Positions 1 through 64,000 of a DNA stretch of 64,000 bases are shown piece by piece. Source of the DNA: an uncultured Bacillales bacterium (GTDB taxonomy: Bacteria > Bacillota_I > Bacilli_A > RFN20 > CAG-826); NCBI GenBank assembly GCA_946630435.1, contig CAMOYS010000001.1, positions 7,433 through 71,432 on the forward strand. The letters are read 5' to 3'. The notes below the pieces were generated by a model. It was not told the DNA's origin. It made no database searches and saw nothing but the letters and a program-made list of their open reading frames with translations. The position numbers were made by a program, and so were the translations under genes. Every line of letters begins with the position of its first letter. Within the stretch, counting starts at the first letter, position 1.

Positions 1-533
1 CTTCTAACTATAAAGAAGCTCCAGACTTTGGTGCCTTAGGTGGTGGTGGACATTACGCTCACTTACTTAAAGAACTCGGTGGTCCTGATTTAGAAGGTGC
101 TGGTTTCTCTTTTGGTCTTGAAAGAGTGGCAAGCCTTTGTCAAATCATCTTTAAAGAAGAAATTGAAAAATATCAAGAATCACTCGACTTCTATGTTGTT
201 GGTTTGAATGATGAAAATATTCAAAACAACTTTAAACTCATCACTTCTTTAAGATTAGAAGGCTTTATCAGTGACATGAATTACGAAGTAAAATCAATGA
301 AATCAATCTTTAAATACGCTTCTAAGATTGGTTCTAAATTCGTTATTATCGCTGGTGATGATGAAATGAATAAAGGTATTGTAAGAGTGAAAAATATGCT
401 CACTGAAGAACAATATGATGTTCCTTATGATGATCAATTATTCGCTAAATTACATGACTTAATGAAAGAATATTACGAAAAACGCTTCAATGATAATAGT
501 GAAGTTGAAGAAGAAAGTGGAGATATAAATTAA
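1..533 (+). CDS. hisS: histidyl-tRNA synthetase, 3' partial (motif 3 plus anticodon-binding domain)
   Basis: The frame is open from base 3. The translation SNYKEAPDFGALGGGGHYAHLLKELGGPDLEGAGFSFGLERV matches the class II HisRS GGGRYD...G.ERL region, followed by an anticodon-binding domain. hisS-aspS adjacency is conserved in Firmicutes. Confidence 0.8.
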   Translation, partial: SNYKEAPDFGALGGGGHYAHLLKELGGPDLEGAGFSFGLERVASLCQIIFKEEIEKYQESLDFYVVGLNDENIQNNFKLITSLRLEGFISDMNYEVKSMKSIFKYASKIGSKFVIIAGDDEMNKGIVRVKNMLTEEQYDVPYDDQLFAKLHDLMKEYYEKRFNDNSEVEEESGDIN

Positions 534-534
534 T

Positions 535-2256
535 ATGGAAAGAACATGTTATAATGCCGAACTTTCTAAAGAAAACGTTGGTCAAAACGTCTCTTTAGTG
601 GGTTGGGTAAGTAAGAAAAGAGATTTAGGGGCTTTTAAATTTATTGACCTCCGTGATAGAAGTGGCATCGTCCAACTTTTTATCCCAGAAGGTTTAGAAA
701 TTCCTGATGTCCGTAACGAATACGTTATCGGTGTTAAAGGAACTGTTAGAGCTAAAGAAGTCGCTAACAAGAATTTAAAGACTGGCGAAATCGAAGTGGT
801 GGTCTCTTCTTTAGAAGTTTTCTCTAAAGCTAAAACCACACCTTTAATCATCGCTGATGATACTGACGCTCTTGAAGACGTTAGACTCAAATATCGTTAT
901 CTAGATTTAAGACGTCCAATCATGCAATCTTATCTTAAAAAGAGAGCTAAAATCGTTAAAGCCGCTCATGAATACTTCGATGAAAACGGCTTTATTGAAG
1001 TGGAAACTCCTTGCTTAATCCTTTCCACGCCTGAAGGTGCACGTGACTATATCGTTCCTTCTCGTGTCAATAAAGGTAGCTTCTACGCCTTGCCTCAATC
1101 TCCTCAACTCTTTAAGCAACTCTTAATGATCGGTGGTATGGAAAGATACTATCAAATCGCTCGTTGCTTTAGAGATGAAGACTTAAGACAAGATAGACAA
1201 CCAGAATTCACTCAAATCGACTTAGAAATGTCTTTCCTTGATCAAGATCAAATCTTAACCATCATGGAAGGATATCTTAAAAAGATATTTAAAGAAGTAG
1301 TGAATGAAGATATCATCACTCCACTTCGTCGTTTAGATTATAGTATCGCTGTCGATAAATATGGTTCCGATAAGCCAGATACAAGATTTGAGCTCTATCT
1401 TAACGAAGTTACTTCTATCTTAAATAAAGCTAACTTTGAAGCGTATAAATCCGCTAACACGATTAAAGCTTTAGTTATCCCAGGTAAAGCTAGCGACACT
1501 TCTCGTAAAGTTATCGATAGCTTAACTATGGAAGCTAAGAAATATGGTTTAGGTGGTTTAGGTGTTCTTAAATACTTAAACGGCACCTTAGAAGGTAGCA
1601 TTGCTAAATTCTTAAATGAAGATATTGTTAAGGAATTAGTTAACGCTTTATCCTTAAAGGATAATGACCTTGTTTTAATTGGCGCAGGCATGCATGATAA
1701 AGTTTGTTTTGCCTTAGGTGCGTTACGTAATAGATACGCGAATGAACTCGGCTTAATTAAACCAAATACCTATGATTTACTCTGGGTTGTTAACTTCCCA
1801 CTTTTCGAAAAGAAAGATGATGGCAGTTACGCGGCTTTACATCACCCATTCACTCGTCCAACTCCAGAAACTCAAGAATATTTATTCACTGACCCAAGCA
1901 AAGTCTTAAGCGCAGCTTATGATATTGTTATTAACGGTTATGAAGCTGGTGGTGGTTCTCTTCGTATCTATAACGAAGATCAACAAAAACAAGTCTTTAA
2001 TATCCTCGGATTCACTGAAGAAGATATTAAAAATAAATTCGGTTACTTTGTAAACGCTCTTGATTATGGTACCCCTCCACATGGTGGTATCGCCTTTGGC
2101 CTTGAAAGACTCTCTATGATTCTTTGTGGCACTGATAATATCCGTGATGTTATCGCCTTCCCAAAGAACTTAAGAGCGGTCTGTCCAATGTCAAATGCCC
2201 CTCAAAGAGTCGACAAAGCCCAACTTGATGATCTTGGCATCATGCTTAAAGAATAA
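535..2256 (+). CDS. aspS: aspartyl-tRNA synthetase
   Basis: 573 aa with an N-terminal OB fold and class II motifs (FRDEDLRQDRQPEFTQID, GGGSLRIY, GLERL). Confidence 0.95.
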   Translation: MERTCYNAELSKENVGQNVSLVGWVSKKRDLGAFKFIDLRDRSGIVQLFIPEGLEIPDVRNEYVIGVKGTVRAKEVANKNLKTGEIEVVVSSLEVFSKAKTTPLIIADDTDALEDVRLKYRYLDLRRPIMQSYLKKRAKIVKAAHEYFDENGFIEVETPCLILSTPEGARDYIVPSRVNKGSFYALPQSPQLFKQLLMIGGMERYYQIARCFRDEDLRQDRQPEFTQIDLEMSFLDQDQILTIMEGYLKKIFKEVVNEDIITPLRRLDYSIAVDKYGSDKPDTRFELYLNEVTSILNKANFEAYKSANTIKALVIPGKASDTSRKVIDSLTMEAKKYGLGGLGVLKYLNGTLEGSIAKFLNEDIVKELVNALSLKDNDLVLIGAGMHDKVCFALGALRNRYANELGLIKPNTYDLLWVVNFPLFEKKDDGSYAALHHPFTRPTPETQEYLFTDPSKVLSAAYDIVINGYEAGGGSLRIYNEDQQKQVFNILGFTEEDIKNKFGYFVNALDYGTPPHGGIAFGLERLSMILCGTDNIRDVIAFPKNLRAVCPMSNAPQRVDKAQLDDLGIMLKE

Positions 2257-2264
2257 GGAGAAAA

Positions 2265-4232
2265 ATGATGGAAAAACACGAACTTGATTTACTAAGTGTT
2301 GCAACGATTAGAAGCTTATGTATTGATATAATCAATAAAGCTAAATCAGGACACCCAGGAATGGCTTTAGGTAGCGCGCCTATAATGTATACGCTTTATA
2401 CCCGCCACTTAAATGCTTCACCAAAGAATCCTGAATATTTTAACCGTGATAGATTAATCTATTCTAGTGGCCACGCTTCCGCCTTAATTTACACTATGCT
2501 TCATTTAGGTGGATATGAATTAAGCATGGATGATTTAAAATCATTTAGACAACTTAATTCTTTAACTCCAGGTCACCCAGAATATCATCATACTAAAGGT
2601 ATCGATGCCACTAGTGGTCCTTTAGGCCAAGGTATTGCTCAAGCGGTTGGTGTTGCTTTAGCCGAAGAAGCCGTTAGAGCTCAATACGTAGAAGGTGAAA
2701 GACTCTGTTCCCATTACACATATTGCTTATGTGGGGATGGCTGCTTAGAAGAAGGTATCTCTCAAGAAGCGATTTCTTTTGCCGGACATCAAAAACTCAA
2801 TAAATTAATTTTAATTTACGATTCTAATAATGTTACCCTTGATGGTGGGCTTCCATTATCTAATAGTGAAGACACTAAACTTCGTTTTAAAGCTGCTCAC
2901 TGGAACGTCCTTGAAGTTAAAGATGGTAACGATGTAGACGCTATTGATAAAGCAATTAAGAAAGCTAAAAAGTCTTTAGATATGCCAACCTTAATTATCG
3001 TTAACACTGTTATCGGTTATGGTAGTGCAAATGAAGGAACATCCAAAGTCCATGGCTCTCCATTAGGGGAAGAAGATGGCGCTAACGCTAAAAAGCGTTA
3101 TGGATTTAATTATCCTCCTTTCACTGTTCCAGAAGAAGTTAGAGAACATTTTGAAAAGACCTTTATTAAACGCGGACTTAAGGAAGAAAGAAGATATAAC
3201 CGTGAACTTAGACGTTATAAAGTCGATCATCCAGAAGAATTCGCTAAATTTATGCATGCGTTACGTAATGATTACAAAGTAAATCTCAATGTTGATTTCT
3301 CCACTCATGATAATGAAGCGAGCCGTAATTCATCTGGTAAAGCCTTAAATGAACTCTATCATCTTGTTCCAAACTTAATGGGTGGTAGTGCTGACGTTGC
3401 TGGTTCAGTTATGACCAAAATTAAAGATGCGACAAACTTCGAACCAGGTAATAGAAGTGGCCGTAACATTAACTTTGGTATCCGTGAATTCTTAATGGCT
3501 AGCATCCAAAACGGTATGTTACTCCATGGCGGTGTTCAGTCGTATATTGGTAGTTTTTTAGTATTTTCAGACTATATGAAGTCTGCGATTAGAATGTCTG
3601 CCTTATCTAACTTAGGCGCGATATATTTATTCTCGCACGATTCCATCGCATTAGGAGAAGATGGCCCAACCCATCAACCAATTGAACATTTAGCAATGCT
3701 TCGTTCTATTCCAAATCACGTTGTTATTAGACCATGTGATGCTCGCGAAACATATGCAGCGTGGGAAATTGCTCTTAAAGAACATAACCGTCCAGTTAGT
3801 TTAATTCTTTCTCGTCAGAATCTTCCATTACTCTCTTCTAACTATGACTTAGTGAAGAAGGGTGCTTATGTTATTTCCGAAGCTAAAGGTACAATAGATG
3901 CAATTATTATTGCAACCGGTAGTGAAGTTAAACTTGCTTTAGACGCCGCGAATGAACTCGCCTTTATTGGCAAAAATATCCGCGTTGTCTCGATGCCATC
4001 AATGGAATTATTTGATGAACAAGATGAAACCTATAAAGAGAAAGTTTTAGGCAAAGATAAATCGAAAGTCTTTGCTGTGGAAATGCTTTCAACCTTTGGT
4101 TGGTATAAATACGCTGATACAGTTATGGGTATAGACCGTTTCGGTTTAAGTGCTCCAGCTAAAGATGCTATTAATGAATTAAATTTCACATCTTCAGCGC
4201 TTGTTAAATTAATTAGATCAAAAATCGGATAG
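2265..4232 (+). CDS. tkt: transketolase
   Basis: 655 aa with the thiamine-diphosphate motifs GHPG and GDGCLEEG and the transketolase pyrimidine-binding and C-terminal domains. An AAGGAG SD sequence lies upstream. Confidence 0.95.
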   Translation: MMEKHELDLLSVATIRSLCIDIINKAKSGHPGMALGSAPIMYTLYTRHLNASPKNPEYFNRDRLIYSSGHASALIYTMLHLGGYELSMDDLKSFRQLNSLTPGHPEYHHTKGIDATSGPLGQGIAQAVGVALAEEAVRAQYVEGERLCSHYTYCLCGDGCLEEGISQEAISFAGHQKLNKLILIYDSNNVTLDGGLPLSNSEDTKLRFKAAHWNVLEVKDGNDVDAIDKAIKKAKKSLDMPTLIIVNTVIGYGSANEGTSKVHGSPLGEEDGANAKKRYGFNYPPFTVPEEVREHFEKTFIKRGLKEERRYNRELRRYKVDHPEEFAKFMHALRNDYKVNLNVDFSTHDNEASRNSSGKALNELYHLVPNLMGGSADVAGSVMTKIKDATNFEPGNRSGRNINFGIREFLMASIQNGMLLHGGVQSYIGSFLVFSDYMKSAIRMSALSNLGAIYLFSHDSIALGEDGPTHQPIEHLAMLRSIPNHVVIRPCDARETYAAWEIALKEHNRPVSLILSRQNLPLLSSNYDLVKKGAYVISEAKGTIDAIIIATGSEVKLALDAANELAFIGKNIRVVSMPSMELFDEQDETYKEKVLGKDKSKVFAVEMLSTFGWYKYADTVMGIDRFGLSAPAKDAINELNFTSSALVKLIRSKIG

Positions 4233-4243
4233 GGGGAGAAATT

Positions 4244-4600
4244 ATGGCAGATTACATCCAAGTCCAAAACTATTCAAAATCTGGAGACCTTTACATTTCT
4301 CGTAAAATCTTTGAAAAGATAGCTACTGACGCGATTAAAAATGTGCCAGGGGTTTTACTTAAACCAAGAGGTAAGGCTCCAAAAAATAGAGTGTCCGCGC
4401 ACTTATCTCGTCCAATCCGTATTTCTTTTAGAAAAAATGGTCGAGTGGATGTTGATATCGATATTTCTTTAATCAAAGGTGCCAAAGCGGAACAAGTTTG
4501 CCTTCTTATTCAAGAAGAAGTATCAAACTCCTTACTCGCTTACACTGAAAGTGTACCATTCAATATTAATGTTAAAGTCGTGGAATTAGAAGATAAATAA
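4244..4600 (+). CDS. Asp23/Gls24 family alkaline-shock-like protein
   Basis: 118 aa with Asp23 family architecture. It sits just upstream of nusB, as yqhY does in Bacillus. Confidence 0.75.
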   Translation: MADYIQVQNYSKSGDLYISRKIFEKIATDAIKNVPGVLLKPRGKAPKNRVSAHLSRPIRISFRKNGRVDVDIDISLIKGAKAEQVCLLIQEEVSNSLLAYTESVPFNINVKVVELEDK

Positions 4601-5205
4601 TGAAACCAAGAAGGGAAATTAGCTATATCGACGCTCATAATAAGGCGGTCAAACATTATCAAAAAGCCTCGCTCTTTCTTCTTTATGCTGGAGTGCTAGG
4701 CCTTTTCGCCGCTATTATTGGGGTGGTGCAGATGGCTACGACTCAAGTTGAAGTCTTACCGGGTGAATTTAATTGGCCGAGCAGTGGATTTGCTCTTAGC
4801 TTATCGCTTCAAATCTACTTAAATAGCCTCTTATTAGCCCATCTAGACCAAGTTTTAGCCTCTTTCCTTATAATTATCCTCTCACTTGTTTTCGGCTCCT
4901 TATTTGGCTTTTTAGGCTATTTCGCTACAAGAGGGAGAAGGATATATCTAATTATCGGTCTAGCTTTATATTTCCTCGACTTCATATTCATGTTCTTTTT
5001 CTATCATTTAAACTTAGGAGGCGTTGGATTTGTTTGGACTAATTACGCTTTCTCGCTCGCCTTACATATAATTGTAATCGGCTTTGCTATTGCGGGTTTG
5101 GTATTTTATTACCAAGTATTTGATATTGAAAAGAAATTCAAAGGGGATAAAAGAGTAAACTTCAGAGAAGAAGAGAAAAGGGAGACGATCGCCAATGGAA
5201 AATAA
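4600..5205 (+). CDS. hypothetical polytopic membrane protein (part of the asp23 operon)
   Basis: 201 aa with 4-5 predicted transmembrane helices. Its start overlaps the asp23 stop (ATGA). Confidence 0.6.
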   Translation: MKPRREISYIDAHNKAVKHYQKASLFLLYAGVLGLFAAIIGVVQMATTQVEVLPGEFNWPSSGFALSLSLQIYLNSLLLAHLDQVLASFLIIILSLVFGSLFGFLGYFATRGRRIYLIIGLALYFLDFIFMFFFYHLNLGGVGFVWTNYAFSLALHIIVIGFAIAGLVFYYQVFDIEKKFKGDKRVNFREEEKRETIANGK

Positions 5206-5611
5206 TGAAATTAGTCGTAACCAAGAGCACGAACTTATTATGGTGGCTATGTATGACGCCTTAGTTTATATTGCCTTAAACGAGGAGTTTTCTTTAGAAA
5301 ATATCTTAGAAGGAATCTATAATTTGCCTTATGAAGAGATTCCAAGTTACACCAAAGAAGTGCTCATTAAATCTTTAGCCCATATTAATGAAATTATCCC
5401 CGAATTTGAAAAGAATATGATTAACTGGAGATTCTCCCGTTTAAATAACATCATCCAGGCTATTCTTATAACTAGTTATACTAAGTTTAAATATTTAGAT
5501 AACCCAACTGATAAAAAAGTTGTCATCGATTTAGCGGTTCGTTTAACGAAGAAATTTGCCGAACCTCATGACTATAAATTTGTTAACGCAATTTTAGATA
5601 ATACTTTATGA
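5195..5611 (+). CDS. nusB: transcription antitermination factor NusB
   Basis: 138 aa with a C-terminal FVNAILDN motif. It lies upstream of xseA in the Bacillus-like nusB-xseA-xseB-dxs order. Confidence 0.75.
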   Translation: MENNEISRNQEHELIMVAMYDALVYIALNEEFSLENILEGIYNLPYEEIPSYTKEVLIKSLAHINEIIPEFEKNMINWRFSRLNNIIQAILITSYTKFKYLDNPTDKKVVIDLAVRLTKKFAEPHDYKFVNAILDNTL

Positions 5612-6807
5612 ATAATTCCTTCACAGTCAGCAGTTTGAATCAATATATCAAATCAAAATTTGATAGTGATTTTACGCTTAAAGGAATTAGGCTAGAAGGG
5701 GAAATTTCAAATTATAAAGCTTATCCTTCTGGCCATATCTATTTCTCCCTTAAGGATGATAAATCTATCATTAAAGCGGTGATGTTTAGCGATTTTACTC
5801 GTTATATTTCAAGCCCCATCAAAGATGGAGATAAAGTTATCGCTTTAGGTTATGTAAGTGTCTATCCTCAAAGAGGAGAATATCAATTTTACGCTCAAGC
5901 GATTGACTTATTCGGTAAAGGAGATATCCTTCTTGAGCTTGAAAGACTTAAAAAGAAACTCCAAGCCGAAGGCTTATTTGATGAATCTCATAAAAGAGAG
6001 ATAAATCTCTTTCCAAAGGCTATAGGGATTATTTGCGCTCCTAATAGTGCAGCCTTAAGTGATATCAAAACAAACTTACTCCGCCGTTATCCTTTAGTGG
6101 AACTCAAAGAGTTCTTAGCCCAAGTTCAAGGAGAGGGTGCGATTAAAGACCTTATAAGAGCGGTAAATGAAGCTTCTAAAGAAGATATCGACACCCTAAT
6201 TATTGGCCGAGGTGGTGGCGCTAGTGAGGATTTAAGTGCCTTTAATGATGAAACCTTAGTTCGTCTTATTTATAACTTTAAAGTTCCAGTCATCTCCGCA
6301 GTAGGTCACGAAGTGGACTTCACTCTTATCGATTATGTTAGCGATAAAAGAGCGTCCACCCCAACAGGAGCGGCAGAGCTCGCTACAATTGATAAAAGAG
6401 AGATCTATCAAGCGATTGATATGACTGAATCATCTTTAGATGATAGAATTAATAACTTACTTAGTAATTTAACGAATAAGGTTGATAACTTCGCTAATAG
6501 AAAGATTTATGTGAGCGCAAAAGAGATTTACGAAACAAAGTTAGAGAAACTTGAAAATATCGAACACAACCTCGATTCTTCTATGAAGAATATCTTGGAT
6601 AGAAGTAGAGATAAAATAAGTTATATCGATAAATATCTTGATTCGATTTCTCCAGATAATGTATTCTCTAGAGGTTACTCGTTAGCCTTAGATGAGAAGG
6701 GAAAAGTAATCAAAAGCGTTAAAGATATTTCACTTAATCAAATGATTAATGTTAAGCTTAGCGGTGGCACACTCTCCGCAAAAGTAATGGATAAGAAAGA
6801 AGGGTAA
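5608..6807 (+). CDS. xseA: exodeoxyribonuclease VII large subunit
   Basis: 399 aa with an N-terminal OB fold, the catalytic domain (RGGGASEDLSAFNDE) and a C-terminal coiled coil. Confidence 0.9.
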   Translation: MNNSFTVSSLNQYIKSKFDSDFTLKGIRLEGEISNYKAYPSGHIYFSLKDDKSIIKAVMFSDFTRYISSPIKDGDKVIALGYVSVYPQRGEYQFYAQAIDLFGKGDILLELERLKKKLQAEGLFDESHKREINLFPKAIGIICAPNSAALSDIKTNLLRRYPLVELKEFLAQVQGEGAIKDLIRAVNEASKEDIDTLIIGRGGGASEDLSAFNDETLVRLIYNFKVPVISAVGHEVDFTLIDYVSDKRASTPTGAAELATIDKREIYQAIDMTESSLDDRINNLLSNLTNKVDNFANRKIYVSAKEIYETKLEKLENIEHNLDSSMKNILDRSRDKISYIDKYLDSISPDNVFSRGYSLALDEKGKVIKSVKDISLNQMINVKLSGGTLSAKVMDKKEG

Positions 6808-6812
6808 AGATC

Positions 6813-6998
6813 ATGGAAAAAGAAATGACTTTCGAAGAAAAACTTAAAAGACTTGAAGAAGTAACTAGGAAGATTGAAAATGAAACCCTTCCTCTTGATG
6901 AAACCATCAAATTATATGAAGAAGGTAAGGCTTTAATTAAGGATTTAAGAGCAGTTCTTAAGGAAGCTGAAGAGAAAGTTGAAAAATTACAAAAATAA
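6813..6998 (+). CDS. xseB: exodeoxyribonuclease VII small subunit
   Basis: 61-aa helical protein immediately downstream of xseA. Confidence 0.85.
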   Translation: MEKEMTFEEKLKRLEEVTRKIENETLPLDETIKLYEEGKALIKDLRAVLKEAEEKVEKLQK

Positions 6999-7052
6999 TT
7001 ACATAGTAATTAGTATAAATTTAATAGTTGATAATTAGTAGTTTTATAGTAT

Positions 7053-8915
7053 ATGTCTAGTAGAAAAGTTAACAAAGTTAATATCCCAAGCATCCAGGAA
7101 ATTAAAAGCCCGGAATTTTTGAAAGATCTTAACTATAAAGAACTCGATTTATTAAGCAAAGAAATTAGGGAAGAAATCCTAAGATGCACTGCGAAAAATG
7201 GTGGACACCTTTCTTCAAACCTCGGCGCAGTTGAATCTACAATTGCTTTACATAGAGTGTTTGACTTTAAAAAAGATAAGCTCATCTTAGATGTTGGTCA
7301 TCAATGTTACACCCATAAGATTCTTACTGGTAGAAGTTTAGAGAATCTCCGTAAGAAAGAGGGCACAAGCGGATTCCAAAAAGTCACTGAAAGTGAATAT
7401 GACCCATTCGATGCTGGACATAGTTCAACCTCAATTAGCGTTGCAGATGGCTTTGCCATTGCTCGTGATTTAGCAAAAGAAAACTATGAAGTAGTGGCCT
7501 TTATTGGTGATGGTTCCATTGCTTCTGGCCTAGCTTTTGAAGGTTTAAACAATGTTTCTCACTCTAATCACAAGGTCATTATTGTCTTAAATGACAATGA
7601 TATGTCTATTTCTCGCCCAGTAGGAGGCTTAGGTAAATCCTTTGCGAAGATTTCTCTTGGCTCAGGTTATAACAAAGTTAAACGCGGTTTATCTAAACTT
7701 CTTAGTAAAAACAAAGTTACAAGAGCAATCCTTAATTTCTTTAGAAAGATTAAAAACTGGATCAAATTTAAACTTGTCCCTCCAACTTTCTTTGATTCAT
7801 TAGGCTATACCTTTATTGGTCCAATTGATGGTCACAACATTAAAGCTATGGAGAAAGCCTTTAAGAAAGCTAAAAATGTTGATAAGAGTGTCATCATTGA
7901 TATTGTCACTACCAAAGGTAAAGGCTATAAATTTGCGGAAAATGACACAAGTGGAAGTTGGCATGGTGTCACCCCATTCAATCTTGAAACTGGTGAGCCA
8001 TTAAGCAAATGCGATACAACTTCTTGGTCCAATGCTTTAGCAAATATCACTTTAAAGAATATGGAGAAGAACGATAAACTCATTCTTATTTCTCCTGCTA
8101 CCTTAAAAGGTAGTGACCTTGAAGAAATCTTTAATAGATACCCAGATAGAGCGTTAGATGTAGGCATTGCTGAAGAGCATGCGATGACTCTTGCGGGTGG
8201 TTTATCTAAGAATGGCTATCATCCAATAGTCGATATCTATTCCACCTTCATGCAGCGCGCTTACGATGAAATTGCACACGATATTGCTCGTATGAATGTG
8301 GGTGCTACAATTATTGTTGATCGTTCTGGTGTCCCGGGAAATGATGGTGAAACTCATCAAGGCACTTTCGACGCGGGTATATTTAGCGCGACACCTAATT
8401 GTGTTATAACAATGCCTTCATCAGTGGAAGAAGCTGATCAATTATTCACTTTATCACTTAGTTATAACGGGCCATTCTTTATAAGAATTCCTCGTGGCTG
8501 TGTTAAACCATATTACGGAAATAGTGGGGAAGTTAGCTTTGCTAAATGGTATAAGAAAATTGAAGGTTCTTCAAAGAAAGTGGCAGTTGTTTCAACTGGT
8601 TCACTCATTAACGAACTCGCTAAAGAGATTGATGAATCTGGTAAAGACGTTACATTATTTAATGCCTTATTTATCGCACCAATCGATTTAGAGGCTGCTA
8701 AAGAACTCCTTTCTTATGAAAGAGTGGTTATTTACGATCCATATTCCACCCAATATGGCTTAGCCACTAACTTAACTATGGAACTTGTTAAATTAGGTTA
8801 TAAAGGAAAGATTGAAACAAGAACTCTTCCAAATGCTTTTATCAAACAAGCATCTGTTGATGAACAACTCGACGAATTAGGCTTAAAACCTAGTGATATT
8901 GTAAAAATTCTATAA
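7053..8915 (+). CDS. dxs: 1-deoxy-D-xylulose-5-phosphate synthase
   Basis: 620 aa with GGHLSSNLGAVE and the GDG thiamine-diphosphate motif; transketolase-like fold. Confidence 0.9.
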   Translation: MSSRKVNKVNIPSIQEIKSPEFLKDLNYKELDLLSKEIREEILRCTAKNGGHLSSNLGAVESTIALHRVFDFKKDKLILDVGHQCYTHKILTGRSLENLRKKEGTSGFQKVTESEYDPFDAGHSSTSISVADGFAIARDLAKENYEVVAFIGDGSIASGLAFEGLNNVSHSNHKVIIVLNDNDMSISRPVGGLGKSFAKISLGSGYNKVKRGLSKLLSKNKVTRAILNFFRKIKNWIKFKLVPPTFFDSLGYTFIGPIDGHNIKAMEKAFKKAKNVDKSVIIDIVTTKGKGYKFAENDTSGSWHGVTPFNLETGEPLSKCDTTSWSNALANITLKNMEKNDKLILISPATLKGSDLEEIFNRYPDRALDVGIAEEHAMTLAGGLSKNGYHPIVDIYSTFMQRAYDEIAHDIARMNVGATIIVDRSGVPGNDGETHQGTFDAGIFSATPNCVITMPSSVEEADQLFTLSLSYNGPFFIRIPRGCVKPYYGNSGEVSFAKWYKKIEGSSKKVAVVSTGSLINELAKEIDESGKDVTLFNALFIAPIDLEAAKELLSYERVVIYDPYSTQYGLATNLTMELVKLGYKGKIETRTLPNAFIKQASVDEQLDELGLKPSDIVKIL

Positions 8916-8926
8916 GAAATCGCCTG

Positions 8927-8947
8927 TTTGGGACAATTTTTCCCAAA
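8927..8947. repeat. palindromic motif copy 1 (TTTGGGACAATTTTTCCCAAA)
   Basis: Perfect 7-bp inverted half-sites TTTGGGA and TCCCAAA. It lies between the dxs stop and its terminator, upstream of dinB. Confidence 0.7.
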
Positions 8948-8957
8948 TACATGACTT

Positions 8958-8989
8958 GTGAGCCGTTAACGGTTCACTTTTTATTTTAT
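8958..8989 (+). terminator. rho-independent terminator after dxs
   Basis: GTGAGCCGTTAACGGTTCAC hairpin followed by TTTTTATTTTATT. Confidence 0.75.
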
Positions 8990-9042
8990 TGTTTGGTTAA
9001 CATAATATTGAGATTAAAGTTACGATTCTATAAAATAGAAAC

Positions 9043-10260
9043 ATGAGTAAAGCCAAGATAATTCTTCATATCGATTTAAATGCCTTCTTCGTTAAATGCG
9101 AAGAAATTAAAAATCCTGCTCTTATCGGAAAGCCAACCATCATTGGTCATGAAGGAAGAGGAGGAATTGTTTCAACCTGCTCATATGAAGCTAGAAAATA
9201 TGGTGTTCACTCTGGAATGCCGACTTTCCAAGCTAAGAAACTATGTCCTAACTTAATTGTTATTCCTGGTCATTATGATTTATACGAAGAGATGTCAGAC
9301 AAGTTTTTTAATTTTGTAAGACGATATTTCTCTTTATATGAGAAAGCCTCAATCGATGAATGCTTTATTGATGCTACTAAAGAACTAAGCAAAGTAGGGG
9401 ATGTTGTCTCTTATCTAAGAGAATTCCAAGAAACCCTCACAAAAGAGACTGGTTTAACCGTTTCTATCGGTGTCTCTCCAACTCGATTTTTATCTAAGAT
9501 GGCTAGTGATATGGAAAAGCCAAATGGCTTAGTCATCCTAAGAAGAAGAGATTTTAAAGAGAAAATCTATCCTCTTCCAATTGAATCATTCTTTGGAATA
9601 GGCCGTAAAACTTCTCCAGAACTTCGTAAGATGGGGATAAACACCATCGGAGACCTTGCTAACTTTATTAATAATAAAGAAGATGAATCTAGCCGCTTCT
9701 TTGGCAAATTCTATTATGTTCTAAAAGAATGGGTTAATGGCTACGGAAACGATGAAATCGATGTTAAACCTTGGGATCCTAAATCAATTGGAAACTCGAG
9801 AACACTTAGAAAAGACACTGCTTCTTTTGAAGAAATCGTTCCTATGCTTAAAAAACTCGCTAAAGAAGTGAGTGACCGCGCTATCGAAGCGGATAAAATC
9901 GGTAACTCCGTCCAATTAACCCTTAAGGACGCAGAATATGTCTCTGGTTTTAAATCTATAACTAGAAGTAAGCACCTTGATAAATACACTAACGACTACA
10001 ACACTATTTATAATACCGCCTACACTTTGCTTGAAAATAACCTAGGCGAAAACCCAATTAGACTCGTAGGAGTGTCTTTAAATAACCTCATCGATAAAGG
10101 GGAAGAACTTGTCCAATTATCAATTTTTGATAACTTCGAACAAATAGAAGAAGAAAACTCCACCAAACTTTTAGTGCACGAATTAAACCGTAAAATGAAA
10201 AAGGATGTCTTTAAGACTCTACGCGAAAAGAAAAGAGATGATAAGTATGGAAATAAATGA
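9043..10260 (+). CDS. dinB: DNA polymerase IV (Y-family)
   Basis: 405 aa; the N-terminal HIDLNAFF...SIDECFID region is the UmuC/DinB signature. Confidence 0.9.
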   Translation: MSKAKIILHIDLNAFFVKCEEIKNPALIGKPTIIGHEGRGGIVSTCSYEARKYGVHSGMPTFQAKKLCPNLIVIPGHYDLYEEMSDKFFNFVRRYFSLYEKASIDECFIDATKELSKVGDVVSYLREFQETLTKETGLTVSIGVSPTRFLSKMASDMEKPNGLVILRRRDFKEKIYPLPIESFFGIGRKTSPELRKMGINTIGDLANFINNKEDESSRFFGKFYYVLKEWVNGYGNDEIDVKPWDPKSIGNSRTLRKDTASFEEIVPMLKKLAKEVSDRAIEADKIGNSVQLTLKDAEYVSGFKSITRSKHLDKYTNDYNTIYNTAYTLLENNLGENPIRLVGVSLNNLIDKGEELVQLSIFDNFEQIEEENSTKLLVHELNRKMKKDVFKTLREKKRDDKYGNK

Positions 10261-11125
10261 AGCAATCGCTCTTTTCATTAAGTATATGCGTGTCGAGAAA
10301 GGCGCTAGTAACGAAACTATCGCCTCTTATCAAAGCGATCTTGAACTATTCGCTAAAGCTTTAAAACTCAAAAACGTTGAAGATTTAAGCCCGTATTCCA
10401 TCCAAGATTATGTCCGTATTCAGTCGAGAAATCTTTTAGTGGTCTCTACAATCTTGAGAAGATTATCCGTTACTCGAAATTTCTATCGCTTCTTAGAAGC
10501 GGAAGGCTATGTTAACGATGAACTTAAACGCTTTGAAGTCCCACGTAGCCCATCTCATCTCCCTGTAGTTTTAACCGTAGAGGAAGTTGAAGAACTATTA
10601 AACGCGCCTGATATCAATACGAAAGATGGCGCTAGGGATAAAGCAATGCTAGAAGTCATGTATTCTAGTGGTCTTCGGGTTAGCGAACTCCTCTCTTTAA
10701 AATTTAAAGACATCAACTTCGAATCTGGAATCATAAGCGTTAGAGGTAAAGGGAACAAAGAAAGAAAAGTTCCAATTGGTGAATACGCTTTAGAATATTT
10801 AAACCTCTATGTCCAAACCTGGCGAAAGAAAAATGTTAATCGAACGAGTCCGTTCATATTCTTAAATAAATATGGAGAACCATTATCCCGTCAATTCTTC
10901 TTTAGAAGAGTAAGAGAATACGCTCTTAAAGCGGGCATAAGTAAAACAATTAGCCCACACACCTTAAGGCACTGTTTCGCTACTCACATGCTTGAAAATG
11001 GCGCCGATCTTCGCGCTGTCCAAGAAATGCTCGGTCATGAAAACATTGCCACAACCGAAATTTACACCAATATCTCGGTTAATCGCGTTATGAGTGCATA
11101 TAACTTGTTTAACAAGCGCAAATAG
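10247..11125 (+). CDS. xerD: tyrosine recombinase XerD/XerC family
   Basis: The catalytic C-terminus is RHCFATHMLENGADLRAVQEMLGHENIATTEIYT. The track ORF starts at 10205, but the conserved XerD N-terminus aligns with the Met at 10247 (MEINEAIALFIKYM). The xerD-deoB context matches B. subtilis ripX-drm. Confidence 0.8.
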   Translation: MEINEAIALFIKYMRVEKGASNETIASYQSDLELFAKALKLKNVEDLSPYSIQDYVRIQSRNLLVVSTILRRLSVTRNFYRFLEAEGYVNDELKRFEVPRSPSHLPVVLTVEEVEELLNAPDINTKDGARDKAMLEVMYSSGLRVSELLSLKFKDINFESGIISVRGKGNKERKVPIGEYALEYLNLYVQTWRKKNVNRTSPFIFLNKYGEPLSRQFFFRRVREYALKAGISKTISPHTLRHCFATHMLENGADLRAVQEMLGHENIATTEIYTNISVNRVMSAYNLFNKRK

Positions 11126-11157
11126 AATAAATTTATTGTTGGTAAAGGAGAAAAAAC

Positions 11158-12351
11158 ATGAAATTTAAAAGAATATTCGTAATCGTCGCTGACTCAGCAG
11201 GTATCGGCTACATGCCAGATGCTGAACGTTTCGGAGATAAAGGCTCAAATACATTTGTTCACATCAGTGAAAAGTGTGGTGGTCTTAATATTCCTGTTAT
11301 GAATAGCTTTGGAATTGGCGACCTTGCTCCTATAAAAGGCACTACTAAAGTAGAACACCATCAAGCTTACTCGATGAGACTTCGTGAAACCTCAAATGGT
11401 AAAGACACCATGACTGGTCACTGGGAAATGATGGGTATTAATACCACTAAACCTTTCCAAACTTTCACTGATACTGGTTTTCCTGAATCTCTTATTAAAG
11501 AGCTTGAAGAAAAAACTGGCCATAAAGTTATCGGCAATAAAGCGGCTTCTGGAACTGAAATCTTAAAAGAACTCGGTGAAGAACAAATGAGAGATAACTC
11601 TTTAATCGTTTACACTTCTAGTGATTCTGTTTTACAAATCGCTGCTCACGAAGAAGTAACTGGATTAGAAGAATTATATCGCTGCTGCGAGATTGCTCGT
11701 GAATTATGCATGAGACCTGAATACTTCGTCGGAAGAATTATCGCTCGTCCATATGTTGGCACAAATAAAGATAACTTTAAGCGCACTCCTAATAGACATG
11801 ATTTAACCATCTCTCCAAGTGATATCACCGCGATGGATATCTTAAAAGAACATGGTTACGATGTTGATTGCATCGGCAAAATCAATGATATCTTCAACGG
11901 TGTTGGTGTAACCAAAACCCAAAAAACTGTCTCAAATATCGATGGGATGAATAAAACAATCGAAGAAGCGAAGAATAATGACTTCACTGGTCTTTGCTTT
12001 GTTAACCTCGTTGAATTCGATAGTGAATATGGACACCGTAGAAACCCACTTGGCTATGCGAAATGCTTAGAAGAATTTGACGAAAAGTTAGCGGAACTTA
12101 TCAAATATCTTAAGGAAGATGACTTACTTATGGTTACCGCTGACCACGGAAATGATCCAACTTGGACTGGAACTGATCACACTAGAGAAAAAGTCCCACT
12201 TCTTTGCTACTCCAAATCCTTTAGACACGGTCGTTATTTAGATGAAAGATCAACTTTCGCTGACATTGGAATGACTATTCTTAAAAACTTTGCCCTTGAA
12301 CCTAAAGGCATTAAACTAGGTTCTAGTATCGAGGAATTATTAAATGACTAA
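11158..12351 (+). CDS. deoB: phosphopentomutase
   Basis: 397-aa alkaline-phosphatase-superfamily phosphopentomutase (IVADSAGIG...DHGNDPT). Confidence 0.9.
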   Translation: MKFKRIFVIVADSAGIGYMPDAERFGDKGSNTFVHISEKCGGLNIPVMNSFGIGDLAPIKGTTKVEHHQAYSMRLRETSNGKDTMTGHWEMMGINTTKPFQTFTDTGFPESLIKELEEKTGHKVIGNKAASGTEILKELGEEQMRDNSLIVYTSSDSVLQIAAHEEVTGLEELYRCCEIARELCMRPEYFVGRIIARPYVGTNKDNFKRTPNRHDLTISPSDITAMDILKEHGYDVDCIGKINDIFNGVGVTKTQKTVSNIDGMNKTIEEAKNNDFTGLCFVNLVEFDSEYGHRRNPLGYAKCLEEFDEKLAELIKYLKEDDLLMVTADHGNDPTWTGTDHTREKVPLLCYSKSFRHGRYLDERSTFADIGMTILKNFALEPKGIKLGSSIEELLND

Positions 12352-13312
12352 GAGAATTCTTATCTCTCTTCTTTCAATCGCTTTCCTCGCCTCATGTGGA
12401 GGTGGTAATTCAAACCAAACTGAAGAAAGCGACATCACCTTTATTTCCCCAACAGGCGCTCCAGCCTTAGCCTTCTATGACCAAGGAAATAACAAGAACT
12501 ATGAAACTAATAGCACACCTTCTTTAGTTTTAGCAGAGCTACAAGCTAACTATTATGATGTAGTTGTCGCTCCTGTTTTCGGTGGACTTAAATCAATTAA
12601 AGCCAATAGCGCTGACTTTGCTTTAGCAGAAGTTGTTACAGGTGGTAACTTCTTCCTTGTTGGAGTTAATAAGGAAGCTAATGAAGTCCCAACTAGTTCA
12701 TCTTATATCGTCGCTTTTGCCGAACAAGATGTAACTGGTATGGTTTTTAAAAAGCTCGCTCAAGAAAAATGGAATATCGGAATGGAAAACGTTCACTTTG
12801 TTAGTGGCGCAGCTGATACTCTCCCAATCTTAAAAACTGGTAAACACGCGAGTAATCAAGTTGACTTTGTTTTAACTGCTGAACCTGTCTTTACTAACGC
12901 TAAACAAAGTAAAGATGAAGGCGTCACTTTAGTGGAAACCTATAACATTCAAAACGAATGGAAAACCTTAACTAAACAAGAAAGCCTTGTTCAAGCCGGT
13001 GTCTTTGTTCGTAAATCTTCATTAAACTCTAAACCAAATAAGATGAAACAATTCTTCGTTGACTTAAGAGCAAGAATCAAAACTGCCTTAACAAATCAAG
13101 ACGCAGTTAAAACAGCTTTACATGAATATAACGAAGACGTTAAAGAACAAGCTAAAAGATTTGGCTTCAATGAAAATCTTGCCTTTAATTTATTAAAAAA
13201 CGGTAATCGCTTCGGACTTGTCTCCCCAGAAACTAAGTTAGATGTCAATGCTTTCTTAGTCTCCTTAGGACAAACCGCTTATAGTAACGACTACTTTGTC
13301 ACAATCGAATAA
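12344..13312 (+). CDS. ABC transporter substrate-binding lipoprotein (NitT/TauT-like)
   Basis: 322 aa with a lipobox (LASCGGG). It overlaps the downstream permease gene. Confidence 0.6.
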   Translation: MTKRILISLLSIAFLASCGGGNSNQTEESDITFISPTGAPALAFYDQGNNKNYETNSTPSLVLAELQANYYDVVVAPVFGGLKSIKANSADFALAEVVTGGNFFLVGVNKEANEVPTSSSYIVAFAEQDVTGMVFKKLAQEKWNIGMENVHFVSGAADTLPILKTGKHASNQVDFVLTAEPVFTNAKQSKDEGVTLVETYNIQNEWKTLTKQESLVQAGVFVRKSSLNSKPNKMKQFFVDLRARIKTALTNQDAVKTALHEYNEDVKEQAKRFGFNENLAFNLLKNGNRFGLVSPETKLDVNAFLVSLGQTAYSNDYFVTIE

Positions 13313-14079
13313 TGAAACTGAAAGACTTCCTTAAAAACCATCGAATGACTATTTATACCACTCTCGGGGTTTTGGGAGTCTTTTTAGTTTGGTATCTCAT
13401 CTCACTAATTCTTAATACAACTTTATTCCCATCTCCAATCGTTGTTATTCCTGAGTTCGCTCGTTTGTTCACGCTAGCTGACACATACGCTCAAATTGGA
13501 GGAACGCTTTTAAGGCTTGTAATTTCTTTAGCCATAAGTTTACTCGTTGGAACCGCTTTCGGGGTTCTAGGCGGCGTTTTTGAGCGTTTTAGGGCGTTTT
13601 TTAAACCTTTCGTCACTGTCTTCAAAACTATTCCAACCGCCGCAGTGGTCTTTATCCTCATTGTTTTGATTAAACCACTCTTCACTCCAGTCGTCGTAAC
13701 CTTTCTCATCACCTTCCCAATTATTTACGAATCAGTCGTCACTGGTTTTACAAGCGTTGATGAGAATGTTGTGGATGCGATGAAGGTTGATGGAGCGAAT
13801 AAGTTCAAATCGATTTTTAGAGTCTATCTCCCGTTATCCAAAAACTACATCCTTCTCGCCTTAATTCAAATCATTGGTTTAGGAATGAAGGTCTCAATCA
13901 TGGCTGAGATTTTAGCGGGCTCAGATTCAGTCAGCGGACTTGGTCGAGAAATCTATTATGGATCTTTGACTGGAGACGTAAAAATGATCCTTGCTTACTC
14001 ACTAATTGCCATCTTAATTATAGGCTTAAGTGATGTTGGATTATACTTCGCTAAAAAGAAGTTAAAAGTTAGCAAATAA
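13312..14079 (+). CDS. ABC transporter permease (NitT/TauT family)
   Basis: 255 aa with 6 transmembrane helices and an EAA-like loop. No ATPase gene is adjacent. Confidence 0.7.
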   Translation: MKLKDFLKNHRMTIYTTLGVLGVFLVWYLISLILNTTLFPSPIVVIPEFARLFTLADTYAQIGGTLLRLVISLAISLLVGTAFGVLGGVFERFRAFFKPFVTVFKTIPTAAVVFILIVLIKPLFTPVVVTFLITFPIIYESVVTGFTSVDENVVDAMKVDGANKFKSIFRVYLPLSKNYILLALIQIIGLGMKVSIMAEILAGSDSVSGLGREIYYGSLTGDVKMILAYSLIAILIIGLSDVGLYFAKKKLKVSK

Positions 14080-14106
14080 ATATAAATATTTAAATTCAAT
14101 TAAATT

Positions 14107-14132
14107 GCGCGAAAAATTCGCGCATTTTTATT
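14107..14132 (+). terminator. rho-independent terminator after the ABC permease
   Basis: GCGCGAAAAATTCGCGC hairpin followed by ATTTTTATT. Confidence 0.75.
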
Positions 14133-14162
14133 AGTCAAAATTTAAGCTGCAGAAGTCCGCTC

Positions 14163-14201
14163 TTTGGGAATAATTTTCCCAAACGTTTGAGTTCCTATAA
14201 T
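14163..14201. repeat. palindromic motif copy 2 (TTTGGGAATAATTTTCCCAAA, then N7-TTCCTATAAT)
   Basis: Inverted half-sites, followed by the conserved downstream TTCCTAT element. Confidence 0.7.
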
Positions 14202-14209
14202 TTATCTAA

Positions 14210-14570
14210 ATATTTCTTTTTGTGCGTGTAAAATTATTAAAATCTAGATATGCATACATAAATTAAAAATACGTATCGCGTGGGCAATAAAATTTAGTTA
14301 AATTCATAGGCACGAAATAATAAAAAATTAAATTTAGAAATAGAAATATAAGGATGAATACGCTTGCGAAAAAAATAATAATTTGGCGCGCATTAAATTA
14401 ATAAATCAAGTAGGGGTGAGCGTGTCAAAAAATAAAAAATTACGCACACGCTATAAGTATCATAAACGAGTGCACGCTCATAAATAATCTATATCCAAGT
14501 GCACGAGTAAAGTATAAGAGCATAACCCATGTGCATATAAATAAAATCTACCCACGTGATGCGGATAGAT
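14210..14570. repeat. degenerate roughly 27-bp periodic, iteron-like array in a convergent intergenic region
   Basis: About 12 units. Each is a GC-rich 8-14-mer containing a CGTG, CACG or GTGCAC core (for example CGAGTGCACGCTC, CAAGTGCACGAG, CCCACGTGATGCGG) followed by an AT-rich spacer (ATAAATAAAATC-like). Confidence 0.55.
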
Positions 14571-14573
14571 TAA

Positions 14574-15098
14574 TTAAGAATATTTATCAAAGTCGTCTGG
14601 AGGGACCGGCTGGTTAAGGTCGACTTTTGGTCTTGTTTCTTTATAACCTTTAAAGTCCACAATGAAGGAAGAGACAGTAAATACGCACGCTGCGATAAGC
14701 ATGTAATAGTTAAGTGTGAGGGCAGCGCCTAAGATTAAAACTGTACCCGCAAGAATAGTAAATGGAGCAGGGATTTTAATGAAGGCAAAAAGGTAACGAG
14801 GGTCATATCCGTGAGAGATGAAGACGACGTAAAGAATGAAATAAGCTCCACCAAAAACGATGCAGAAAAATGTGTAAGTGAAGAACCATCCGTTATAGCT
14901 AAATCCATGTGAATAGAGTAGGGCAAGAACGGTTGCGGCAATCCCAGAAAGAATCTCTAAAATGAAGAAGAGAAAAGTAGGGAACTTGAATAGACTCACT
15001 AAGATCTTTCCTTTGCCAGACGCAATGAAGTGAATCACCTTAGGCATGAAGAGGAAAAATGTAAATAGAGCAACGTATATTGAAGTCGGCGAGATCAT
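14574..15098 (-). CDS. hypothetical integral membrane protein
   Basis: 174 aa with about 5 transmembrane helices and no recognisable motif. It is flanked by long non-coding regions. Confidence 0.5.
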   Translation of the reverse strand: MISPTSIYVALFTFFLFMPKVIHFIASGKGKILVSLFKFPTFLFFILEILSGIAATVLALLYSHGFSYNGWFFTYTFFCIVFGGAYFILYVVFISHGYDPRYLFAFIKIPAPFTILAGTVLILGAALTLNYYMLIAACVFTVSSFIVDFKGYKETRPKVDLNQPVPPDDFDKYS

Positions 15099-15371
15099 GA
15101 TTTTGATTATAGGTAAAGGCGTCTAATTGTAAAGAAAAATCGGTTGTAGGGAAGGGAAATTAGTAGAAAATTAGTAGTTTTTGAAATCCACTCAGAGTGT
15201 GGAAAACCCCATTTTGTGGGTTATTAACTATATTTTGACAAACTAAGAAATCTGCTACAAAACACGATTAAATCGTGCTTTTATATTCTCTGGTTAACAT
15301 AATAGAGATTATGCGAAGTAATATATTGATAGCGGATTAGCCTTCTTCTATTACTCTTCTCCACTTTAAGA

Positions 15372-15408
15372 TAAAAAAAGAAACACACGTACGTATATAC
15401 GCGTGTAT
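15372..15408 (-). terminator. terminator of the yqeG-rsfS operon
   Basis: Minus strand: ACACGCGTATATACGTACGTGTGT hairpin then TTCTTTTTTTAT. Confidence 0.65.
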
Positions 15409-15432
15409 CCTTTTAATAATATATATTGTTTA

Positions 15433-15807
15433 TTAGGCTTTACGATTGTCTCTACTAAGGAACTCTTCGAGGTCAATTCTTTCTCTTTCTTCCTTAGTAA
15501 AGATATTAATTATGACATGATTCGCATCGATTAAGATCCAACCTGAGGCGACTTTTCCTTCAACATTTTTGATGTTTAATTTGTTCTTTTCTAAGGCCTC
15601 GACAACGGCTTCTTTTAAGGCATTAAGTTGTCTCACATTTCCCGCTGTGGCTAAGACATAATAATCAGCAAACGGAGTTCTTTCTTTAACGTCCATTGTC
15701 ACAATATCTTGAGCTTTATGTTCGTCTAAAACTTTCTCAACAACGGATAAGGTTTTGTCTTTTCTTGGCATAGTTAATTCTCCTATTTTAAATACATATT
15801 GAAGCAA
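15433..15807 (-). CDS. rsfS: ribosomal silencing factor RsfS (Iojap)
   Basis: 124 aa, DUF143/Iojap family. It is the last gene of the yqeG-rsfS operon. Confidence 0.85.
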   Translation of the reverse strand: MLQYVFKIGELTMPRKDKTLSVVEKVLDEHKAQDIVTMDVKERTPFADYYVLATAGNVRQLNALKEAVVEALEKNKLNIKNVEGKVASGWILIDANHVIINIFTKEERERIDLEEFLSRDNRKA

Positions 15808-16880
15808 GCATCAGTTAGCTTGTTGGTAATGTCTTTATTATGTTTTAAAAGATATTTCTTATTATCAGTTAAGGTATCAATGAAACCTTGATGATAGTCT
15901 TTTAAGGCTGAGGCAATTAGCCAACTAGAATCGAATCCTCTAGTCGGTTCAATCTTGTCTGATAGATAAACAATCTGGGCAATCTCATCCATATTCGCAT
16001 TCCCAGTACAATGGAATTTAATTGCATTTAAAATTGATTCATCTTTAATATCAAATTCAGTTCGGGCAATGTATTCTCCAATGAATTGATGGAAGCTAAA
16101 AGGTGGAAGAGTTAAATAACTTGGGTAATGTTTCTTCATGAATTCAATACCCTTAACTCCTATATAATCTTTACTCTTTCCAACATCATGAAGGATGCCA
16201 GCGATATAGGCTCTTTCTGGATTATCTATTTGATTCTTTTTGGCGATTAAATACGCTAAATGGGCCACCTCAATGGAGTGACGTAATCTCGCTTCATCAA
16301 TATGCATTGCAATCTTATTTACAAAGTAAAGACGATGTTTTTCAATGTAAGTTAAAACTTCATTAGGAACATCGAGTGATTTAAGTTCTCTAACATCTGT
16401 GGAACTAACTTCTCCAGAATTATAGAATTCCATCGAAGTCATCTTATAAGTCTCCACTACTTTTTTATCTACTTTGTAGCCAGGACGATCAATATAGATA
16501 ATACTAGTTAAAGAAGCTAATTCTTCCGCGTTTTTCCATTCTGAGAAACGATTTACTTGATCCACCCCTATTAAAAGGTAAAGTTTATCGTTTTTATATT
16601 TTTTCTTTAAATATCTAACAGTATCAATCGTATAGTTAATATCCGCTTTTGATTTGAGTTCAAAATCAGAAATAATTGTGCCGCTTGGGGCGTTTTTAAG
16701 TGCTAATTTAACCATTTTAAGACGGTGTTCACTACTAGTTAATGGTGCTTTCCATCTTGGCGATTTAGCGGGCACTAAAACAACATCCGCGTTTAATTTT
16801 AACGATGCATACATCATTAAGCGGAGATGTCCATTATGAATTGGGTCAAATGTCCCACCAAAAATGATTAAATTACCCAC
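15783..16880 (-). CDS. nadD: nicotinate-nucleotide adenylyltransferase fused to a YqeK-type HD phosphohydrolase
   Basis: The N-terminus carries GGTFDPIHNGH (NadD). The C-terminus carries an HD domain (HSIEVAHLAYLIA...ILHDVGK), which is a separate gene, yqeK, in Bacillus. Confidence 0.85.
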   Translation of the reverse strand: MGNLIIFGGTFDPIHNGHLRLMMYASLKLNADVVLVPAKSPRWKAPLTSSEHRLKMVKLALKNAPSGTIISDFELKSKADINYTIDTVRYLKKKYKNDKLYLLIGVDQVNRFSEWKNAEELASLTSIIYIDRPGYKVDKKVVETYKMTSMEFYNSGEVSSTDVRELKSLDVPNEVLTYIEKHRLYFVNKIAMHIDEARLRHSIEVAHLAYLIAKKNQIDNPERAYIAGILHDVGKSKDYIGVKGIEFMKKHYPSYLTLPPFSFHQFIGEYIARTEFDIKDESILNAIKFHCTGNANMDEIAQIVYLSDKIEPTRGFDSSWLIASALKDYHQGFIDTLTDNKKYLLKHNKDITNKLTDACFNMYLK

Positions 16881-16882
16881 TT

Positions 16883-18034
16883 TTATTTCTTGTCTTTCAA
16901 TAATACTTTCGAACTTGTTGTGTATAAGCTAACTCCATGAGGGAGGAAGATTCTAAACGTTTGATTATCCGCGTTAAAGGTTAACCAACCTAAGCCCTGG
17001 ATACCGATATCTCTTAAGCCATTTTCATTGATATCTACTTCGTAGACATCTAAATCACGGATTGTTTTTATTCTAGATAAGGTTGGATGAACTGATTTAT
17101 GTTCCACCGCTTTCATGAATTTAACATCGCTATTAACTTTAGAGACTCTCACTAAATCGATATTAGCAGAAACATAGCAATCAAAAGTAATCTTTAAATC
17201 ATTAAGAACTTCAATAAAAGCAATACCGCCGATAAATAAGCAATGTTTGCTACTTAAAGTAATTCTTCTAGGCTTAACTTGTTTTGTTAAATAAACCTTC
17301 TTGAATGTTAAGCGATCAAGTTCATGAAGGATGGAGTTATTATCATCAATTGAAGGAACATCATAGATGGATGATTTCTTAGAAAGAGGAATTCTCATCA
17401 CTCTTAATTCTGTTCCTGGATATTTTTTAGTCATAATTGATTCACGTGAAGTGTTGCTATAGAACTTAAGCATGGAATCAATGAGGGTCTTTTTACCTGA
17501 GAGCTTCGCTCCTAAAAGGTAAACATCCCTACCGTTCATTCTTTCATAGATATTTTCTAACATGTCTTTCGTGGTCTTTTCATCGAATAAAGAAGAGAAA
17601 ACAATGTTATCTTGTTTAATTCTTAAACCATTGAGTAAGAAAATATGAACGATATATTTTTTAAACTTGTTTAAATCGATATTCTTTGGAAGAAGGTCAA
17701 CTTTATTAGCGACCACTAAGATGTCTCCACCTTTAATGACGTTATTAACAATTGGAGAAAATGAAGATTCAAAGGAGAAAACGTTTATTACATAAACGAA
17801 GAGAGCATTCTTCTCTTTAGCGTCTTTTAAGATTGTGGCTGTGCCCTTTTCAATAACAGGTTCAGTCGTTGGCTTATGATGTCTTTCTTTTTCAAAACAT
17901 TCATCGCAAAAGAAGAAAGATTGTCTTTCACTTTCTAAAACTTCTTTTTTGATATAGCCAACTTCTTCGGGGTTATCACTTTGAAGAATTGCGCCGCAGT
18001 TGTAACAGCGAATGATTTCTTTAATTTCCGCCAT
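16883..18034 (-). CDS. yqeH: ribosome biogenesis GTPase YqeH
   Basis: An N-terminal Cys4 zinc ribbon (CYNCG...CDEC) and a circularly permuted GTPase (VANKVDLLPK). Confidence 0.85.
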   Translation of the reverse strand: MAEIKEIIRCYNCGAILQSDNPEEVGYIKKEVLESERQSFFFCDECFEKERHHKPTTEPVIEKGTATILKDAKEKNALFVYVINVFSFESSFSPIVNNVIKGGDILVVANKVDLLPKNIDLNKFKKYIVHIFLLNGLRIKQDNIVFSSLFDEKTTKDMLENIYERMNGRDVYLLGAKLSGKKTLIDSMLKFYSNTSRESIMTKKYPGTELRVMRIPLSKKSSIYDVPSIDDNNSILHELDRLTFKKVYLTKQVKPRRITLSSKHCLFIGGIAFIEVLNDLKITFDCYVSANIDLVRVSKVNSDVKFMKAVEHKSVHPTLSRIKTIRDLDVYEVDINENGLRDIGIQGLGWLTFNADNQTFRIFLPHGVSLYTTSSKVLLKDKK

Positions 18035-18587
18035 ATGAATTTATCTCCTTTAATAAATTTTTACGTCTAAGGCTTCTTCTAATTGGTCGATCGAATAACC
18101 GATTAAAATGTGTAGTAGGTTGATCCTCTTTAACGATTTTGTCTGTAAGGATCGATGTTAAGCCGCTACGGTTAGCAGCTTGGATATCGGTAACCGTTTG
18201 GTCACCAATCATAATAATTTTATTTTTATCTAAAGATAAACGTTCAATGTTTGCTAAGATTTTCTTTTTGAATGGTTTACCGATAGATGGAATATATTCC
18301 ACTCCTAGAGCGCTAGCGTATTGCTTCACTCTATTACCAGTGTTATTAGAAACGATGATGATACGATATCCTGCTAATTCAAGTTTACGGACAAGCTCCA
18401 CTGCTTTTACCGATGGAGTTTTTGTCTTATAGGAGTCTAATGTGTTATCAAGATCAAGAAAGAGAGTGTCAGCGTTTAGTAAGGCTAACTTATCTAAATC
18501 GATGTCGTAGACACTTTTAGCATGAAATGTAGGAATAAATAGTTTGTTCATCTCTTTTAGATTAATAGACTGATATAAAATTATCAA
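18021..18587 (-). CDS. yqeG: HAD-family phosphatase YqeG
   Basis: 188 aa with HAD motifs (DLDNTL, GDQ..TD). Confidence 0.8.
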   Translation of the reverse strand: MIILYQSINLKEMNKLFIPTFHAKSVYDIDLDKLALLNADTLFLDLDNTLDSYKTKTPSVKAVELVRKLELAGYRIIIVSNNTGNRVKQYASALGVEYIPSIGKPFKKKILANIERLSLDKNKIIMIGDQTVTDIQAANRSGLTSILTDKIVKEDQPTTHFNRLFDRPIRRSLRRKNLLKEINSYGGN

Positions 18588-18596
18588 TCTATTAGG

Positions 18597-21437
18597 CTAA
18601 TCAAAATCAGTATCATCGAAAATGGATACTTGTTTATAGCCTTTTTCTTCCTCCTCTTTCATCTTTTCTAATTTCTCGTTCAAGTTCTTTTCTTCTAAAG
18701 CTTTTTCTTCTTCGAGACGTCTTCTCTCTTCGATTTCTTTCACTTTAGCATCAAATAAACTTTCTTCGTTAACATCTTCGGTGTTTGGGACATTTTGTCC
18801 TAAAGAGTCGACTTCTGCATGATTATTTTCAGAATTTTCTTCCGCTTCTTTTTCTTCAACAGCTGTTTCTTCGAATAATGAAGGAGTGTTTGTGTCACTA
18901 TCTTCTTCATTTTCTTCCTCAAATTCATCTTTAATCATATTGGAAACGATGTCGTTAGAGATGTAATCATCACCATTAACAAAGACAAATTCAATTGAGT
19001 CACCTTTCGAAAGTTTCACTGATCCTGCTTTTGCATATTTATCCATTGGAGTTAAATGATAATCATTTACTTCGATAGATTTTGTCTCTTTAAGCGCGGT
19101 ATTGAAGAATAAAGTTGTAGGTTCTTCTTTATTTAAAACTTTACCTGCATAAATTAAGGTATGTTTTTCGCTCTTGAAGCACTTAAATACTTCAGTTAAG
19201 CGACCAAGTCTTCTAGTAAGCGCTGTGTTACTTGCTTCATAAATTCTAAGGCAACCTTTATCAGTTAAGATTATAATCTTACCTTTAGTTTCATTAACAT
19301 CATAAGCAAGTCCAGTAGCGATAAACGCTCCATTAAGTTTTCCTATTGCTTTTACCCCACCAGATTTAAGTCCTTGTTGAGGAATTTCATTCTCATTAAA
19401 TAAGGAAGAGAAGCCATTTGTGAGGAATAAAAGGATATTAGAGTTACCTCTTGAGAACATAACTTCTTTCACTTCATCATCCCCTAGTAATTTCATGCAC
19501 ATTACTGACTTAGAATGTCTCACGATTGGGAATAATGAGAGAGGTAGACGCTTAATTTGTCCAAATTTAGAGACAAGAATAAAGAATAAGTCATCTCTAA
19601 ATGTTTCAACGACAAAGGCGCGTACGATTTTTTCATTATTATTTAAGGATGCAAGGTAATTGATATGTTTACCTTCATCTTTCCATTTATTTTCATTGAT
19701 TTCATGAACTGGAATATAAAGATAATTACCTTGGTTAGTAAAGCAGATTAAGAAATCGGTAGTCATAGCCTTACCACTATAGATTAAGGCATCGCCTTCT
19801 TTTAATCCTGGAAGTGGATTATCCCCACTCGAACGGTAAGATTTAACGCTACTACGTTTAATATAACCATCATTAGTGACCGCCACCATCGTTTCTTCTT
19901 TAACGATTAAGTCACGTTTATCAAAGTTGAAGGTATTTTCTTCTTTATCTACGATAACACTTCTTCTTTCTCTACCGTATTTTTGAGAAATCTTACGTAA
20001 ATCAGAGCAAAGTAAACGGTCGAGTTTCTTTCTATCCGATAAGATTCCTTCAAGGTCAGCAATGGTTTGAATTAATGTATTCTTCTCATTAATCAAAGTA
20101 GTCATATCGGTATTAGTGAGTTTATAAAGTTGAAGCATAACGATAGCTTCCGCTTGTGGTTCACTAAAACCAAATTTCTCGGATATATTTTTCTTCGCGT
20201 CTTGTTTATCTTTAGAAGCTCTAATTGTGTTTACAACTTCATCAAGGATGGAAACAGCTTTAATTAAACCATCCACTATTTCAAGACGACCTTTTGATTT
20301 CTTCAAATCAAATTCGCTTCTTCTAGTGATAACTTCAACTTGGTGAGCAATATAAGCGTCAATAAAATCAAGCAAGGTCATGGTTTTTGGTGAACCATTA
20401 ACAATTGCCACCATATTTGGAGAGAACGAACCTCTAAGGCCAGTCTTAGTGTTCAAGTAGTTATAAATAGCTTCCATATTCGCATCTTTTTTAAGATCGA
20501 TAACGATACGGAGACCTTTTTGGTCTGATTCATCTCTAACTTCTAAAATACCTGGAAGAACTTTATCATGACGAAGCATATCGAGTTCATGGACTAAATC
20601 AATCTTGATTGTGCCATAAGGAATCTCAGTGATAACGATGCGTTTTTCTTTATCGTTATCGATAACTTCGGTCTTAGAAGATATTTCAATTCTTCCTCTT
20701 CCTTTGGTGTATGAATCCACTAAAGAAGGCGTTTTATAAATAATTCCACCAGTTGGGAAATCTGGTCCAGGAATGAATTGCATTAGGTCTAAAGATGAGA
20801 CATTTACGTGATTTATCCTATATATAGTCGCCTCAATTACTTCTTTTAGGTTATGTGGAGGGATATCTGTGGCTAAGGCAACAGCAATACCTTCACTACC
20901 ATTTACAAGTAAATTAGGGAAACGAGCTGGAAGGACAACTGGTTCAAAATCATCATCATCAAAAGTAAGCGCCATATCGACGGTATCTTTTTCGATGTCA
21001 CGAATCATTTCTTCTGCGATTAAAGATAATCTCGCTTCAGTATAACGATAAGCAGCTGGTGGATCGCCATCGATTGAACCTTTATTTCCTTGGAAATCAA
21101 TAAGTGGAGCGTTCACTTTCCAGTCTTGGCTCATTCTAACTAAAGCTTCATAGATAGAAGTATCACCATGTGGATGGTATTTACCCATAACTCCACCGAC
21201 GGTGTGCGCTGATTTTCTAGTTGGACGGGTGAAAATATTCCCGTTTTTATACATATAGTAAATGATTCTTCTTTGGACTGGCTTTAAACCATCCCTAGCA
21301 TCTGGAATCGCTCTATCTTGGATAACGTATTTCGCGTAGGTAGCGTAACGAGAACCCATGATTTCTTCCATAGTTTCACTATGGATGTTTTCTTGGATCT
21401 CTTCTTCAATAATTAGGTTAGTGTTCTTCTTAGCCAT
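18597..21437 (-). CDS. parC: DNA topoisomerase IV subunit A (ParC) with a long acidic C-terminal tail
   Basis: 946 aa with the GyrA/ParC N-terminal domain (active-site Tyr region, AAYRYTEARL). No GyrA box QRRGGKG was seen. The plsY-parE-parC context is conserved, and the last roughly 130 aa are Glu-rich and low complexity. Confidence 0.8.
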   Translation of the reverse strand: MAKKNTNLIIEEEIQENIHSETMEEIMGSRYATYAKYVIQDRAIPDARDGLKPVQRRIIYYMYKNGNIFTRPTRKSAHTVGGVMGKYHPHGDTSIYEALVRMSQDWKVNAPLIDFQGNKGSIDGDPPAAYRYTEARLSLIAEEMIRDIEKDTVDMALTFDDDDFEPVVLPARFPNLLVNGSEGIAVALATDIPPHNLKEVIEATIYRINHVNVSSLDLMQFIPGPDFPTGGIIYKTPSLVDSYTKGRGRIEISSKTEVIDNDKEKRIVITEIPYGTIKIDLVHELDMLRHDKVLPGILEVRDESDQKGLRIVIDLKKDANMEAIYNYLNTKTGLRGSFSPNMVAIVNGSPKTMTLLDFIDAYIAHQVEVITRRSEFDLKKSKGRLEIVDGLIKAVSILDEVVNTIRASKDKQDAKKNISEKFGFSEPQAEAIVMLQLYKLTNTDMTTLINEKNTLIQTIADLEGILSDRKKLDRLLCSDLRKISQKYGRERRSVIVDKEENTFNFDKRDLIVKEETMVAVTNDGYIKRSSVKSYRSSGDNPLPGLKEGDALIYSGKAMTTDFLICFTNQGNYLYIPVHEINENKWKDEGKHINYLASLNNNEKIVRAFVVETFRDDLFFILVSKFGQIKRLPLSLFPIVRHSKSVMCMKLLGDDEVKEVMFSRGNSNILLFLTNGFSSLFNENEIPQQGLKSGGVKAIGKLNGAFIATGLAYDVNETKGKIIILTDKGCLRIYEASNTALTRRLGRLTEVFKCFKSEKHTLIYAGKVLNKEEPTTLFFNTALKETKSIEVNDYHLTPMDKYAKAGSVKLSKGDSIEFVFVNGDDYISNDIVSNMIKDEFEEENEEDSDTNTPSLFEETAVEEKEAEENSENNHAEVDSLGQNVPNTEDVNEESLFDAKVKEIEERRRLEEEKALEEKNLNEKLEKMKEEEEKGYKQVSIFDDTDFD

Positions 21438-21439
21438 AA

Positions 21440-23413
21440 TTATTTAACCTCATCAATAAAGGAGTCAACTTCGTTGAAGTTAACGTTTTCCTCTACCCAT
21501 TGTCTTCTGATTTGGGTGTCATTACCCATTAAAACATTTACTCTTTGTTCTGCGAGTAATGGATCTTCAATTGTAACTTTTAATAATTGTCTAGTTTTAG
21601 GAGACATGGTGGATTCCCAAAGTTGTTCAGCGTTCATTTCTCCTAAACCTTTATAACGGTTAATACGATAGCCTGCTCCTATTTCTTTTTTAGCGACTTC
21701 TAAATCGTTATCATCCCAAGCGTAACGATAGACTAGCTTATGATTAACTTCTTTAGAAACGCGATATAAAGGAGGCATCGCGACAAAAAGCATACCTTTA
21801 GTAATAAGTGGTCTCATATAGTGATAGAAGAAAGTTAAAAGTAAGGTTTGGATATGAGCTCCATCGGTATCAGCATCGGTCATAATGATAACTTTGCCAT
21901 AGTGAGAATTCTCTGGCTTAAAGTCATCAGCGATACCTGCGCCAATGGTGTTTGTAATTGTGGCAAATTCCTCATTTTTAAGCATTCTATCTTTAGTGAC
22001 TACTTGGGTATTAAGTGGTTTTCCACGAAGTGGAAGAATGGCTTGATGGAGTCGATCACGTCCACTACGAGCGGTTCCACCAGCGGATTCACCTTCAACG
22101 ATAAATAATTCGTTTTTGTCATAATCTTTTGATTGGCAAGGAGTTAATTTATCGCTAAGAATGTATTCAGTTTTAACTTTTTTAGAGTTTCTTGCTTCAT
22201 CTTTTGCTTTTCTTGCAGCAATACGAGCGGTTTGAGCGTCTGTGCATTTTTTAATTAAAGAAATAGCGAATTCCTTATTTTCATTTAAATAATAAGTAAA
22301 TTGATTATAAATAAAGTTCGAAACCATATTATACGCGGCAGGTGTGCCGAGTTTTTGCTTAGTTTGACCTTCGTATTCAAGCAATTGTTCTGGGATCTTT
22401 AAAGAGATAATCGCGGTTAAACCTTCACGAATATCACTTCCTTCAAGTTTAGCTTTATTTCTTAATAAGTTATTTTCTTCGGCGTAGTCATTGACCGCTT
22501 TTGTTAAAGCGGTTTTGAACCCAGATTCATGGGTACCACCATCTCTAGTACGAACATTATTCGCGTAAGAATAGATTGTTTCAGTGTAATCTTTAGAACA
22601 ATATTGCATAGCAATCTCAATCTTGATTTCATCATCAGTATCTTCAAAAGACATGATTTCTCCTATAGGAGTTTTATTCGCGTTCATGGTAGCGATATAT
22701 TGTTTGATACCTTCTTCATAACAATATTCTGCTTTTTGGTTTGTTCTTTCATCTATAACGACAAACTTAACGCCTTTAAGTAAAAATGCACTCTCTTGGA
22801 CGTGATTTGTAATCGTATCAAATTTAAAATCAGTCGAAGCAAAAATCTTAGGATCTGGCTTAAATCTTACCAAAGTCCCGTGTTTTCTAGTTGGTCCAAG
22901 CTCTTCTAATGGAATAGCGAGCTTACCACCATTTTCAAAACGAAGATGGGATATTTTGCCGTTTCTAAAGACAGTAACATCACAGTAAACGCTTAAAGCG
23001 TTTGTAACGGAAGCACCGACACCATGAAGACCTGCACTAGAAGTATAAGCTTTATTAGAGAACTTACCACCAGAATGAAGCGTGGAGAAAATAAGTTGAA
23101 CCGCAGGCATTCCAGTTCCTTTATGAATATCGACTGGAATTCCTCTTCCTTCATCAAGGACGGATAAAGAACCATCCTTATGGATGGTAATAAGAATAAT
23201 GTTACCGAAACCACTTAAAGCTTCATCAACAGCGTTATCAACAACTTCCCATACTAAATGATGGAGACCGGTTTGGTTCGTAGAACCAATATACATACCA
23301 GGTCTTTTTCTAACGCCTGCTAAACCTTCAAGAAGTTCGATGTCGTTAGCGGTATAATTTTCTTCCGCTTTCTTCTCTTTTGCTTCTTGATTCTTATTTT
23401 CTAATTCGTTCAT
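21440..23413 (-). CDS. parE: DNA topoisomerase IV subunit B (ParE)
   Basis: 657 aa with GHKL ATPase and Toprim domains (EGDSAGG, PLRGK). Confidence 0.85.
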   Translation of the reverse strand: MNELENKNQEAKEKKAEENYTANDIELLEGLAGVRKRPGMYIGSTNQTGLHHLVWEVVDNAVDEALSGFGNIILITIHKDGSLSVLDEGRGIPVDIHKGTGMPAVQLIFSTLHSGGKFSNKAYTSSAGLHGVGASVTNALSVYCDVTVFRNGKISHLRFENGGKLAIPLEELGPTRKHGTLVRFKPDPKIFASTDFKFDTITNHVQESAFLLKGVKFVVIDERTNQKAEYCYEEGIKQYIATMNANKTPIGEIMSFEDTDDEIKIEIAMQYCSKDYTETIYSYANNVRTRDGGTHESGFKTALTKAVNDYAEENNLLRNKAKLEGSDIREGLTAIISLKIPEQLLEYEGQTKQKLGTPAAYNMVSNFIYNQFTYYLNENKEFAISLIKKCTDAQTARIAARKAKDEARNSKKVKTEYILSDKLTPCQSKDYDKNELFIVEGESAGGTARSGRDRLHQAILPLRGKPLNTQVVTKDRMLKNEEFATITNTIGAGIADDFKPENSHYGKVIIMTDADTDGAHIQTLLLTFFYHYMRPLITKGMLFVAMPPLYRVSKEVNHKLVYRYAWDDNDLEVAKKEIGAGYRINRYKGLGEMNAEQLWESTMSPKTRQLLKVTIEDPLLAEQRVNVLMGNDTQIRRQWVEENVNFNEVDSFIDEVK

Positions 23414-23500
23414 TCAAAATGGATTCTCCAAATACAATTAAGAATTGTAACAAAAATATTATTGAATTGTAATATCTATTTTGTATAATAGATACTCGTT

Positions 23501-24265
23501 TTGGAGGAAAAACGTATGGATATTATTATATATAATATAGTCATTGCTCTAGGAATGCTAATCATGGGATATTTAATCGGATCTATTCCTTTCTCTATTA
23601 TTCTTTCTAAGACTTTGTATCATAAAGACATCAGAGAATATGGTTCTAAAAACGCTGGTGGAACTAATATGGGTCGTGTCTTTGGTAAGAAAATCGGTGT
23701 TATCACTATCTTACTTGATATGGCGAAAACAATTTTAGCTCTTGTAGGCGCATATCTTTTAGTTAATTTAGTTTTTAATCCTTTATTCCAAGAACATTTT
23801 GGACAATTACTTTGGGATAATGGCATTCTTTATTACTATTTAGCCGCGCTTGGTGCTTCATTTGGACACTGCTGGCCAATCTATGCTGGCTTTAAAGGCG
23901 GTAAGACAGTTTCAGTCTTCACTGGCTTTGGAGTGGGCTGCTCCTGGTTTGAATTCTTAATCGGTTTAATCTGTTTCTTTGGACTCAAAATCAAAACCAA
24001 ATATGTCTCAGTTGCAAGTATCGGAACAGCGATCGGAATCACTATCACATCATGGGTTATGGCCCTCCTTGTTTTAGTGCTTAAAGATCAACCTGTTTAT
24101 CTTCAACATTTAGGCATGTGGGGTTGGGGTTATTATCTCCTCGCTGGATGGGAACATGCAAGTGTCATTACGATCATCGCAATTATCCTCGTTGTTCGTC
24201 ATATCCCAAATATTAAGCGACTCATTAAGGGTGAGGAAAATAAGGTCGGAAACGCTGCAAAATAG
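23501..24265 (+). CDS. plsY: glycerol-3-phosphate acyltransferase PlsY
   Basis: 254-aa membrane protein carrying the PlsY signature GSKNAGGTN. Confidence 0.9.
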   Translation: MEEKRMDIIIYNIVIALGMLIMGYLIGSIPFSIILSKTLYHKDIREYGSKNAGGTNMGRVFGKKIGVITILLDMAKTILALVGAYLLVNLVFNPLFQEHFGQLLWDNGILYYYLAALGASFGHCWPIYAGFKGGKTVSVFTGFGVGCSWFEFLIGLICFFGLKIKTKYVSVASIGTAIGITITSWVMALLVLVLKDQPVYLQHLGMWGWGYYLLAGWEHASVITIIAIILVVRHIPNIKRLIKGEENKVGNAAK

Positions 24266-24601
24266 TAGCAAATTAGTAGTTTTTTAGTCGAAATAATGAG
24301 TGTGAATAAATAAATCACACCTGGAAAACGTCGGTCAAAAAGTTCGATAAATTCGAATGTTTAGATTGACGTTTTTATTTTTATCCACACTGCCTCCCCT
24401 ACAACCACTACTCGGAATTTTATCACTATTAAAAAGAAGCCCGTTAAGGCCCCTATTTCTCCTCTACCCTAAAACTATTAAGCCCTATGTTGTTGTTCTT
24501 CTTTATGCTCCTATTTTGGCGATTTTCGTATTTTAACTTTTCACTAATTTTGAGTATTGTTTTTGTTTCTTTTTTGTACTCTATTTTCCCCTACTCCACT
24601 A

Positions 24602-24629
24602 ACAAAAAAGCACCCCATTTTTGGAGTGC
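24602..24629 (-). terminator. terminator after the yneF-like gene
   Basis: Minus strand: GCACTCCAAAAATGGGGTGC hairpin then TTTTTTGTT. Confidence 0.7.
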
Positions 24630-24648
24630 AATTTGATGAGAAATTTTG

Positions 24649-24876
24649 TTATTGATTTCTTTTCATTTGGTTCATGATTTGTCTGATTTGAGCTTCGGAT
24701 GGGTTACGGCCCATTTGACGATACATGGCTCTAATCATGTTCTCATTAATTGGTGGGTTTTTTTGTAATTCTCTTTTGAAATACCATCTAGCTAAGAAGA
24801 AGCCAGCGATTGCGCCACCTAAGATGCAAAGAATGATAGTTACGACAAATCCCCAAATTGGTAATGTGTCCATCAT
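24649..24876 (-). CDS. UPF0154 (YneF-like) small membrane protein
   Basis: 75 aa with one N-terminal transmembrane helix and a basic C-terminus (NENMIRAMYRQMGRNPSEAQIRQIM), typical of the YneF family. Confidence 0.7.
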   Translation of the reverse strand: MMDTLPIWGFVVTIILCILGGAIAGFFLARWYFKRELQKNPPINENMIRAMYRQMGRNPSEAQIRQIMNQMKRNQ

Positions 24877-24881
24877 AATGA

Positions 24882-25436
24882 TTAGGCCCTTCCATCGTAT
24901 TCACCTGTATCGGTTCTTACGGAAATGGTTTCACCATTATCGATGAAGAGTGGGACTCTTAAACGATAGCCAGTCTCTAAAGTTGCATTCTTCATAGCTT
25001 TATTGACTGTGTCACCTCTAACAGCTGGTTCACAATCAACGATCTTTAAGGCAACTGAGCTTGGTAAGGTAATACCTAAGATTTCATCTTCATAGAAGAG
25101 AATATCGATTTCGAGGTTTTCGGTTAAGAAATTTAATTCCCATTCGAGTTTCTTCTTTTCGATTTCGATTTGTTCGTAGGTGTTATTGTCCATGAAGACT
25201 AAGAAATCACCGGAATCATATAAGTAAGCCATTTTCTTCTTTTCAAGCATAGCTTTTTCAACATCGTAACCAGAGTTACGAGCGAGTTCGGTAATTGCGC
25301 CAGTTCTCATGTTTTTAGCTTTGACTTTAGCGACCATTTTTCTCATCGCTGTTTTGTTTAAAAGGATATCTAAGACTTGATAAAGGTTACCTTCATCAAT
25401 GAAATAGTTTCCAGGTCTTAATTCTGTAACGTTCAT
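24882..25436 (-). CDS. efp: elongation factor P
   Basis: 184 aa with EF-P KOW and OB domains; it has the conserved lysine loop region. Confidence 0.9.
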   Translation of the reverse strand: MNVTELRPGNYFIDEGNLYQVLDILLNKTAMRKMVAKVKAKNMRTGAITELARNSGYDVEKAMLEKKKMAYLYDSGDFLVFMDNNTYEQIEIEKKKLEWELNFLTENLEIDILFYEDEILGITLPSSVALKIVDCEPAVRGDTVNKAMKNATLETGYRLRVPLFIDNGETISVRTDTGEYDGRA

Positions 25437-25477
25437 TTTTATTCCTCCATAAAAACGTAAATATTATAACTAAAAGT

Positions 25478-26116
25478 CTATAGAATACGCAAATACATAT
25501 TGTATTTAAGTTCTCTTTCGAGGTTTGTTTTTATTCCATGTCCTGGATAAATAACGTAATTCGCGTTTAATTCTTTTATTTTTAATAAACTATCATTAAC
25601 TTTTCTTGGTTCACTAGTAATTAAGTCAGTTCGTCCAATGGTGTTAAAAAATAATGTATCTCCACTAAAGATTATTTCTTCATTAATAAAGATATATATA
25701 ACGCTTCCTTTTGTGTGGAATGGGGTGTGCATTACTTTGATACTAAATCCTAAGAGGTTTAAGTTATCATTATCACTTAATGTGATAAGATGTTTTACTT
25801 TCACCACCACATTCATTCCATTATTGAATTCATCACTAAGATTATATTTAGGAGAAGATAAACAAATCTTATCTTCTTCATGAATATAAGTAATCGCGTT
25901 AGGATAAACTTTTAAAACATCATTAAGCGCGCCGATATGATCATAATGACCATGAGTGATTAAGATATATTTAATATCGACATTTAGTTTCTTTAAGTGT
26001 TCTATTAAGCAGTTATTCGCATTATATCCAGGGTCAATTAAAATACCTTCATTATTATCATTAATAACGGTGTAGATATTACAAGCTTGCCTAGTGATAT
26101 AAGTGTCTAACTTCAT
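25478..26116 (-). CDS. MBL-fold metallo-hydrolase
   Basis: 212 aa with the HxHxDH motif (ITHGHYDHIG). Confidence 0.8.
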   Translation of the reverse strand: MKLDTYITRQACNIYTVINDNNEGILIDPGYNANNCLIEHLKKLNVDIKYILITHGHYDHIGALNDVLKVYPNAITYIHEEDKICLSSPKYNLSDEFNNGMNVVVKVKHLITLSDNDNLNLLGFSIKVMHTPFHTKGSVIYIFINEEIIFSGDTLFFNTIGRTDLITSEPRKVNDSLLKIKELNANYVIYPGHGIKTNLERELKYNMYLRIL

Positions 26117-26148
26117 AAAAATAAAAAAGGTTTGGTATTACCAAGCCT
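26113..26148 (-). terminator. terminator after rpmG
   Basis: Minus strand: AGGCTTGGTAATACCAAACCT hairpin then TTTTTTATTTTTATG. Confidence 0.65.
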
Positions 26149-26314
26149 ATTTTTTCTCCTTATGGACTGTAGATTTTTTGCAACGTGGGCAATATTTCTT
26201 TAATTCGAGTCTATCAGGATGTTCCTTACGGTTCTTTTCGGTTAAATAATTTTCTTCACCGCAGACAGTGCATTTCATTAAGATGCTGTGTCTTGCTTCT
26301 TTTGATTTTGCCAT
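26147..26314 (-). CDS. rpmG: 50S ribosomal protein L33
   Basis: Absent from the ORF track because it is under 60 aa. The minus-strand translation is MAKSKEARHSILMKCTVCGEENYLTEKNRKEHPDRLELKKYCPRCKKSTVHKEKK, with the Cys4 zinc ribbon and ERLELKKYCP signature of L33. Confidence 0.85.
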   Translation of the reverse strand: MAKSKEARHSILMKCTVCGEENYLTEKNRKEHPDRLELKKYCPRCKKSTVHKEKK

Positions 26315-26398
26315 AATTTAGTCACCTCAATTTTTGTAACGCGATTATCATAACATATTTAAAAACATATCTACAAGATATTTTTTCTAGTTTATAAT

Positions 26399-27457
26399 AT
26401 GGATAATATGAAAAGAAATGAAACCAAAAAGATAAAAGTCGGAAATATTACGATTGGGGGAAGCCCTAATGTTCTCATTCAATCAATGTGTAATATTAAA
26501 ACTTCTCGAGTCGAAGAAGTTGCTAAACAAATCAATGATTGTGCCTTTTTAGGCGCGGATTTAATGAGAGTCTCTGTCTTAGATGAAGAAGACGCTTATG
26601 CAATTAAAGAACTCAAGAAAAAAATAAATATCCCATTAATCGCTGATATCCATTTTGACTATAAGCTCGCTTTAATTTCTATGGAATCAGGCGTAGATGC
26701 GATTAGAATTAACCCAGGAAATATTGGAAGTGATGATAAAGTAAAAGCCGTTATCGATATGGCTAAAGAGAAACATATCCCAATTAGAATCGGAGTAAAT
26801 TCTGGTTCTATTGATAAAAATATCAATAACAATACCTCTAAACTAAAAGCTGAAGAATTAGTTAAATCCGCTGCTAAAATGGTCAAAACACTGGAGAACC
26901 TAGGCTTTTTTGATATTGTAATCTCTTTAAAAGGTAGTCACGTTTTAGAAACAATTGAAGCGTATAGACTCGCGAGTGAAACGTTTAATTACCCTCTTCA
27001 TTTAGGAATAACTGAAGCCGGTCCAAAAGATATTGGTTTAATTCGAAGCACCGCTGGTTTAGCCCCAATTCTATTAGATGGAATCGGTGATACAATTCGT
27101 ATTTCTTTATCGGATGATCCTATTGAAGAAGTTAAAGCAGCCCGTCGATTACTTAAAGATTTAGAAATTAGAAACGATTACCCTACTTTAATTTCTTGCC
27201 CAACTTGTGGAAGAACCCAAGTTGATTTAGTTCCTCTTGCCAAAAAGATTCTCGCCTTTTTAGAAGAGAATCATATTAATAAAACAGTCGCGATTATGGG
27301 TTGTATTGTTAATGGACCTGGCGAAGCTAAACGCGCTGATCTAGGCTGTGCAGGTGGAAAAGGCGTCTTTGCTATCTTTAAAAAAGATAAAGTATTAAGA
27401 ACTGTTAAAGAAGAAGATATATTCGAAGAGATGAAAAAAGAAATCTTAAAATTATAA
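26399..27457 (+). CDS. ispG: 4-hydroxy-3-methylbut-2-enyl diphosphate synthase (IspG/GcpE)
   Basis: 352 aa with the GcpE TIM barrel and the C-terminal CPTCGRT...GCIVNGPGE [4Fe-4S] motif. Confidence 0.9.
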   Translation: MDNMKRNETKKIKVGNITIGGSPNVLIQSMCNIKTSRVEEVAKQINDCAFLGADLMRVSVLDEEDAYAIKELKKKINIPLIADIHFDYKLALISMESGVDAIRINPGNIGSDDKVKAVIDMAKEKHIPIRIGVNSGSIDKNINNNTSKLKAEELVKSAAKMVKTLENLGFFDIVISLKGSHVLETIEAYRLASETFNYPLHLGITEAGPKDIGLIRSTAGLAPILLDGIGDTIRISLSDDPIEEVKAARRLLKDLEIRNDYPTLISCPTCGRTQVDLVPLAKKILAFLEENHINKTVAIMGCIVNGPGEAKRADLGCAGGKGVFAIFKKDKVLRTVKEEDIFEEMKKEILKL

Positions 27458-28351
27458 TTTCTTTAAGAATTCTTCTCTCCAACCTTCTATAAACTTATTA
27501 TTCATTAGCATTGAAATTTCCTCTTTATATGGAGGATTTTTCTCTATATAAGGTGTTTCAAGAATCTTTGGAATATCAGTGAGCTTTGGATGATGAACAA
27601 CATAATTTAAGGCATCAAAACCAATATAGCCATAACCTAAATTTTCATGTCTATCTTTATGCGCGCCTACTGGGTTTTTAGAATCATTTATATGTAAAAC
27701 TAGTAAGCGATCAAGACCGATAATCTTATCAAAAGAAGCGAGGATTTCATCAAAATTTTCTATAGGAAGTCCACTATCTGAGACATGGCAGGTATCTAAA
27801 CAGACCCCTAGCCTATCTTTGTGCTTGGAGTTATTTATAATATAAGCGAGTTGTTCAAAGGTGGTTCCAAGTTCACTTCCCTTACCCGCCATAGTTTCTA
27901 AAGCAATCTTAACATCGGAGTTATCTTTATCTAAAACTTCATCAATTCCATCAATAATAGCGTTTAGCCCGACTTGTTCTCCGTTTCCAACGTGACTTCC
28001 TGGATGAAGCACTAAAAGTTTAGCGTGAAAAGCGTGCGTTCTTTGCACTTCACTAAGTAATGCTTTTTTAGCGATATCATAAACGGAAGGATTTCCGATA
28101 TTGGCTAAATTAATAATATAAGGCGCGTGTACGACAATCTTATCTTCATTAAAGCCGTGTTCAAGTAAAAGCTTTCGACCTTCTTCGATTTTGCATCTAT
28201 CTAATGGAGAACGAAAGGTGTTTTGTGGAGCGCCTGTATAAAACATAAAGGTCGTAGAACCATAGGAAATGGCCTCTTTGACACTTCCAAGATAAAAATC
28301 TGGTCCACTCATAGAGACATGAGAGCCTAAATATAATTTTTCGTTATTCAT
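27452..28351 (-). CDS. nfo: endonuclease IV
   Basis: 299-aa Xyl-isomerase-like TIM barrel with the AP endonuclease family 2 motifs (HAPYIINL, HLND). Confidence 0.85.
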   Translation of the reverse strand: MNNEKLYLGSHVSMSGPDFYLGSVKEAISYGSTTFMFYTGAPQNTFRSPLDRCKIEEGRKLLLEHGFNEDKIVVHAPYIINLANIGNPSVYDIAKKALLSEVQRTHAFHAKLLVLHPGSHVGNGEQVGLNAIIDGIDEVLDKDNSDVKIALETMAGKGSELGTTFEQLAYIINNSKHKDRLGVCLDTCHVSDSGLPIENFDEILASFDKIIGLDRLLVLHINDSKNPVGAHKDRHENLGYGYIGFDALNYVVHHPKLTDIPKILETPYIEKNPPYKEEISMLMNNKFIEGWREEFLKKL

Positions 28352-29711
28352 CTCCTCTAGCCTCCCTTTTATATCTTTCTACTCTTTGTTTACGGATTTC
28401 TTTTTTAATTAGTTCGCGACGGTGTTTACGCTTAATATCTTTAACTTCTTCCCTGATTTTCTTTTTATAACCAGGTTTAACTTTCTTATTTTTACCTTTA
28501 AGCATTGAAGTTGTTCTTTTGATTTTATTATCAAGTTCTTCATCCTTTTTCTTTTTGGTTGGATGAGTTTTTTCAATTCCTTTACCTTCAAGGAGTTTAT
28601 TATCTTTTAAGACTAAATATTTAAATGTTGTTCCATGAGAGATAAGTTCTAATGGCTTTTTCGTTGAATCACTATTATAGAAAACATAAGAATTACCTAG
28701 TTTATCAAATCTTCCGGTTCTACCCGCGCGGTGATAATAGAATTCGATATTGCTTGGAAGATCAACGCTTAAAACATCACTTACATCTTTAATATCTAGT
28801 CCCCTACTAGCCATATCGCTACAGACTAAAATATAGATTTGCTCATTAATGAGCATCTTCATGATGTTTTTTCTTTCTCTTGCGCTTAAATCCCCGGTTA
28901 ATAAACCAACTTTATATTTATTTTCTTTTAAATAAGCATATATTTCGTTCGCAGTTTCTTTTTTAGATGCAAACACCATCAAAAGGTATGGATTTTTAAT
29001 ATCGATAAATTGTCTAACTGCTTCTTTTTTATCGATGTATTTAATATCAATTAAGTAATGAGTGACATTATCGCTAGTTAAAATATCTTCATTAGTAATT
29101 TCAATATTTGTTCCCACATATTTAGATAAAACGCTTAGGCAGTTATTTTCTAAGGTAGCAGAGAACACTAAATATTGAACCTTATGGTCAATAACATCTA
29201 TTACTGGATCAATTAATTCGAAATAGCCTTCTTTAAGAAGCATATCCGCTTCATCAAAGACGACGGTTTTAACGCTTCTAAGTGATAAAATATCGTTTTT
29301 AACGATAACATCATGTAGTCTTCCTGGCGTAGCAATTAAAATTTGAGTGCCATCTTTAAGTCCCGAAATTGAATTAGCAAGTTCTTCCCCTGCTTTAATT
29401 AAGCGAACTTTTACTGGCTTTTCGTAATTTATTAATAATTCGTTAGCAAAGCTAAAGATTTGGCTAGCTAATTCTCTTGTAGGAGCGATTATTAAAGCCT
29501 GAACTTCTTTAAGACTTGGATCAATACTTTCTAGAATTGGGACTAAGTAACATAAGGTCTTTCCACTTCCAGTTGCAGATTGAACGAGTAAAGTCTCTCC
29601 TTTAAGAGCTTTAGGAATAACTCGAAGTTGAATTGGAGATGGGTTAAAATACTTCGCCTTATTAAGCGAATTAAGCATATCAGTAGATAAATTTAGACCT
29701 TTAAATGACAT
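28344..29711 (-). CDS. DEAD-box ATP-dependent RNA helicase (CshA/CshB-like)
   Basis: 455 aa with a Q motif, AxTGSGKT, DEAD, SAT and HRAGRTGR, plus a Lys/Arg-rich C-terminal tail. Confidence 0.85.
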   Translation of the reverse strand: MSFKGLNLSTDMLNSLNKAKYFNPSPIQLRVIPKALKGETLLVQSATGSGKTLCYLVPILESIDPSLKEVQALIIAPTRELASQIFSFANELLINYEKPVKVRLIKAGEELANSISGLKDGTQILIATPGRLHDVIVKNDILSLRSVKTVVFDEADMLLKEGYFELIDPVIDVIDHKVQYLVFSATLENNCLSVLSKYVGTNIEITNEDILTSDNVTHYLIDIKYIDKKEAVRQFIDIKNPYLLMVFASKKETANEIYAYLKENKYKVGLLTGDLSARERKNIMKMLINEQIYILVCSDMASRGLDIKDVSDVLSVDLPSNIEFYYHRAGRTGRFDKLGNSYVFYNSDSTKKPLELISHGTTFKYLVLKDNKLLEGKGIEKTHPTKKKKDEELDNKIKRTTSMLKGKNKKVKPGYKKKIREEVKDIKRKHRRELIKKEIRKQRVERYKREARGDE

Positions 29712-29765
29712 AACTTTGTTAATTATACACTAGAAATGAATAATGTGCTAATATGTAAGCATATT

Positions 29766-30635
29766 ATGGAAGTTAAAGTTATTAAGCCATTCGGTTATTG
29801 CGCTGGCGTTGAACACGCAATCTTAATGGCGATAAATATTAAACTTAAAAACCCAAATCGACATGTCGTTATTTTGGGGATGCTCGTTCATAATCATGAC
29901 ACGCTTAAAATGCTTAAAAAAGAAGGCGTAGATGTCATTTATGAAAAAGGAAAAACATATTTAGAATTAATAGATAAAGTTAAAGATGATGATATCGTTA
30001 TTTTAACTGCGCATGGTCACGCCCTTGAAGTAGAAACTATCTTAAAAGATAGACATATTGAATATGTTGATACCACTTGCCCATTTGTGAAAAAGAATCA
30101 TGAGCGTATTTTAAAAGCGTTAAACGAAGGCCATGAAGTTATCTATATTGGTAAAGAAAACCACCCAGAAGCTATCGCTGCGTTATCGCTTAATAAAGAT
30201 AAAGTACACTTATTAGATATAAATAAAAATAATAAGTTACATCTTAAAGATGAATCCCCATTCGTGGTGAATCAAACCACTCTTTCAGAGCTTGAAATTT
30301 CCCAAATAGTTGAGAACCTATATGAAATTTATCCAAAAGCGATAATTACTGATACGGTTTGTTATTCATCAAGTGAAAGACAAAAAGCCATCTTATCAAT
30401 AGATAAAGATATCGATATTATTTATGTTTTGGGTAGTACAATTTCCAATAACACTTTAACCTTAAAGAAGCTTGCGGAAGAGTCTCACCCTAATTCAAAA
30501 GTAATCATGATTGAAAATGCTTCCTTTATTAATAAAGAAGATTTAAAGGGAGTAAAGAAAGTCGCTATTACTTCTGGTGCATCCACTTCGAAAGAAACGG
30601 TTCTAGAAGTGAAAGAGTTCTTAGAAAATATTTAA
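29766..30635 (+). CDS. ispH: 4-hydroxy-3-methylbut-2-enyl diphosphate reductase (IspH/LytB)
   Basis: The track ORF starts at 29736, but the IspH consensus N-terminus (MxIxxAxPRGFCAGV) aligns with the Met at 29766 (MEVKVIKPFGYCAGV). Three conserved Cys residues are present. Confidence 0.85.
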   Translation: MEVKVIKPFGYCAGVEHAILMAINIKLKNPNRHVVILGMLVHNHDTLKMLKKEGVDVIYEKGKTYLELIDKVKDDDIVILTAHGHALEVETILKDRHIEYVDTTCPFVKKNHERILKALNEGHEVIYIGKENHPEAIAALSLNKDKVHLLDINKNNKLHLKDESPFVVNQTTLSELEISQIVENLYEIYPKAIITDTVCYSSSERQKAILSIDKDIDIIYVLGSTISNNTLTLKKLAEESHPNSKVIMIENASFINKEDLKGVKKVAITSGASTSKETVLEVKEFLENI

Positions 30636-30668
30636 AAAGCTGACATATGTCAGCTCTTCTTTTTATTT
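30634..30668. terminator. bidirectional terminator between the convergent ispH and nif3 genes
   Basis: Perfect palindrome AGCTGACATATGTCAGCT flanked by an A-run on the left and a T-run on the right. Confidence 0.75.
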
Positions 30669-31439
30669 GATTAGTTCAGGTAGTTTTTCGTGATCCACGA
30701 TATCAATTCTTAATGAAGGATCTATTTCAAGTAGAAGTTCTTTCATTGTTGGCATGAAGATTCTTTCAATTTCGTGTGACACTTCTAAATAGTTATAGTG
30801 ATTCGCAATTACTTCTCTACGTACATGATGAGGAGCGTCACCTGAAATAAATAAATCATAACCTTCTTTTTGTGCTTCTTTATAGCGGCGGGAACCACCA
30901 CCACCAACGATTGCCACTGTTTTAATTCTTTCTTTTCCAGCGTGAACGAGTAAAGAATAATCTAAACCCATAATTTTGTTAAAATACTTAACAAAGTCAT
31001 GGATTTCCATTTCTTCAGCTAGTTCTCCACCCCTCGCCATTGAACAGAATTCAAGTGGTTTAATGTTTTTTAAGCCCATCTTTTGAGCTAAAGCATCATT
31101 CATTCCGCGATAACCTGTATCGAAGTTAGTGTGCATTGAATAAACAGGAATATCTAGTTCATCTACTTTATTAACTAGTTCGCGCTTAATCTCATCATAT
31201 TTTAAGGTGCGGTATCTAGTTCCATAGATAAATGGATGGTGAGTGAGAATTAAATCTGGCTTATGATCAAGTTTTAAGATTTCATTTAAAGAAATCTCAT
31301 CTAAATCTAAACATAATACGATATGACTAGTTTCTTCTTTTAAATTACCAGTCATTAAACCCACAAAGTCTCCTCTTGATTTGATTCTTTTTGGGAAATA
31401 TTTCGCAAGTTGTCTTAAAAGTAGATTAGTTTTCATCAT
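30663..31439 (-). CDS. Nif3-family dinuclear metal center protein (YqfO-like)
   Basis: 258 aa with NIF3 family architecture. It sits in the yqfN-yqfO-sigA-dnaG neighbourhood. Confidence 0.75.
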   Translation of the reverse strand: MMKTNLLLRQLAKYFPKRIKSRGDFVGLMTGNLKEETSHIVLCLDLDEISLNEILKLDHKPDLILTHHPFIYGTRYRTLKYDEIKRELVNKVDELDIPVYSMHTNFDTGYRGMNDALAQKMGLKNIKPLEFCSMARGGELAEEMEIHDFVKYFNKIMGLDYSLLVHAGKERIKTVAIVGGGGSRRYKEAQKEGYDLFISGDAPHHVRREVIANHYNYLEVSHEIERIFMPTMKELLLEIDPSLRIDIVDHEKLPELIK

Positions 31440-32031
31440 CTTCTAACTCCTTTAATTTCTTTTCAATCAAACTGGATTTAACTCGTTTATTAATCACTTT
31501 AAGTTCATCTATATTGCTACTTTCTTCATTATAATGAAGTCCATAACGATAAACATCATTTGGATAGGTCGCTTTACCTTTGATGAATCGGGTAATTAAA
31601 TAGTTTTTTCCTGCCTCAGTTACTTTTATTTCTTCATCAATCTTATAATCTAAAATAACTAAGACACGACGGACTAATTCATAATCAGAATGAGGTTCGA
31701 GAATAATTTCTTTTACGTTTTGAAGCTTATCTTCGTTTTCTAAAAGGATTTCAACGATATTTATACCGCCCATCCCAGCGATAACAAGCGAGTTAACATC
31801 TTCCTTTAAATCTTTAATTCCATTCGATAATAAAGAGGTAACTTTAGTTAAACCGTCTACATTATGAGAAAGATTTAAAAAAGGCCCCTTCTTATTTTCC
31901 ACCGCATAGATTTTCTTGATATTATCGCTTTGCGATAAAATCTTCTCTAATTCCCCGTGATCTGCGCCGACATCAAAAACGGTGTCATAAGATACTAAGG
32001 ATGCGATTTTACTTAAACGAAGGGACCTCAT
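31426..32031 (-). CDS. trmK: tRNA (adenine22-N1)-methyltransferase TrmK
   Basis: 201 aa with LRLSKIASL, DVGADHG and IAGMGG motifs like B. subtilis YqfN. Confidence 0.75.
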   Translation of the reverse strand: MRSLRLSKIASLVSYDTVFDVGADHGELEKILSQSDNIKKIYAVENKKGPFLNLSHNVDGLTKVTSLLSNGIKDLKEDVNSLVIAGMGGINIVEILLENEDKLQNVKEIILEPHSDYELVRRVLVILDYKIDEEIKVTEAGKNYLITRFIKGKATYPNDVYRYGLHYNEESSNIDELKVINKRVKSSLIEKKLKELEDDEN

Positions 32032-32040
32032 AACTTATTT

Positions 32041-33330
32041 CTACTTAAGATATTTATAGTCACTTAAGCGTTTGGAACGGTTTTGATGAGAAAGTTTCTT
32101 TAAAGCTTTCGCTTCAATTTGTCTAATACGTTCACGAGTAACGCCAAATTCACGACCGACTTCTTCAAGAGTTCTTGGATGGTTATCATCTAAACCATAA
32201 CGGAGTCTAAGGACTCTTTCTTCTCTATCAGTTAAGTCTTTCATGACTTCATAAAGAGCGTCTCTTAAAAGAGATCTTGTTGTGTATTCATCTGGAGACA
32301 TTGTTTCTTTGTCTTCGACAAAGTCTCCTAAATGAGAATCTTCTTCTTCCCCAATTGGAGTTTCAAAAGAAACTGGTTCTTGGTTAAGTCTTTGGATTTC
32401 TCTAATTCTTTCTGGAGAAAGGAATCCATCAAGTTTCGCACTGATTTCTTCCGCGGTTGGTTCTCTATCAAGTTCTTGAACGAGTTGTCTTTGAGCGCGG
32501 GTAATCTTATTAATTGTTTCCACCATATGGACTGGAATACGAATGGTGCGAGCTTGGTCAGCGATTGAACGGTTGATAGCTTGACGAATCCACCAGGTGG
32601 CGTAAGTTGAAAACTTAAAGCCTTTAGTGTAGTCAAACTTTTCCACCGCTTTAATTAAGCCAGTATTACCTTCTTGGACTAAATCTAAGAATGGCATACC
32701 GCGTCCAGTATATCTTTTGGCAATAGCGATAACTAAACGTAGGTTAGCATTAATGAGTTGCTCTTTAGCTTCTTCATCACCTTCAGCGATTCTTTTAGCG
32801 ATGATTGGCTCTTCTTCAGGGGTGAGTAATGGGACTTTACCGATTTCTCTTAAATAGATTTTAACGGAATCGTTAACTTTAACATCACCACTGACAAATT
32901 TAGTTAAGTCAGAAAGGTCTTGTTCAGTTGGAACATCATCTTCATTCAATTCGATTTCATCTTCATCAAAGAAATCATCGGCGTCGGCATCGAGGAATAA
33001 ATCATCTTCGCTTTCATCGCCAGTGAAATCGATGTTATCGATTGAGAGTTCATCGTCATCAGAGACAACGTTGATACCATTTTTCTTAAAATAGTCCATC
33101 ATCTCTTCGATATCATCATCGGTAAGATCAAATTGAGTGAAGGCTTCATCAATTTCAGATTGTTCTAAAGTATTTCCTTCTTCTTTGGCCTTAGCCACTA
33201 AACGTTTTTTGATGGAATCAGCTGTTTCGATTTCATCTTCATCGTCATCTAATAAAAGCGCAGGTTTTTTAATCTTCGCTTCCTTAGCGGCGGCTGGTTT
33301 TTTCTTGGTGTCTTTCTCTTTTTTTGGCAT
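32041..33330 (-). CDS. rpoD: RNA polymerase primary sigma factor
   Basis: 429 aa with an acidic region 1.1 and conserved regions 2-4 ([10 protein letters not shown], the rpoD box). Confidence 0.95.
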
Positions 33331-33362
33331 ATATTAGTTTCCTTTCTAACTAAATTATGTTT

Positions 33363-35177
33363 CTATTTATTGGTTCTTTTGATGTAATCATCAAGAAGGC
33401 GAGCTTTCTCTTCATCGCTCTTCCCTTCAAAGGCTTGTTTAAGTAAATCCTTCTGATAAATCTTATCGCGCCTTAATTTAATCTCGTTTGCGTAATCAGT
33501 TAATACCGATTTGGTTTCAACTGGATTATCTTTCATCGTGATCGTTACTATTTCATCAATCAGCTCTTGTTTGTTCTCCATATCACTTAGTGATATCGTG
33601 GTAACTAAGTCCGCTGCATCGATCCCTTGATGAGATTTAGCGTAATCGAGAATGAAGTTAGCGATGTTTCGATAAAGCTCATCGGAGAAGTATTTAACAT
33701 TGCTCTCATAGAATTCAACGGCCTCTTTATTGATTAACATTTGACCTAGAAGTTGTTTTTCCGCATTCTTTAAGTACTTCATATCGCGGCTCATTTTTGT
33801 CTTTTGTTCCTTCGAGGTGTTTGTGAATTCACTATAAACAAAGCTTTCTTGTTTACTTTCCGCTTTTTGCTTTTCTTTTTTAGCTAAAGCTACGTGGTCT
33901 TTAATGGTGTTGACTTCAAAGCCAGTCACTCGCGCAAGCTTATAGATATAATCATTAAGTTCTAGACCGTTTTGAATACTTACAAGTAAAGGGGTAAAGT
34001 GATTAATTACTTTGTAACGGTCCGCTTGAGTGGCTAAAGGTGCTGTCTTTGTATAATAGGCTAAAGCGAAGTTAAATGGATTAACCAAAGTATTGATATA
34101 AGCGTTTAATCTTTCTGGTCCTTCTTTATGAAGGATTTCATCGGAGTCTTTACATATTTCGTTTGGATCGCTCACTAAACGATAATTGATTTTAGCTTCG
34201 TCAAACATAGAGATAATATTCATCATCGCAATTTGACCAGCTTTATCGTTATCTAGACAAAGTCTAATTTCAACATTTGCCCTTTTCAAAGTTTGAACAT
34301 TAGTTTTTGTCATCGCGGTTCCCATTAAACCAACGACTGAATGAACACCGATAGAATCAAGCGCGAATACATCCATGAAACCTTCTACAACATATAAATA
34401 GCCATCATGTTTCATGGTGTTTTTAGCTAAATCATAGTTATAGAGAATGTTTCCTTTGGAAAATATCTTCGTTTCAGCGGTATTAACATATTTAGGGTCG
34501 TCTTTATTAGCGTTATCGAGTTTACGGGCGCTAAAACCGACGAATTGGCCGTTATTATCTTTGATAGGGAAGATAACTCGACCGGCATTGCTATCCTTCA
34601 TCCCTGAGGTCTTTACAAGCGAAATACCAATATCTTCAATATTTTTATAGGAATACTCTTTTCTTTTTAAGTAATCGATAGATAAAGAGCCATCCTTAAA
34701 AGCATAACCTAAAGAGAATTTAGCGATTTGTTCATCACTTAAACCTCTTTCGGATAAATATTGATGAGCGACTCGGCCTTCTTCAGTACTAAGACCATAT
34801 TGATAGAAGGTAGCGAGGTCTGTTATGCATTTGTATAAAGTTGCTTTAGATTCATCCACTTTTACTTTGAATTCGTTTTGATGGAGTCTTGGATCATCAT
34901 AACCAATCATTTCAGCGACGCGCTTAATTGCTTCACTATAAGTGATATTCTCATAGCGAGATACAAAACTAAAGACATCGCCGCTAGTGCCACATACAAA
35001 GCACTTAAACATATTCTTATCTTTAGATATGGATAAGGATGGGTTATGGTCATCGTGAAAAGGACAAATGGCAAAATAGTTACGACCTTTTTTGATAACA
35101 TTAATGTAGCTTGAAATAATGTCGACAATATCGGCACGGGATTTGATTTCGGCTACAAGAGATGGATCAAAGGCCAT
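33363..35177 (-). CDS. dnaG: DNA primase
   Basis: 604 aa with an N-terminal zinc ribbon (CPFHDDHNPS...CFVCG) and Toprim and DnaB-binding domains. Confidence 0.9.
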   Translation of the reverse strand: MAFDPSLVAEIKSRADIVDIISSYINVIKKGRNYFAICPFHDDHNPSLSISKDKNMFKCFVCGTSGDVFSFVSRYENITYSEAIKRVAEMIGYDDPRLHQNEFKVKVDESKATLYKCITDLATFYQYGLSTEEGRVAHQYLSERGLSDEQIAKFSLGYAFKDGSLSIDYLKRKEYSYKNIEDIGISLVKTSGMKDSNAGRVIFPIKDNNGQFVGFSARKLDNANKDDPKYVNTAETKIFSKGNILYNYDLAKNTMKHDGYLYVVEGFMDVFALDSIGVHSVVGLMGTAMTKTNVQTLKRANVEIRLCLDNDKAGQIAMMNIISMFDEAKINYRLVSDPNEICKDSDEILHKEGPERLNAYINTLVNPFNFALAYYTKTAPLATQADRYKVINHFTPLLVSIQNGLELNDYIYKLARVTGFEVNTIKDHVALAKKEKQKAESKQESFVYSEFTNTSKEQKTKMSRDMKYLKNAEKQLLGQMLINKEAVEFYESNVKYFSDELYRNIANFILDYAKSHQGIDAADLVTTISLSDMENKQELIDEIVTITMKDNPVETKSVLTDYANEIKLRRDKIYQKDLLKQAFEGKSDEEKARLLDDYIKRTNK

Positions 35178-35220
35178 AATATTCCTCCTAACTTTATACT
35201 ATAAATCTACTAATAAACCA

Positions 35221-36588
35221 CTATTCTTCAATTTTATCTAAAAGATAGTTTCTAACTTCACTAATTGGAAGTCTGACTTGTTCCATAGTGTCACGGTTAC
35301 GGATTGTAACACTATTATCAGTGGCTGTATCGAAGTCAACAGTGATACAATATGGGGTTCCGATTGCGTCTTGTCGACGATATCTTTTACCGATAGAACC
35401 AGTCTCATCGTAAGTGATGGAGAAGTGTTTATTTAGTTTATTAACTAATTCTTTAGCTTGCTCTCCAAGTTGTTTGGATAATGGAAGAACTGCTGCTAAA
35501 TAAGGGGCTAAGATTGGTTTAAAGTGCATGACGATACGATCTTCCTTTTCAAGGTGTTCGACATCATACGCTTCGGTTGCGACCATTAAGAAGATTCTTT
35601 CAACACCCATTGATGGTTCGATACAATATGGGACGTATCTTTCATTAGTTTCTGGGTCTAAATAATCTAAAGATTGTTTACTATAAGAGATATGACGGTT
35701 TAAATCATAATCAGTACGGTCAGCAACGCCTAAGATTTCTCCCCAACCAAATGGGAATTTATATTCGACGTCGCAGGTTGCTTTACTATAGAAAGCAAGT
35801 TCAGCGGCTTCATGGTCTCTATAACGAAGGTTTTCTTCACTAATTCCTAATGATTCAAGGAACTTAAGTGAATAGTCTTTCCAATAGGAAAACCATTCTA
35901 AGTCAGTGCCAGGTTTACAGAAGAATTCCATTTCCATTTGTTCGAATTCTCTCACTCTAAAGATGAAGTTCCCTGGAGTGATTTCATTACGGAATGATTT
36001 ACCGATATTACAAATACCAAATGGGATTTTTCTTCTCGTTGTTCTTTGAACATTTTTAAAGTTAACGAACATTCCTTGAGCGGTTTCTGGTCTTAAATAG
36101 ACTTCAGTTGAGCTATCTTCAGTGACACCGATATGAGTTTTAAACATCATATTGAATTGGCGGATGTCAGTAAAGTTAGACTTACCACAGATAGGACATT
36201 TGACATGGTTATCTTTGATAAACTTAACCATATCTTCGTTTGTCATAGCGTGAACATCAACATCAGGATATTGTTCTTCAATTAAATTATCCGCACGATG
36301 ACGAGATTTGCATTCCTTACAGTCAATAAGGGGATCATTGAAAGTAGAAACGTGTCCGGTAGCTTCCCAAACTTTTGGGTTCATTAAGATTGCAGCGTCA
36401 AGTCCAACATTAGTTGGAGATTCATTAACGAACTTCCTCCACCACAATCTTTTAATGTTATTTTTGAGTTCAACTCCTAAAGGACCAAAGTCCCAGGAAT
36501 TAGAAAGTCCACCATAGATTTCGCTATCTTGATAGACAAATCCACTCGTAATTAAATGATTAACGATTTCATCGAATTTTTTATCCAT
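35221..36588 (-). CDS. glyQS: glycyl-tRNA synthetase (single-chain alpha2 type)
   Basis: 455-aa class II GlyRS with an anticodon-binding C-terminus. Confidence 0.9.
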   Translation of the reverse strand: MDKKFDEIVNHLITSGFVYQDSEIYGGLSNSWDFGPLGVELKNNIKRLWWRKFVNESPTNVGLDAAILMNPKVWEATGHVSTFNDPLIDCKECKSRHRADNLIEEQYPDVDVHAMTNEDMVKFIKDNHVKCPICGKSNFTDIRQFNMMFKTHIGVTEDSSTEVYLRPETAQGMFVNFKNVQRTTRRKIPFGICNIGKSFRNEITPGNFIFRVREFEQMEMEFFCKPGTDLEWFSYWKDYSLKFLESLGISEENLRYRDHEAAELAFYSKATCDVEYKFPFGWGEILGVADRTDYDLNRHISYSKQSLDYLDPETNERYVPYCIEPSMGVERIFLMVATEAYDVEHLEKEDRIVMHFKPILAPYLAAVLPLSKQLGEQAKELVNKLNKHFSITYDETGSIGKRYRRQDAIGTPYCITVDFDTATDNSVTIRNRDTMEQVRLPISEVRNYLLDKIEE

Positions 36589-36674
36589 TTTCTATACCTT
36601 CTTATATAAGCAATTGCGCAAAATTATAACTCGAAAAAGTTACTTGTCAACCATTTATAAGTGTATTTTTTAAA

Positions 36675-37400
36675 TTATTTGATTATTCTTCTTATGAAGG
36701 CGATGGATTTGAGGTTCAAGTCCACCGTATCAAGCGCGAATTGCTCTAATATATTTAAGACGTGTAATGATTCTTCTTTTGGAAGCACTGCTTTAGCGAA
36801 GTTATCGATATCTACTTTAAAGATGTAACGGAGGATCTTTAGTTCGTTTGCATTTAATTTAAGGTGAATAGAGGCGTCAAAACAGTTTTCACAAATAAAT
36901 CCTCCATCCATAGTAGAAAGGGCGGTAATTGCCTCTTTTTGGTGGCAAATTTGGCATGAATCAACATTGAGTCCATATCCAGTTGAGATTAAAACTTTCG
37001 CAAAATAGATTAAAGCAAGAGTTAAACCATCAAAGCCTTCATCAAGTAAAGAAAGAACCTTATCCAATATTGGATAAATGATCGAAGCTTCATCTTTAGA
37101 GATAATTTTATTAGTGATTTCTGATATAAAATCGAGGATCGCTAAGGAGGTTAAACCTTCCTTCGCATGCAGGTATGAATTTAATAAAGTGCCTGTTCGA
37201 AGGTTATAGCCTTCTTTTCCTTTAGATAGTTCAAGTCGAACTTTATTAAATTTAGTAACTAAAACTTTGTTTTTAGAATCAATCTTCATCACTCCTTTGG
37301 CTAAAAAGGAATGAATATTTTCGTTAGATAAAGCAGTCACCATCATATCATTATCTTTAAATGGTGACTCACGGAGGATGATTGCTTCAATTTCAAACAT
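36675..37400 (-). CDS. recO: DNA repair protein RecO
   Basis: 241 aa with an OB fold plus a C-terminal Cys4 zinc motif (CQICH...CENC). Confidence 0.8.
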   Translation of the reverse strand: MFEIEAIILRESPFKDNDMMVTALSNENIHSFLAKGVMKIDSKNKVLVTKFNKVRLELSKGKEGYNLRTGTLLNSYLHAKEGLTSLAILDFISEITNKIISKDEASIIYPILDKVLSLLDEGFDGLTLALIYFAKVLISTGYGLNVDSCQICHQKEAITALSTMDGGFICENCFDASIHLKLNANELKILRYIFKVDIDNFAKAVLPKEESLHVLNILEQFALDTVDLNLKSIAFIRRIIK

Positions 37401-37402
37401 AA

Positions 37403-38278
37403 TTAGTTTTTGTAGCCGAGTTCTTTTAATAAGCGAGGATTATTTAACCAGTCTTCTTTAACAGAAACGAATAATTCAAGATAGATTGGTTGATTATAAT
37501 ATTCTTCTAAATCTTTACGGGCTTTAATGCCGATAGCTTTAAGTCTCTTTCCTTCTTTACCGATGATTATTCCCTTATGGGAATTTTTATCAACGATAAT
37601 CGTTGCTTTAATATAAGTTGCCCCTTTAGAAGATTTAACAGAGTCCACTCTTACGGCGAGATAATGAGGGACTTCATCACGGAGAGTTAAAAGAAGCTTC
37701 TCTCTAATAACTTCCTTAATAAAGAAAGAAGAATCTTTATCACTCACTTGATCTTTTTCAAAATAACGTGGTCCTTCTTTCATGACCGCTTTAATTTCGT
37801 TAAGTAAAGTATCAACATTGAAGTTATCTAAAACAGACATCTCAATGATTTTAGCGTTTGGATACGCTAAAGCGTATTTGGCTTTGATATTCTCCGCTTC
37901 AGTGATACGGACTAAATCAATTTTATTTATAACAACGAAGAACGGACAATCTTTACGAAGAGTTTCCGCGATGTAACGATCTCCTTCATCAAATCTTCTT
38001 GAAGCATCGACAACAAGGACCACTGCATCCACTCCATTAACTGAAGTTAGAGCCTCTTTATTCATGTTTTCACCGAGTTTGGTGTTTGCTTTATGAATCC
38101 CAGGAGTGTCAACAAAAACGATCTGATATTCATCGTCATCATAGACTCCTCTAATAGAGTCTCTTGTTGTTTGAGCTTTATCAGTAACGATTGATAACTT
38201 AGTTTCGAGCAAAGCGTTAGTTAAAGTTGATTTACCAACATTAGGACGCCCCACAATTGCAACAAAACCAGTTTTCAT
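37403..38278 (-). CDS. era: GTPase Era
   Basis: 291 aa with G1 GRPNVGKST and a KH domain. Confidence 0.9.
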   Translation of the reverse strand: MKTGFVAIVGRPNVGKSTLTNALLETKLSIVTDKAQTTRDSIRGVYDDDEYQIVFVDTPGIHKANTKLGENMNKEALTSVNGVDAVVLVVDASRRFDEGDRYIAETLRKDCPFFVVINKIDLVRITEAENIKAKYALAYPNAKIIEMSVLDNFNVDTLLNEIKAVMKEGPRYFEKDQVSDKDSSFFIKEVIREKLLLTLRDEVPHYLAVRVDSVKSSKGATYIKATIIVDKNSHKGIIIGKEGKRLKAIGIKARKDLEEYYNQPIYLELFVSVKEDWLNNPRLLKELGYKN

Positions 38279-38679
38279 TATTCTAAATCCTCGCCTGAGA
38301 AAGCGAATGGAAGTAATTCACTAATAGTGGTTTCTTGGATGTTATCCTTAAGATTGCCCATATAAATTGGGGCATCTTTTGGGAATAATTCACTGATAAC
38401 TTGGCGGCACGCTCCACAAGGAGAACATGGTCCATCTGTATCAGCAGATAAAGCTAAGGCGACTAAGTCTTCCTTTTTACATCCATGCATATAAGCGTTA
38501 TATAAGGCGTTTCTTTCAGCGCACATACAAAGTGGATAAGAGGAATTTTCAATATTTGCCCCTAAAAATACTTCACCGCTTTTAGTTAAAACAGCAGCTC
38601 CAACAGCGAAATGGGAATATGGGGAATAAGAGAGCTTGCGGGCTTCTTTAGCTTTTTCATGTAAGGCAAATTTATCCAT
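38278..38679 (-). CDS. cdd: cytidine deaminase
   Basis: 133 aa with zinc ligands CAERNA and PCGACRQ. Confidence 0.9.
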   Translation of the reverse strand: MDKFALHEKAKEARKLSYSPYSHFAVGAAVLTKSGEVFLGANIENSSYPLCMCAERNALYNAYMHGCKKEDLVALALSADTDGPCSPCGACRQVISELFPKDAPIYMGNLKDNIQETTISELLPFAFSGEDLE

Positions 38680-39124
38680 CTTTTCTTTCTCCTAAAATCT
38701 TATCTTGAAGAGCAAACATCACTTCTTCATCCTCTTTCTTCATATGATCATATCCAAGTAAATGGAGTAAACCATGAACGAAGAGGAAGGACATTTCTCT
38801 ATTTAGAGAATGACCGTAGTCTTTAGCTTGTTCTTCCGCTTTTTGATACGAGATTATGATGCTTCCTAATGAGTTAGGCGCGTCTTCGTTAATTGTTTCT
38901 TCTTCATCATCATAAAAGGCGAAACTAATGACATCGGTTGGTCGATCGATACCTCGATAAGTCTTATTGATTTCGTGAATTCTATCATTATCCACGATTG
39001 AGACATCGATATAGTAATCGTCTTTAACCCCTACTTCCTTAAACACTTTATCCACTAAAGCAAGGAAAGTTGATTCATATTCATCAAATGATGAAGGTCC
39101 GTAATTAACAAAATCTAATTCCAT
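38672..39124 (-). CDS. ybeY: rRNA maturation endoribonuclease YbeY
   Basis: 150 aa with the HGLLHLLGYDH zinc motif. Confidence 0.9.
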   Translation of the reverse strand: MELDFVNYGPSSFDEYESTFLALVDKVFKEVGVKDDYYIDVSIVDNDRIHEINKTYRGIDRPTDVISFAFYDDEEETINEDAPNSLGSIIISYQKAEEQAKDYGHSLNREMSFLFVHGLLHLLGYDHMKKEDEEVMFALQDKILGERKDG

Positions 39125-39141
39125 ATTATCTCGTGGAGAAA

Positions 39142-40371
39142 TTATAACATATCATCTTCTTTTTTGTTAAGGTTAATTACATCCATGAATCTAGCCTTAG
39201 CTTTTTGGAAATCACTATAAGTGTTATCGTAATTTGATAAGGCGCTTAAATTCTCATAGAAATAGTTAAATAAGAAGAAATGGAAGATGACATAGTTCAC
39301 ACTGACGAGGTGATTCATGATCATGAGTAGGACCGCTAATGCCAGATTCACAAACATCATTAGGGTCCTACGCATGGAGATGTTGAAGCCAAATTTACGG
39401 GATTTTTGATTTAAGATAATTATTTCTGATATGAACTCTGGTTCTTCGAGTTCTTTGTCATTTAGAGTTTTTGTTTCGGCTTCACTTATCTCTTTAAATG
39501 ACTCTTTCTCTTTAGAGAATAATGTAAGAGCAAGAGTAATTACCATGATGATTATTAAAGGAAATGCGGAGTAGACATCGTTTAAAAGAAGTACAAAAAG
39601 AATTGATCCTAGGACTAAAAGGGATGCCTGAGAAGTACGTGGCAATTCGAATTGTAGACGTTTGGTTTTATGGTATAAGACGAAACGATCCTTTCTCTTA
39701 TTGCCGCAATTCTTAAAGAAATCACTCAGGTATTCACTATCAAACCATTCAATACACTTTAGGGTGTACCAATTGGTTAATAGTTCGGATAGGGAGAATA
39801 GTACGAGGAAAATAATCGGAAGAAAAATGAATTCATCAGCTTTTACAAAGTAAAGTCCGAAGGCAATTAGAGCAACCGAAAGGAAAGGCATAAGAGCAAG
39901 AAAGACAGACTTGCTAGTAGCTAGTAAATGCTGTTCTTTTGCTTCGACTTTACTGGCTTGACCGATGGAAACTATCTCCAAATATTCTCCATTAAATAAG
40001 GAATTAAAGGTAGAAAGTGACTCCTTTTTTATCCCCCTGGCTGGATCTAAGTATCTCACTTTATCTTTATTGATACTTAACACAACGACTGCGTGACGAG
40101 AGTACTTCTCGCCCCCATCATCAAGAAGCGCTATCAAAGGAAAATGATATTTCTCGTCCATGTGTGAATCTTTGTCACGAAAACCGTTCAGAATCAGCCC
40201 ATAACTGTGTGCGATATCGATAATTTCGTGAAATGAAAAATCCTCGTTGCGTTTGCCTGGCTTTTCAATGTATAAGTACCCCCTATTTTTATACACGTTC
40301 GCTAAAAGGATTTTTAAAGCAGCGAAACCGCAGTCGTGATCGTTGCCTTGGTAGATAAAGTATTTTTTCAT
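39142..40371 (-). CDS. peptidase C39-like domain fused to a polytopic membrane domain (no ABC ATPase)
   Basis: The N-terminal roughly 140 aa match the C39 bacteriocin-processing peptidase core (QGNDHDCGFAALKILL with the catalytic Cys, and HAVVVL...YLDPARG with the His). At least 5 transmembrane helices follow. The 409-aa protein ends with no nucleotide-binding domain. Confidence 0.6.
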   Translation of the reverse strand: MKKYFIYQGNDHDCGFAALKILLANVYKNRGYLYIEKPGKRNEDFSFHEIIDIAHSYGLILNGFRDKDSHMDEKYHFPLIALLDDGGEKYSRHAVVVLSINKDKVRYLDPARGIKKESLSTFNSLFNGEYLEIVSIGQASKVEAKEQHLLATSKSVFLALMPFLSVALIAFGLYFVKADEFIFLPIIFLVLFSLSELLTNWYTLKCIEWFDSEYLSDFFKNCGNKRKDRFVLYHKTKRLQFELPRTSQASLLVLGSILFVLLLNDVYSAFPLIIIMVITLALTLFSKEKESFKEISEAETKTLNDKELEEPEFISEIIILNQKSRKFGFNISMRRTLMMFVNLALAVLLMIMNHLVSVNYVIFHFFLFNYFYENLSALSNYDNTYSDFQKAKARFMDVINLNKKEDDML

Positions 40372-40542
40372 ACTAATTTCCCCCTACACCATTAAGTAGG
40401 GATTTTTTTGGAAAAAGTGCTCAAAAATTTTAGTATTAAAAAAGATGTATCTTTGATACATAATCACTAAATAAATTTTTCACATTTTTTCGAAAACTTA
40501 TTATTAAATGAAAAAAATTCCCGTTTTGGACAGGAACTTTTC

Positions 40543-41670
40543 TTATTTGTCTAAGCGTTTATCATCCATATAAACTTCATCGATTGTGCCACTAGCAATG
40601 AGCCTACCATCTTTAGAATAGAAGACTGCTTCTTGACCAGTTGTGACTGCTTTATATGGAGTGTAGGTACAGATTATTTTATCCCCTACTTTATCAATTG
40701 TAGCTGGGTGATCTTTTTGACGATATCTAAATTTAGCGCCTACTTCGATTGGGAATTCTTGGTTAGGGTCAATAACATTTATCTTGTTTACGATACATTT
40801 ATTAGACATTAAATAGGATTCGACTTCACCTCTTGTAACGTAAAGAATATTCTTTTTAGCGTCTTTTTTAACGATGAACCAACCGGTAGCTTTTTCACCG
40901 CTTATGCCACCTATTCCTAAGCCTTTATGTTGCCCGATAGTGTAATAATACACTCCGTTATGTTTTCCGATAACTTTATTAGTGTCAATATCAACAATAT
41001 CTCCTTTTTGAGCAGGGATATAATTCTTTAAGAATTCACGGAAATTTCTTTCCCCGATAAAACACACTCCAGTGGAATCTTTTTTATTTGCGACTGCTAA
41101 ATCTAGTTTACTAGCGATATCTCTTACTTCTTCTTTAGTGAGATCTGCTAATGGGAATAAACAAGATTTAATTTGCTCTTCATTTATTTGACTTAAGAAA
41201 TAAGTTTGGTCTTTATTATCATCCTTACATTTACATAAGAATTCGTGACCATTATATGTGGTTTTCTTCGCGTAATGCCCCATTGCAATCTTATCAAAGC
41301 CATTCTTCTTCGCGAACTCTAAAAAGGCATCAAACTTAATATATTTATTACATAAAATATCTGGGTTTGGGGTTCTTCCACATTCATATTCAGAGATAAA
41401 GAAAGAGAAGACATGGTCCCAATATTCTTTGATAAAGTCAACACGTAAAAGAGGAATATCAAGAGCCTTAGCCACTATTAAAGCGTCTTCATAATCCTTT
41501 TCTTGTGGGCATTGGTCATCTTTAATAGTAGGATTTCCTAAAATATCGTTATTAGTGAAAGCATCCCAGTTACGCATAAAACAGCCGGATACTTCATATC
41601 CTTCTTTCTTAAGAAGATAAGCCGCAACTGCGCTATCAACACCACCGGAAAGACCGACTAATACTTTCAT
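40543..41670 (-). CDS. mnmA: tRNA-specific 2-thiouridylase MnmA
   Basis: 375 aa with the PP-loop SGGVDS and a catalytic Cys pair. Confidence 0.9.
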   Translation of the reverse strand: MKVLVGLSGGVDSAVAAYLLKKEGYEVSGCFMRNWDAFTNNDILGNPTIKDDQCPQEKDYEDALIVAKALDIPLLRVDFIKEYWDHVFSFFISEYECGRTPNPDILCNKYIKFDAFLEFAKKNGFDKIAMGHYAKKTTYNGHEFLCKCKDDNKDQTYFLSQINEEQIKSCLFPLADLTKEEVRDIASKLDLAVANKKDSTGVCFIGERNFREFLKNYIPAQKGDIVDIDTNKVIGKHNGVYYYTIGQHKGLGIGGISGEKATGWFIVKKDAKKNILYVTRGEVESYLMSNKCIVNKINVIDPNQEFPIEVGAKFRYRQKDHPATIDKVGDKIICTYTPYKAVTTGQEAVFYSKDGRLIASGTIDEVYMDDKRLDK

Positions 41671-42119
41671 TTAATAATTTCCTTACTATCTAAAATCAAA
41701 GTGAATGGACCATCATTTGTAAAATCTAATTTCATATCGGCACCGAATATGCCTTCTACAATATGAAGATTTGATTCATGAAGCTTTGTATTGAAATAAA
41801 GATATAATTCTTTAGCTTCATCAGGTCTCATACAATCAGTGAAGGAAGGTCTTCTTCCCTCTTTCACGTTAGCATATAAAGTGAATTGGGAGATTGACAT
41901 TAGTTCACCATTAATATCGTTTAAGGATAGGTTTGTTTTCCCATTTTCATCCGGGAATATCCTTAAGGATAAAAGTTTATTTACCATCTTATCGACGGTT
42001 TCTTTATTATCACCACTAGTAAAAGACACTAAAAGGAGAAGACCTTTTTTGATCTCACCTTTAAGCTCATTATCAATTATAAGTTTCGCATCAATAGCGT
42101 TTTGAGTGATAATTCTCAT
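41667..42119 (-). CDS. dtd: D-aminoacyl-tRNA deacylase
   Basis: 150 aa with SQFTL, RPSF and NDGPFT motifs. Confidence 0.9.
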   Translation of the reverse strand: MRIITQNAIDAKLIIDNELKGEIKKGLLLLVSFTSGDNKETVDKMVNKLLSLRIFPDENGKTNLSLNDINGELMSISQFTLYANVKEGRRPSFTDCMRPDEAKELYLYFNTKLHESNLHIVEGIFGADMKLDFTNDGPFTLILDSKEIIK

Positions 42120-42121
42120 GT

Positions 42122-43423
42122 TTATTTAACGTAAGCGTGAACAGTTGGAGGAGCTTGGACGAATTCATCAACAATAACAAAGGCTGATTCAATATCTCTA
42201 ACAACTTCTTCGATATTGTCTTTGTTGGTGTAAATTGTGCATAAAGTATCATCAACGTTAACTTTATCGCCAACTTTCTTACCTAAAACAATACCCGCAG
42301 ACATATCGATAATATCGTCAAATGTTTCTCTACCTGCACCTAAGCGCATTGCGCTTTCGCCAATTTCAAGAGCGACGATTTGTTTAACATAGCCAGGTTT
42401 AGTGGCTTTAACTTCAATGATATTTTTACTAACTTCAAATTTCTCTGGATGATCGATATAAGAAACATCTCCACCTTGAGCGATGACAAGTTCACGAAGT
42501 TTTTGGAAGGCACTACCATCAGCGATAACTTTCTTAAGCATTTCAATACCTTCTTCTTCTGAACTAACAACTTTAGCTTGTTCAAGCATAATTGCACCAG
42601 AATGGAGGCAGATATCAACGAAGTCTTTTGGACCTCTACCCTTAAGGGTCTCAATCGCTTCTTTAACTTCTAAGGAGTTACCAACGGCAAGACCTAAAGG
42701 TTGACTCATATCGGTTAAAACCGCACGGGTATCTTTACCTAAAGATTTACCGATATCCACCATTGTGTGAGCAAGTTTTAAAGCGTCATCATATGTTTTC
42801 ATGAAAGCACCATTACCGAATTTAACATCGAGTAAGATACAATCACTACCACTAGCGAGCTTTTTAGACATAATTGAGGCAGCGATAAGAGGTAAGGATT
42901 CAACAGTACCTGTGACATCTCTTAAGGCGTACATCTTTTTATCAGCAGGAACTAATGTTCCAGTTTGACCGATAATCGCTAAACCGATATCGTTCATTTG
43001 TTTCTTAAATTGTTCGACTGTTTCAAAGACATTTAAGCCTGGAATGGATTCAAGTTTATCTAATGTACCTCCGGTATGACCTAAACCACGACCGGACATT
43101 TTTGCGACTTTAACACCGCAAGCGGCAACCATTGGACCGACTGCTAAGGAAGTTTTATCACCAACACCACCAGTGGAATGCTTATCAACTTTGATACCTT
43201 TAATATCACTTAAGTCAACGATATCTCCAGAAACTCTCATTGTTTCTGTAAGAGTAACGATTTCACGGTTTGTCATGCCTTGGAAGACAATCGCCATAAA
43301 TAAAGCTGAGATTTGATAATCAGGGATTGAGCCATTAACGTACCCGTTAACAAAAAACTTAATCTCTTTATCTGTTAATTCTTTACCTTCTCTTTTTTTG
43401 ACAATTATATCTACCATTCGCAT
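42122..43423 (-). CDS. pdp: pyrimidine-nucleoside phosphorylase
   Basis: 433 aa of the glycosyltransferase family 3 type, with KHSTGGVGDKTSL. Confidence 0.9.
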   Translation of the reverse strand: MRMVDIIVKKREGKELTDKEIKFFVNGYVNGSIPDYQISALFMAIVFQGMTNREIVTLTETMRVSGDIVDLSDIKGIKVDKHSTGGVGDKTSLAVGPMVAACGVKVAKMSGRGLGHTGGTLDKLESIPGLNVFETVEQFKKQMNDIGLAIIGQTGTLVPADKKMYALRDVTGTVESLPLIAASIMSKKLASGSDCILLDVKFGNGAFMKTYDDALKLAHTMVDIGKSLGKDTRAVLTDMSQPLGLAVGNSLEVKEAIETLKGRGPKDFVDICLHSGAIMLEQAKVVSSEEEGIEMLKKVIADGSAFQKLRELVIAQGGDVSYIDHPEKFEVSKNIIEVKATKPGYVKQIVALEIGESAMRLGAGRETFDDIIDMSAGIVLGKKVGDKVNVDDTLCTIYTNKDNIEEVVRDIESAFVIVDEFVQAPPTVHAYVK

Positions 43424-43510
43424 AAATAAACTTCCTCCTCATTAGATAGAATAGTAAATTATACCAACTTTTCTTATTTTATTAAATAAGTTTCGCTCTC
43501 ATTTTGCATA

Positions 43511-43549
43511 TTTGAGACAAATTTTCCCAAAGAGCCGACTTCCTATATG
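43511..43549. repeat. motif copy 3 (TTTGAGACAAATTTTCCCAAAGAGCCGACTTCCTATATG)
   Basis: It lies in the divergent pdp/rsmF-like promoter region and is flanked by TTTTGCATA and ATTTGCATA direct repeats. Confidence 0.7.
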
Positions 43550-43586
43550 AAATTTGCATAGAAGTGGATGAATAATTATTTTATAA

Positions 43587-44879
43587 TTGAACCGAAATTA
43601 TATGGAAAAATTTAAAGAACATCTTCAAAAATATCTTGATGAGAAGACTATTTCTAGCCTCATTGATTCTTTTAGTAAAAAAGAACAAAAAGGTTTGTTT
43701 TTGAATTATCTGAAAATCAATGATGAAGAATTTTTAAAAGAATTCCCTTTCGTTAAACTTCACCCATATGTCGAGCATGGCTATCTTTACGATAAAGATG
43801 ATTATAATTTTGGAACATCATTAATCCATGAGCTTGGTGGAGTTTATATTCAAGATCCATCCGCGATGATTGTTTCTTCCCTTCTACCTATTAATGAAAA
43901 CGATTTAATTCTTGATATGTGTTCCGCTCCTGGAGGAAAGCTTGTTCAAGCCTCTTTAGCGCTTCAAAATAAAGGCCAAATTTTAGCGAACGATCTCTCA
44001 TTTTCGCGTGCTTTAACCTTGTTAAGTAACGTTGAAAGAATGGGTTTAGATAATGTTACAGTTACTTCTTTAGACTTTAAGAGAATCTATAAGAATCTTC
44101 CTAATTATTTTTCTAAAATCATCCTTGATGCACCTTGCTCAGGAAGTGGAATGTTTAGAAAAGATGAAAAGATGATTAAAGACTGGACTTATGAGAAAGT
44201 TATTAAAAATAGCATCATTCAAAAAGAATTAATTGATATGGCTATTTATATGCTTAAAGATGGCGGAACCTTAATCTATTCAACCTGTTCTTATTCATAT
44301 GAAGAAGATGAAGAAATCGTAGAATATGCGTTAAATAATCACAAAGACATTCACCTTATTAATATAAATAATAATATAAAGGGATATCGAGACCCTTCTT
44401 ATAAAGAAACAATCCACCTTTTCCCTTCGATTAATGATGGCGAAGGCCAATATATCGCCATGTTTAGAAAAGATGGTGTTTTAGCCAATAAAAAATTAGA
44501 ACCTCAATTAATTACAAAAGAGAATAAATCCAAAGGCGGAAAACGCATTATCGAAACTTATAAAGTTAACCATCTATTTAAAGATGAAATAATGAAATAC
44601 GCTATCCGTCCTGGAACATTTGTGTCCACCACTTACGATGGCAAAAACGATTTAAAATATGAACATCATTACGCAAGAACTCAACTCTTTGGGAAAAATT
44701 GTCTCAATATTTCAAGAGAAGATACTCTTAAATTTATTAAAGGGGAGCCAATAAAAGTTGATTCAGACTTAGAACACATCTTCCCTACTTATAACGGCTT
44801 AACAATCGGCTATATGAGCAATAAAAAAGGGGTAAGTAAGAATTACTACCCCAAAGGTTTAAGAAAGATAATTAATTAA
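43587..44879 (+). CDS. RsmB/RsmF (NOL1/NOP2/Sun) family rRNA cytosine-C5 methyltransferase
   Basis: 430 aa with the SAM-binding DMCSAPGGK and catalytic DAPCSG...TCS motifs, and an RsmF-like C-terminal extension. Confidence 0.8.
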   Translation: MNRNYMEKFKEHLQKYLDEKTISSLIDSFSKKEQKGLFLNYLKINDEEFLKEFPFVKLHPYVEHGYLYDKDDYNFGTSLIHELGGVYIQDPSAMIVSSLLPINENDLILDMCSAPGGKLVQASLALQNKGQILANDLSFSRALTLLSNVERMGLDNVTVTSLDFKRIYKNLPNYFSKIILDAPCSGSGMFRKDEKMIKDWTYEKVIKNSIIQKELIDMAIYMLKDGGTLIYSTCSYSYEEDEEIVEYALNNHKDIHLININNNIKGYRDPSYKETIHLFPSINDGEGQYIAMFRKDGVLANKKLEPQLITKENKSKGGKRIIETYKVNHLFKDEIMKYAIRPGTFVSTTYDGKNDLKYEHHYARTQLFGKNCLNISREDTLKFIKGEPIKVDSDLEHIFPTYNGLTIGYMSNKKGVSKNYYPKGLRKIIN

Positions 44880-45289
44880 AGTGTAGATAGTTGAGAAGCG
44901 ATAACGGCGTTTTCCGTTCCAACATAACAGAATTGTTTGTGTTGTCCAGAAGCTGCTCCTTCAGGAACTGATACCGATTTAATTGCATCAGCGGATTTTG
45001 CATCCCACCACGCTTTAGCGTGCTCTTCGTTATCAAAGAACCAAGCAAATAATAATTCGGTTGAAGGTTCTCCTGAAACATCAATATAAATCTTCCCAGC
45101 TTCTAAATAATATTGGAAGCCTTCAGCACCTGTGGCAGGACCACCGTAATCTCTATCGGACTTATATTGAACGCTATAGCCTTCTTTAGTTAATCTTTTC
45201 TCGCATTCAAGAACATCGCTTGTTGATCCACAAGAAGCAAGAAGCATTGTAGATGCAAGTGCGAGCGAAAATGTTCTAATTAAGTTCAT
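44876..45289 (-). CDS. small lipoprotein, paralog 1 (unknown function)
   Basis: 137 aa with a lipobox (LLASCGS). An AGGGGG SD sequence lies upstream. It is paralogous to the next gene. Confidence 0.65.
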   Translation of the reverse strand: MNLIRTFSLALASTMLLASCGSTSDVLECEKRLTKEGYSVQYKSDRDYGGPATGAEGFQYYLEAGKIYIDVSGEPSTELLFAWFFDNEEHAKAWWDAKSADAIKSVSVPEGAASGQHKQFCYVGTENAVIASQLSTL

Positions 45290-45326
45290 TGGAATTCCCC
45301 CTTTTAAAATTGTTAATTATTTATAA

Positions 45327-45710
45327 TTAGAAAGCGCCAAAGCCAGCGTCTTTAACAGCTTGTTCATGGCCAACATAAACAACGTTGTTATGAACGCCAG
45401 TTTTTAATGTTTCACTGACTAATTTAGATGCAGCAGCATCCCACATTTTGTTAGCGGATTCAATATCAACAAAGAAATATGCGTTAAGCATAATGGCGCC
45501 ATCGCCATTTGAAACTTTTGTAGCGGTTAAATAATGTTCGAAGCCTTCTAATGGAAGATCTTTTGGTGCATCAGAAGCAGCGTAAAGAGAAACGCTATAC
45601 TTTAAATCTGTAAGTTTTGTTTTAACACCGTTTGGATCAACTTTGGCTTGGCAGCTACCTAAGACTAGTGTAGAAGCCATAAGTAAAGTTAAAGTTTTAA
45701 TTGATTTCAT
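45327..45710 (-). CDS. small lipoprotein, paralog 2 (unknown function)
   Basis: The lipoprotein signal is MKSIKTLTLLMASTLVLGSC. The start was moved to the Met at 45710, which has an AAGGAG SD 8 nt upstream; the track ORF extends to 45755. It shares YFF.D.E.A.K.WDA and YVG motifs with paralog 1. Confidence 0.65.
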   Translation of the reverse strand: MKSIKTLTLLMASTLVLGSCQAKVDPNGVKTKLTDLKYSVSLYAASDAPKDLPLEGFEHYLTATKVSNGDGAIMLNAYFFVDIESANKMWDAAASKLVSETLKTGVHNNVVYVGHEQAVKDAGFGAF

Positions 45711-45805
45711 ATACTTATATCTCCTTTTATATGATGTAATCATTATATTTTTCATTTATAGTGAATTCAATTTTTTATTAAAAAACTATCAGAAATCCCA
45801 TCAAT

Positions 45806-45838
45806 GGGAAAAATTTCCCAAAGAGCCGATTTCTTAAT
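45806..45838. repeat. motif copy 4 (GGGAAAAATTTCCCAAAGAGCCGATTTCTTAATG)
   Basis: It lies upstream of lipoprotein paralog 2 and is preceded by the palindrome TCCCATCAATGGGA. Confidence 0.65.
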
Positions 45839-45839
45839 G

Positions 45840-45867
45840 AAAAAAAGAAGCCCATTTCTGAGCTTCT
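45840..45867 (-). terminator. terminator of the nusA-infB-rbfA operon
   Basis: Minus strand: AGAAGCTCAGAAATGGGCTTCT hairpin then TTTTTTT. Confidence 0.75.
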
Positions 45868-45872
45868 AAGTT

Positions 45873-46205
45873 TTATAAACCTTTTTTAATTAATTCTTCA
45901 AGATGTTCAGCTTTTTCATATGAATCATCAAGAACAAATGTAATTTCAGGTGTTTTACGAATATCGAGTTTTTTCGCTAAGGAGGAACGAATAAACCCTT
46001 TGCATTTATTTAATGCTTGTAAGTTTTCTTGAGGATTTTTGCTTCCAAGGAAGGAAACATAGACTTTTGCGTAAGAGAAATCAGTGGATACTTTGACTTC
46101 TTGAATAGTTACAAATCCAATATGAGGATTTTTGACTTCAAATTGGATGATTTCAGTTATGTTTTTACCGATAACTGATTGAATTCTTTGGGTGCGATCC
46201 GCCAT
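45873..46205 (-). CDS. rbfA: ribosome-binding factor A
   Basis: 110-aa KH-fold RbfA, downstream of infB. Confidence 0.85.
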   Translation of the reverse strand: MADRTQRIQSVIGKNITEIIQFEVKNPHIGFVTIQEVKVSTDFSYAKVYVSFLGSKNPQENLQALNKCKGFIRSSLAKKLDIRKTPEITFVLDDSYEKAEHLEELIKKGL

Positions 46206-48037
46206 TAGGCTTTCTCCACCATTTCGTAACCTTCAATAATGTCCATTTCTTTAATATCGTTGAAGTTTTCGATGCTAATACCACATTCGAAACCTTCTCT
46301 AACTTCTTTCGCGTCGTCTTTAAATCTCTTTAAGGAAGCAATCTTACCAGTATAGGTAATTACCCCATTACGAAGTAATCTAATCATGGAATTCGCTTTA
46401 ATTGTGCCACTTGTAACATAGCAGCCAGCGATTGTTCCAACTTTAGAAATCTTAATCGTGGTTCTAACTTCAGCTTGTCCGGTAACTTGTTCGACTTTTT
46501 CTTTCTTAAGCATACCTTTCATCGCATCTTGCATCTCGTTTAATAAGTCATAGATGATTTGATAAAGTCTAATTTCAACTTTCTCTTGTTCAGCCTTTTG
46601 ACTAATCATGCTAGATGGTCTGACATTGAAACCATAAATAATAGCGTTACCAGCGCTAGCGAGCATAATATCACTTTCAGTGATAGCGCCTGCACTAGCA
46701 TGGATAACTTTAATGTGAACTTGGTCATTGGATAACTTCTCTAATGAAGCTTTAATTGCTTCAGCAGATCCGTTAGTGTCACATTTTAAGATAACATTGA
46801 TATCTTGAACTTCACCTTCATGAATACGGTTATATAAGTCATCAAGGGAACGAGCGCTTGTCGCGTTTTGAGTTTCCTCTTTCTTCGCTAAAGCACGTTT
46901 GAAGGCAATATCTCTAGCTTGTCTTTCAGTTGGGAAAGCCATAAATTTATCACCAGCATTAGGAACTTCACTTAAACCAATAACACTTACTGGAGTGGAT
47001 GGAGTTGCTACTTTTAAGGTCGCTCTATGTTCGTTAGACATACGTCTAATTTTACCATAAGCAGTACCCACGACAACGTAGTCTTGGAATGATAAAGTAC
47101 CATTTTGGACTAAAAGGGTAGCCTTTGGACCTTCACCTTTATCAAGGTTAGCTTCAATAACTGTACCAATCGCAAAACGATTTGGATTTGCTTTAAGTTC
47201 AAGGATTTCAGCGGTTACAAGAATTGCTTCGAGTAATTGCTTAATACCAATTTGTTTTTTGGCAGAGATATCGCAGAAGATAGTGTCACCACCATATTCT
47301 TCTGGGATGATATCATAGGCCATGAGTTCGTTACGAATCTTCTCAGTATTAGCCCCTTCTTTATCGATTTTATTAACAGCGACAATAATTGGGACATTAG
47401 CCGCTTTAGCGTGGTCAATAGCTTCAATTGTTTGAGGCATGACTCCGTCATCGGCAGCGACAACTAAGACGACAATATCGGTAACAGAAGCACCCCTAGA
47501 ACGCATCGCAGTGAATGCTTCGTGCCCTGGAGTGTCTAAGAAGGTAATCTTTTGACCATCGATTTCTTTTTGATAAGCACCGATAGCTTGGGAGATACCC
47601 CCTACTTCTTTAGCGACAAGGTTTGAATTACGGATTGCGTCAATTAATGTTGTTTTACCATGGTCAACGTGACCCATGATAGTGACAACTGGAGGACGTG
47701 GAAGTAAATCTTCTGGCTTATCGACAATGTCGAGTTCTTCGAAGTTTTCTTCACTAACAATCTTTTCTTTCTTAAAGTCGTAACCGAATTCAAGGCAGAT
47801 TTCCCCAATTGTATCATCATCTAGAGTTTGGTTAATGGTGACCATCTTCTTATTCATAAAGAGGAATTTGATGATGTTACTTGCGGGAATATTTAATTGT
47901 TTAGAGAGTTCACCTAAAGTCATTTCTTTGTTATAAACAAAGACACCATTAGATACTTTAGGGCCTTCTTTTTTGTTACTACTATTTGAGGAAGGAATAT
48001 TGCTTCTTCTATTATCGTTTTTATTAAATTTAGCCAT
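46205..48037 (-). CDS. infB: translation initiation factor IF-2 (short form)
   Basis: 610 aa with a G domain ([18 protein letters not shown]) and beta-barrel domains. Confidence 0.95.
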
Positions 48038-48042
48038 AATAG

Positions 48043-48306
48043 TTAAACTCCTTTCTTAATAATTTCTTCAATTTCAATATATAAGCTTTCGGGAACTTCA
48101 CACTCAAAGGCTCTTTCGAATACTTTTTTCTTTTTAGCAAGAGTTAAAGCATCCATTGATTTTGAGATATAAGCTCCTCTACCATTCGCTTTAGATGTTA
48201 AATCCACGAAGATATTCCCCTCTTTAGATTTAACAACACGAAGAAGATCTTCCTTAGGAAGCATCGTATTTGTGGCTAAGCATTTTCTAAGTATAATCTT
48301 CTTCAT
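48043..48306 (-). CDS. ylxR: YlxR-family (DUF448) RNA-binding protein
   Basis: 87 aa lying between nusA and infB, as in B. subtilis. Confidence 0.75.
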   Translation of the reverse strand: MKKIILRKCLATNTMLPKEDLLRVVKSKEGNIFVDLTSKANGRGAYISKSMDALTLAKKKKVFERAFECEVPESLYIEIEEIIKKGV

Positions 48307-48335
48307 ATATTATGTTCTTTCTTTGTTACGACAAA

Positions 48336-50018
48336 TTATTGTTCATCATCGTAATATGAATCATATTCGTCGTAATCGATATCTTCCTCTTCTTCATAAT
48401 CATCATAAAGTTCCTCATTTTCAATTTGTTCGAGTTCTTCTTTAGTATAGATATCCATTTGTGGAAGAGGTTGTTTGGTTTCTTCAATTTTATCTTCGTG
48501 CGCCACTTCTTCTTCAGTGATTGTCTTTGGACGTCTAGAAGTTTTCTTAGTAGCTTTGAAGGTTTCTTTCTTTTTAGTTTCTTCAAGAGATTTTTCTAAA
48601 GATTCAAGAGTGGTTGTAGTCTTAACAACTTTTGGTTCATCTTTGATGATAGGTTGTTCGACTGGTTTAACTTCTTCTTTAGTTTCTTCGCTAACTGGAG
48701 CTTCTTCTTTAACTGGTTCATCTTCTTTGATATCTTCATCGGTAATCTTCATTGGTTTACCTTTTTCAATACCACCAGTTTGTTCAGTAGCTTCAAGTTC
48801 TTTCGCACGAGCTTCTTTAAGTTGAGCAAGATAACGTTCGTATTTTTCAACTTGTTCACGTTTACTTTCTTCTTCTTTGACTTCGTCAACGCTTAAGAAC
48901 TTGATATCGAGATCGTCTTCGATTTCTTCTTTTTCGTGAGCTTCTTTAATGGTAATTTCATAACCTGTTAAGTGACAGGCTACACGGGCGTTAGCGCCTT
49001 TACGACCAATCGCTAAAGAGAGTTGACCATCTGGTACGATAACAATCGCGGATTTATCTTCTTTATCAAGATGAATCGCTTCAACGGTTGCAGGTTTTAA
49101 AGCATCGATAATATAGATAGCATCGTTTGTGCTATATCTAATGATATCGACTTTCTCTTTTTCACGGGCGTTACCTAAGTTAGAGAGAATGTTTTGGATT
49201 GTTTGACCAGAAACACCGATACAAGCAGAGCAAGGATCAACGTTTGGATCATTAGAATAGACTGCGACTTTGGAACGAGTACCAGCGTCACGAGCGATAT
49301 TTTTGATGATAACGGTACCATCATAGATATCTCTAACACTCTCTTCGAATAATTTCTTTAAATAACCAGCATCACTACGGGTGACTCTGATTTGTGGGCC
49401 TTTTTCGTTAGAGGAATTAACGTTAGCGACATACATTCTGATTGGATCGCCTGGGTTAAATGTTTCATCACCAATGAGTTCCTTTCTAGAAAGGAAGATG
49501 GTGGTTCTACCAATGTTAACCATTGCGCCATAATCATCGCATTTTTCGACTAAACCGGAAATCATTTCCCCTACTTTATCTTTATGAGCTTGGTATAAAG
49601 CGACTTTTTCAGCTTCAGCAAGTTTTTGTCTTAAAACTGATTTAACAGTCATAGCCATAAAGCGGGTTAATTGTTCCACTGGAACTTCTTCAATAAATAA
49701 AGTCTTTTCTTTATTAATGGAGAATGGTTTTACTTTGGCTTTGGATTTCTTTTGAGCAGCGATAACAGCTTCAGCATCTTCTAATGAAATTTCAATATAG
49801 TCATCAGTGACTTCGTCAACAATTTTTTTGAAGCGTTTAATATTGATGTATTCATCAGTGATTTCAACTTCTACTAAAGCGTCATCTCCACCTTGAAGAG
49901 ATTTGGTGTAGGCCTTACGTAAAGCTTCTTTTAAAGCGGCGATAATGTCTTCTTTAGCGATACCCTTTTGGTGTTCGAGTTCGTTTAAGGCCTCCATGAA
50001 TTGTGTTGCATCAAGCAT
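48336..50018 (-). CDS. nusA: transcription termination/antitermination factor NusA with a long acidic C-terminal extension
   Basis: The N-terminal domain, S1 and two KH domains occupy about 350 aa. About 200 aa of Glu/Lys/Asp-rich low-complexity tail follow, ending in YDDYEEEEDIDYDEYDSYYDDEQ. Confidence 0.9.
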   Translation of the reverse strand: MLDATQFMEALNELEHQKGIAKEDIIAALKEALRKAYTKSLQGGDDALVEVEITDEYINIKRFKKIVDEVTDDYIEISLEDAEAVIAAQKKSKAKVKPFSINKEKTLFIEEVPVEQLTRFMAMTVKSVLRQKLAEAEKVALYQAHKDKVGEMISGLVEKCDDYGAMVNIGRTTIFLSRKELIGDETFNPGDPIRMYVANVNSSNEKGPQIRVTRSDAGYLKKLFEESVRDIYDGTVIIKNIARDAGTRSKVAVYSNDPNVDPCSACIGVSGQTIQNILSNLGNAREKEKVDIIRYSTNDAIYIIDALKPATVEAIHLDKEDKSAIVIVPDGQLSLAIGRKGANARVACHLTGYEITIKEAHEKEEIEDDLDIKFLSVDEVKEEESKREQVEKYERYLAQLKEARAKELEATEQTGGIEKGKPMKITDEDIKEDEPVKEEAPVSEETKEEVKPVEQPIIKDEPKVVKTTTTLESLEKSLEETKKKETFKATKKTSRRPKTITEEEVAHEDKIEETKQPLPQMDIYTKEELEQIENEELYDDYEEEEDIDYDEYDSYYDDEQ

Positions 50019-50039
50019 ATTTTTACTCCTTATAAATAT

Positions 50040-50498
50040 TTAAAATTTGATGGCAAGGCGAGCTTTATCAATATCTTTTAAAGGTATTTCTAAGCTCTTT
50101 TTGTTAGCTTTAATTTGGATTTCTAGAAGGAGGATATTGTCGTTAACGTCCTTAATATAACCTTCTAAATAGTTTTCACCCTTGATTGGGTTAGTAACGT
50201 GAATGTTGACATACTTTCCAACATATTTACTAAGTTTAGAAACATCGATTGGTTTTTCCGCGCCTAAACTAGAAACATCGAGGAAGTAAGCAGATTTAAT
50301 CGGGTCATGTTCATCTAAGATGGATGAGACTAGGTCACTTACTTTCACAATATCATCGAGAGAGATATCATCATCTTTATCGACGACAATATGGAGAGTA
50401 TCGTTACCATTTTCTTTATTAAAAGAAACTTCCTTTAATTCGTAACCGATTTCCTCTAAAGGTTTTAAGATTAATTTACTAATTTCGTCTTTTACCAT
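50040..50498 (-). CDS. rimP: ribosome maturation factor RimP
   Basis: The track ORF extends to 50537. The RimP consensus aligns with the Met at 50498, which has an AAGGAGG SD 6 nt upstream. Confidence 0.8.
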   Translation of the reverse strand: MVKDEISKLILKPLEEIGYELKEVSFNKENGNDTLHIVVDKDDDISLDDIVKVSDLVSSILDEHDPIKSAYFLDVSSLGAEKPIDVSKLSKYVGKYVNIHVTNPIKGENYLEGYIKDVNDNILLLEIQIKANKKSLEIPLKDIDKARLAIKF

Positions 50499-50505
50499 AA
50501 GCCTC

Positions 50506-50539
50506 CTTAACAAATATAAAGAGTGGCCAGATGCCACTC
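50506..50539 (-). terminator. possible terminator or attenuator between hemW and rimP
   Basis: GAGTGGCCAGATGCCACTC hairpin (7-bp stem) then a T-rich TTTATATTTG on the minus strand. The rimP SD lies immediately downstream. Confidence 0.4.
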
Positions 50540-50619
50540 CTAATATTAGAAGTTATTGCCCTTTCGAGCGACATTATGATAGCAATTATTTAATTAAATA
50601 GTCAAGACATTTTATTACT

Positions 50620-51714
50620 TTATAGTAAAACGAATAGTTCACGAAGTAGGAAATCAAGGAGCTTTAAACCTTTTTCGGTTGGTTTTATTGATTCGTTAAT
50701 TTCAATTAAGCCTTCCTTTTCCTGTTTTTGAAGGACATCTTTAAACTTTTCTAATGGATCAAAATGGAATCTATTAATAAATGTAGAAACTTTAAAACCT
50801 TCTTTTAATCTAAGATTAAGCATTAAGAAGTCCTCTATTTCTTCGTTTAGAGTGAGCTTTTCTTCAAAGTCTTTATATTCACCTTTTAGATATTTAGTTA
50901 ATGATTTTGTGTTAGTGTAACGAACTCCATTTATATAGCCTGAGGCTCCTAAGCCACAGCCATAATATTCTTCATCTTTCCAATATGTTTTATTGTGTCT
51001 ACTTTCATAGCCGTCTTTTGCAAAGTTAGATACTTCGTAATGAATGTAACCCGCTTCAGTTAGTGTTTTTACGATTAAATCATACATATAAGCATCTTTT
51101 TCATCGCTTAGTGGTTTAATCCCTTCATTATAGAATTTTGAACCCTTAGAAACGCTTAAAGAGTAGATGGAAATATGAGGAGTATCTAAAGATAAGATGT
51201 TTCTTAAGTCTTCTTTTAAAGCTTCCTCATCTTGTCCTGGAAGCCCATATATTAAATCAACATTGATGTTAGTAAAACCATATTCTTTCGCTAACGCCAC
51301 CACTTTTTTAGCGTCTTCAAAAGTATGATGTCTATTAATAGTTTTTAATATTTCATCATGCGTGGTTTGTACTCCAATTGATAAACGATTCACCCCTGCT
51401 TTTCGAAGAACTTCAAGTTTTTCTTTAGTGAGGTTTTCAACGTTAGCCTCAATAGTGAATTCGCCATTTTTCTTAAGATAACTACCTAGGAAGTCCACTA
51501 TTTGGGAAAACTTTCCCAATTCTAATGCGCTTGGAGTACCTCCTCCTAGGTAGATTGTTTCCATTTTTGGAATGTTATATGACTTTATTTCCAAAATTAA
51601 AGCTTCTACATATTTCGAAGCAAATTCTTCGTTATATAGAAGCTTAGTAAAGTCACAGTAACCGCAGATATGTTCACAAAAAGGAATATGAACATAAAGC
51701 GATTTAGTATTCAT
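50620..51714 (-). CDS. hemW: radical SAM heme chaperone HemW (HemN-like)
   Basis: 364 aa with the CEHICGYCDF radical SAM motif and a HemN C-terminal domain. Confidence 0.85.
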   Translation of the reverse strand: MNTKSLYVHIPFCEHICGYCDFTKLLYNEEFASKYVEALILEIKSYNIPKMETIYLGGGTPSALELGKFSQIVDFLGSYLKKNGEFTIEANVENLTKEKLEVLRKAGVNRLSIGVQTTHDEILKTINRHHTFEDAKKVVALAKEYGFTNINVDLIYGLPGQDEEALKEDLRNILSLDTPHISIYSLSVSKGSKFYNEGIKPLSDEKDAYMYDLIVKTLTEAGYIHYEVSNFAKDGYESRHNKTYWKDEEYYGCGLGASGYINGVRYTNTKSLTKYLKGEYKDFEEKLTLNEEIEDFLMLNLRLKEGFKVSTFINRFHFDPLEKFKDVLQKQEKEGLIEINESIKPTEKGLKLLDFLLRELFVLL

Positions 51715-51720
51715 TAAAAG

Positions 51721-51960
51721 TTAGTCTTTCTTTTCTTCTTCTTTGCGGTTTTCTTCCATCGCTTTTAAAGTTTCTTCATCTTCGACAGGAACTAAAATAC
51801 GATCGAGTTCTTGTTTGGCCGCCTCTTCTTCAGTGATTGTATCGTCTTTTTTGATTTGAAGAGGAGAAAATTTCTTTTTAACTAAGATAATAACGATGAC
51901 TAAAACGCCAAAGAATCCTAAGACTCCTAATAATATCCAAAGTGCACTACCGTCTCCCAT
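51721..51960 (-). CDS. small single-pass membrane protein with a charged tail (unknown)
   Basis: 79 aa with an N-terminal transmembrane helix and an EEK-rich C-terminus. It lies 7 bp upstream of hemW. Confidence 0.5.
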   Translation of the reverse strand: MGDGSALWILLGVLGFFGVLVIVIILVKKKFSPLQIKKDDTITEEEAAKQELDRILVPVEDEETLKAMEENRKEEEKKD

Positions 51961-51978
51961 AGGGTTTAGTCTCCTTCC

Positions 51979-53457
51979 TTAATCTCTTTTAATTGGGGTA
52001 TAAACGAACTTATTCTTAACTTGTTCCCGTTTATAATACCCTCTTTTTGCCAAATTATCCATAGAAGTTCTCGCGGTTTCATAAACGCAGCCTTCAGCTT
52101 TCTTAAATTGCTGAATAGTGTAGAACTTACCTAAGGTACAATGTCTCACATAGAAATGCGCTTGCGCTGGGCGAAGAAGTGGATCAGATTCAAGTAAATC
52201 TTCTTCAAGTCTATTGAGAGATTTTTCATCGCTAGGTTTAGCGATATTAACATAGTTAATTTTAGGTGCTTCTTCATCCACTTTAAGTTCTTTAGCTTCA
52301 CGTGGTTTACTTTGAACTTTAACTGGTTCTTCCTTTGGAACGATTCTTTCGAACTTAATTTCGCGAACTGGTTCAGGCTTAATTTCCTTTTCCTCTTTTT
52401 CGTATGGCTTTTCTTCAAGCTTAATACCAAGTTCTTCTTCGATAGCTTCTTTTTCATCTACACCATAGAAAGCATCGCGAGCTTCATCAACTTGGGAACG
52501 CGCAATAGAATCTAAAACTAATTGGATTTCTTTAGAAACTAAGTCATTTGTTAAGTTATTGATATAAGTAATATCTCTAGTTTTTTGAACTTCTCTAAGC
52601 ATTACTTTTACTCTTTCATGTTCATCCACTAAAAGGAGTTCGACTGGAACGATTGAAGCAAGTCTATCGATATCAAACTTTGCAAGCGTAAGTTTAATAA
52701 GAAGAATCGCCATTAGTTCGTTATATTTTTCAAATGGTTTAATGTAATCCATCATATAAAATATGGCGGATAGTTTTACTGGGGAGGAAGCGTTGGAGTT
52801 ATTGATAAAATCAATCAAATCATCCATAAGCGATTCAATCGCGAATGATGGCACTCCACTATATTCTTTATTAATAACCGCTCTAGCAGCACTTCTTTCT
52901 TGGGAATTATATTCACCTTCTCTATAGAAAGAGAGAAGCTCATTTTCACCATTAAGAATTCCATAATAGGTGGCGATTGTATCTTCATTGATGTCATCCA
53001 TCGAATTCTTTTCTAAGTATTCTAAAGCATCATAATAATTAGATACAGGTGCGTACATTCTATCAACTGGACGATGATTGATAATATTATCAACTGCAAC
53101 ATCATTAATGATGATATTTAAGCTTTTCGCTACAGCGATAAGTTCGGCCTTCTTCATCTCATTACTGACAGTTATTCTTTCAATCTTGTTATTAATCCAA
53201 GCGGAAGTCTTTGATAGTAAGCGAGATAATTTAATCGCTAAATCATTGTTCTTTCTAACGATTAAAGAAGTGTTAACAATGTAGTATGCGTTTTTAGACA
53301 CATCATAAATATCGAGGTTTGAAACAAAGCTTGAACGATAGGTCACAATATTGTTCCAAATACCATCGACTAAGTTGGTTCTTAGTTCACGAGCCACCTC
53401 TGATCTTGAAGCGTATATTTCTTCGGAGAATCTGACGGCTAAATTGGAATTTGCCAT
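51979..53457 (-). CDS. Fic-fold-like protein with a degenerate active-site motif and a C-terminal winged-helix-like domain (putative pseudoenzyme)
   Basis: 492 aa. SAIFYMMDYIKPFEKYNELMAILLIKLTL aligns with the Fic core IHPFxDGNGRxxRLLxNLxL, with H to K, D to K, G to Y, G to E and R to L substitutions. A KE-rich linker and a C-terminal wHTH-like segment follow. Confidence 0.4.
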   Translation of the reverse strand: MANSNLAVRFSEEIYASRSEVARELRTNLVDGIWNNIVTYRSSFVSNLDIYDVSKNAYYIVNTSLIVRKNNDLAIKLSRLLSKTSAWINNKIERITVSNEMKKAELIAVAKSLNIIINDVAVDNIINHRPVDRMYAPVSNYYDALEYLEKNSMDDINEDTIATYYGILNGENELLSFYREGEYNSQERSAARAVINKEYSGVPSFAIESLMDDLIDFINNSNASSPVKLSAIFYMMDYIKPFEKYNELMAILLIKLTLAKFDIDRLASIVPVELLLVDEHERVKVMLREVQKTRDITYINNLTNDLVSKEIQLVLDSIARSQVDEARDAFYGVDEKEAIEEELGIKLEEKPYEKEEKEIKPEPVREIKFERIVPKEEPVKVQSKPREAKELKVDEEAPKINYVNIAKPSDEKSLNRLEEDLLESDPLLRPAQAHFYVRHCTLGKFYTIQQFKKAEGCVYETARTSMDNLAKRGYYKREQVKNKFVYTPIKRD

Positions 53458-53534
53458 ATAAAATCCCTCCCATTTAACTTTATTTTAAAAGAATGGCTTT
53501 TATATATCAATATAATAATTACTAATTTTTCACT

Positions 53535-53566
53535 AATAAAAAACTAGATACCGACCATGTACCTAG
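53535..53566 (-). terminator. terminator after lepA
   Basis: Minus strand: CTAGGTACATGGTCGGTATCTAG hairpin then TTTTTTATT. Confidence 0.7.
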
Positions 53567-53596
53567 TTATTATTTTTAATAATTATCGAAGAGGTT

Positions 53597-55408
53597 TTAC
53601 TCTTCTTCATCGATGGAAAGCACGCTCATAAAGGCTTCTTGTGGGACTTCAATTGAGCCGATTGCCTTCATACGTTTCTTACCTTCTTTTTGCTTTTCAA
53701 GTAGCTTACGTTTACGAGAAATATCACCACCATAACACTTCGCTAAAACGTCTTTTCGGACTGCTTTAATATCAGCTCTAGCAATGATTTTACCCCCTAC
53801 CGCAGCTTGGATTGGGACTTCAAATTGCTGTCTTGGGATAATCTCTTTTAATTTACGTACGACTACAGATGCACGTCCATAAGCGGTTGATCTATGAACG
53901 ATTGTGGATAAGGCATCGATTGTTTCTCCATTAAGGAGAATATCCATCTTTGCAAGGTTACCTGCCTTATAATCACTATATTCATAGTCTAAGGAAGCAT
54001 ATCCTTTTGTGTATGATTTAAGTTTATCAAAGAAATTATAAATAATTTCACTAAGTGGTAACTCGTAATGGATAATCATTCTAGTGTCATCGAAGTATTC
54101 TAAATCAATATAAATACCCCTTCTTTCTTGGCAGAGTTCCATAACTGGACCAACAAACTCTTTAGGAGTCATGATACTTGCTTTGACATATGGTTCTTGG
54201 ATTTCTTTAACCATTGTTAAATCGGGAAGCTTAGATGGGTTATCAAGTTCTAAGACTTCACCTTTGGTGAGAATGATACGATATATGACGCTTGGCGCGG
54301 TTAAAATGAGATCTAAACCATATTCTCTTTCAAGTCTTTCTTCCACTACTTCCATATGGAGTAAGCCTAAGAAGCCGCATCTAAAACCAAAGCCTAAGGC
54401 TTGGGACGTTTCAGGTTCAAAGGTTAAAGAAGCATCATTAAGGGATAATTTCTCTAAAGCATCTTTTAAATCAGCGTATTTCTTAGATTCAACTGGGTAA
54501 AGACCACAGTAAACCATTGGATTCATGTGTTTATAGCCCGCTAGAGGCTCTTTTGCTGGGTTAGTCGATAAAGTAATCGTTTCACCCGGAAAAACGTCTT
54601 TAATGTCCTTTATTTGGGCGGCTAGATAACCAACCTCACCAGCGCTTAAGGAATCTTTCTTAATTTCTTTAGGTGTTCTAATACCTACTTCTGTTACTAA
54701 ATATTCTTTATCAGTCGCCATTAAGCGAATAGTGTCTCCAACCTTAACAGAACCATTTTTAATTCTAATTAAGACGATAACTCCACGGTAAGAATCATAG
54801 AAAGAATCAAAGATTAAGGCTTGAAGAGGAGCGTTTATATCTCCAGAAGGGGCTGGAATATTATTCACAACCATTTCAAGAACTTTATCCACGCCTTGCC
54901 CTGTTTTAGCACTTACTTCACAAGCGTTTTCGCAGGATATACCGATTCGTTTTTCAATTTCTTCTTTAACTAGTTCAGGCATTGCGCTTGGTAAATCAAC
55001 TTTGTTGATAACTGGAAGAATTTCTAAGTCATTATCGATAGCAAGATAGACATTTGCTAAAGTTTGGGCTTCAACACCTTGAGTAGCATCCACTACTAAA
55101 AGGCAGCCTTCACAGGCAGCTAATGAACGAGATACTTCGTATGAGAAGTCGACATGCCCGGGAGTGTCGATTAAATTGAACAAATAATCTTCACCATTTA
55201 AAGAGTGATACTTAATTGTGACCGCGTTTAGCTTAATCGTAATTCCTCTTTCTCTTTCTAAATCCATAGAATCGAGGATTTGATCTTTCATTTCTCTTTT
55301 AGAGATTGTTTCAGTTAACTCTAAAATTCGATCCGCTAAAGTTGATTTACCGTGATCGATGTGAGCAATGATTGAGAAGTTACGAATATGCTTTTGGTCA
55401 AAATCCAT
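53597..55408 (-). CDS. lepA: elongation factor 4 (LepA)
   Basis: 603-aa translational GTPase with the LepA C-terminal domain. Confidence 0.95.
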
Positions 55409-55699
55409 GACAATATTATAAATAAAATATAAAAAGATACGATAATTTTATTAAAGAAATCTTGCTTTGAGTAAAGAAAAGAACAGCATAGGCTGAATAA
55501 AATGAATATTGGAGACCTATCTACCTATACTGTTCGATAATAATTATTATTATTTCCCTACTTTTGTAAAGTAAATTTTGATGTCATAAGCTCGTTTTTT
55601 GATGTCAAATTTTAATCATTGACCGAGCAGAAAAAATATGTAAGGTTTTTCATTGACTATTTTGTCATTATATAAAAATTTTTCATAAATATTCCACTA

Positions 55700-55758
55700 T
55701 TTGAGACAAATTTTCCCAAAGAGTTCAGTTCCTATTGATTTATATTTTTCCCAAACAG
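55700..55758. repeat. motif copy 5 (TTTGAGACAAATTTTCCCAAAGAGTTCAGTTCCTAT) plus the partial TTTTTCCCAAACAGG
   Basis: It lies in the lepA upstream and dnaJ downstream region, and CCACT(a/t)T direct repeats flank the roughly 70-bp unit. Confidence 0.7.
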
Positions 55759-55774
55759 GCCACTTTTTAGCGAT

Positions 55775-55803
55775 AAAAAAGGTTGCCCTTTAATTGGACA
55801 ACC
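55775..55803 (-). terminator. terminator after dnaJ
   Basis: Minus strand: GGTTGTCCAATTAAAGGGCAACC hairpin then TTTTTT. Confidence 0.65.
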
Positions 55804-55804
55804 A

Positions 55805-56962
55805 TTATTTAGCGAATTTCTTTTTGAATCTAGCGAATATTCCGTCATCATCTTTCTTCAATGTTTCACGGTATTTCTCTAATAATTCCTTCTGCTCTTT
55901 CGAGAGTTTTGTTGGAGTTTCGACTTTAATATGAATGTATTGATTTCCTGGAGTGCCTTTACGAAGATCCTTAATTCCTCTTCCTTTAAGAAGGAGAACC
56001 GCGGTAGGTTGAGTTCCTGCTGGGACATTGACTTCAACATCACCATAAACAGTTGGAACATCAATCTTAGTACCTAACGTAACATCGATAAAGTTAAGTG
56101 GGACATCAATATGGATATCATTGCCATCACGTTTGAAGTATTCATGTGGATTAATGATGATTTCTAAGTATAAGTCGCCATTTTCACCACCGTTATAGCC
56201 TCTAGAGCCCTTACCTTTAACGCGGATTTGTTGACCAGCGTTAATACCAGCAGGAATATTGACTTCAATATCCTTTTTAACGCGGTTATAACCTTTACCG
56301 TTACAGTCGTGGCACATATCGGTGATAACTTTGCCGCTTCCTTGACATTCAGGACAGACTGACTCATTTTCCATCATCCCGAACATAGTTCGTTGAGTGG
56401 TTCTAATGTAACCACTACCATTACATTTAGTACAAGTTTTTAAATGAGTTCCATCTTTTGCTCCCGTACCTTTACATGATTGACATTCTTCATCATAAGT
56501 TACTGGAATCTTAACTTTCTTCCCGAGGACAGCGTCCATGAAGTTAACTTTGACTCTCATAAGAGAGTCTTCGCCTCTTCTTGGTCCAGAGTGAGAGCCT
56601 CTTCCACTAGAGAAACCACCCATACCTCCGCCACCGAAGAATTGGTTAAAGATATCATTTAAGTTAACTCCACCAAAGCCAGCTCCTGAGAAACCTGAGC
56701 CACTGAATGGATTACCTTGACCACCGGTTGAGGCGCCTTGTTCAAACGCAGCCATACCGAACTGATCATACATTTCTCTTTTCTTATCATCATAAAGAAC
56801 ATCGTAAGCTTCTTGAACTTCTTTGAACTTCTCTTCTGCTCCTGGTTCTTTATTGATATCTGGGTGATACTTTTTGGCTAATTTACGGTAAGCAGATTTA
56901 ATTTCATCTTTAGATGCACCTTTAGTTAAACCTAAAACTTCGTAGAAATCTCTTTTAGCCAT
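55805..56962 (-). CDS. dnaJ: chaperone DnaJ
   Basis: J domain (HPD), G/F region and four CxxCxGxG zinc-finger repeats. Confidence 0.95.
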
Positions 56963-57035
56963 AGTTATCCTCCTTTCACGCTAAGAGGGATGAAATGAAT
57001 CCATCCCTTTGTAGCAAGTTGTTAATTATTTATAA

Positions 57036-58862
<1,827 letters not shown>

Positions 58863-58873
58863 TTATTTCCTCC

Positions 58874-59422
58874 TTATGCGTCTAAATCAGGGACGTCTTC
58901 TTTATTTTCTTCGTTATCATTACCCGCGACCACGACAATTGATGGACGGATAAGATGTTCGTGAAGTTTATAGCCTTTAGCTTTAACTTCGAGTATGGTG
59001 TTTTCTTTCGCGTCAGGATCATTTCTTTTCTCTAACGCTTGCATGGTGACGGGATCAAATGTATCCCCCACCTTTGGTGATAACTCAATTACTCCGTTAT
59101 TTTCTAAGACAGTAACTAAGTTTTGGTAGATGTATTTAAATCCGATTAAGAAGTTTTCCATCTCCTTACTTGAGGCTTCGTTTTGAAGAGCCATATGGAA
59201 GCCATCTAAGATTGGTAAGAGATCTCCGACAAAGCCTTCAGCGCGATATTTAATTGCTTCTTTATGATCTTTTTCAACGATCTTACGAAGGTTTTGCATA
59301 TCAGCGTAAGCGCGGTAGTATTCATTTTTCCAATGTTCACAATCGCTTTTGGCTTTTTCGAGTTCTTCGTTCTCTTTTTTATCCACTACTTCTTCGTTTA
59401 ATTCTTCTTTATTTTTCTTCAT
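58874..59422 (-). CDS. grpE: nucleotide exchange factor GrpE
   Basis: 182-aa GrpE fold, between hrcA and dnaK. Confidence 0.9.
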   Translation of the reverse strand: MKKNKEELNEEVVDKKENEELEKAKSDCEHWKNEYYRAYADMQNLRKIVEKDHKEAIKYRAEGFVGDLLPILDGFHMALQNEASSKEMENFLIGFKYIYQNLVTVLENNGVIELSPKVGDTFDPVTMQALEKRNDPDAKENTILEVKAKGYKLHEHLIRPSIVVVAGNDNEENKEDVPDLDA

Positions 59423-60440
59423 CCTTATCCTTTCTTACTTGCTTAGAAGCGAAGTATTTTTCTATTTCATTTATGAGATATTCCATGTTGGACATAACTT
59501 TGTTATAGTCCATTCTCTTTGGTCCGACGATTGCGATATTGGATTCGTTATTGTTAGGGAGAGTGATTTTAGCAGAGATGATTGATACATCTTCATCCGC
59601 TTCATCTTCCCCACCGATATGAATCGAGATATCTTTATCATCGTTACTTAAGGATTGGAATACTTTTGGTGATTCGAATAATTCGAGGAGTTTTTTAATC
59701 TTTTGAGCGTCTTCTGAGAACTCTGGTTGCTCGAATAATTCATCGGTACCATAAGTTTTAAGACGATCTTTAGTGAAACTTACGAACGCTTCCATCATCG
59801 CTTGATAAATCATGTCTTGGTCAATGATGTAATCACTAATTAATGGCTTAATCGCTTGCATCTTAGGAACGAGTTCACTAATGGATGTTCCGTTTAAGCG
59901 GTCATTAAGTAATTTGACTATCTTAGTGACATCTTCAAGGGAGATTTTATCGTCTAAGACAAATGTCTTATTTTCAACATAACCTTGGTCAGTTACAAAG
60001 ACACAAGTCGCAGAATTAGAAGATAATGGTACGAGTTGAACAGAGATTAATTTCTCTTCATTAGCTTTAGGTCCTAAGACGATAGAGGCTAAGGAAGTCA
60101 TTTCGGATAAGATCTCTAATGATTGAGAGATAACTTCTTCAACTGATTGAATCTTTTCGTTGAGGACGTTTTGAACTTTATAACGGAACTCTTCATCAAC
60201 GGATTTCTCTCTAAGATTATCAATATAGTATCGATATCCTTTACTAGAAGGAACGCGCCCGGATGAGGTATGAGGTTTTTCAAGATAACCTTCAAGTTCA
60301 AGAGCGTTCATTTCAGCGCGGATTGTCGCACTTGAGTAATCGAGATGATATTCTTCGATAAGAGTTTTGGAGCCAACTGGTGTCGCGTATTTAATAAAGT
60401 ATTCAACGATTAACTTTAAGACACGGTCACGTCTATTCAT
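59409..60440 (-). CDS. hrcA: heat-inducible transcription repressor HrcA
   Basis: 343 aa with an N-terminal wHTH. It is the first gene of the dnaK operon, and CIRCE elements lie upstream. Confidence 0.9.
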   Translation of the reverse strand: MNRRDRVLKLIVEYFIKYATPVGSKTLIEEYHLDYSSATIRAEMNALELEGYLEKPHTSSGRVPSSKGYRYYIDNLREKSVDEEFRYKVQNVLNEKIQSVEEVISQSLEILSEMTSLASIVLGPKANEEKLISVQLVPLSSNSATCVFVTDQGYVENKTFVLDDKISLEDVTKIVKLLNDRLNGTSISELVPKMQAIKPLISDYIIDQDMIYQAMMEAFVSFTKDRLKTYGTDELFEQPEFSEDAQKIKKLLELFESPKVFQSLSNDDKDISIHIGGEDEADEDVSIISAKITLPNNNESNIAIVGPKRMDYNKVMSNMEYLINEIEKYFASKQVRKDKDEEK

Positions 60441-60453
60441 AAGTCACTCCTTT

Positions 60454-60480
60454 CTGGCACTCCCACATTTCGAGTGCTAA
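60454..60480 (-). promoter_or_regulatory. CIRCE operator 1 (HrcA binding site)
   Basis: CTGGCACTC-N9-GAGTGCTAA against the consensus TTAGCACTC-N9-GAGTGCTAA, 14 bp upstream of the hrcA start. Confidence 0.8.
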
Positions 60481-60498
60481 CATTATTATAAAGTTAAT

Positions 60499-60526
60499 TT
60501 TGGCACTGTCAACACCTAAGTGCTAA
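60499..60526 (-). promoter_or_regulatory. CIRCE operator 2 (HrcA binding site)
   Basis: TTGGCACTG-N9-AAGTGCTAA, a second inverted repeat with 9-nt spacing, about 20 bp upstream of CIRCE 1. Confidence 0.65.
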
Positions 60527-60598
60527 AAAGATGAAAAATTTGTGCTTACTTAAGTAAAAAGAAAGAAATATGAGGTTAAGTCACTAAGAAGTCACCTC

Positions 60599-60638
60599 TT
60601 TGAGACAAATTTTCCCAAAAGTGGCATCCCCTATTTCC
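60599..60638. repeat. motif copy 6 (TTTGAGACAAATTTTCCCAAAAGTGGCATCCCCTATTTCC)
   Basis: It lies in the divergent hrcA/gmk-like region, upstream of the CIRCE elements. Confidence 0.7.
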
Positions 60639-60669
60639 TTTTTTCTTAAAGATAGTTTAAGATATTTGC

Positions 60670-61200
60670 ATGATAGTTATTACAGGTGCCTCTGCTACTG
60701 GTAAAAGTGTTGCGGCTAAAGGCTTAGAACAATACGGCTTTAAAAAAGCAATAACCACCACCACAAGACTTCCTCGTGAAGGTGAAGTTGATGGTGTGGA
60801 TTATTTCTTTGTTTCTAAAGAAGAGTTCGAAAAACGCATTAAAGAAAATAAGCTTGTTGAATACACTTTATATAATGAAAATTATTATGGCTGCGGAGTG
60901 GACCAAGTTAGCGATGATAAAGTAATTGTTACTGATCCAAATGGTTTACACGCCTTTAAAAGACTTAATAAAGGTAACCTAGTTACTTTCTTACTTTTAT
61001 GCGATGATGTAACAAGAAAAGAAAGAATGATTCATCGCGGTGATAAAGAAGATAAAATCATTGAAAGACTCACTAATGATAAAAAAGACTTCGACCGCAA
61101 TGTTATCGGCGAAGTTGATTTTGAGATTGATACTAGAAACTTATCTAAACAAGCTACTATCGATAGAATTTATAATCTATATTTAACTAAAGTTAAATAA
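60670..61200 (+). CDS. guanylate kinase family protein
   Basis: 176 aa with a P-loop (ITGASATGKSV) and the TTRxPRxGEVDGVDYFF motif. It is shorter than a typical Gmk, so it may be a Gmk-like paralog. Confidence 0.65.
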   Translation: MIVITGASATGKSVAAKGLEQYGFKKAITTTTRLPREGEVDGVDYFFVSKEEFEKRIKENKLVEYTLYNENYYGCGVDQVSDDKVIVTDPNGLHAFKRLNKGNLVTFLLLCDDVTRKERMIHRGDKEDKIIERLTNDKKDFDRNVIGEVDFEIDTRNLSKQATIDRIYNLYLTKVK

Positions 61201-62065
61201 GTTCTTCTAAACCTTCAAAATGAGTAACTCCTGAAAAGGGAGTTTTTATTTTCTTTGGATAACCACCTGTATGGAATAATCCTCGAGGAACGATATAGTC
61301 TAAGCTCACTCTATTTTCTAAGGTAGCATCTAAAATAATAAGCCCTGCTTTTTCGGGATTATTACCAATTATATTCATAACTTTTGTTCCAATTTTAGCG
61401 AAGAATTTACCGAACTTTGAATCATTATTCTTAAGGATATTTGTGCCACTTATTCCAGGCGCGACATTAATGATTCTTAAATCTTTATTATCTCTAGCAA
61501 GGATTATCGAATAGTCCATTAGATAATGCTTACTTTCTGAATAAATCTTATGGTTTTCCTTCTTATAATAGATTCGTTTATTAATTTGATGCATAAGTTT
61601 AACCTTACTTCTCGCGCATGAATTAACAAAGATTAAGGAAGTGTTATGTTCCCTAAAATAATCTAATAGACCCTCCGTAATTCTGACTGGACCAATAAAA
61701 TTGGTCGCAAGTGTGTAGTTATAGCCTTCTTTGGATTTTATATCGTTACGAGGAATATACACTCCAGCGTTAAAAACAAAGTAATCAAGATGGGTTTCTT
61801 TTACTTTATTAACAAATTCATTAATTGATTCTTTATCAACTTGATCAAGCTTTAATAAAGTGATTTCAGCGTCTTTAAATTCTTCTTTAAGCTTCTTTAT
61901 TGCGTTATTTCCTTTATCTAGGTTACGGACCGCCATAAAAAGATGAGCTTTTTTAGAAAGAACTAAACGCGCAAATTCAAAACCAAGCCCTGTGTTTGAG
62001 CCGGTAATTAAAATATTCTTTCCTTCTAATAAAGGAAATCTATCTATATATTTTTGATATCTCAT
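61193..62065 (-). CDS. short-chain dehydrogenase/reductase (SDR)
   Basis: 290 aa with the Rossmann TGSNTGLG motif and an SDR core. Confidence 0.75.
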   Translation of the reverse strand: MRYQKYIDRFPLLEGKNILITGSNTGLGFEFARLVLSKKAHLFMAVRNLDKGNNAIKKLKEEFKDAEITLLKLDQVDKESINEFVNKVKETHLDYFVFNAGVYIPRNDIKSKEGYNYTLATNFIGPVRITEGLLDYFREHNTSLIFVNSCARSKVKLMHQINKRIYYKKENHKIYSESKHYLMDYSIILARDNKDLRIINVAPGISGTNILKNNDSKFGKFFAKIGTKVMNIIGNNPEKAGLIILDATLENRVSLDYIVPRGLFHTGGYPKKIKTPFSGVTHFEGLEELI

Positions 62066-62232
62066 TTACCTAAATAATAAACTGCGATTAATACGCCTAA
62101 AATAGCGAATAAAACAAGAAGGAAACCTAAAGTGATAAAGAAAATAATGCGATCAGTCTTGTTTTTAAGCGAGAATTTCTTTTCATTCTCTGGTCTTTCT
62201 ACCATTTCTTTATTGTTATTAAAACCAAACAT
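62062..62232 (-). CDS. small membrane protein (56 aa) not in the ORF track
   Basis: Translation MFGFNNNKEMVERPENEKKFSLKNKTDRIIFFITLGFLLVLFAILGVLIAVYYLGK, with one transmembrane helix. Its ATG overlaps the upstream CorC stop (TAATG) and its TGA overlaps the SDR start (ATGA). Confidence 0.5.
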   Translation of the reverse strand: MFGFNNNKEMVERPENEKKFSLKNKTDRIIFFITLGFLLVLFAILGVLIAVYYLGK

Positions 62233-63533
62233 TATTCGTTTTCCTTCTTCTTAAATACTTTAACAAGGATTCTTTCAACTGTAAATTCACTTACTTCTAA
62301 AACTTCAAAACGGAGATTCTCATATTTAAGTTTATCCCCTACTTTAGCGAATCTTTCTAACTTATCTATGATAAAGCCACCGATCGTGGTAACATCTAGT
62401 TCTTCTGGCTTTTCAACGTCTACCAGCTCGAAGAAGTCATCGATATTCATTTCCCCACTAATCTCATAATGGTTTTTCTTAATCTTTTTATATGGTTCTT
62501 CTACTTCTTCCATTTCATCAAAGATTTCCCCAACAAGCTCTTCTAAGATGTCTTCCATAGTGAGTAAGCCCGCGGTGCTTCCATATTCATCTTTAACGAT
62601 AACAATATGGTTTTTACTCTTTTTCATTGATTCAAGGATTTCAGAAATACCCATCGAGAATGGAACGTAAACTGGTTCAATAAGCATATTTTCCAGTTGT
62701 TTTCGGCTTATTTTCTCTTTCGCAAGCATCATTCTTAATAGTTTCTTAGTTGGAAGAACACCGAGGATATTATCTAAAGAATCTTTATAAACTGGGATTC
62801 TTGTGTGGTTAAAGATTTCATCATCAAGGAAGACTTTAGTTAAATTATCCTCGATATCAATCGCAAAAACATCGATACGTGGAGTCATAATTTCATGAGC
62901 TTCGGTATCTTTAAAAGTAATCGCGGATTTAACGAGTTCTTCATCATCTTCATCGATTAAACCTTCTTCTTGAATTGTTTCCACCATTTCATGGAGTTCT
63001 TCATCACTATAGCTTTCTTCCTCTTCTTTTGGATCGTTTTTAGTGAATGGATAAGCGCATAAAACTCCAAATTTAGAAGTGACAAAGACCACTGGGAAGA
63101 AGATGTATTTTAATAGTAAAAGAGGATAAGCGAAGAACTTCGCTAAACGATAAGAATACGCTCTTCCGATAACTTTTGGGCATATTTCACCAAAGATTAA
63201 AACTAAAAGAAGTAAGATAATCGACATTAAAGTTGGTGAAAAGTCTTCTAAAGAAGTATTTCTAAAGAGTTCATAACCAAGTAAAGTACCAATCGTAGTC
63301 GCTAAAATGTTCACTAAGTTATTGGAGAAAAGAATCGTTGTGATTGTTTCATCATAAGTATTTGCAAACTTTAAGGCTAGTTTCGCTCTTTTTGATTTAT
63401 CTTTTTTAAGTCTAAGCTTATTAACGCAGCTATAAACCATATCAGAGGCACTAAAGACACCAGAAAGAATGATGGAGATGATGATGATTACGATATAGAT
63501 GATGACTAAGGTCATATTTAATTCAGGATTCAT
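62232..63533 (-). CDS. CNNM/CorC-HlyC family membrane protein (DUF21-CBS pair-CorC_HlyC)
   Basis: 433 aa with an N-terminal 4-transmembrane DUF21, two CBS domains and a C-terminal transporter-associated domain. Confidence 0.85.
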   Translation of the reverse strand: MNPELNMTLVIIYIVIIIISIILSGVFSASDMVYSCVNKLRLKKDKSKRAKLALKFANTYDETITTILFSNNLVNILATTIGTLLGYELFRNTSLEDFSPTLMSIILLLLVLIFGEICPKVIGRAYSYRLAKFFAYPLLLLKYIFFPVVFVTSKFGVLCAYPFTKNDPKEEEESYSDEELHEMVETIQEEGLIDEDDEELVKSAITFKDTEAHEIMTPRIDVFAIDIEDNLTKVFLDDEIFNHTRIPVYKDSLDNILGVLPTKKLLRMMLAKEKISRKQLENMLIEPVYVPFSMGISEILESMKKSKNHIVIVKDEYGSTAGLLTMEDILEELVGEIFDEMEEVEEPYKKIKKNHYEISGEMNIDDFFELVDVEKPEELDVTTIGGFIIDKLERFAKVGDKLKYENLRFEVLEVSEFTVERILVKVFKKKENE

Positions 63534-63534
63534 T

Positions 63535-64000
63535 TTACTTAGTCACCTTATTCTCTTCGCTTATCTTTCCGACAAGCTCTTCTAAAATATCTTCCATCGT
63601 TACCATCCCTATTGTTACATCTCCTTTTTTAACAATAGCGATATGGGTGTGATGTGATTTAAAGCCATCTAAAAGATCATCCACTTTTACTTTGGTTGTG
63701 ACAAAGTATGGCTTTTGAAGCGTGGATAATATCGAAACATTTGGGTTATTTAAGACCGCTTTAATGTAGGATTTAACGTGAAGAATACCAATTACTTTAT
63801 TAATTGAGCCATAAATAACTGGAATTCTTGAATAAGGTGTTCTAATAACGATATCATTGAGCTCTTTTTTAGTGAGCTTTTTAATATCGACGACAAACAT
63901 CTTATTTCTTTTAGTTAAGATTTCATAAACCTCTGTATCATTAAAATCTAATGAGGCGGTAATAATATCGGATTCATTTTCTTCAATGACATCGTCTTCT
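63535..64000 (-). CDS. CBS-domain protein, a paralog of the downstream CorC gene, 5'-truncated by the window edge
   Basis: The frame stays open to the window end. It has a CBS pair and ends at EDILEELVGKISEENKVTK with no CorC_HlyC domain. Confidence 0.6.
   Translation of the reverse strand, partial: EDDVIEENESDIITASLDFNDTEVYEILTKRNKMFVVDIKKLTKKELNDIVIRTPYSRIPVIYGSINKVIGILHVKSYIKAVLNNPNVSILSTLQKPYFVTTKVKVDDLLDGFKSHHTHIAIVKKGDVTIGMVTMEDILEELVGKISEENKVTK

Follow-up and report, generated by a model that had tools for sequence, protein, structure and literature searches.

What is the palindromic motif that recurs across this stretch of an uncultured Bacillales chromosome, and what keeps it there? 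In the window (the whole stretch of DNA that was analysed, 64,000 nt long), TTTGRGA-N7-TCCCAAA occurs at 8927, 14163, 43511, 55700 and 60599, against 0.01 expected in shuffles, and both a variant copy at 45806 and a half copy at 55746 are real, in agreement with a sequence-only reading that had first reported the motif. The six copies counted in that reading hold but are too few, since a profile built from the copies recovers 11 in the window (13.9-43.4 bits; about 1 copy per 6 kb), whereas 100 dinucleotide-shuffled windows gave on average 0.01 matches each with scores of at least 12 bits and none with at least 14 bits. With the first profile, seeded from six copies, no match in shuffled windows reached 12 bits. 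A degenerate half copy previously placed at 23447 gives no profile match at E<=10.

The unit is longer than the 24-40 bp initially proposed: it spans roughly 55-60 bp and is palindromic out to ATAGGAAnTC...GAnTTCCTAT. The consensus of this 50-60 bp unit reads ATAGGAAnTC-nnCTC-TTTGrGAmAA-w-TTTTCCCAAA-GAGnn-GAnTTCCTAT, in which TTCCTAT is an outer arm that mirrors ATAGG of the left arm. At its centre lies a 21-bp core, TTTGrGAmAA-w-TTTTCCCAAA, composed of one strict and one relaxed 10-bp half-site about one helical turn apart. The two half-sites resemble each other less within a copy than they do between copies, and most cores of the window species combine a TTTGrGAcAA half with a TTTGGGAAAA half. 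The shared consensus extends past the core into arms and spacers. Perfect cores with unrelated flanks also occur (L008 4795, L027 4168 and the left flank of 43521). The ~55 bp of shared consensus exceed the need of a binding site, a point that we count against the explanation preferred below. The 11 window copies are as follows.

8908..8960, plus strand: copy 1, dxs/dinB gap, left arm overlapping the dxs stop codon; core TTTGGGACAATTTTTCCCAAA; 42.8 bits; orthologues in RUG13318 (L037) and the related species (L141 22483-22543).
14150..14200, plus strand: copy 2, convergent gap downstream of the ABC-operon terminator (14106-14124), ~1.1 kb from dif; 40.4 bits; orthologues at L040 and L141 17248-17311.
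18767..18818, plus strand: parC copy, inside the ORF in an acidic C-terminal extension, encoding ..HAEVDSLGQNVPNTEDVN..; 28.8 bits; orthologues at L040 and L141 12620-12666.
30298..30324, plus strand: ispH half copy, strict half and right arm ATTTCCCAAATAGTTGAGAACCTATAT inside the ORF, encoding ..ISQIVENLYE..; 15.3 bits, E 8e-4; weak orthologous match at L141 1112-1142.
43497..43549, plus strand: copy 3, divergent gap between pdp and the rsmF-like gene, core and right arm perfect, left flank unrelated to the consensus; 41.7 bits; orthologues at L041 and L056 17709-17762.
44671..44712, minus strand: rsmF-like copy, arm, spacer and core inside the ORF at residues ~363-374 (..ARTQLFGKNCLNIS..); 34.7 bits; orthologue at L056 16556-16589.
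45786..45837, plus strand: copy 4, its core a variant shortened by 1 nt, past the rbfA terminator and immediately upstream of the -35 box belonging to the next minus-strand gene; 30.5 bits; orthologue at L056 15876-15931.
51483..51531, minus strand: hemW copy, arm, spacer and core inside the ORF at residues ~62-78 (..ELGKFSQIVDFLG..); 27.3 bits.
55684..55739, plus strand: copy 5, flanked by the dnaJ terminator and the lepA promoter region; 43.4 bits; orthologues at L004 and L056 ~5958-6002.
55743..55772, plus strand: half copy, strict half TTTTCCCAAA and degenerate arm, abutting copy 5 directly; 13.9 bits; degenerate orthologous copy at L056 ~5903-5934.
60580..60636, plus strand: copy 6, divergent gap between hrcA and a guanylate-kinase-like gene, ~70-90 nt upstream of the hrcA promoter and CIRCE elements and distinct from both; 39.9 bits; orthologue at L056 1034-1088.

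The family is thus not purely intergenic, as had been supposed, because four ORFs (those of ispH, hemW and the rsmF-like gene, and parC in its tail) each hold one copy in frame. Intergenic enrichment is nevertheless real: 7 of the 11 copies lie in non-coding DNA, which makes up 7.3% of the window (P = 3e-6). The coding copies differ in how they relate to their host proteins. That in parC is probably an in-frame insertion, as it sits within a 23-residue stretch missing from the outgroup L139. Judged by sequence alignment, the hemW copy is not an insertion; it shows no gap against HemN (1OLT), and the codon alignment comprises the window, L056 and L058. The rsmF-like copy, which matches an intergenic copy from another contig (L042) at 31/34 positions, likewise shows no gap against 3m4x, where it falls in a weak second aligned segment, and the ispH half copy, the weakest member of the family, leaves protein length unchanged relative to solved IspH structures.

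How widely is the family distributed? Among 596 Gb of reference genomes, the core was enriched in only one rumen MAG, RUG13318, which belongs to the same species as the window (94-97% identity). Family members were confined to RUG13318 (16 loci, 17 matches) and RUG14619 (1 match), the remaining matches being isolated cores with the arms missing. A metagenome scan returned only short same-species contigs and chance matches; searches of plasmids and phages gave no match, and a viral search gave one chance match. In a related species whose HemW is 84% identical, a copy occupies the orthologous place for all 11 window copies, so that phylogenetic footprinting reveals conserved sites in one relative, and no further significant copies (E<0.01) were seen in the orthologous regions compared. 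The more distant L058 (HemW 64%), L139 (ParC 76%) and L140 (ParC 73% identity) carry no copy at the same places: copy 1 is absent from the 64-nt dxs/dinB gap of L139, copy 2 from L139 and L140, and copy 4 from the region downstream of rbfA in L058. In the dxs/dinB gap and the parC tail, the unit amounts to additional sequence that outgroups lack. The repeat family is young and confined to a few rumen Erysipelotrichaceae.

The sequence-only reading offered two roles in gene expression. In the first, the core is the operator of a dimeric transcription factor with a dedicated regulon comprising dinB, pdp/rsmF, lepA, hrcA and others. The geometry, an inverted repeat whose half-sites are spaced by one helical turn, does fit a protein site on duplex DNA, several copies lie upstream of genes, and orthologous sites are kept in a relative. 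The regulon itself is unsupported, and the operator explanation is improbable, as the copies are indifferent to gene context. They occupy about 16 tandem, 6 convergent (14163, L026, L030, L038, L042, L142) and 3 divergent gaps in addition to the 4 coding sequences, and copy 1 belongs to the 3'UTR of dxs, preceding its terminator hairpin (8958-8977). Some copies follow terminators and others precede unrelated sigma-70-like promoters by 40 to 165 nt; some copies overlap such promoters and others lie more than 100 nt upstream of them, neither distance nor direction is fixed, and both orientations occur. Moreover, the neighbours share no function, being dxs, dinB, an ABC permease, parC, ispH, pdp, rsmF, rbfA, hemW, dnaJ/lepA and hrcA in the window and BspA-like LRR, GNAT and polysaccharide genes at other loci. 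The density in the window also argues against a regulon, as 6 of its 17 intergenic gaps of at least 80 nt are occupied.

The same mixture of gap types, 3'UTR and in-gene copies, variable promoter distances and unrelated neighbours leaves the second proposal, an alternative-sigma promoter with -35 TTTCCCAAA and -10 CCTATA, without support. TTTTCC and TAT are always spaced by 16 nt and copy 2 reads TATAAT at the supposed -10, yet the last position is not T in most copies (TATATG, TATGTG, TATAGG, TATTGA etc.), and a mirror-symmetric element would fire in both directions. Only three of the six intergenic copies, by our gene calls, face a downstream plus-strand gene rather than the four first counted, copy 2 being in a convergent gap. 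We regard a promoter as very improbable.

A consensus palindromic over ~55 nt also evokes a hairpin in RNA or single-stranded DNA, acting as a terminator, mRNA stabiliser or REP-type substrate, and one copy (14163) was indeed caught by a terminator-like scan. Individual copies, however, are not such hairpins, because their two arms do not covary. Across 25 copies, 60.2% of cells pair, compared with 61.9% once arms are exchanged at random among copies; of 500 such shuffles, 473 equal or exceed the real pairing, compensatory changes are not in excess, and a separate permutation test agrees. The commonest core, TTTGAGA...TCCCAAA, places an A-C mismatch in the middle of its 7-bp stem, real terminators adjoin the copies rather than lying inside them, and no Rfam family matched even at E<=1. 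A hairpin is accordingly disfavoured and, in our estimation, highly unlikely.

Comparison of the two species provides a view of what has been retained. Fixed core positions differ at 16/162 sites, arms at 70/284 and surroundings at 110/643 (core versus arms, P = 1e-4; versus surroundings, P = 0.02); this constraint is visible only with three variable positions set aside, a choice made after the data were seen, and divergence of the whole core (15.9%) is no lower than that of the surroundings (17.1%). In the related species, both halves are of the ACAA type in most cores. At core position 14, 4 of the 9 orthologous pairs share one T/G difference, and a fifth (hemW) shows it after a 1-nt indel, a recurrence of only moderate significance (about 0.03, our estimate corrected for 21 positions). 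In hemW, the related species carries its own core variant and a different peptide (NWNNLSQIVNFLG), the core change being accompanied by ELGKF -> NWNNL.

Such species-specific cores recall molecular drive, in which sequence-biased uptake, cleavage or repair, as with DNA uptake sequences or nuclease and recombinase sites, would favour the core, so that it accumulates even in tolerant coding regions and tracks the specificity of each species' machinery. Coding copies do lie in poorly conserved protein segments, the core follows its species dialect at the cost of amino-acid changes while orthologous positions stay put, and copies run in both orientations. We nonetheless consider drive quite improbable: known uptake sequences are far denser than this family, which has ~1 copy per 6 kb locally and 17 exact matches in a genome, drive would not predict long shared arms, and we know of no uptake specificity in Gram-positive bacteria.

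Neither is the distribution uniform, as drive would lead one to expect. The window lies near the chromosome terminus and spans dif, and 10 of the 17 exact RUG13318 matches lie on a 251-kb dif-bearing contig, 7 of them within ~45 kb of dif (P between 6e-3 and 8e-6, depending on genome size). Copies clump on a kilobase scale, and their orientation does not flip at dif. Extra copies near exact matches are equally frequent on other contigs (5 in 56 kb) and on the dif contig (4 in 72 kb), so clumping or a sub-family, and not a domain, may account for the terminus enrichment.

Clumping and terminus enrichment, where mobile DNA often accumulates, would also suit a selfish or neutral relic: a small, palindromic, non-autonomous MITE- or REP-like element, amplified once, often by local hops, and now decaying without host function. 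A young age, or sporadic gene conversion or template switching among copies, would then explain the uniform cores; conversion would also have written copies into tolerant coding stretches. Consistent with this are the palindromic consensus with A-run and T-run flanks, the placement next to terminators where operons end, whatever the gene arrangement, the extra sequence relative to outgroups, the near-neutral divergence of the whole core, and the spacers that coding copies share with nearby intergenic ones (e.g., CCACTA in the hemW and 55700 copies). Against it, none of the 11 comparable sites shows gain or loss between the two species, the annotated repeat-flanking ORFs (window and three RUG13318 loci) include no transposase gene, and searches of plasmids, phages and viral contigs yielded no related sequence. 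Fixed core positions diverge less than their flanks, uniform decay would not produce perfect cores with random flanks, the hemW, rsmF and ispH copies entail no length change, and RecA-dependent conversion between 21-bp cores is inefficient. We therefore judge a relic somewhat unlikely, while giving it serious weight.

The explanation that we tentatively favour, though with less than even confidence, is a lineage-specific repeat seeded in a burst, whose 21-bp core has been kept as a candidate recognition site for a protein on duplex DNA. Seeding would have proceeded by copy-and-paste in the common ancestor of the two closely related rumen Erysipelotrichaceae species, as suggested by the consensus that arms and spacers share beyond the core and by the unit being extra relative to outgroups. 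Thereafter, the family would have been immobile, with the core retained as a putative double-stranded-DNA site of a sequence-specific protein while the outer arms drift. Both the binding and its effect are inferred; the site would act at the level of the chromosome and not in the control of adjacent genes; candidate roles include operon-boundary or terminus-proximal architecture, or a repeat-processing protein. In favour of this explanation we count the clade restriction, the stable orthologous positions, the lower divergence of fixed core positions, the species-specific core, the indifference to gene context and the bias toward the dif contig. Against it count the undiminished divergence of the whole core, the moderate significance of the T/G recurrence, the extra copies that are as frequent off the dif contig as on it, and the orientation that stays the same across dif. 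Nor was any clade-specific gene that might encode the binder seen in the syntenic regions compared.

Several known systems share features with this family. USS of Pasteurellaceae and DUS of Neisseriaceae also show species dialects at conserved orthologous positions, copies in variable protein parts with peptide effects, and two orientations; however, the present repeat is 10 to 100 times sparser, unevenly distributed and much longer as a unit, and no Gram-positive system of this kind is known. By their defining features, the repeat belongs to neither the REPs nor the MITEs. MITEs (Correia/NEMIS, RUP, BOX, ERIC, RPE) are likewise small, non-coding, dispersed units with inverted-repeat ends amplified in one lineage, and some Rickettsia palindromic elements lie in frame in protein-coding genes, which the parC-tail copy resembles as an apparent in-frame insertion. 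Here, in contrast, the unit is only ~55 bp, target-site duplication is not evident, no parent IS was found and the two species show no presence/absence polymorphism; RPEs add 30-50 residues, whereas the hemW, rsmF and ispH copies add none.

REP/BIMEs and REPINs, the RAYT-associated repeats of Proteobacteria, are similarly short, lineage-specific, mostly extragenic and palindromic in consensus, lie at operon ends beside terminators in any gene arrangement, and persist long at fixed places with a consensus that differs between species. REP/BIMEs are also binding sites for host proteins (IHF, gyrase). In this family, by contrast, single copies lack self-complementarity, compensatory changes and a GTAG-type 5' motif, the DNA examined showed no RAYT gene, copy number is low, and some copies lie in frame in genes. 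A last comparison is with the sites of chromosome architecture, namely matS/MatP, NBS/Noc, parS/ParB and the XerD-binding sites of the B. subtilis terminus. The repeat is unrelated in sequence to matS (GTGACRNYGTCAC), NBS (ATTTCCCGGGAAAT) and parS (TGTTNCACGTGAAACA), and differs in its long shared arms, which point to common descent by copying, its asymmetric core and its very narrow clade. Like those sites, it is a short, near-palindromic sequence suited to duplex recognition that ignores gene context, occurs also inside genes and shows a regional bias, here a putative restriction toward the dif-bearing contig.

The window holds five exact matches to TTTGRGA-N7-TCCCAAA (8927, 14163, 43511, 55700 and 60599), compared with 0.01 expected from dinucleotide shuffles of the same DNA, and repeat finding combined with profile searches of the window brought the tally to 11 copies scoring 13.9-43.4 bits. 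The first seed profile, made from six copies, gave no match at 12 bits or more in shuffled windows; the final profile, made from 26 copies, gave 0.01 matches per window at this threshold, and none at 14 bits or more, across 100 shuffled windows. The recurrent TTTGGGA-type inverted repeat described in the sequence-only reading is thus real, and two sites listed there, a variant at 45806 and a half copy at 55746, were both recovered. Its count of six or more copies holds as far as recurrence is concerned, although the full tally includes members absent from its list; a degenerate half copy proposed at 23447 is undetectable, with no profile match at that position. The members are given below, and six of them are numbered for reference.

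Copies of the repeat in the window (all profile matches)
8908-8960, repeat copy (copy 1)
14150-14200, repeat copy (copy 2)
18767-18818, repeat copy
30298-30324, half copy
43497-43549, repeat copy (copy 3)
44671-44712, repeat copy
45786-45837, repeat copy (copy 4; the variant at 45806)
51483-51531, repeat copy
55684-55739, repeat copy (copy 5)
55743-55772, half copy (the half copy at 55746)
60580-60636, repeat copy (copy 6)

Registration of all copies on the core centre revealed a unit of ~55-60 bp with the anatomy (AAAAACAy)ATAGGAAnTC - nnCTC - TTTGrGAmAA - w - TTTTCCCAAA - GAGnn - GAnTTCCTAT(rTGTTTTT). The 10-bp half-sites of the core are in register in 25 copies. In the window species, most cores combine one relaxed half-site (TTTGrGA(C/A)(A/T)A) and one strict half-site (TTTGGGAAAA), and the better-kept arm side is not linked to the side of the strict half (8 copies one way, 6 the other). 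The consensus ends in inverted repeats, flanked by inverted A-runs and T-runs rather than direct repeats.

The palindrome is a property of this consensus, not of single copies. Across 25 copies, 60.2% of the cells of a 23-pair hairpin can pair, versus 61.9% when the 3' partners are shuffled between copies; 473 of 500 shuffles were equal or better. A separate permutation test agreed, with P>0.6 in each of the segments, and showed the two core halves within one copy to be less alike than halves drawn from different copies. The commonest core, TTTGAGA...TCCCAAA, would have an A-C mismatch halfway along the supposed stem. Because pairing is no better than in shuffles, the halves are unlike and this mismatch is present, an RNA or single-stranded DNA hairpin is not what is conserved. 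Rfam gave no match at the gathering threshold in the whole window and only chance-level matches at E<=1 around the copies; with pairing below the shuffled level, a hairpin RNA is extremely improbable. The sequence-only reading had also offered an alternative-sigma promoter, with the TTCCTAT stretch supplying its -10 box and four of six copies pointing to a downstream plus-strand gene. TTCCTAT instead mirrors the left arm, ATAGGAA; the supposed -10 element, TATnnn, has no conserved last base, and only three of the six intergenic window copies face a gene. Such a promoter is hardly credible.

The copies favor non-coding DNA: 7 of 11 lie in the non-coding 7.3% of the window (P = 3e-6), and of the 17 internal intergenic gaps measuring 80 nt or more, 6 contain a copy. 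In RUG13318, a rumen metagenome-assembled genome (MAG) of the same species, 19 of 20 copies in loci not overlapping the window are intergenic, the exception lying at residue 7 of a called ORF. The intergenic placement claimed for the motif is therefore upheld as an enrichment but not as a rule, as four window copies lie inside coding sequence. Across the window, the RUG13318 loci and locus L142, ~16 copies occupy tandem gaps, 6 convergent gaps and 3 divergent gaps. Promoter and terminator scans located sigma-70-like promoters and intrinsic terminators next to the copies, not within them, with copy-to-promoter distances from 0 to >100 nt. Copy 1 sits within the dxs 3'UTR, upstream of a terminator at 8958-8977, and copy 2 lies downstream of a terminator at 14106-14124; copy 4 has the rbfA terminator on one side and the next -35 box on the other, copy 5 is separated from the lepA promoter candidates downstream by >100 nt, and copy 6 is placed ~70-90 nt upstream of a perfect hrcA promoter and its CIRCE elements. 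The window neighbors are unrelated housekeeping genes (isoprenoid synthesis, translesion repair, topoisomerase, translation factors and chaperones), and in other loci the copies adjoin surface LRR, GNAT, polysaccharide and HTH genes.

These placements bear on the earlier proposal that the motif may be the operator of a dedicated regulon including dinB, pdp, lepA and hrcA. Inverted-repeat half-sites recurring at fixed spacing are what an operator would offer; however, the position relative to promoters is inconsistent, with six copies between convergent genes, four within coding sequence and one in a 3'UTR, and the neighbors are not functionally coherent. As the context is arbitrary, promoters and terminators lie outside the copies and the neighbors are unrelated, a gene-specific operator or promoter is ruled out as the general function, and a regulon operator is distinctly improbable. 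In the lepA leader itself (55440-55520, minus strand), ~60 nt, AAAGAACAGCAtAGGCTGAATAAAATGAATATTGGAGACCTATCTACCTATACTGTTC, with GAACAG...CTGTTC ends, are near-perfectly kept between the window and the related species described below; they may form a leader structure and have no Rfam match at E<=0.1.

The four members inside ORFs belong to hemW, an rsmF-like gene, ispH and parC. In hemW, the copy includes the core together with an arm and spacer, and ~30 of its 34 specified positions match; the encoded peptide, ELGKFSQIVDFLG, aligns without gaps to E. coli HemN, and the region is of the same length as the orthologue in a repeat-free relative. The copy in the rsmF-like gene is identical at 31 of 34 positions to an intergenic copy on another contig and shows no gap against structure 3m4x, although it is aligned there only in a weak second segment. 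The ispH half copy likewise aligns to homologues without a gap and is not an insertion. By contrast, the parC copy lies in an acidic C-terminal extension, inside a 23-residue stretch absent from L139 (a locus of a repeat-free relative), and is plausibly an in-frame insertion. The low-complexity extension of ParC (gene at 18597-21437) spans ~170 residues and differs in length among relatives, whose whole proteins measure 912-950 aa. Between lepA and hemW, an ORF of 492 aa (51979-53457; 504 aa in the related species) has no family assignment and shows weak Fic and C-terminal winged-helix (Penicillinase_R) matches.

An exact core scan of 596 Gb of species-representative genomes returned 54 loci, 16 of them in RUG13318 ("uncultured Erysipelotrichaceae RUG13318"; CADAIJ01) and one in RUG14619; the remaining loci each match the core alone, once, and their flanks do not resemble the arms. 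Identity between the window and contig 1 of RUG13318 is 94-97%, and a profile scan of the RUG13318 loci yielded 26 copies. In a metagenome scan, nearly all of the at least 80 loci listed were core-only chance matches, and the true members among them were short contigs of the same species. The consensus element was not found in plasmids or phages, viral contigs gave one chance match, no transposase gene occurs among the annotated ORFs flanking the repeats, and a literature search with motif strings returned only primers and unrelated matches. The family is mostly extragenic in the window and the RUG13318 loci, and among the genomes scanned it is confined to one clade. A different recurrent element, built around the perfect palindrome AAAGTTTTGGGAAnATTTTTCCCAAAACTT...TATAGTTTTAGGAATTATTTTCC, occurs in unrelated gut bacteria (L009, L033, L053, L098, L110, L127 and L138), on contigs of several Bacteroidales and of other gut origin; only a core match to the search pattern brought it up.

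Syntenic DNA of relatives was obtained via HemW and ParC homologues. In a related species (HemW 84% identical; 201-kb contig k141_276837 of MAG ERZ27298099), footprinting found a copy at the orthologous place for all 11 comparable window copies, including the hemW, rsmF, ispH and parC-tail members, and no extra copies at E<0.01 in the syntenic DNA; in the covered tiles of RUG13318, five of five copies are retained. In L058 (HemW 64%), L139 (ParC 76%) and L140 (ParC 73%), no copies are present, and the same genes and the dif site are kept; the dxs/dinB gap measures 64 nt in an outgroup without the element versus 127 nt in the window with it. Present at every comparable place in the related species and missing from the loci of more distant relatives, the family originated in a narrow clade, in which it spread and then stayed in place. 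The outgroup loci have no analogous repeat at the same places, and a different short motif, CTACTAAT, recurs there.

Over nine orthologous pairs, the core diverged by 15.9%, compared with 24.6% for the arms and 17.1% for the sequence outside. Almost half of the core differences (14 of 30) fall on three positions, namely R, the central W and core position 14; at the other 18 positions, 16 of 162 sites differ, which is lower than in the arms (P = 1e-4) and in the surroundings (P = 0.02). Four pairs show one recurring difference at position 14, T in the window species versus G in the relative, and hemW adds a fifth pair once a 1-nt indel is allowed for; the outcome is TTTTCCCAAA in the window species versus TTGTCyCAAA in the relative. 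In hemW, this core switch is accompanied by a local frame difference (ELGKF -> NWNNL). Perfect cores with arm-unlike flanks occur in L008, in L027 and on the left flank of copy 3. This pattern, whose statistical support is moderate and partly defined post hoc, indicates a core probably held near a species-specific optimum with arms that drift. Such a core could be maintained through selection exerted by a binding protein or through conversion limited to the core.

Gene strand changes from plus to minus at 14-16 kb, GC skew turns from positive to negative at the same point, and a canonical 11-6-11 dif site lies at 15292-15319 on the minus strand (ACTTCGCATAATCTCTATTATGTTAACC, that is, ACTTCGCATAA-TCTCTA-TTATGTTAACC); the window therefore spans the replication terminus. 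The dif site is kept at the same place in four lineages and is located downstream of rsfS in L139, L140 and L141. In RUG13318, whose MAG is fragmented, the 251-kb contig that carries dif has 10 of the 17 exact matches, including 7 that lie within ~45 kb of dif; the binomial P for this share ranges from 6e-3 to 8e-6 as the contig is taken to be 27% down to 12.5% of the genome. The density continues past the window, with one copy in the 10 kb beyond its right end and two in the 10 kb beyond its left. Seven exact matches lie on six other contigs, one of them ~6 kb from a 16S rRNA gene, and additional copies close to exact matches turn up just as often on other contigs as on the dif contig. The strict half-site does not flip orientation at dif, and both orientations occur on both sides; a replication fork trap of the Ter/RTP or Ter/Tus type was accordingly rejected. 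The outer arm also looks somewhat like the XerC arm of dif (ACTTCCTATAt versus ACTTCGCATAA, 7-8 of 11 identical), which was judged a post hoc match at chance level.

Several other features surround dif. The dxs-dinB interval contains a solitary half site resembling a XerD arm, TATTATGTTAACC (8995-9011, minus strand), 6.3 kb from dif and kept in L139 and L141 (22445); a tyrosine-recombinase (Phage_integrase) gene at 10205-11125 is located between it and dif. This half site may bind XerD or may mark the edge of an old element that exploited Xer. A tandem CTACTAATTTnCTACTAAT (15157-15179, minus strand) stands ~120 nt from dif, upstream of an unannotated 174-aa ORF (14574-15098); further sites are at 24270-24281 and 7032-7043. 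The tandem is exactly kept in L139, L140, L141 and the RUG13318 locus L040, and L140 has further CTACTAAT copies in nearby intergenic gaps. The AT-rich non-coding stretch next to dif at 14200-14570 is dotted with short GC-rich boxes (~ten, of type ACGCRTG or GTGCACG) and contains neither an ORF of at least 80 residues nor a gathering-threshold Rfam match; its counterparts lie at 10487-10947 in L139 and ~11250-11700 in L140. The gene at 15783-16880 encodes a fusion of NadD with a YqeK-type HD phosphohydrolase, which has a full-length match to NCBIfam PRK07152 (nicotinate-nucleotide adenylyltransferase).

The best fit, tentatively held, is a repeat that would have spread by copying and is now fixed, and whose 21-bp core may be recognized as duplex DNA by a putative protein acting at the level of the chromosome rather than on adjacent genes. 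The main rival, a purely neutral relic, is somewhat doubtful: it accounts for the arms, the clumping and the terminus bias, but fits less well with the full retention, the better-kept core, the perfect cores amid random flanks and the in-gene copies without length change. An uptake-like drive is highly improbable and, like the operator, alternative-sigma and hairpin readings, is contradicted by specific tests. Within the preferred reading of a copied, fixed and protein-recognized repeat, a more specific version can be envisaged, though it is unlikely: the core would be the binding site of a young putative protein organizing the terminus-proximal chromosome, a functional analogue of matS/MatP, or of the XerD-binding sites at which SMC is unloaded, in a Gram-positive lineage without MatP. 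On that account, the sites would have been spread by a small repeat, kept by selection overriding coding constraint (hemW, rsmF), and would co-evolve with the specificity of the protein.

The family is unusual in being young, with repeat-free outgroups, and fully retained across two species while failing the hairpin test; it also has bona fide members in conserved genes without length change, a species-specific core variant at orthologous places and a concentration near dif. Should a binding protein exist, the family would offer a tractable case of a repeat seeding a new genome-wide set of protein sites followed by co-evolution, and it might reveal a terminus-organizing system in relatives of the Firmicutes. 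Should none exist, it would be one more lineage-specific junk repeat, which annotators should mask rather than read as a regulon.

Among known systems, REP, BIME and REPIN elements are similar in placement, being mostly extragenic, dispersed and lineage-specific, but hairpin conservation fails in the present family. MITEs resemble it in architecture; in contrast, it has no mobility signature (11 of 11 copies retained, no presence/absence polymorphism). Rickettsia palindromic elements also enter genes, whereas three of the four in-gene copies here (hemW, ispH and rsmF) add no residues, and the parC tail has 23 extra residues relative to L139. The matS, NBS and XDS sites share its blindness to gene context and its regional bias, but the family has long shared arms, its core is by inspection unlike matS, NBS or parS, and no candidate cognate protein was identified. 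With the regulon idea set aside, the family is classed as a variant among small dispersed bacterial repeats, with a minority chance of representing a novel terminus-proximal architecture.

Follow-up and report, generated by a model that had tools for sequence, protein, structure and literature searches.

The 64-kb stretch of an uncultured rumen Erysipelotrichaceae genome analyzed here (referred to as the window) contains a long non-coding region on which an ABC permease gene on the + strand and the gene of a 174-aa membrane protein on the - strand converge. The genes in this neighbourhood encode DinB, an XerD-like protein, DeoB, the ABC permease, the membrane protein, RsfS, NadD-YqeK, YqeH, YqeG, ParC and ParE. 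The left edge of the non-coding region is the intrinsic, bidirectional terminator of the permease gene (14106–14124, + strand; TGCGCGAA-AAA-TTCGCGCA followed by TTTTTATT), which has an 8-pair stem and a T tail, while the right edge is the intrinsic terminator of the membrane-protein gene (14545–14571, - strand; AATCTATCCGC-ATCAC-GTGGGTAGATT followed by TTATTTAT), which is 100% identical in the close relative L001. Both terminators point into a periodic array (14220–14550), which adjoins the 3' ends of the two convergent genes beyond their terminators. A promoter region of the membrane-protein gene was located on the side away from the array (TTTACA-16-TATAAT, 15133–15106), and a promoter scan found no sigma-70-like site inside the array.

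Separate from the periodic array, a copy of a dispersed, REP/MITE-like palindromic element of ~46 bp is present at 14147–14198 (AGAAGTCnnCTCTTTGGGAnnAATTTTCCCAAAGAGnnGACTTCT; no strand assigned). This copy is the "motif copy 2" of the first-pass annotation of the region. The element has seven sites in the window, mostly intergenic; the copy at 14147–14198 is present in L001 and L003 and absent from L002 and L011. It appears that this palindrome, apart from the array, is the real REP-like element of the genome.

Architecture of the periodic array

The first-pass annotation had described a ~27-bp periodic array at 14134–14573. This periodicity is real: G+C content cycles every 27.5–28 bp, the strongest such signal in the window. 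In a Fourier analysis of the G+C indicator, power was highest at 27.5–28 bp, where it reached 6.8; mononucleotide shuffles gave a power of 0.92 ± 0.27 and none of 2000 was as high as the array. When 234-bp segments were slid along the whole window, its top five periodicities between 20 and 40 bp all fell within 14201–14361, and the best one outside the intergenic region of the array had a power of only 1.7. Since Tandem Repeats Finder reported no repeats in the array even at a minimum score of 30, the array is not a conventional tandem repeat; an exact-seed repeat search returned only weak two-copy families.

In a Gibbs alignment that took in 44 units of four lineages, the array of the window resolved into 11 co-oriented 22-nt units on the + strand, starting at 14220, 14246, 14276, 14304, 14358, 14384, 14416, 14440, 14472, 14495 and 14529, with one decayed gap at 14326–14357. 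In each unit, an A-rich tail follows a core of ~9–10 nt in which purines and pyrimidines alternate around a central G-C step (RYRY-GC-RYRY). Across lineages there are ~11–13 copies, and the tail comprises ~12–18 bp of A/T only, A-rich on the permease strand; on the - strand, a T-rich run follows each core. The G+C-rich islands of the array are GTGCGTGT, ATGCATACAT, CGCGTGGGC, GCGCGC, GAGCGTGTC, ACGCACACGC, GTGCACGC, GTGCACGAG, TGTGCATATA and CACGTG. The "about a dozen" units counted previously are there as islands separated by A-rich spacers, with a start-to-start spacing of 23–34 bp, but the last of them (14545–14571) is the - strand terminator of the membrane-protein gene. The 5' arm of this terminator resembles the unit boundaries of the array (ATCTATATCCAAGTG vs ATCTACCCACGTG; repeat family D2).

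Alternating purine/pyrimidine (R/Y) runs of at least 6 nt cover 101 of 374 bases here, the maximum of the window, in which the mean is 16.6 (sd 12.2). This coverage was matched by 0.6% of dinucleotide-preserving shuffles, and CG and GC dinucleotides are enriched 2.2–2.5 times. In columns 3–11 of the 44 aligned units, R/Y alternation amounts to 90–100% per column, while the commonest base of a column reaches only ~60%. The mean pairwise identity of the aligned 22-nt units is 0.44–0.51 within arrays and 0.47 between lineages, so that units which are ~49% identical to one another are no more similar than units of different lineages.

The cores exhibit no dyad symmetry beyond chance, as the numbers of Watson-Crick pairs match the expectation from column frequencies (for example, 13 vs 14.4 and 17 vs 19.4), and palindromic operators were rejected on this ground. 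Likewise, intrinsic curvature was rejected: the A-tracts are not phased with the helix, the AA/TT power at 9.5–11.5 bp being ordinary and equalled by 22% of windows. Because the spacing varies (22–37 bp), the lineages differ in it and the A-tracts are unphased, a precise higher-order geometry is not preserved. GCGTG was also considered as a Chi-like motif and rejected, since it occurs in both orientations in the array and the cores of other lineages are without it.

Position of the array at the replication terminus

A canonical dif site, the element that serves to resolve chromosome dimers (GGTTAACATAA-TAGAGA-TTATGCGAAGT; 15292–15319, no strand assigned), lies about 750 bp from the array. It is kept in every syntenic relative, with 12 loci fitting RGTTMACATAAT-N4-ATTATRCGAAGT. 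The cumulative G-C skew has its maximum at 15340 and the cumulative A-T skew at 15272, both at most 50 bp from dif, and gene orientation flips at the array, with 13 of 13 genes on the + strand to the left and 40 of 45 on the - strand to the right. Because the genes converge, the cumulative skews peak and a dif site is found here, the array locus is at the replication terminus and not at an origin. The replication-related skew switch that had been suspected at this locus is thus present; it marks the terminus and no origin. An excess of A over T on the leading strand is seen here too, in line with the pattern that an earlier study describes for low-G+C Firmicutes (PMC3174206). For an uncultured rumen Erysipelotrichaceae genome, these features locate both the terminus and dif to within ~50 bp.

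An XerD/XerC-type tyrosine recombinase is encoded ~4 kb from dif (10205–11125, + strand). Its product matches TIGR02225 (XerD) with 325.6 bits and the subfamily model NF001399 with 309 bits (cut-off 279), and as the product has 290–292 aa in relatives, the true start probably lies downstream of 10205. On the opposite side of dif from the array, 64 nt from dif, lies the rsfS terminator (15383–15408, - strand), in which R and Y alternate perfectly over the 26 nt of stem and loop, the longest such run of the window. Only the array-bearing lineages have it, and a relationship to the array is possible.

The idea that the units are degenerate Xer half-sites, or 28-bp copies of dif in tandem, was rejected, since the unit matrix scores the real dif arms low, ranking them 561st of 127,958 positions with 2.7 bits, against 13.7–16.8 bits for the seven best array units. 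The unit consensus (..GCGCATAAA..) is superficially like the dif arm TTCGCATAAT.

Distribution and substitution pattern among relatives

An equivalent array occupies the same place in four syntenic lineages (window/L001, L003, L002 and L011), while in six syntenic sister lineages the same two genes lie only 3–41 bp apart with no array between them. The array is restricted to one clade of uncultured rumen Erysipelotrichaceae, and this distribution looks like the result of a single gain. Array-bearing and array-less relatives share one gene neighbourhood, with no lineage-specific partner gene, and in all of them the flanking genes belong to the syntenic core. A scan of the genome collection yielded one relative only, and a scan of JGI metagenomes with the membrane-protein alignment yielded no further ones. 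The contig of L015 stops 134 bp past the permease stop, leaving no third close sequence with which substitutions could be polarised.

The arrays are ~310–450 bp long in all four lineages, and unit number is equal in the window and L001. Between lineages, the arrays cannot be aligned. The period is 27.5–28 bp in the window, L001 and L003, with weaker peaks at 24–25 bp in L011 and L002. R/Y runs cover 23–32% of the arrays, compared to 4.5–7% of the remainder of each locus. With a matrix built from L002, L003 and L011 only, the nine best of the 127,958 positions were nevertheless units of the window, each on the + strand, and unit-matrix hits of at least 12 bits numbered 5–13 per array-bearing locus and 0–1 per array-less locus. 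The unit motif is therefore common to the array-bearing lineages. In the window, the unit-matrix scan found no further cluster of the motif besides 14220–14550. Near-duplicate units are adjacent in several arrays (L003, TACGCTCGGCA twice; L002, ACATGCGTAT twice; window, GTGCACG twice), and an alignment of the window with L003, albeit an unreliable one, contains gaps of ~20 nt; together, these near-duplicate neighbours and gaps indicate an ongoing, minisatellite-like turnover.

Substitutions between the window and L001 were compared with counts expected from 4-fold sites by base class. The cores have undergone 14 transitions (12.8 expected) and 1 transversion (5.5 expected; P = 0.027), a deficit of transversions that comes from one genome pair and 15 core substitutions and has a P of about 0.03. 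In the tails, 15 changes were counted where 32 were expected (P = 0.0006), and the deficit falls on transitions, which would create G/C (6 observed, 19.3 expected). Substitutions thus respect base class (R/Y in the cores, A/T in the tails) and not base identity. The predominance of transitions in the cores (14:1) and the retention of A/T in the tails suggest that selection acts on base class rather than on the identity of the base, although A/T runs may by themselves mutate more slowly. Overall, the array has diverged by 8.7%, and third-codon positions by 8–20% across the neighbouring genes; core divergence is 13.6% vs 14.0% at 4-fold sites, which are an imperfect neutral standard. Among the 4-fold sites, 20.5% of G/C and 12.4% of A/T positions have diverged, i.e., substitution is AT-biased.

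Between the window and L011, 4-fold sites are 37% identical and nearly saturated (saturation, 32%), so that distances in this range are rough. When neutral decay was simulated from an extreme, perfect ancestor, R/Y coverage had fallen to 0.19 ± 0.05 and the odds of G/C clustering to 1.06 ± 0.13 at 0.9 substitutions/site, compared to 0.28–0.38 and 1.37–1.65 observed in the four arrays. A neutral simulation at 0.45 substitutions/site per lineage fits the data.

Interpretation and comparison with known systems

The explanation that we prefer, with a probability of about 0.4, is that the array is a selected array of low-specificity sites that acts at the DNA level at the terminus. The array is non-coding DNA and is probably not transcribed. 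It would have been gained once in one Erysipelotrichaceae sub-clade, between the last + gene and the first - gene of the chromosome, and selection would maintain a physical or low-specificity recognition property of the duplex. Flexible or Z-prone R/Y tracts that alternate with stiff A/T tracts could make the array a multivalent platform at the terminus for a putative protein reading DNA shape, for which the candidates include a type II topoisomerase, a protein that organises the nucleoid or the terminus, and a polar barrier to forks or translocases. Against this explanation, short mixed R/Y tracts of 8–10 bp are poor Z-DNA formers in terms of B-Z energetics, and six related lineages manage without the array. 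It is possible that the units are protein-binding sites, which comes close to the preferred explanation, and such sites would have to be degenerate down to base class. A regulation of the flanking genes by such putative sites is unlikely, because they face the 3' ends of both genes.

The main rival of a selected array is a neutral minisatellite, in which a ~28-bp unit, perhaps terminator-derived, was amplified in tandem once between the convergent terminators and has been decaying since, with occasional duplication or loss of units; its periodicity and R/Y pattern would be ancestral leftovers, kept because most substitutions are transitions. We consider this origin possible but doubtful. The divergence of the array from L001 is not far under that of third-codon positions and the cores change at the neutral rate, the near-duplicate neighbours and the gaps relative to L003 point to slippage or unequal exchange, the unit boundaries are like the 5' arm of the membrane-gene terminator, the array is missing from six related lineages, and neutral simulation at the lower distance yields the observed statistics. 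However, the array is older than the split between the window and L011, across which 4-fold sites are nearly saturated, and at 0.6–0.9 substitutions/site even an extreme ancestor leaves too little R/Y coverage and G/C clustering in comparison with all four arrays. Furthermore, the tails have changed less than half as fast as expected of A/T sites, the cores are short of transversions, duplication and loss of units are unable to restore G+C against AT-biased substitution, and the length has remained steady in four lineages. An explanation by back-up transcription terminators or insulators, namely terminator-derived modules of a short G+C-rich element and a - strand T-tract that would stop convergent read-through and avoid collisions of RNA polymerases with each other or with forks near dif, is unlikely. 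It would account for the precise location of the array between two convergent terminators, the T-rich run behind each core on the - strand, the likeness of the unit boundaries to a terminator arm and the R/Y alternation of the nearby rsfS terminator stem, but core self-complementarity is no higher than column frequencies predict, the complementarity of adjacent cores does not exceed that of permuted ones, and a terminator scan placed hairpin-plus-T-tract sites at the two ends only and none inside the array. In addition, relatives cope with 3–41 bp between the same genes.

The first-pass annotation had also raised a structured non-coding RNA, which could be, for example, a protein-sponge RNA with a repeated motif, whose promoter would lie in the palindromic element (14147–14198). 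Short repeated motifs with A-rich linkers are reminiscent of sponge RNAs, and change by transitions only, as in the cores, is a pattern of RNA stems as well. The TATAAT reported in the palindromic element is present as a perfect match at 14194–14199 and directed into the array, but it is not conserved (TATGAT in L001, TATCGA in L003), and the element itself is absent in L002 and L011, where arrays are nevertheless present. Between the cores at 14420–14426 and 14445–14451, a predicted pair is retained through one double change from G-C to A-U, although with only two alignable sequences covariation counts and a consensus fold have little power. Hairpins between neighbouring cores were rejected, as inter-core complementarity is not in excess on either strand compared to R/Y-preserving permutations (P = 0.36–0.84). 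Rfam gave no match in the window at gathering score and none in 14220–14550 at E ≤ 5, folding z-scores were only -1.6 and -2.0 on the two strands, the promoter scan gave no sigma-70-like site in the array and both end terminators point inward, all of which makes an RNA quite improbable. We regard an operator array through which a conventional sequence-specific transcription factor controls the flanking genes as very improbable, since, despite multiple co-oriented copies of a common motif with a conserved central GC step, the array lies at the 3' ends of both neighbours and outside their terminators, with the promoter region of the membrane gene on the opposite side, and the motif carries little base-specific information, lacks dyad symmetry and forms no second cluster in 64 kb. 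Iterons of an integrated plasmid or phage origin, or of a chromosomal origin-like element, share with the array a superficial likeness in co-oriented direct repeats, AT-rich DNA and a spacing of 22–30 bp. This reading, whose plasmid or phage form the first-pass annotation had proposed, is close to refuted: the site is a terminus, the units are no more alike within an array than between lineages, the scan of neighbouring proteins found no Rep protein or initiator (DnaA), there is no apparent island bounded by an integrase, the flanking genes are syntenic core genes, and blastn (word 11, E ≤ 0.01) returned no match among 72,556 plasmid and 50,697 phage records.

A further reading is that the array, possibly together with the perfect R/Y tract of 26–28 nt across dif, constitutes an undescribed terminus element whose information lies in DNA mechanics, which we put forward only as a speculative and rather unlikely proposal. 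Kinkable or Z-prone R/Y cores between rigid A/T tracts would carry the information and would be selected for the last steps of replication by dif in a Firmicute lineage without a known fork trap, for instance as a zone where topoisomerase IV or gyrase preferentially loads or cleaves, as a torsional buffer, or as a polar pause for forks or translocases. The literature searched offered no precedent for bacterial termini with Z-DNA or degenerate repeats. To our knowledge, most bacteria are without a known fork trap, and few DNA elements besides dif are known at the end of replication. If the array is indeed such an element, it would represent an unusual case of selection on DNA shape over sequence in a clade-specific array beside dif, and it would provide a concrete, deletable object for studying fork fusion, decatenation and dimer resolution in Firmicutes. 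If it is a decaying minisatellite, it would still show that periodicity scans pick up arrays overlooked by tandem-repeat finders and that junk DNA is tolerated where the two chromosome halves meet.

The array fits no known repeat family. Like the iterons of plasmid and phage origins (R6K, RK2, P1, pSC101), it has co-oriented repeats spaced by ~20–30 bp in AT-rich non-coding DNA and could plausibly serve as a multivalent protein-binding platform, but iterons are direct repeats of about 17–22 bp that are near-identical within one origin and have their cognate Rep encoded adjacently, whereas the array has features at the level of class (R/Y, A/T) and lies at a terminus. CRISPR arrays likewise alternate two kinds of short segment regularly. 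However, CRISPR repeats of 23–47 nt are exact or nearly so, are set apart by unique spacers of comparable length and are usually accompanied by cas genes; their period is about 60–72 bp, in contrast to 28 bp here, the "spacers" of the array are low-complexity A/T, and there is neither a conserved repeat nor a cas domain in the 14 neighbouring proteins scanned, in agreement with the first-pass annotation, which had set CRISPR aside. REP/BIME elements are extragenic, G+C-rich clusters with short linkers that lie after 3' ends or between convergent genes and have been proposed as topoisomerase-binding sites. The array resembles those of enterobacteria, which bind gyrase and IHF, in its location between the terminators of convergent genes, but a REP is an imperfect palindrome, neighbouring copies in a BIME alternate in orientation, and there are hundreds of dispersed copies, while the cores of the array are non-palindromic beyond chance, all co-oriented and found in a single cluster in 64 kb. 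A REP/BIME identity is not supported, given the lack of hairpin-forming palindromes and, in the 64 kb, one cluster with its top hits all on the + strand.

With the fork traps Tus-Ter and RTP-Ter, the array shares a place in the terminus region near dif and a polar orientation relative to the direction of forks, its units being co-oriented. Ter sites, however, are sequence-specific, conserved, 23–30 bp long and scattered singly over a large region in two opposed groups, whereas in the array 11–13 degenerate units share 330 bp, all on one side of dif. Among the 14 neighbouring proteins scanned, none was assigned to a Tus or RTP family of terminator proteins, and a presumed likeness to the core of the B. 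subtilis RTP site was not relied on. Finally, the array is head-to-tail periodic like bacterial minisatellites or VNTRs, with signs of duplication among adjacent units and with ~20-nt gaps suggested by the alignment with L003. The units of VNTRs are, however, highly similar and are detected by Tandem Repeats Finder, neither of which applies to the units of the array, and the architecture of the array outlasts the near-saturation of neutral sites.

Layout and periodicity of the array

The stop codons of an ABC-transporter permease gene (Pfam BPD_transp_1; 13312-14079, + strand) and of an ORF for a 174-aa membrane protein with no family match (14574-15098, - strand) enclose a non-coding stretch of 494 bp (14080-14573). 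The intrinsic terminator of the permease gene (14106-14124) is adjoined by a copy of a dispersed element of ~46 bp (14147-14198), while the intrinsic terminator of the membrane-protein gene (14571-14545, - strand) had been taken for the last unit of the array in the first-pass annotation. The remainder is the periodic array itself (14220-14550), a region without any ORF longer than 34 codons. The dispersed element, an imperfect palindrome (AGAAGTCnnCTCTTTGrGACAAATTTTCCCAAAGAGnnGACTTCT), looks like a REP/MITE-like element of this genome; its seven sites in the window are mostly intergenic, with two within ORFs (8902-8973, 14147-14198, 18760-18830 inside parC, 43497-43546, 44677-44722 inside an ORF, 55680-55735 and 60574-60634).

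Tandem Repeats Finder detected nothing in the array region, and exact-seed repeats were weak. Despite the null result of this program the periodicity is real, and the initial observation of a periodic array is confirmed. The Fourier spectrum of the G+C indicator peaked sharply at 27.5-28 bp (power 6.8), compared with 0.92 ± 0.27 for mononucleotide shuffles, none of which (0/2000) reached the observed value. A scan of the whole window in sliding 234-bp segments placed all five of the strongest 20-40-bp periodicities at 14201-14361, and the best one clear of the array's intergenic region had a power of only 1.7. Strictly alternating purine/pyrimidine (R/Y) runs contain almost half of the G/C bases of the array. 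Runs of at least 6 nt cover 101 of 374 bases there, the maximum of the window (mean 16.6, sd 12.2), and this coverage was attained by 0.6% of dinucleotide-preserving shuffles. CG and GC dinucleotides are 2.2- to 2.5-fold over-represented, and R/Y runs of at least 9 nt are confined, within the intergenic DNA of the window, to the array and a single terminator close to dif, the chromosome dimer resolution site. The second-highest R/Y-run density (up to 71/374 bases, low G+C) was seen at ~29550-30070, straddling the divergent starts of two ORFs (28344-29711, - strand; 29736-30635, + strand).

When 44 units of four independent lineages were aligned by Gibbs sampling, a motif of 22 columns emerged. 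Columns 1-10, which hold the core, read A-T-R-Y-G-C-R-Y-R-T, and columns 11-22 form an A-rich tail. R/Y alternation is almost perfect over columns 3-11 (purine fractions 0.98, 0.30, 1.00, 0.02, 0.91, 0.07, 0.93, 0.09 and 0.77), with the commonest base per column typically reaching only ~60%. No phasing of A-tracts with the helical repeat was found in the array.

Distribution and evolution among relatives

Syntenic contigs were reached via homologues of the two flanking proteins. They share the gene order dinB, xer, deoB, a 322-aa ORF and the permease, converging with the membrane gene, dif, rsfS, nadD/yqeK, yqeH, yqeG and parC. The proposed search of related genomes found the array in L001, a rumen MAG labelled uncultured Erysipelotrichaceae RUG13318 (membrane protein 99% identical to that of the window), and in L003 (= L010), L002 and L011 (neighbouring proteins 94, 79 and 71% identical to those of the window as three-gene averages). 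The non-coding stretch of these lineages is 420-510 bp long and alike in appearance; a copy of the palindromic element adjoins the arrays of the window, L001 and L003 and is missing next to those of L002 and L011. The array is missing from six syntenic lineages (L004/L005, L006/L007, L008/L009, L012, L013 and L014), where the two genes lie 3-41 bp apart and permease identity to the window is 58-60%. Most simply, this distribution is explained by one insertion in the ancestor of the sub-clade to which the window belongs. An ENA contig with a 99%-identical permease (L015) ends 134 bp past the permease stop, at the array edge, which suggests that assemblers break there. In L011 only a 53-aa product is called at 4271-4790, where other lineages read as the membrane-protein gene; this gene may be fragmented or mis-assembled.

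The arrays of different lineages could not be aligned base by base, and their period varies (28 bp in the window, L001 and L003, ~25 bp in L002, ~24 bp in L011). However, with a matrix built from L002, L003 and L011 only, the nine best of 127,958 scored positions were units of the window, each on the + strand. The full matrix gave 5-13 hits of at least 12 bits per array-bearing locus, nearly all within arrays, and 0-1 per array-less locus. In kind and orientation, the arrays are therefore homologous.

Substitutions between the window and L001 were compared with expectations scaled by base class from 4-fold degenerate sites, of which 14.0% differ (122 transitions, 65 transversions). The cores (110 positions) showed 14 transitions against 12.8 expected (not significant) and 1 transversion against 5.5 (P = 0.027). 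The tails (235 positions) carried 15 changes against 32 (P = 0.0006), namely 6 transitions (expected 19.3) and 9 transversions (expected 12.7). In this one genome pair, with 30 substitutions and an imperfect neutral standard, cores would seem to change freely provided that purines remain purines and pyrimidines remain pyrimidines, and tails to swap A and T freely while seldom gaining G or C.

Identity to the window at 4-fold sites falls to 64% in L003, 51% in L002 and 37% in L011, the saturation level being 32%. Neutral decay was simulated with an indel-free HKY model whose equilibrium was AT-biased. The ancestor chosen was the one most favourable to neutrality, a series of perfect 28-bp repeats in which the R/Y cores consisted entirely of G/C. 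At 0.9 substitutions/site, the simulated R/Y coverage (0.19 ± 0.05), G/C clustering odds (1.06 ± 0.13) and periodic power (1.3 ± 0.6) compare with 0.28-0.38, 1.37-1.65 and 6.3, 5.5, 1.8 and 2.1 in the four arrays. How far this argument holds depends on distances that are only roughly estimated, because decay at 0.45 substitutions/site is compatible with the observed arrays. Adjacent near-duplicate units and ~20-nt gaps in the window-L003 alignment are signs of unit turnover.

The replication terminus

Of the ORFs of at least 100 aa, the + strand carries all 13 that lie left of the array, and the - strand carries 40 of the 45 that lie right of it. The cumulative G-C and A-T maxima (15340 and 15272) lie within 50 bp of a canonical 28-bp dif-type site between them (15292-15319, GGTTAACATAA-TAGAGA-TTATGCGAAGT); the leading-strand excess of A over T is the pattern described for low-G+C Firmicutes (PMC3174206). 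Converging genes, skew maximum and dif together identify the region as the replication terminus. The replication-related skew switch that the first-pass annotation proposed to test for is thus present, but marks a terminus and not an origin. The array lies ~750 bp from dif, exactly where gene orientation switches. In every syntenic relative dif is kept at the same position (RGTTMACATAAT-N4-ATTATRCGAAGT, 12 loci), with an arm that reads ATTATGCGAAGT in array-bearing and ATTATACGAAGT in array-less lineages.

The neighbourhood of dif includes a XerD/XerC-type recombinase gene, 4 kb to its left, and parC and parE, 3-8 kb to its right. The XerD-like ORF as listed (306 aa, from 10205) shares its first 56 nt with the end of dinB (10205-10260); the products of relatives have 290-292 aa, and the true start is therefore probably downstream of 10205. 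All relatives conserve a direct repeat ATTAGTAG(N4-5)ATTAGTAGTTTT, with a DnaA-box-like TGTGGAAAA after it, that lies upstream of the membrane-protein gene (15158-15210 in the window); L006 has a perfect TGTGGATAA. Similar AATTAGTAGTTTTTTAGT motifs occur at ~3538, 7026 and 24264 (repeat families D6 and D18), and the repeat is probably an operator or promoter element that these places share. A single 365-aa ORF (15783-16880), conserved in all relatives, combines cytidylyltransferase-like (NadD-type) and HD (YqeK-type) domains, apparently through the fusion of two genes that are usually separate.

On the side of dif opposite the array, the rsfS terminator (15383-15408), which folds as a normal terminator (about -18 kcal/mol), holds the longest alternating R/Y run of the window. 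In all array-bearing loci, including the equivalents in L002, L003 and L011, it is a perfect run of 26-28 nt, 64-137 nt from dif, whereas array-less lineages with contigs extending past dif (n = 5) have an ordinary hairpin at this position. RNA stems evolve naturally by transitions, so shared ancestry may explain this co-occurrence. The terminator is possibly related to the array; our best reading does not rest on it.

Candidate explanations and known systems

We propose as the likeliest reading, with a probability of roughly 40%, that the array is an element at the level of DNA, maintained by selection that acts on physical or low-specificity features. This is argued from its single gain and an architecture persisting through near-saturation of neutral sites, from the shared oriented class-level motif with class-respecting substitutions, and from its placement between two terminators. 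It could act as a multivalent platform for a shape-reading protein, in which flexible or Z-prone R/Y cores would alternate with stiff A/T tracts, and a role in terminus biology is suggested by its closeness to dif. The main rival is a neutral minisatellite, for which the adjacent terminator may have been the seed. It draws on the resemblance of unit boundaries to the 5' arm of that terminator (repeat family D2), but is weakened by the cross-lineage unit motif and by the substitution and decay comparisons, and we consider it somewhat less likely.

A structured ncRNA, also raised in the first-pass annotation, is very improbable: no Rfam match lies within the array, folding z-scores are -1.6 and -2.0, no promoter-like site was found inside it, the TATAAT of the adjoining palindromic element is not conserved and the element itself is missing in L002 and L011. 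Whether taken as DNA or as RNA of either strand, adjacent cores are just as complementary as R/Y-preserving permutations of them. The cores lack true palindromy, pairing across the centre matching column-frequency expectation, and back-up terminators seem quite improbable. We give very little weight to an array of transcription-factor sites; operators for the flanking genes were rejected, as the array faces both 3' ends beyond both terminators. Iterons, the likeness first noted, are barely credible given a unit identity of ~0.49 (within lineages no higher than between), no initiator gene among the neighbours, no plasmid or phage similarity and the terminus location. The exclusion of CRISPR held, the period being wrong, with no conserved repeat and no cas domain among the neighbours.

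No precedent was found in the literature searched, Rfam, or plasmid and phage collections. We rate the array as a degenerate array of tandem sites; that it defines a new class of terminus element based on DNA mechanics is unlikely. It is odd and well placed, with comparative evidence for constraint, in an uncultured organism. Xer half-sites were rejected: the unit consensus ..GCGCATAAA.. recalls the dif arm TTCGCATAAT, yet with the unit matrix the actual dif arms reach no more than 2.7 bits (rank 561st). The locus resembles single-recombinase Xer systems in that the xer gene lies only 4 kb from dif, and differs from them in that its two dif arms are unlike each other.

Follow-up and report, generated by a model that had tools for sequence, protein, structure and literature searches.

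A C39 peptidase with a predicted ABC-exporter-type membrane domain and no ATPase, encoded next to ybeY in uncultured Bacilli

Peptidase-containing ABC transporters (PCATs, also AMS) are defined by the coupling of leader cleavage to ATP-driven export. PCAT1 of Clostridium thermocellum (PDB 4RY2, 6V9Z), ComA and LahT carry an N-terminal C39 peptidase with a Gln/Cys/His/Asp set; in PCAT1-type proteins a six-helix type-IV exporter membrane domain and a C-terminal NBD (Walker A/B, LSGGQ) follow, and the genes lie in bacteriocin or quorum-sensing clusters. The roles of the catalytic residues are known from LahT, and isolated C39 domains retain protease activity when both TMD and NBD are absent (PMC6363468). 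C39 domains that work without an ATPase are likewise found in FapD, of the Fap amyloid system, and in LahT150, but these have no six-helix exporter-type membrane domain. A membrane domain can also do without the motor, as SbmA is a homodimer related to ABC membrane domains that has no ATPase and carries out proton-driven peptide transport (PMC8442886, PMC13316013). The named family closest to the gene described here is NF045998, the mollicute ‘Mbov_0121 family peptidase domain-containing ABC transporter’, whose mollicute proteins have a full length of 615-673 aa and a fused ATPase. The family presented below keeps the protease and a membrane domain of predicted exporter type, and drops the motor.

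The 64-kb stretch of DNA analysed here, called the window in what follows, encodes on its minus strand a 409-aa protein without an NBD (Table 1), for which the original prediction, leaving the strand unstated, had proposed a C39 domain fused to a transmembrane domain with no ABC ATPase. This architecture is borne out by the match of residues 3-132 to PF03412 (Peptidase_C39; 51.7 bits against a gathering cutoff of 22, E 1.1e-13), by the helices of an AlphaFold model and by the end of the protein at the TMD/NBD boundary, its residues 8-405 aligning to positions 2-455 of the 673 in NF045998. Both of the C39 signatures that had been read in its N-terminus are present, QGNDHDCGFAALKILL as residues 8-23 and HAVVVLSINKDKVRYLDPARG as residues 93-113. 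An identical protein (P0001) is found in the public protein collection, and a 99% identical locus lies on MAG contig CADAIJ010000001.1 (labelled uncultured Erysipelotrichaceae RUG13318).

Table 1. The C39-TM gene of the window, its domains and conserved codons, and the neighbouring elements.
Feature	Coordinates	Strand	Evidence or conservation
CDS, C39 peptidase + 6-TM protein without NBD	39142..40371	minus	ORF list and translation, ATG start, 409 aa
Peptidase C39 domain, residues 3-132, predicted cytoplasmic	39976..40365	minus	PF03412, 51.7 bits
Six-helix transmembrane domain, residues 152-379; type-IV ABC-exporter fold predicted, helices extending into the cytoplasm	39235..39918	minus	AF2 and Foldseek
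C-terminal cytoplasmic helix, residues 381-407, where full-length relatives run on into the NBD	39151..39231	minus	AF2 secondary structure
Gln8 codon, oxyanion-hole Gln, aligns with LahT Gln21	40348..40350	minus	Q in 285/288 members
Cys14 codon, catalytic nucleophile, aligns with LahT Cys27	40330..40332	minus	C in 287/288
His93 codon, catalytic His, aligns with LahT His101	40093..40095	minus	H in 287/288
Asp109 codon, catalytic Asp, aligns with LahT Asp117	40045..40047	minus	D in 285/288
Asp211 codon, near-invariant, cytoplasmic extension of TM2	39739..39741	minus	D in 281/288
K237 codon, grouped with D211	39661-39663	minus	K in 278/288
N264 codon, grouped with D211	39580-39582	minus	N in 282/288
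E299 codon, grouped with D211	39475-39477	minus	E in 282/288
ybeY	38672..39124	minus	17 nt downstream of the C39-TM stop codon; PF02130, 156.7 bits
cdd	38278-38679	minus	Pfam match; overlaps/abuts neighbours
era	37403-38278	minus	Pfam match; overlaps/abuts neighbours
recO	36675-37400	minus	Pfam match; overlaps/abuts neighbours
Terminator-like hairpin and U-run directly 3' of the mnmA stop codon	40510..40542	minus	RNA fold
6-bp hairpin CCCUAC...GUAGGG	40382..40401	minus	Inverted repeat and RNA fold

The N-terminal domain is of the kind found in PCATs, a C39 domain with the catalytic Cys rather than a Cys-less C39-like domain, and the family has the Gln/Cys/His/Asp set and its spacing in common with PCAT1, ComA and LahT. 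The distance from His to Asp is 16 in both the window protein and LahT. Conservation was counted over 288 aligned members with a median identity of 25% to the window protein; Gln8, Cys14, His93 and Asp109 are each kept in at least 285 of them, and the D-P-x-x-G motif at Asp109 is retained as well (P110 in 280/288, G113 in 282/288). PF03412 was matched by 22 of 22 aligned members (best E 1.1e-19), and the family profile matches LahT150 (6mpz, E 2.6e-14) and PCAT1 (E 3e-10). Compared by Foldseek with 6mpz and the ComA peptidase domain, the peptidase part of the model reaches TM scores of 0.72-0.77, normalised to the target. FapD (NF058616) is the third-best NCBIfam match, with 24.6 bits against a cutoff of 330; this score and the six-helix membrane domain rule out a stand-alone C39 endopeptidase of the FapD type (soluble/periplasmic, single-domain).

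Where at least five transmembrane helices had been anticipated, the AlphaFold model places six after the peptidase (residues 152-174, 183-218, 223-264, 266-304, 310-352 and 358-379), followed by a C-terminal helix (381-407). Two models were used for structural comparison, that of the window protein (AF2, pLDDT 87, pTM 0.78) and that of a relative 22% identical to it. With the former, Foldseek matched PCAT1 (6v9z) across the peptidase and the membrane domain (E 2.3e-13, TMq 0.62, 467 columns); the latter gave the same outcome, again with PCAT1 over both parts (E 1e-14). The inward-facing PCAT1 structure 6v9z fits the window model better (0.62) than does the outward-facing 7t54 (0.48). HlyB, TM287/288, IrtAB, ComA and McjD came after PCAT1, as did MsbA and TAP; among the top 50 matches listed for each model, 29 (window model) and 44 (relative) had E<=1e-3. 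For the membrane domain, the models predict a type-IV ABC-exporter fold like that of PCAT1, and the geometry read from these monomer models suggests that the peptidase may be docked as in inward-facing, substrate-bound PCAT1. PF00664 had no match at E<=1 in any of 22 members, and hhalign of the family against a TMD+NBD protein from metagenomic locus L098 (see below) returned nothing significant, the likeness of the membrane domains being undetectable at this level. Because neither comparison gave sequence support, the fold assignment is based on the two AlphaFold models and Foldseek.

The family differs from PCAT1-type proteins in several other respects. The window protein, and likewise all its relatives, ends after TM6 and one helix without an NBD; the peptidase and membrane part is about 60-70 residues shorter, and the membrane domain is missed by PF00664. 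The intracellular loop tips are cut to short variable turns, 4-5 residues long in both models in place of coupling helices; they carry indels (gap fraction 47% at the ICL2 tip) and show the lowest conservation in the membrane domain, with 1.19-1.25 bits compared with 1.7-2.0 in the TM cores. Within the membrane domain, D211, K237, N264 and E299 are each kept in about 97% of the aligned members or more, and the spacing between K237 and N264 is fixed at 27 residues in 287/288.

Sequence searches retrieved at least 320 clusters of this family at 50% identity (E<=1e-30), which split into 40 sub-clusters at about 30% identity and whose members carry generic database labels (‘hypothetical protein’ or ‘C39 domain-containing protein’). 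Lengths among the best 150 of the 320 clusters run from 302 to 419 aa (355-419 aa in 147 of these), and each aligns to the profile over the greater part of its sequence or the whole of it. The C39-TM protein is only 26-37% identical between loci, compared with 60-67% for YbeY and 60-74% for Era, and evolves far faster than either. Judged from the alignment, the catalytic residues and the four membrane-domain residues are under strong purifying selection across this very large and divergent family. Damaged copies are occasional: one is broken into two ORFs (L031) and another retains the C39 domain with one TM helix only (L061).

NF045998 was the best NCBIfam match for all 32 members scanned (22 + 10), at scores far under its equivalog cutoff of 500 bits (31.1 for the window protein, 74 for the best member); the window protein falls outside the full-length definition of that family, at least 500 bits over 673 positions including the NBD. 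What the two share is their place in the genome. In the gene table of JCVI-syn3A, gene 0401 (246266-248114, 1848 bp) ends 4 bp before ybeY (248118-248613), which is followed by era (248616-249522). The metagenomic locus L098 likewise encodes a TMD+NBD ABC protein (NF045998 213.9 bits, with PF00664 and PF00005), ending 4 nt before ybeY-cdd-era. Both lie directly upstream of ybeY, as the family described here does, and differ from it in their fused ATPase. By a measure of positional orthology of our own, location immediately upstream of ybeY-era, which lies outside the NCBI definition of NF045998, the window gene corresponds to these full-length genes. Searches for a full-length mollicute homologue, one with the profile and one with the single sequence of the member nearest NF045998 (P0166), found ATPase-less proteins only, and the link was made through the JCVI-syn3A gene table and a ybeY-anchored metagenome scan, which found L098. 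In Mycoplasma genitalium, the NF045998-type protein is MG_390 (‘sunT’), and MG_388 and MG_387 are presumably ybeY and era. MG_390 is part of the sigma-20 recombination regulon, and deletion mutants show a tenfold drop in recombination-based transformation but not in growth (PMC4446450). In JCVI-syn3A, 0401 is non-essential and both ybeY and era are essential. As mycoplasmas have no GG-peptide candidates, Breuer et al. proposed lipoyl-peptide transamidation for 0401 (PMC6609329).

The window gene stands at the head of ybeY-cdd-era-recO, as the original prediction had it: these genes are confirmed by Pfam, the downstream spacing is at most 17 nt, and a terminator-like hairpin follows mnmA, all of which fits the C39-TM gene being first in the operon. 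In an RNA fold of 40360-40545 (minus strand; region z-score -3.9), the terminator-like hairpin, which parts mnmA from the C39-TM gene, has a 13-bp stem followed by U7. The 3' arm of a second, smaller hairpin overlaps a Shine-Dalgarno-like GGGGG, 8-12 nt before the C39-TM ATG. A sigma-70 scan of the 171-nt gap upstream of the gene found no convincing promoter, and comparison of the window with Rfam, aimed at a leader or riboswitch ahead of the operon, gave no match. The arrangement is conserved, answering a question raised with the original prediction. All relatives examined have the gene immediately upstream of ybeY-cdd-era-recO; in a ybeY-anchored scan, 65 of the 76 informative loci have a family gene adjoining ybeY (48 complete, 17 contig-cut), and five more have a variant form of it. 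The gap between the stop codon and ybeY ranges from -19 to +57 nt (28 loci); the overlap of some copies with ybeY (-4 in L018, -19 in L027) suggests translational coupling. Adjacency to ybeY persists while the upstream neighbour varies (mnmA, rpsU or dnaJ), and the dnaK...sigA region is syntenic throughout the related genomes. Nothing relevant emerged from literature searches on C39 in combination with ybeY or on ATPase-less PCATs; in the literature searchable, the adjacency of C39 to ybeY is not mentioned.

We also looked for a partner ATPase and for a substrate. The ABC signature motif is absent from the whole 64-kb window, and no NBD gene stands beside the family gene in about 100 loci. Within 805 kb of related loci, signature-plus-Walker-B matches occurred in three loci only, about 4.8 kb upstream, with an LSGGE...DEPTNHL motif that we take to be of the ABC-F type. 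A double-glycine-leader regular expression applied to all small ORFs of the window and of the related loci returned no credible GG-leader ORF. An internal-start match in the window ORF 4391-4600 and the ‘CPFCGG’ zinc-ribbon N-terminus of a TM2-domain protein in relatives were judged to be chance. The family sits in a housekeeping operon with no adjoining GG-leader gene, unlike PCATs in their bacteriocin or quorum-sensing clusters.

From the active-site residues and the predicted fold, we consider it probable that the gene encodes a PCAT derivative without an ATPase, that is, a membrane-anchored double-glycine-type peptidase with its active-site residues intact. Such an endopeptidase, probably homodimeric, would bind the leader-type helix of some peptide or protein, and its C39 domain, at the mouth of the membrane domain on the cytoplasmic side, would cleave C-terminally to a Gly-Gly-like motif; we infer that the family protein acts on a GG-leader substrate. 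Since the protein lacks its own ATPase, any movement of the product through the membrane domain would be passive or proton-driven, for which SbmA/BacA (SLiPT family) is a precedent. These are importers without a peptidase domain, and their likeness to the family is one of principle, not kinship: SbmA/BacA is absent among the top 50 Foldseek matches listed for either model, with no Pfam or NCBIfam match. Alternatively, the membrane domain could serve only as an anchor, a dimerisation scaffold or a platform that positions the substrate. Because the gene keeps a constant position and belongs to the core genome rather than to an island, a housekeeping substrate seems likelier than a strain-specific bacteriocin. 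More tentatively, and with the balance against it, the family might be an ATP-independent PCAT, either a passive or proton-driven conduit gated by a leader peptidase or a purely proteolytic device, that matures a housekeeping protein or peptide linked to ybeY/era/recO or to a recombination/competence role like that of MG_390.

Several other readings deserve comparison with that of an ATPase-less membrane peptidase. ABC systems with TMD and NBD on separate polypeptides are common, and the protein could be half of a split PCAT, an ATP-driven processing exporter whose NBD is encoded elsewhere and docks on the intracellular loops. The cytoplasmic extensions of TM2-TM5 are retained in both models, and D211, K237 and E299, near-invariant and charged, lie in intracellular extensions and could contact a partner. 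We nevertheless regard this as rather unlikely, given the missing ABC signature in the window, the roughly 100 loci with no adjoining NBD gene and the fused NBD of the full-length relatives (0401, L098); moreover, the loop tips, where an NBD would make contact, are the short, indel-bearing turns with the least conservation. The suggestion that the gene is a remnant of an exporter holds as evolutionary history, since full-length relatives occupy the same slot. Read as a functionless pseudogene, decaying after the ATPase of a bacteriocin or peptide exporter was deleted, it is scarcely credible, even with the damaged copies L031 and L061 in its favour. Length and domain boundary are constant over hundreds of divergent clusters, the catalytic tetrad and the four membrane-domain residues are essentially invariant despite the low median identity, and NBD remnants are absent between the gene and the closely spaced ybeY; in the window, ybeY begins 17 nt past the stop codon, so that there is no room for one. 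Full exporters in relatives had been named beforehand as the mark of a truncated pseudogene. They do exist, in JCVI-syn3A and at L098, and this conclusion still does not follow, because the proteins without an ATPase make up a large family, under purifying selection and of constant length, with an invariant tetrad.

There is a small chance that the Cys/His site performs other chemistry (transamidation, acyl transfer, removal of a modification, or action on a non-peptide substrate) and that the PCAT-like shape reflects ancestry only. The C39 domain of the family is nearest to the mollicute clade and not to bacteriocin PCATs, and the want of GG-leader candidates in mycoplasmas, with the lipoyl-peptide transamidation proposed for 0401 (PMC6609329), points the same way, as does an archaeal C39-like protein reported to have non-peptidase activity (PMC13642728). 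Such chemistry is speculative even for the mollicute proteins, however, and the family retains the Gln/Cys/His/Asp set and spacing of GG-peptidases and superposes well on LahT and ComA. Functional coupling to the ybeY/era module is about as improbable. Here the target would be a ribosome-biogenesis or translation protein, which the C39-TM protein matures, inactivates or tethers to the membrane, with adjacency reflecting co-regulation with 30S maturation. Elsewhere among bacteria, the genes flanking ybeY typically encode membrane or PhoH-type partners; its adjacency to the C39 gene extends from Mycoplasma mycoides/syn3A to uncultured gut Bacilli in spite of a rearranged upstream flank, and some copies overlap it (L018, L027). 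Yet inheritance alone could explain the adjacency, because the whole dnaK...sigA region is syntenic. The much faster evolution of the C39-TM protein than of YbeY or Era also speaks against coupling, as do the dispensability of 0401 beside the essential ybeY and era, and the effect of MG_390 deletion on recombination-based transformation rather than on growth (PMC4446450).

This ATPase-less family raises the question of what role an exporter-type membrane domain has without ATP. For orphan C39-ABC proteins in mollicutes, such as JCVI-syn3A 0401 and M. genitalium MG_390, it also amounts to an ‘NBD-deletion experiment’ done by nature, and its deep adjacency to ybeY marks its members as core genes of the lineage and not as bacteriocin accessories. 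Should the function prove ordinary, for example through an NBD acting in trans, this would still be a newly annotated family. If instead the family is an ATP-independent PCAT, repeated loss of the ATPase would imply that membrane proteolysis, and not ATP-driven export, is the ancestral activity of the orphan mollicute PCATs, 0401 included.

The open reading frame predicted to encode a C39 peptidase with a transmembrane (TM) domain is present, and both C39 strings named in the original prediction occur in its translation, at residues 8-23 and 93-113. Residues 3-132 match Peptidase_C39 (PF03412) with 51.7 bits (E 1.1e-13; cutoff 22 bits), and no other Pfam domain was found in the protein. The top full-length NCBIfam model is NF045998, the 'Mbov_0121 family peptidase domain-containing ABC transporter', a mollicute family of complete C39-TM-ATPase proteins; residues 8-405 align with positions 2-455 of its 673, so that the match stops exactly at the onset of the ATPase. 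Since ybeY begins 17 nt past the stop codon and cdd, era and recO overlap or abut, there is no space for a detached ATPase remnant, and an ABC signature motif was found nowhere in the 64-kb window. The architecture, including the proposed lack of an ATPase, is thus established. The window (35% GC) is 99% identical to CADAIJ010000001.1, a contig of a rumen metagenome-assembled genome labelled 'uncultured Erysipelotrichaceae bacterium RUG13318'.

Coordinates of the C39-TM gene, its surroundings and features of related loci (L-numbers)
Feature	Position	Strand	Remarks
C39-TM gene	39142..40371	minus	ATG start, 409 aa
TM helices (three hairpins)	residues 152-174/183-218, 223-264/266-304, 310-352/358-379		AlphaFold2 model
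Small hairpin	40382-40401	minus	overlaps Shine-Dalgarno-like sequence/ribosome-binding site of C39-TM gene
Small hairpin + U-run	40440-40470	minus	AUGUAUC-AAA-GAUACAU-CUUUUUU
ybeY, cdd, era, recO	downstream of C39-TM gene	minus	overlapping or abutting
Promoter-like TTAACA-18-TATAAT + TG extension	39141-39170	minus	in last C39-TM codons; -10 overlaps stop
Perfect 12/12 sigma-70 consensus TTGACA-16-TATAAT	36623-36650	minus	in 86-nt recO-glyS gap
dnaJ	55805-56962	minus	15 kb from C39-TM gene
Minimal copy	L061:3429-3920	+	163 aa, C39 + one TM helix, 72 nt before ybeY, 108-kb contig
Inserted ORF	L105:2871-4001	+	376 aa, between C39-TM gene and ybeY
ABC protein	L098:3-1541	+	at least 512 aa, cut by contig end; ends 4 nt before ybeY-cdd-era
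ybeY-cdd fusions	L021:7214-8062, L022:1745-2593; also L005, L006, L007, L018, L019		ybeY ORFs ~282-297 aa
TM2-domain protein	L010:2226-2663, L021:2280-2708		orthologues in L003, L006, L012, L015-L017, L020, L026, L027
LSGGE...DEPTNHL	L006:~1188, L007:~1215, L018:~1233	+	ABC signature + Walker B

AlphaFold2, supplied with an alignment of 22 sequences, gave a confident model of the window protein (pLDDT 87.2, pTM 0.78), in which an alpha/beta peptidase domain is followed by a short linker, six long helices, where at least five had been expected, and a C-terminal helix (381-407). TM2 to TM5 carry cytoplasmic extensions. In this model the short loops 175-182, 265 and 353-357 would lie outside and the Lys/Arg-rich long loops and both termini in the cytoplasm; the predicted topology therefore places the peptidase, which has no signal peptide, in the cytoplasm, as in peptidase-containing ABC transporters (PCATs). 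A Foldseek search of the PDB returned PCAT1 (6v9z) on top over both peptidase and membrane domain (E 2.3e-13, query-normalised TM score 0.62, 467 columns), the inward-facing substrate-bound states of PCAT1 outscoring the outward-facing 7t54 (0.48), followed by HlyB and then the membrane domains of TM287/288, IrtAB, BmrCD, ComA, McjD and TAP. A second, independent model of family member P0098, only 22% identical to the window protein (pLDDT 83.4), repeated the ranking (6v9z with E 1e-14, then MsbA, BmrA, TAP and TmrAB), so that two models agree on the predicted fold. The membrane domain is not recognisable by sequence, PF00664 giving no match to family members even at E<=1. The family profile can also be aligned to PCAT1 and to the peptidase domain of LahT (6mpz, E 2.6e-14); Gln8, Cys14, His93 and Asp109 coincide with LahT Gln21, Cys27, His101 and Asp117, whose roles are given in PMC6363468, and the Gln-Cys (6) and His-Asp (16) spacings are the same.

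Relatives of the protein numbered 67 in a word-indexed search and 301 in a profile search; in every one of the former and the best 120 of the latter, PF03412 is the sole Pfam domain and the length is 388-409 aa, except for the 302-aa fragment P0002. HMMER, run exhaustively on 1.84 billion representatives, retrieved 320 clusters (50% identity) with E<=1e-30; the best 150 have lengths of 302-419 aa, 147 within 355-419 aa, and cover the profile mostly or wholly. Database labels are generic, either 'hypothetical protein' or 'cysteine peptidase family C39 domain-containing protein'. The 288 full-length members aligned for conservation, which fall into 40 clusters at ~30% identity, share 20-42% identity with the window protein (median 25% overall, 35% for the peptidase and 21% for the membrane domain). 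Nevertheless, the catalytic residues are kept in nearly all of them (Gln8 in 285, Cys14 in 287, His93 in 287, Asp109 in 285), and four membrane-domain residues are equally kept (Asp211 in 281, Lys237 in 278, Asn264 in 282, Glu299 in 282), with a constant Lys237-Asn264 spacing in 287. Both the active site and parts of the membrane domain are thus clearly under selection.

The gene order C39-TM, ybeY, cdd, era, recO, glyS (then dnaG and sigA) was found in every related locus with flanking DNA, in a survey of 19 GTDB-species genomes and several metagenomic contigs from at least seven deep sub-clades, which answers in the affirmative whether the fusion is conserved here. The distance from the C39-TM stop to ybeY ranges from -19 to +57 nt (28 loci). 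A metagenome scan by YbeY motifs, which does not start from the C39-TM protein, yielded 80 loci (YbeY 47-100% identical), 76 of them with usable upstream DNA. A complete ATPase-less family gene immediately precedes ybeY in 48 of the 76, and one cut by the contig end in 17; in five further loci (L031, L041, L051, L082, L095) a family gene adjoins ybeY but was not counted under the strict criteria, the copy being shorter or split or overlapping the called ybeY start. The scan also yielded the minimal copy of L061. Only in L105 is the adjacency interrupted, by an ORF with a TM-rich C-terminus and no Pfam or NCBIfam match. The gene is therefore a core gene of this group. Its product diverges much faster (26-37% identity) than YbeY (60-67%), Era (60-74%) or GlyS (81-86%). 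A single ORF combines ybeY and cdd in several relatives (PF02130 + dCMP_cyt_deam); in the window they are separate genes, with an 8-nt overlap.

On the upstream side the window has mnmA next to the gene, many relatives have rpsU and others dnaJ, indicating that the ybeY adjacency outlived rearrangement of the other flank. In a comparison with L023, L025 and L028, dnaJ lies directly upstream of the C39-TM gene in some relatives and within 6 kb in others. The intervening rpsU, rpmF, deoC, mtaB, rsmE and TM2 genes of relatives were not found by tblastn of the window, so this genome is rearranged on its upstream flank. A 13-bp hairpin with a U-run follows the mnmA stop codon, and the 171-nt leader of the C39-TM gene holds two small hairpins, which may be regulatory; the mnmA hairpin and that at the ribosome-binding site fit the proposal that the gene is the leading cistron of the ybeY string. 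A clear promoter was not found upstream of it. The promoter-like site in its last codons could be an internal ybeY promoter or an AT-rich chance match, and a perfect consensus lies in the recO-glyS gap. An Rfam scan of the whole window at gathering thresholds returned no family, and no T-box upstream of glyS.

All 22 sequences of the first alignment likewise have NF045998 as their highest-ranking NCBIfam family (best E 8.5e-17), as do ten medoids drawn from the sub-clades that diverge most (E 1e-8 to 8e-21); bacteriocin-type PCAT models rank below it. NF045998 is clearly the nearest kin, though the C39-TM protein scores far below its cutoff. In JCVI-syn3A, gene 0401 ('uncharacterized peptidase', 246266-248114, 1848 bp, non-essential) directly precedes ybeY (0402, 248118-248613) and era (0403, 248616-249522), as the C39-TM gene precedes its ybeY, but encodes ~615 aa (Breuer et al. 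2019, supplementary file 3). The same authors note that 0401 has a C39 domain and is homologous to the sublancin transporter, and found no GG-peptide candidate in that genome, likewise in other mycoplasmas. In L098 (YbeY 53% identical), the protein before ybeY carries PF00664 and PF00005, Walker A GVTGCGKST and a variant signature LSLGQ, and its best NCBIfam family is again NF045998 (213.9 bits, positions 166-665 of 673); its N-terminus, where C39 would be expected, is lost at the contig end, and a profile-sequence comparison of the family with this protein was not significant. Taken together, 0401 and L098 show that full-length and ATPase-less forms share one slot in related organisms, which establishes positional equivalence with mollicute PCATs. 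In Mycoplasma genitalium, we take MG_388 and MG_387 to be ybeY and era. There the homologue MG_390 ('sunT'), a member of the sigma-20 recombination regulon, shares a transcript with MG_389, and its deletion lowers recombination-based transformation ~tenfold (PMC4446450, PMC6105099).

A full exporter in the relatives' slot had been named as the signature of a truncated pseudogene. The pattern is present, but the pseudogene reading fails against a large family with conserved length, catalytic residues and four membrane-domain residues, and a stable derived form fits instead. It is also improbable that the protein relies on an ATPase encoded separately elsewhere in the genome. In ABC exporters, coupling helices at the tips of the intracellular loops grip the ATPase. 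In the family no part of the membrane domain is less conserved than these tips (1.19-1.25 bits versus 1.7-2.0 in the TM cores), which vary in length (47% gaps at the ICL2 tip) and are 4-5-residue turns in both AlphaFold models. No neighbouring ATPase was found in ~100 loci, and the L061 copy, which may be a naturally minimal form or have been truncated recently, is down to C39 and a single TM helix. Across 805 kb of related loci, ABC signature plus Walker B motifs turned up only in L006, L007 and L018, some 4.8 kb before the C39-TM gene, and their form presumably marks ABC-F translation factors rather than transporter ATPases.

We infer that the C39-TM protein is most likely a membrane-anchored double-glycine-type endopeptidase. 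Probably a dimer, it would hold a leader-like helix in its C39 groove and cut where the membrane domain opens to the cytoplasm. PCAT1 binds and cleaves the leader while inward-facing and with its peptidase docked, and needs ATP only later, for extrusion (PMC11491471); isolated C39 domains are active without the remaining transporter (PMC6363468). Any translocation without an ATPase would be passive or proton-gradient-driven; a membrane domain of this kind has its precedent in SbmA/BacA (PMC8442886, PMC13316013). Alternatively, the membrane domain may now be a scaffold. A search for GG-leader substrates among the small ORFs of the window and related loci brought up no candidate. A TM2-domain protein (PF05154, ~145 aa), conserved 3-5 kb upstream in relatives and without a copy in the window, was rejected as one, as its N-terminus (CxxC-x11-CPFCGG) fits loosely, looks like a zinc ribbon and probably matches by chance.

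The C39-TM protein would work like the front two-thirds of a PCAT but lacks the defining ATPase, and is therefore neither a PCAT nor an ABC transporter in the strict sense. Our literature search found no paper on ATPase-less PCATs or on C39-ybeY linkage. The family is large and unannotated; it raises the mechanistic question of what job an exporter domain does without its motor, and offers a handle on genes of unknown function in minimal mycoplasma genomes.
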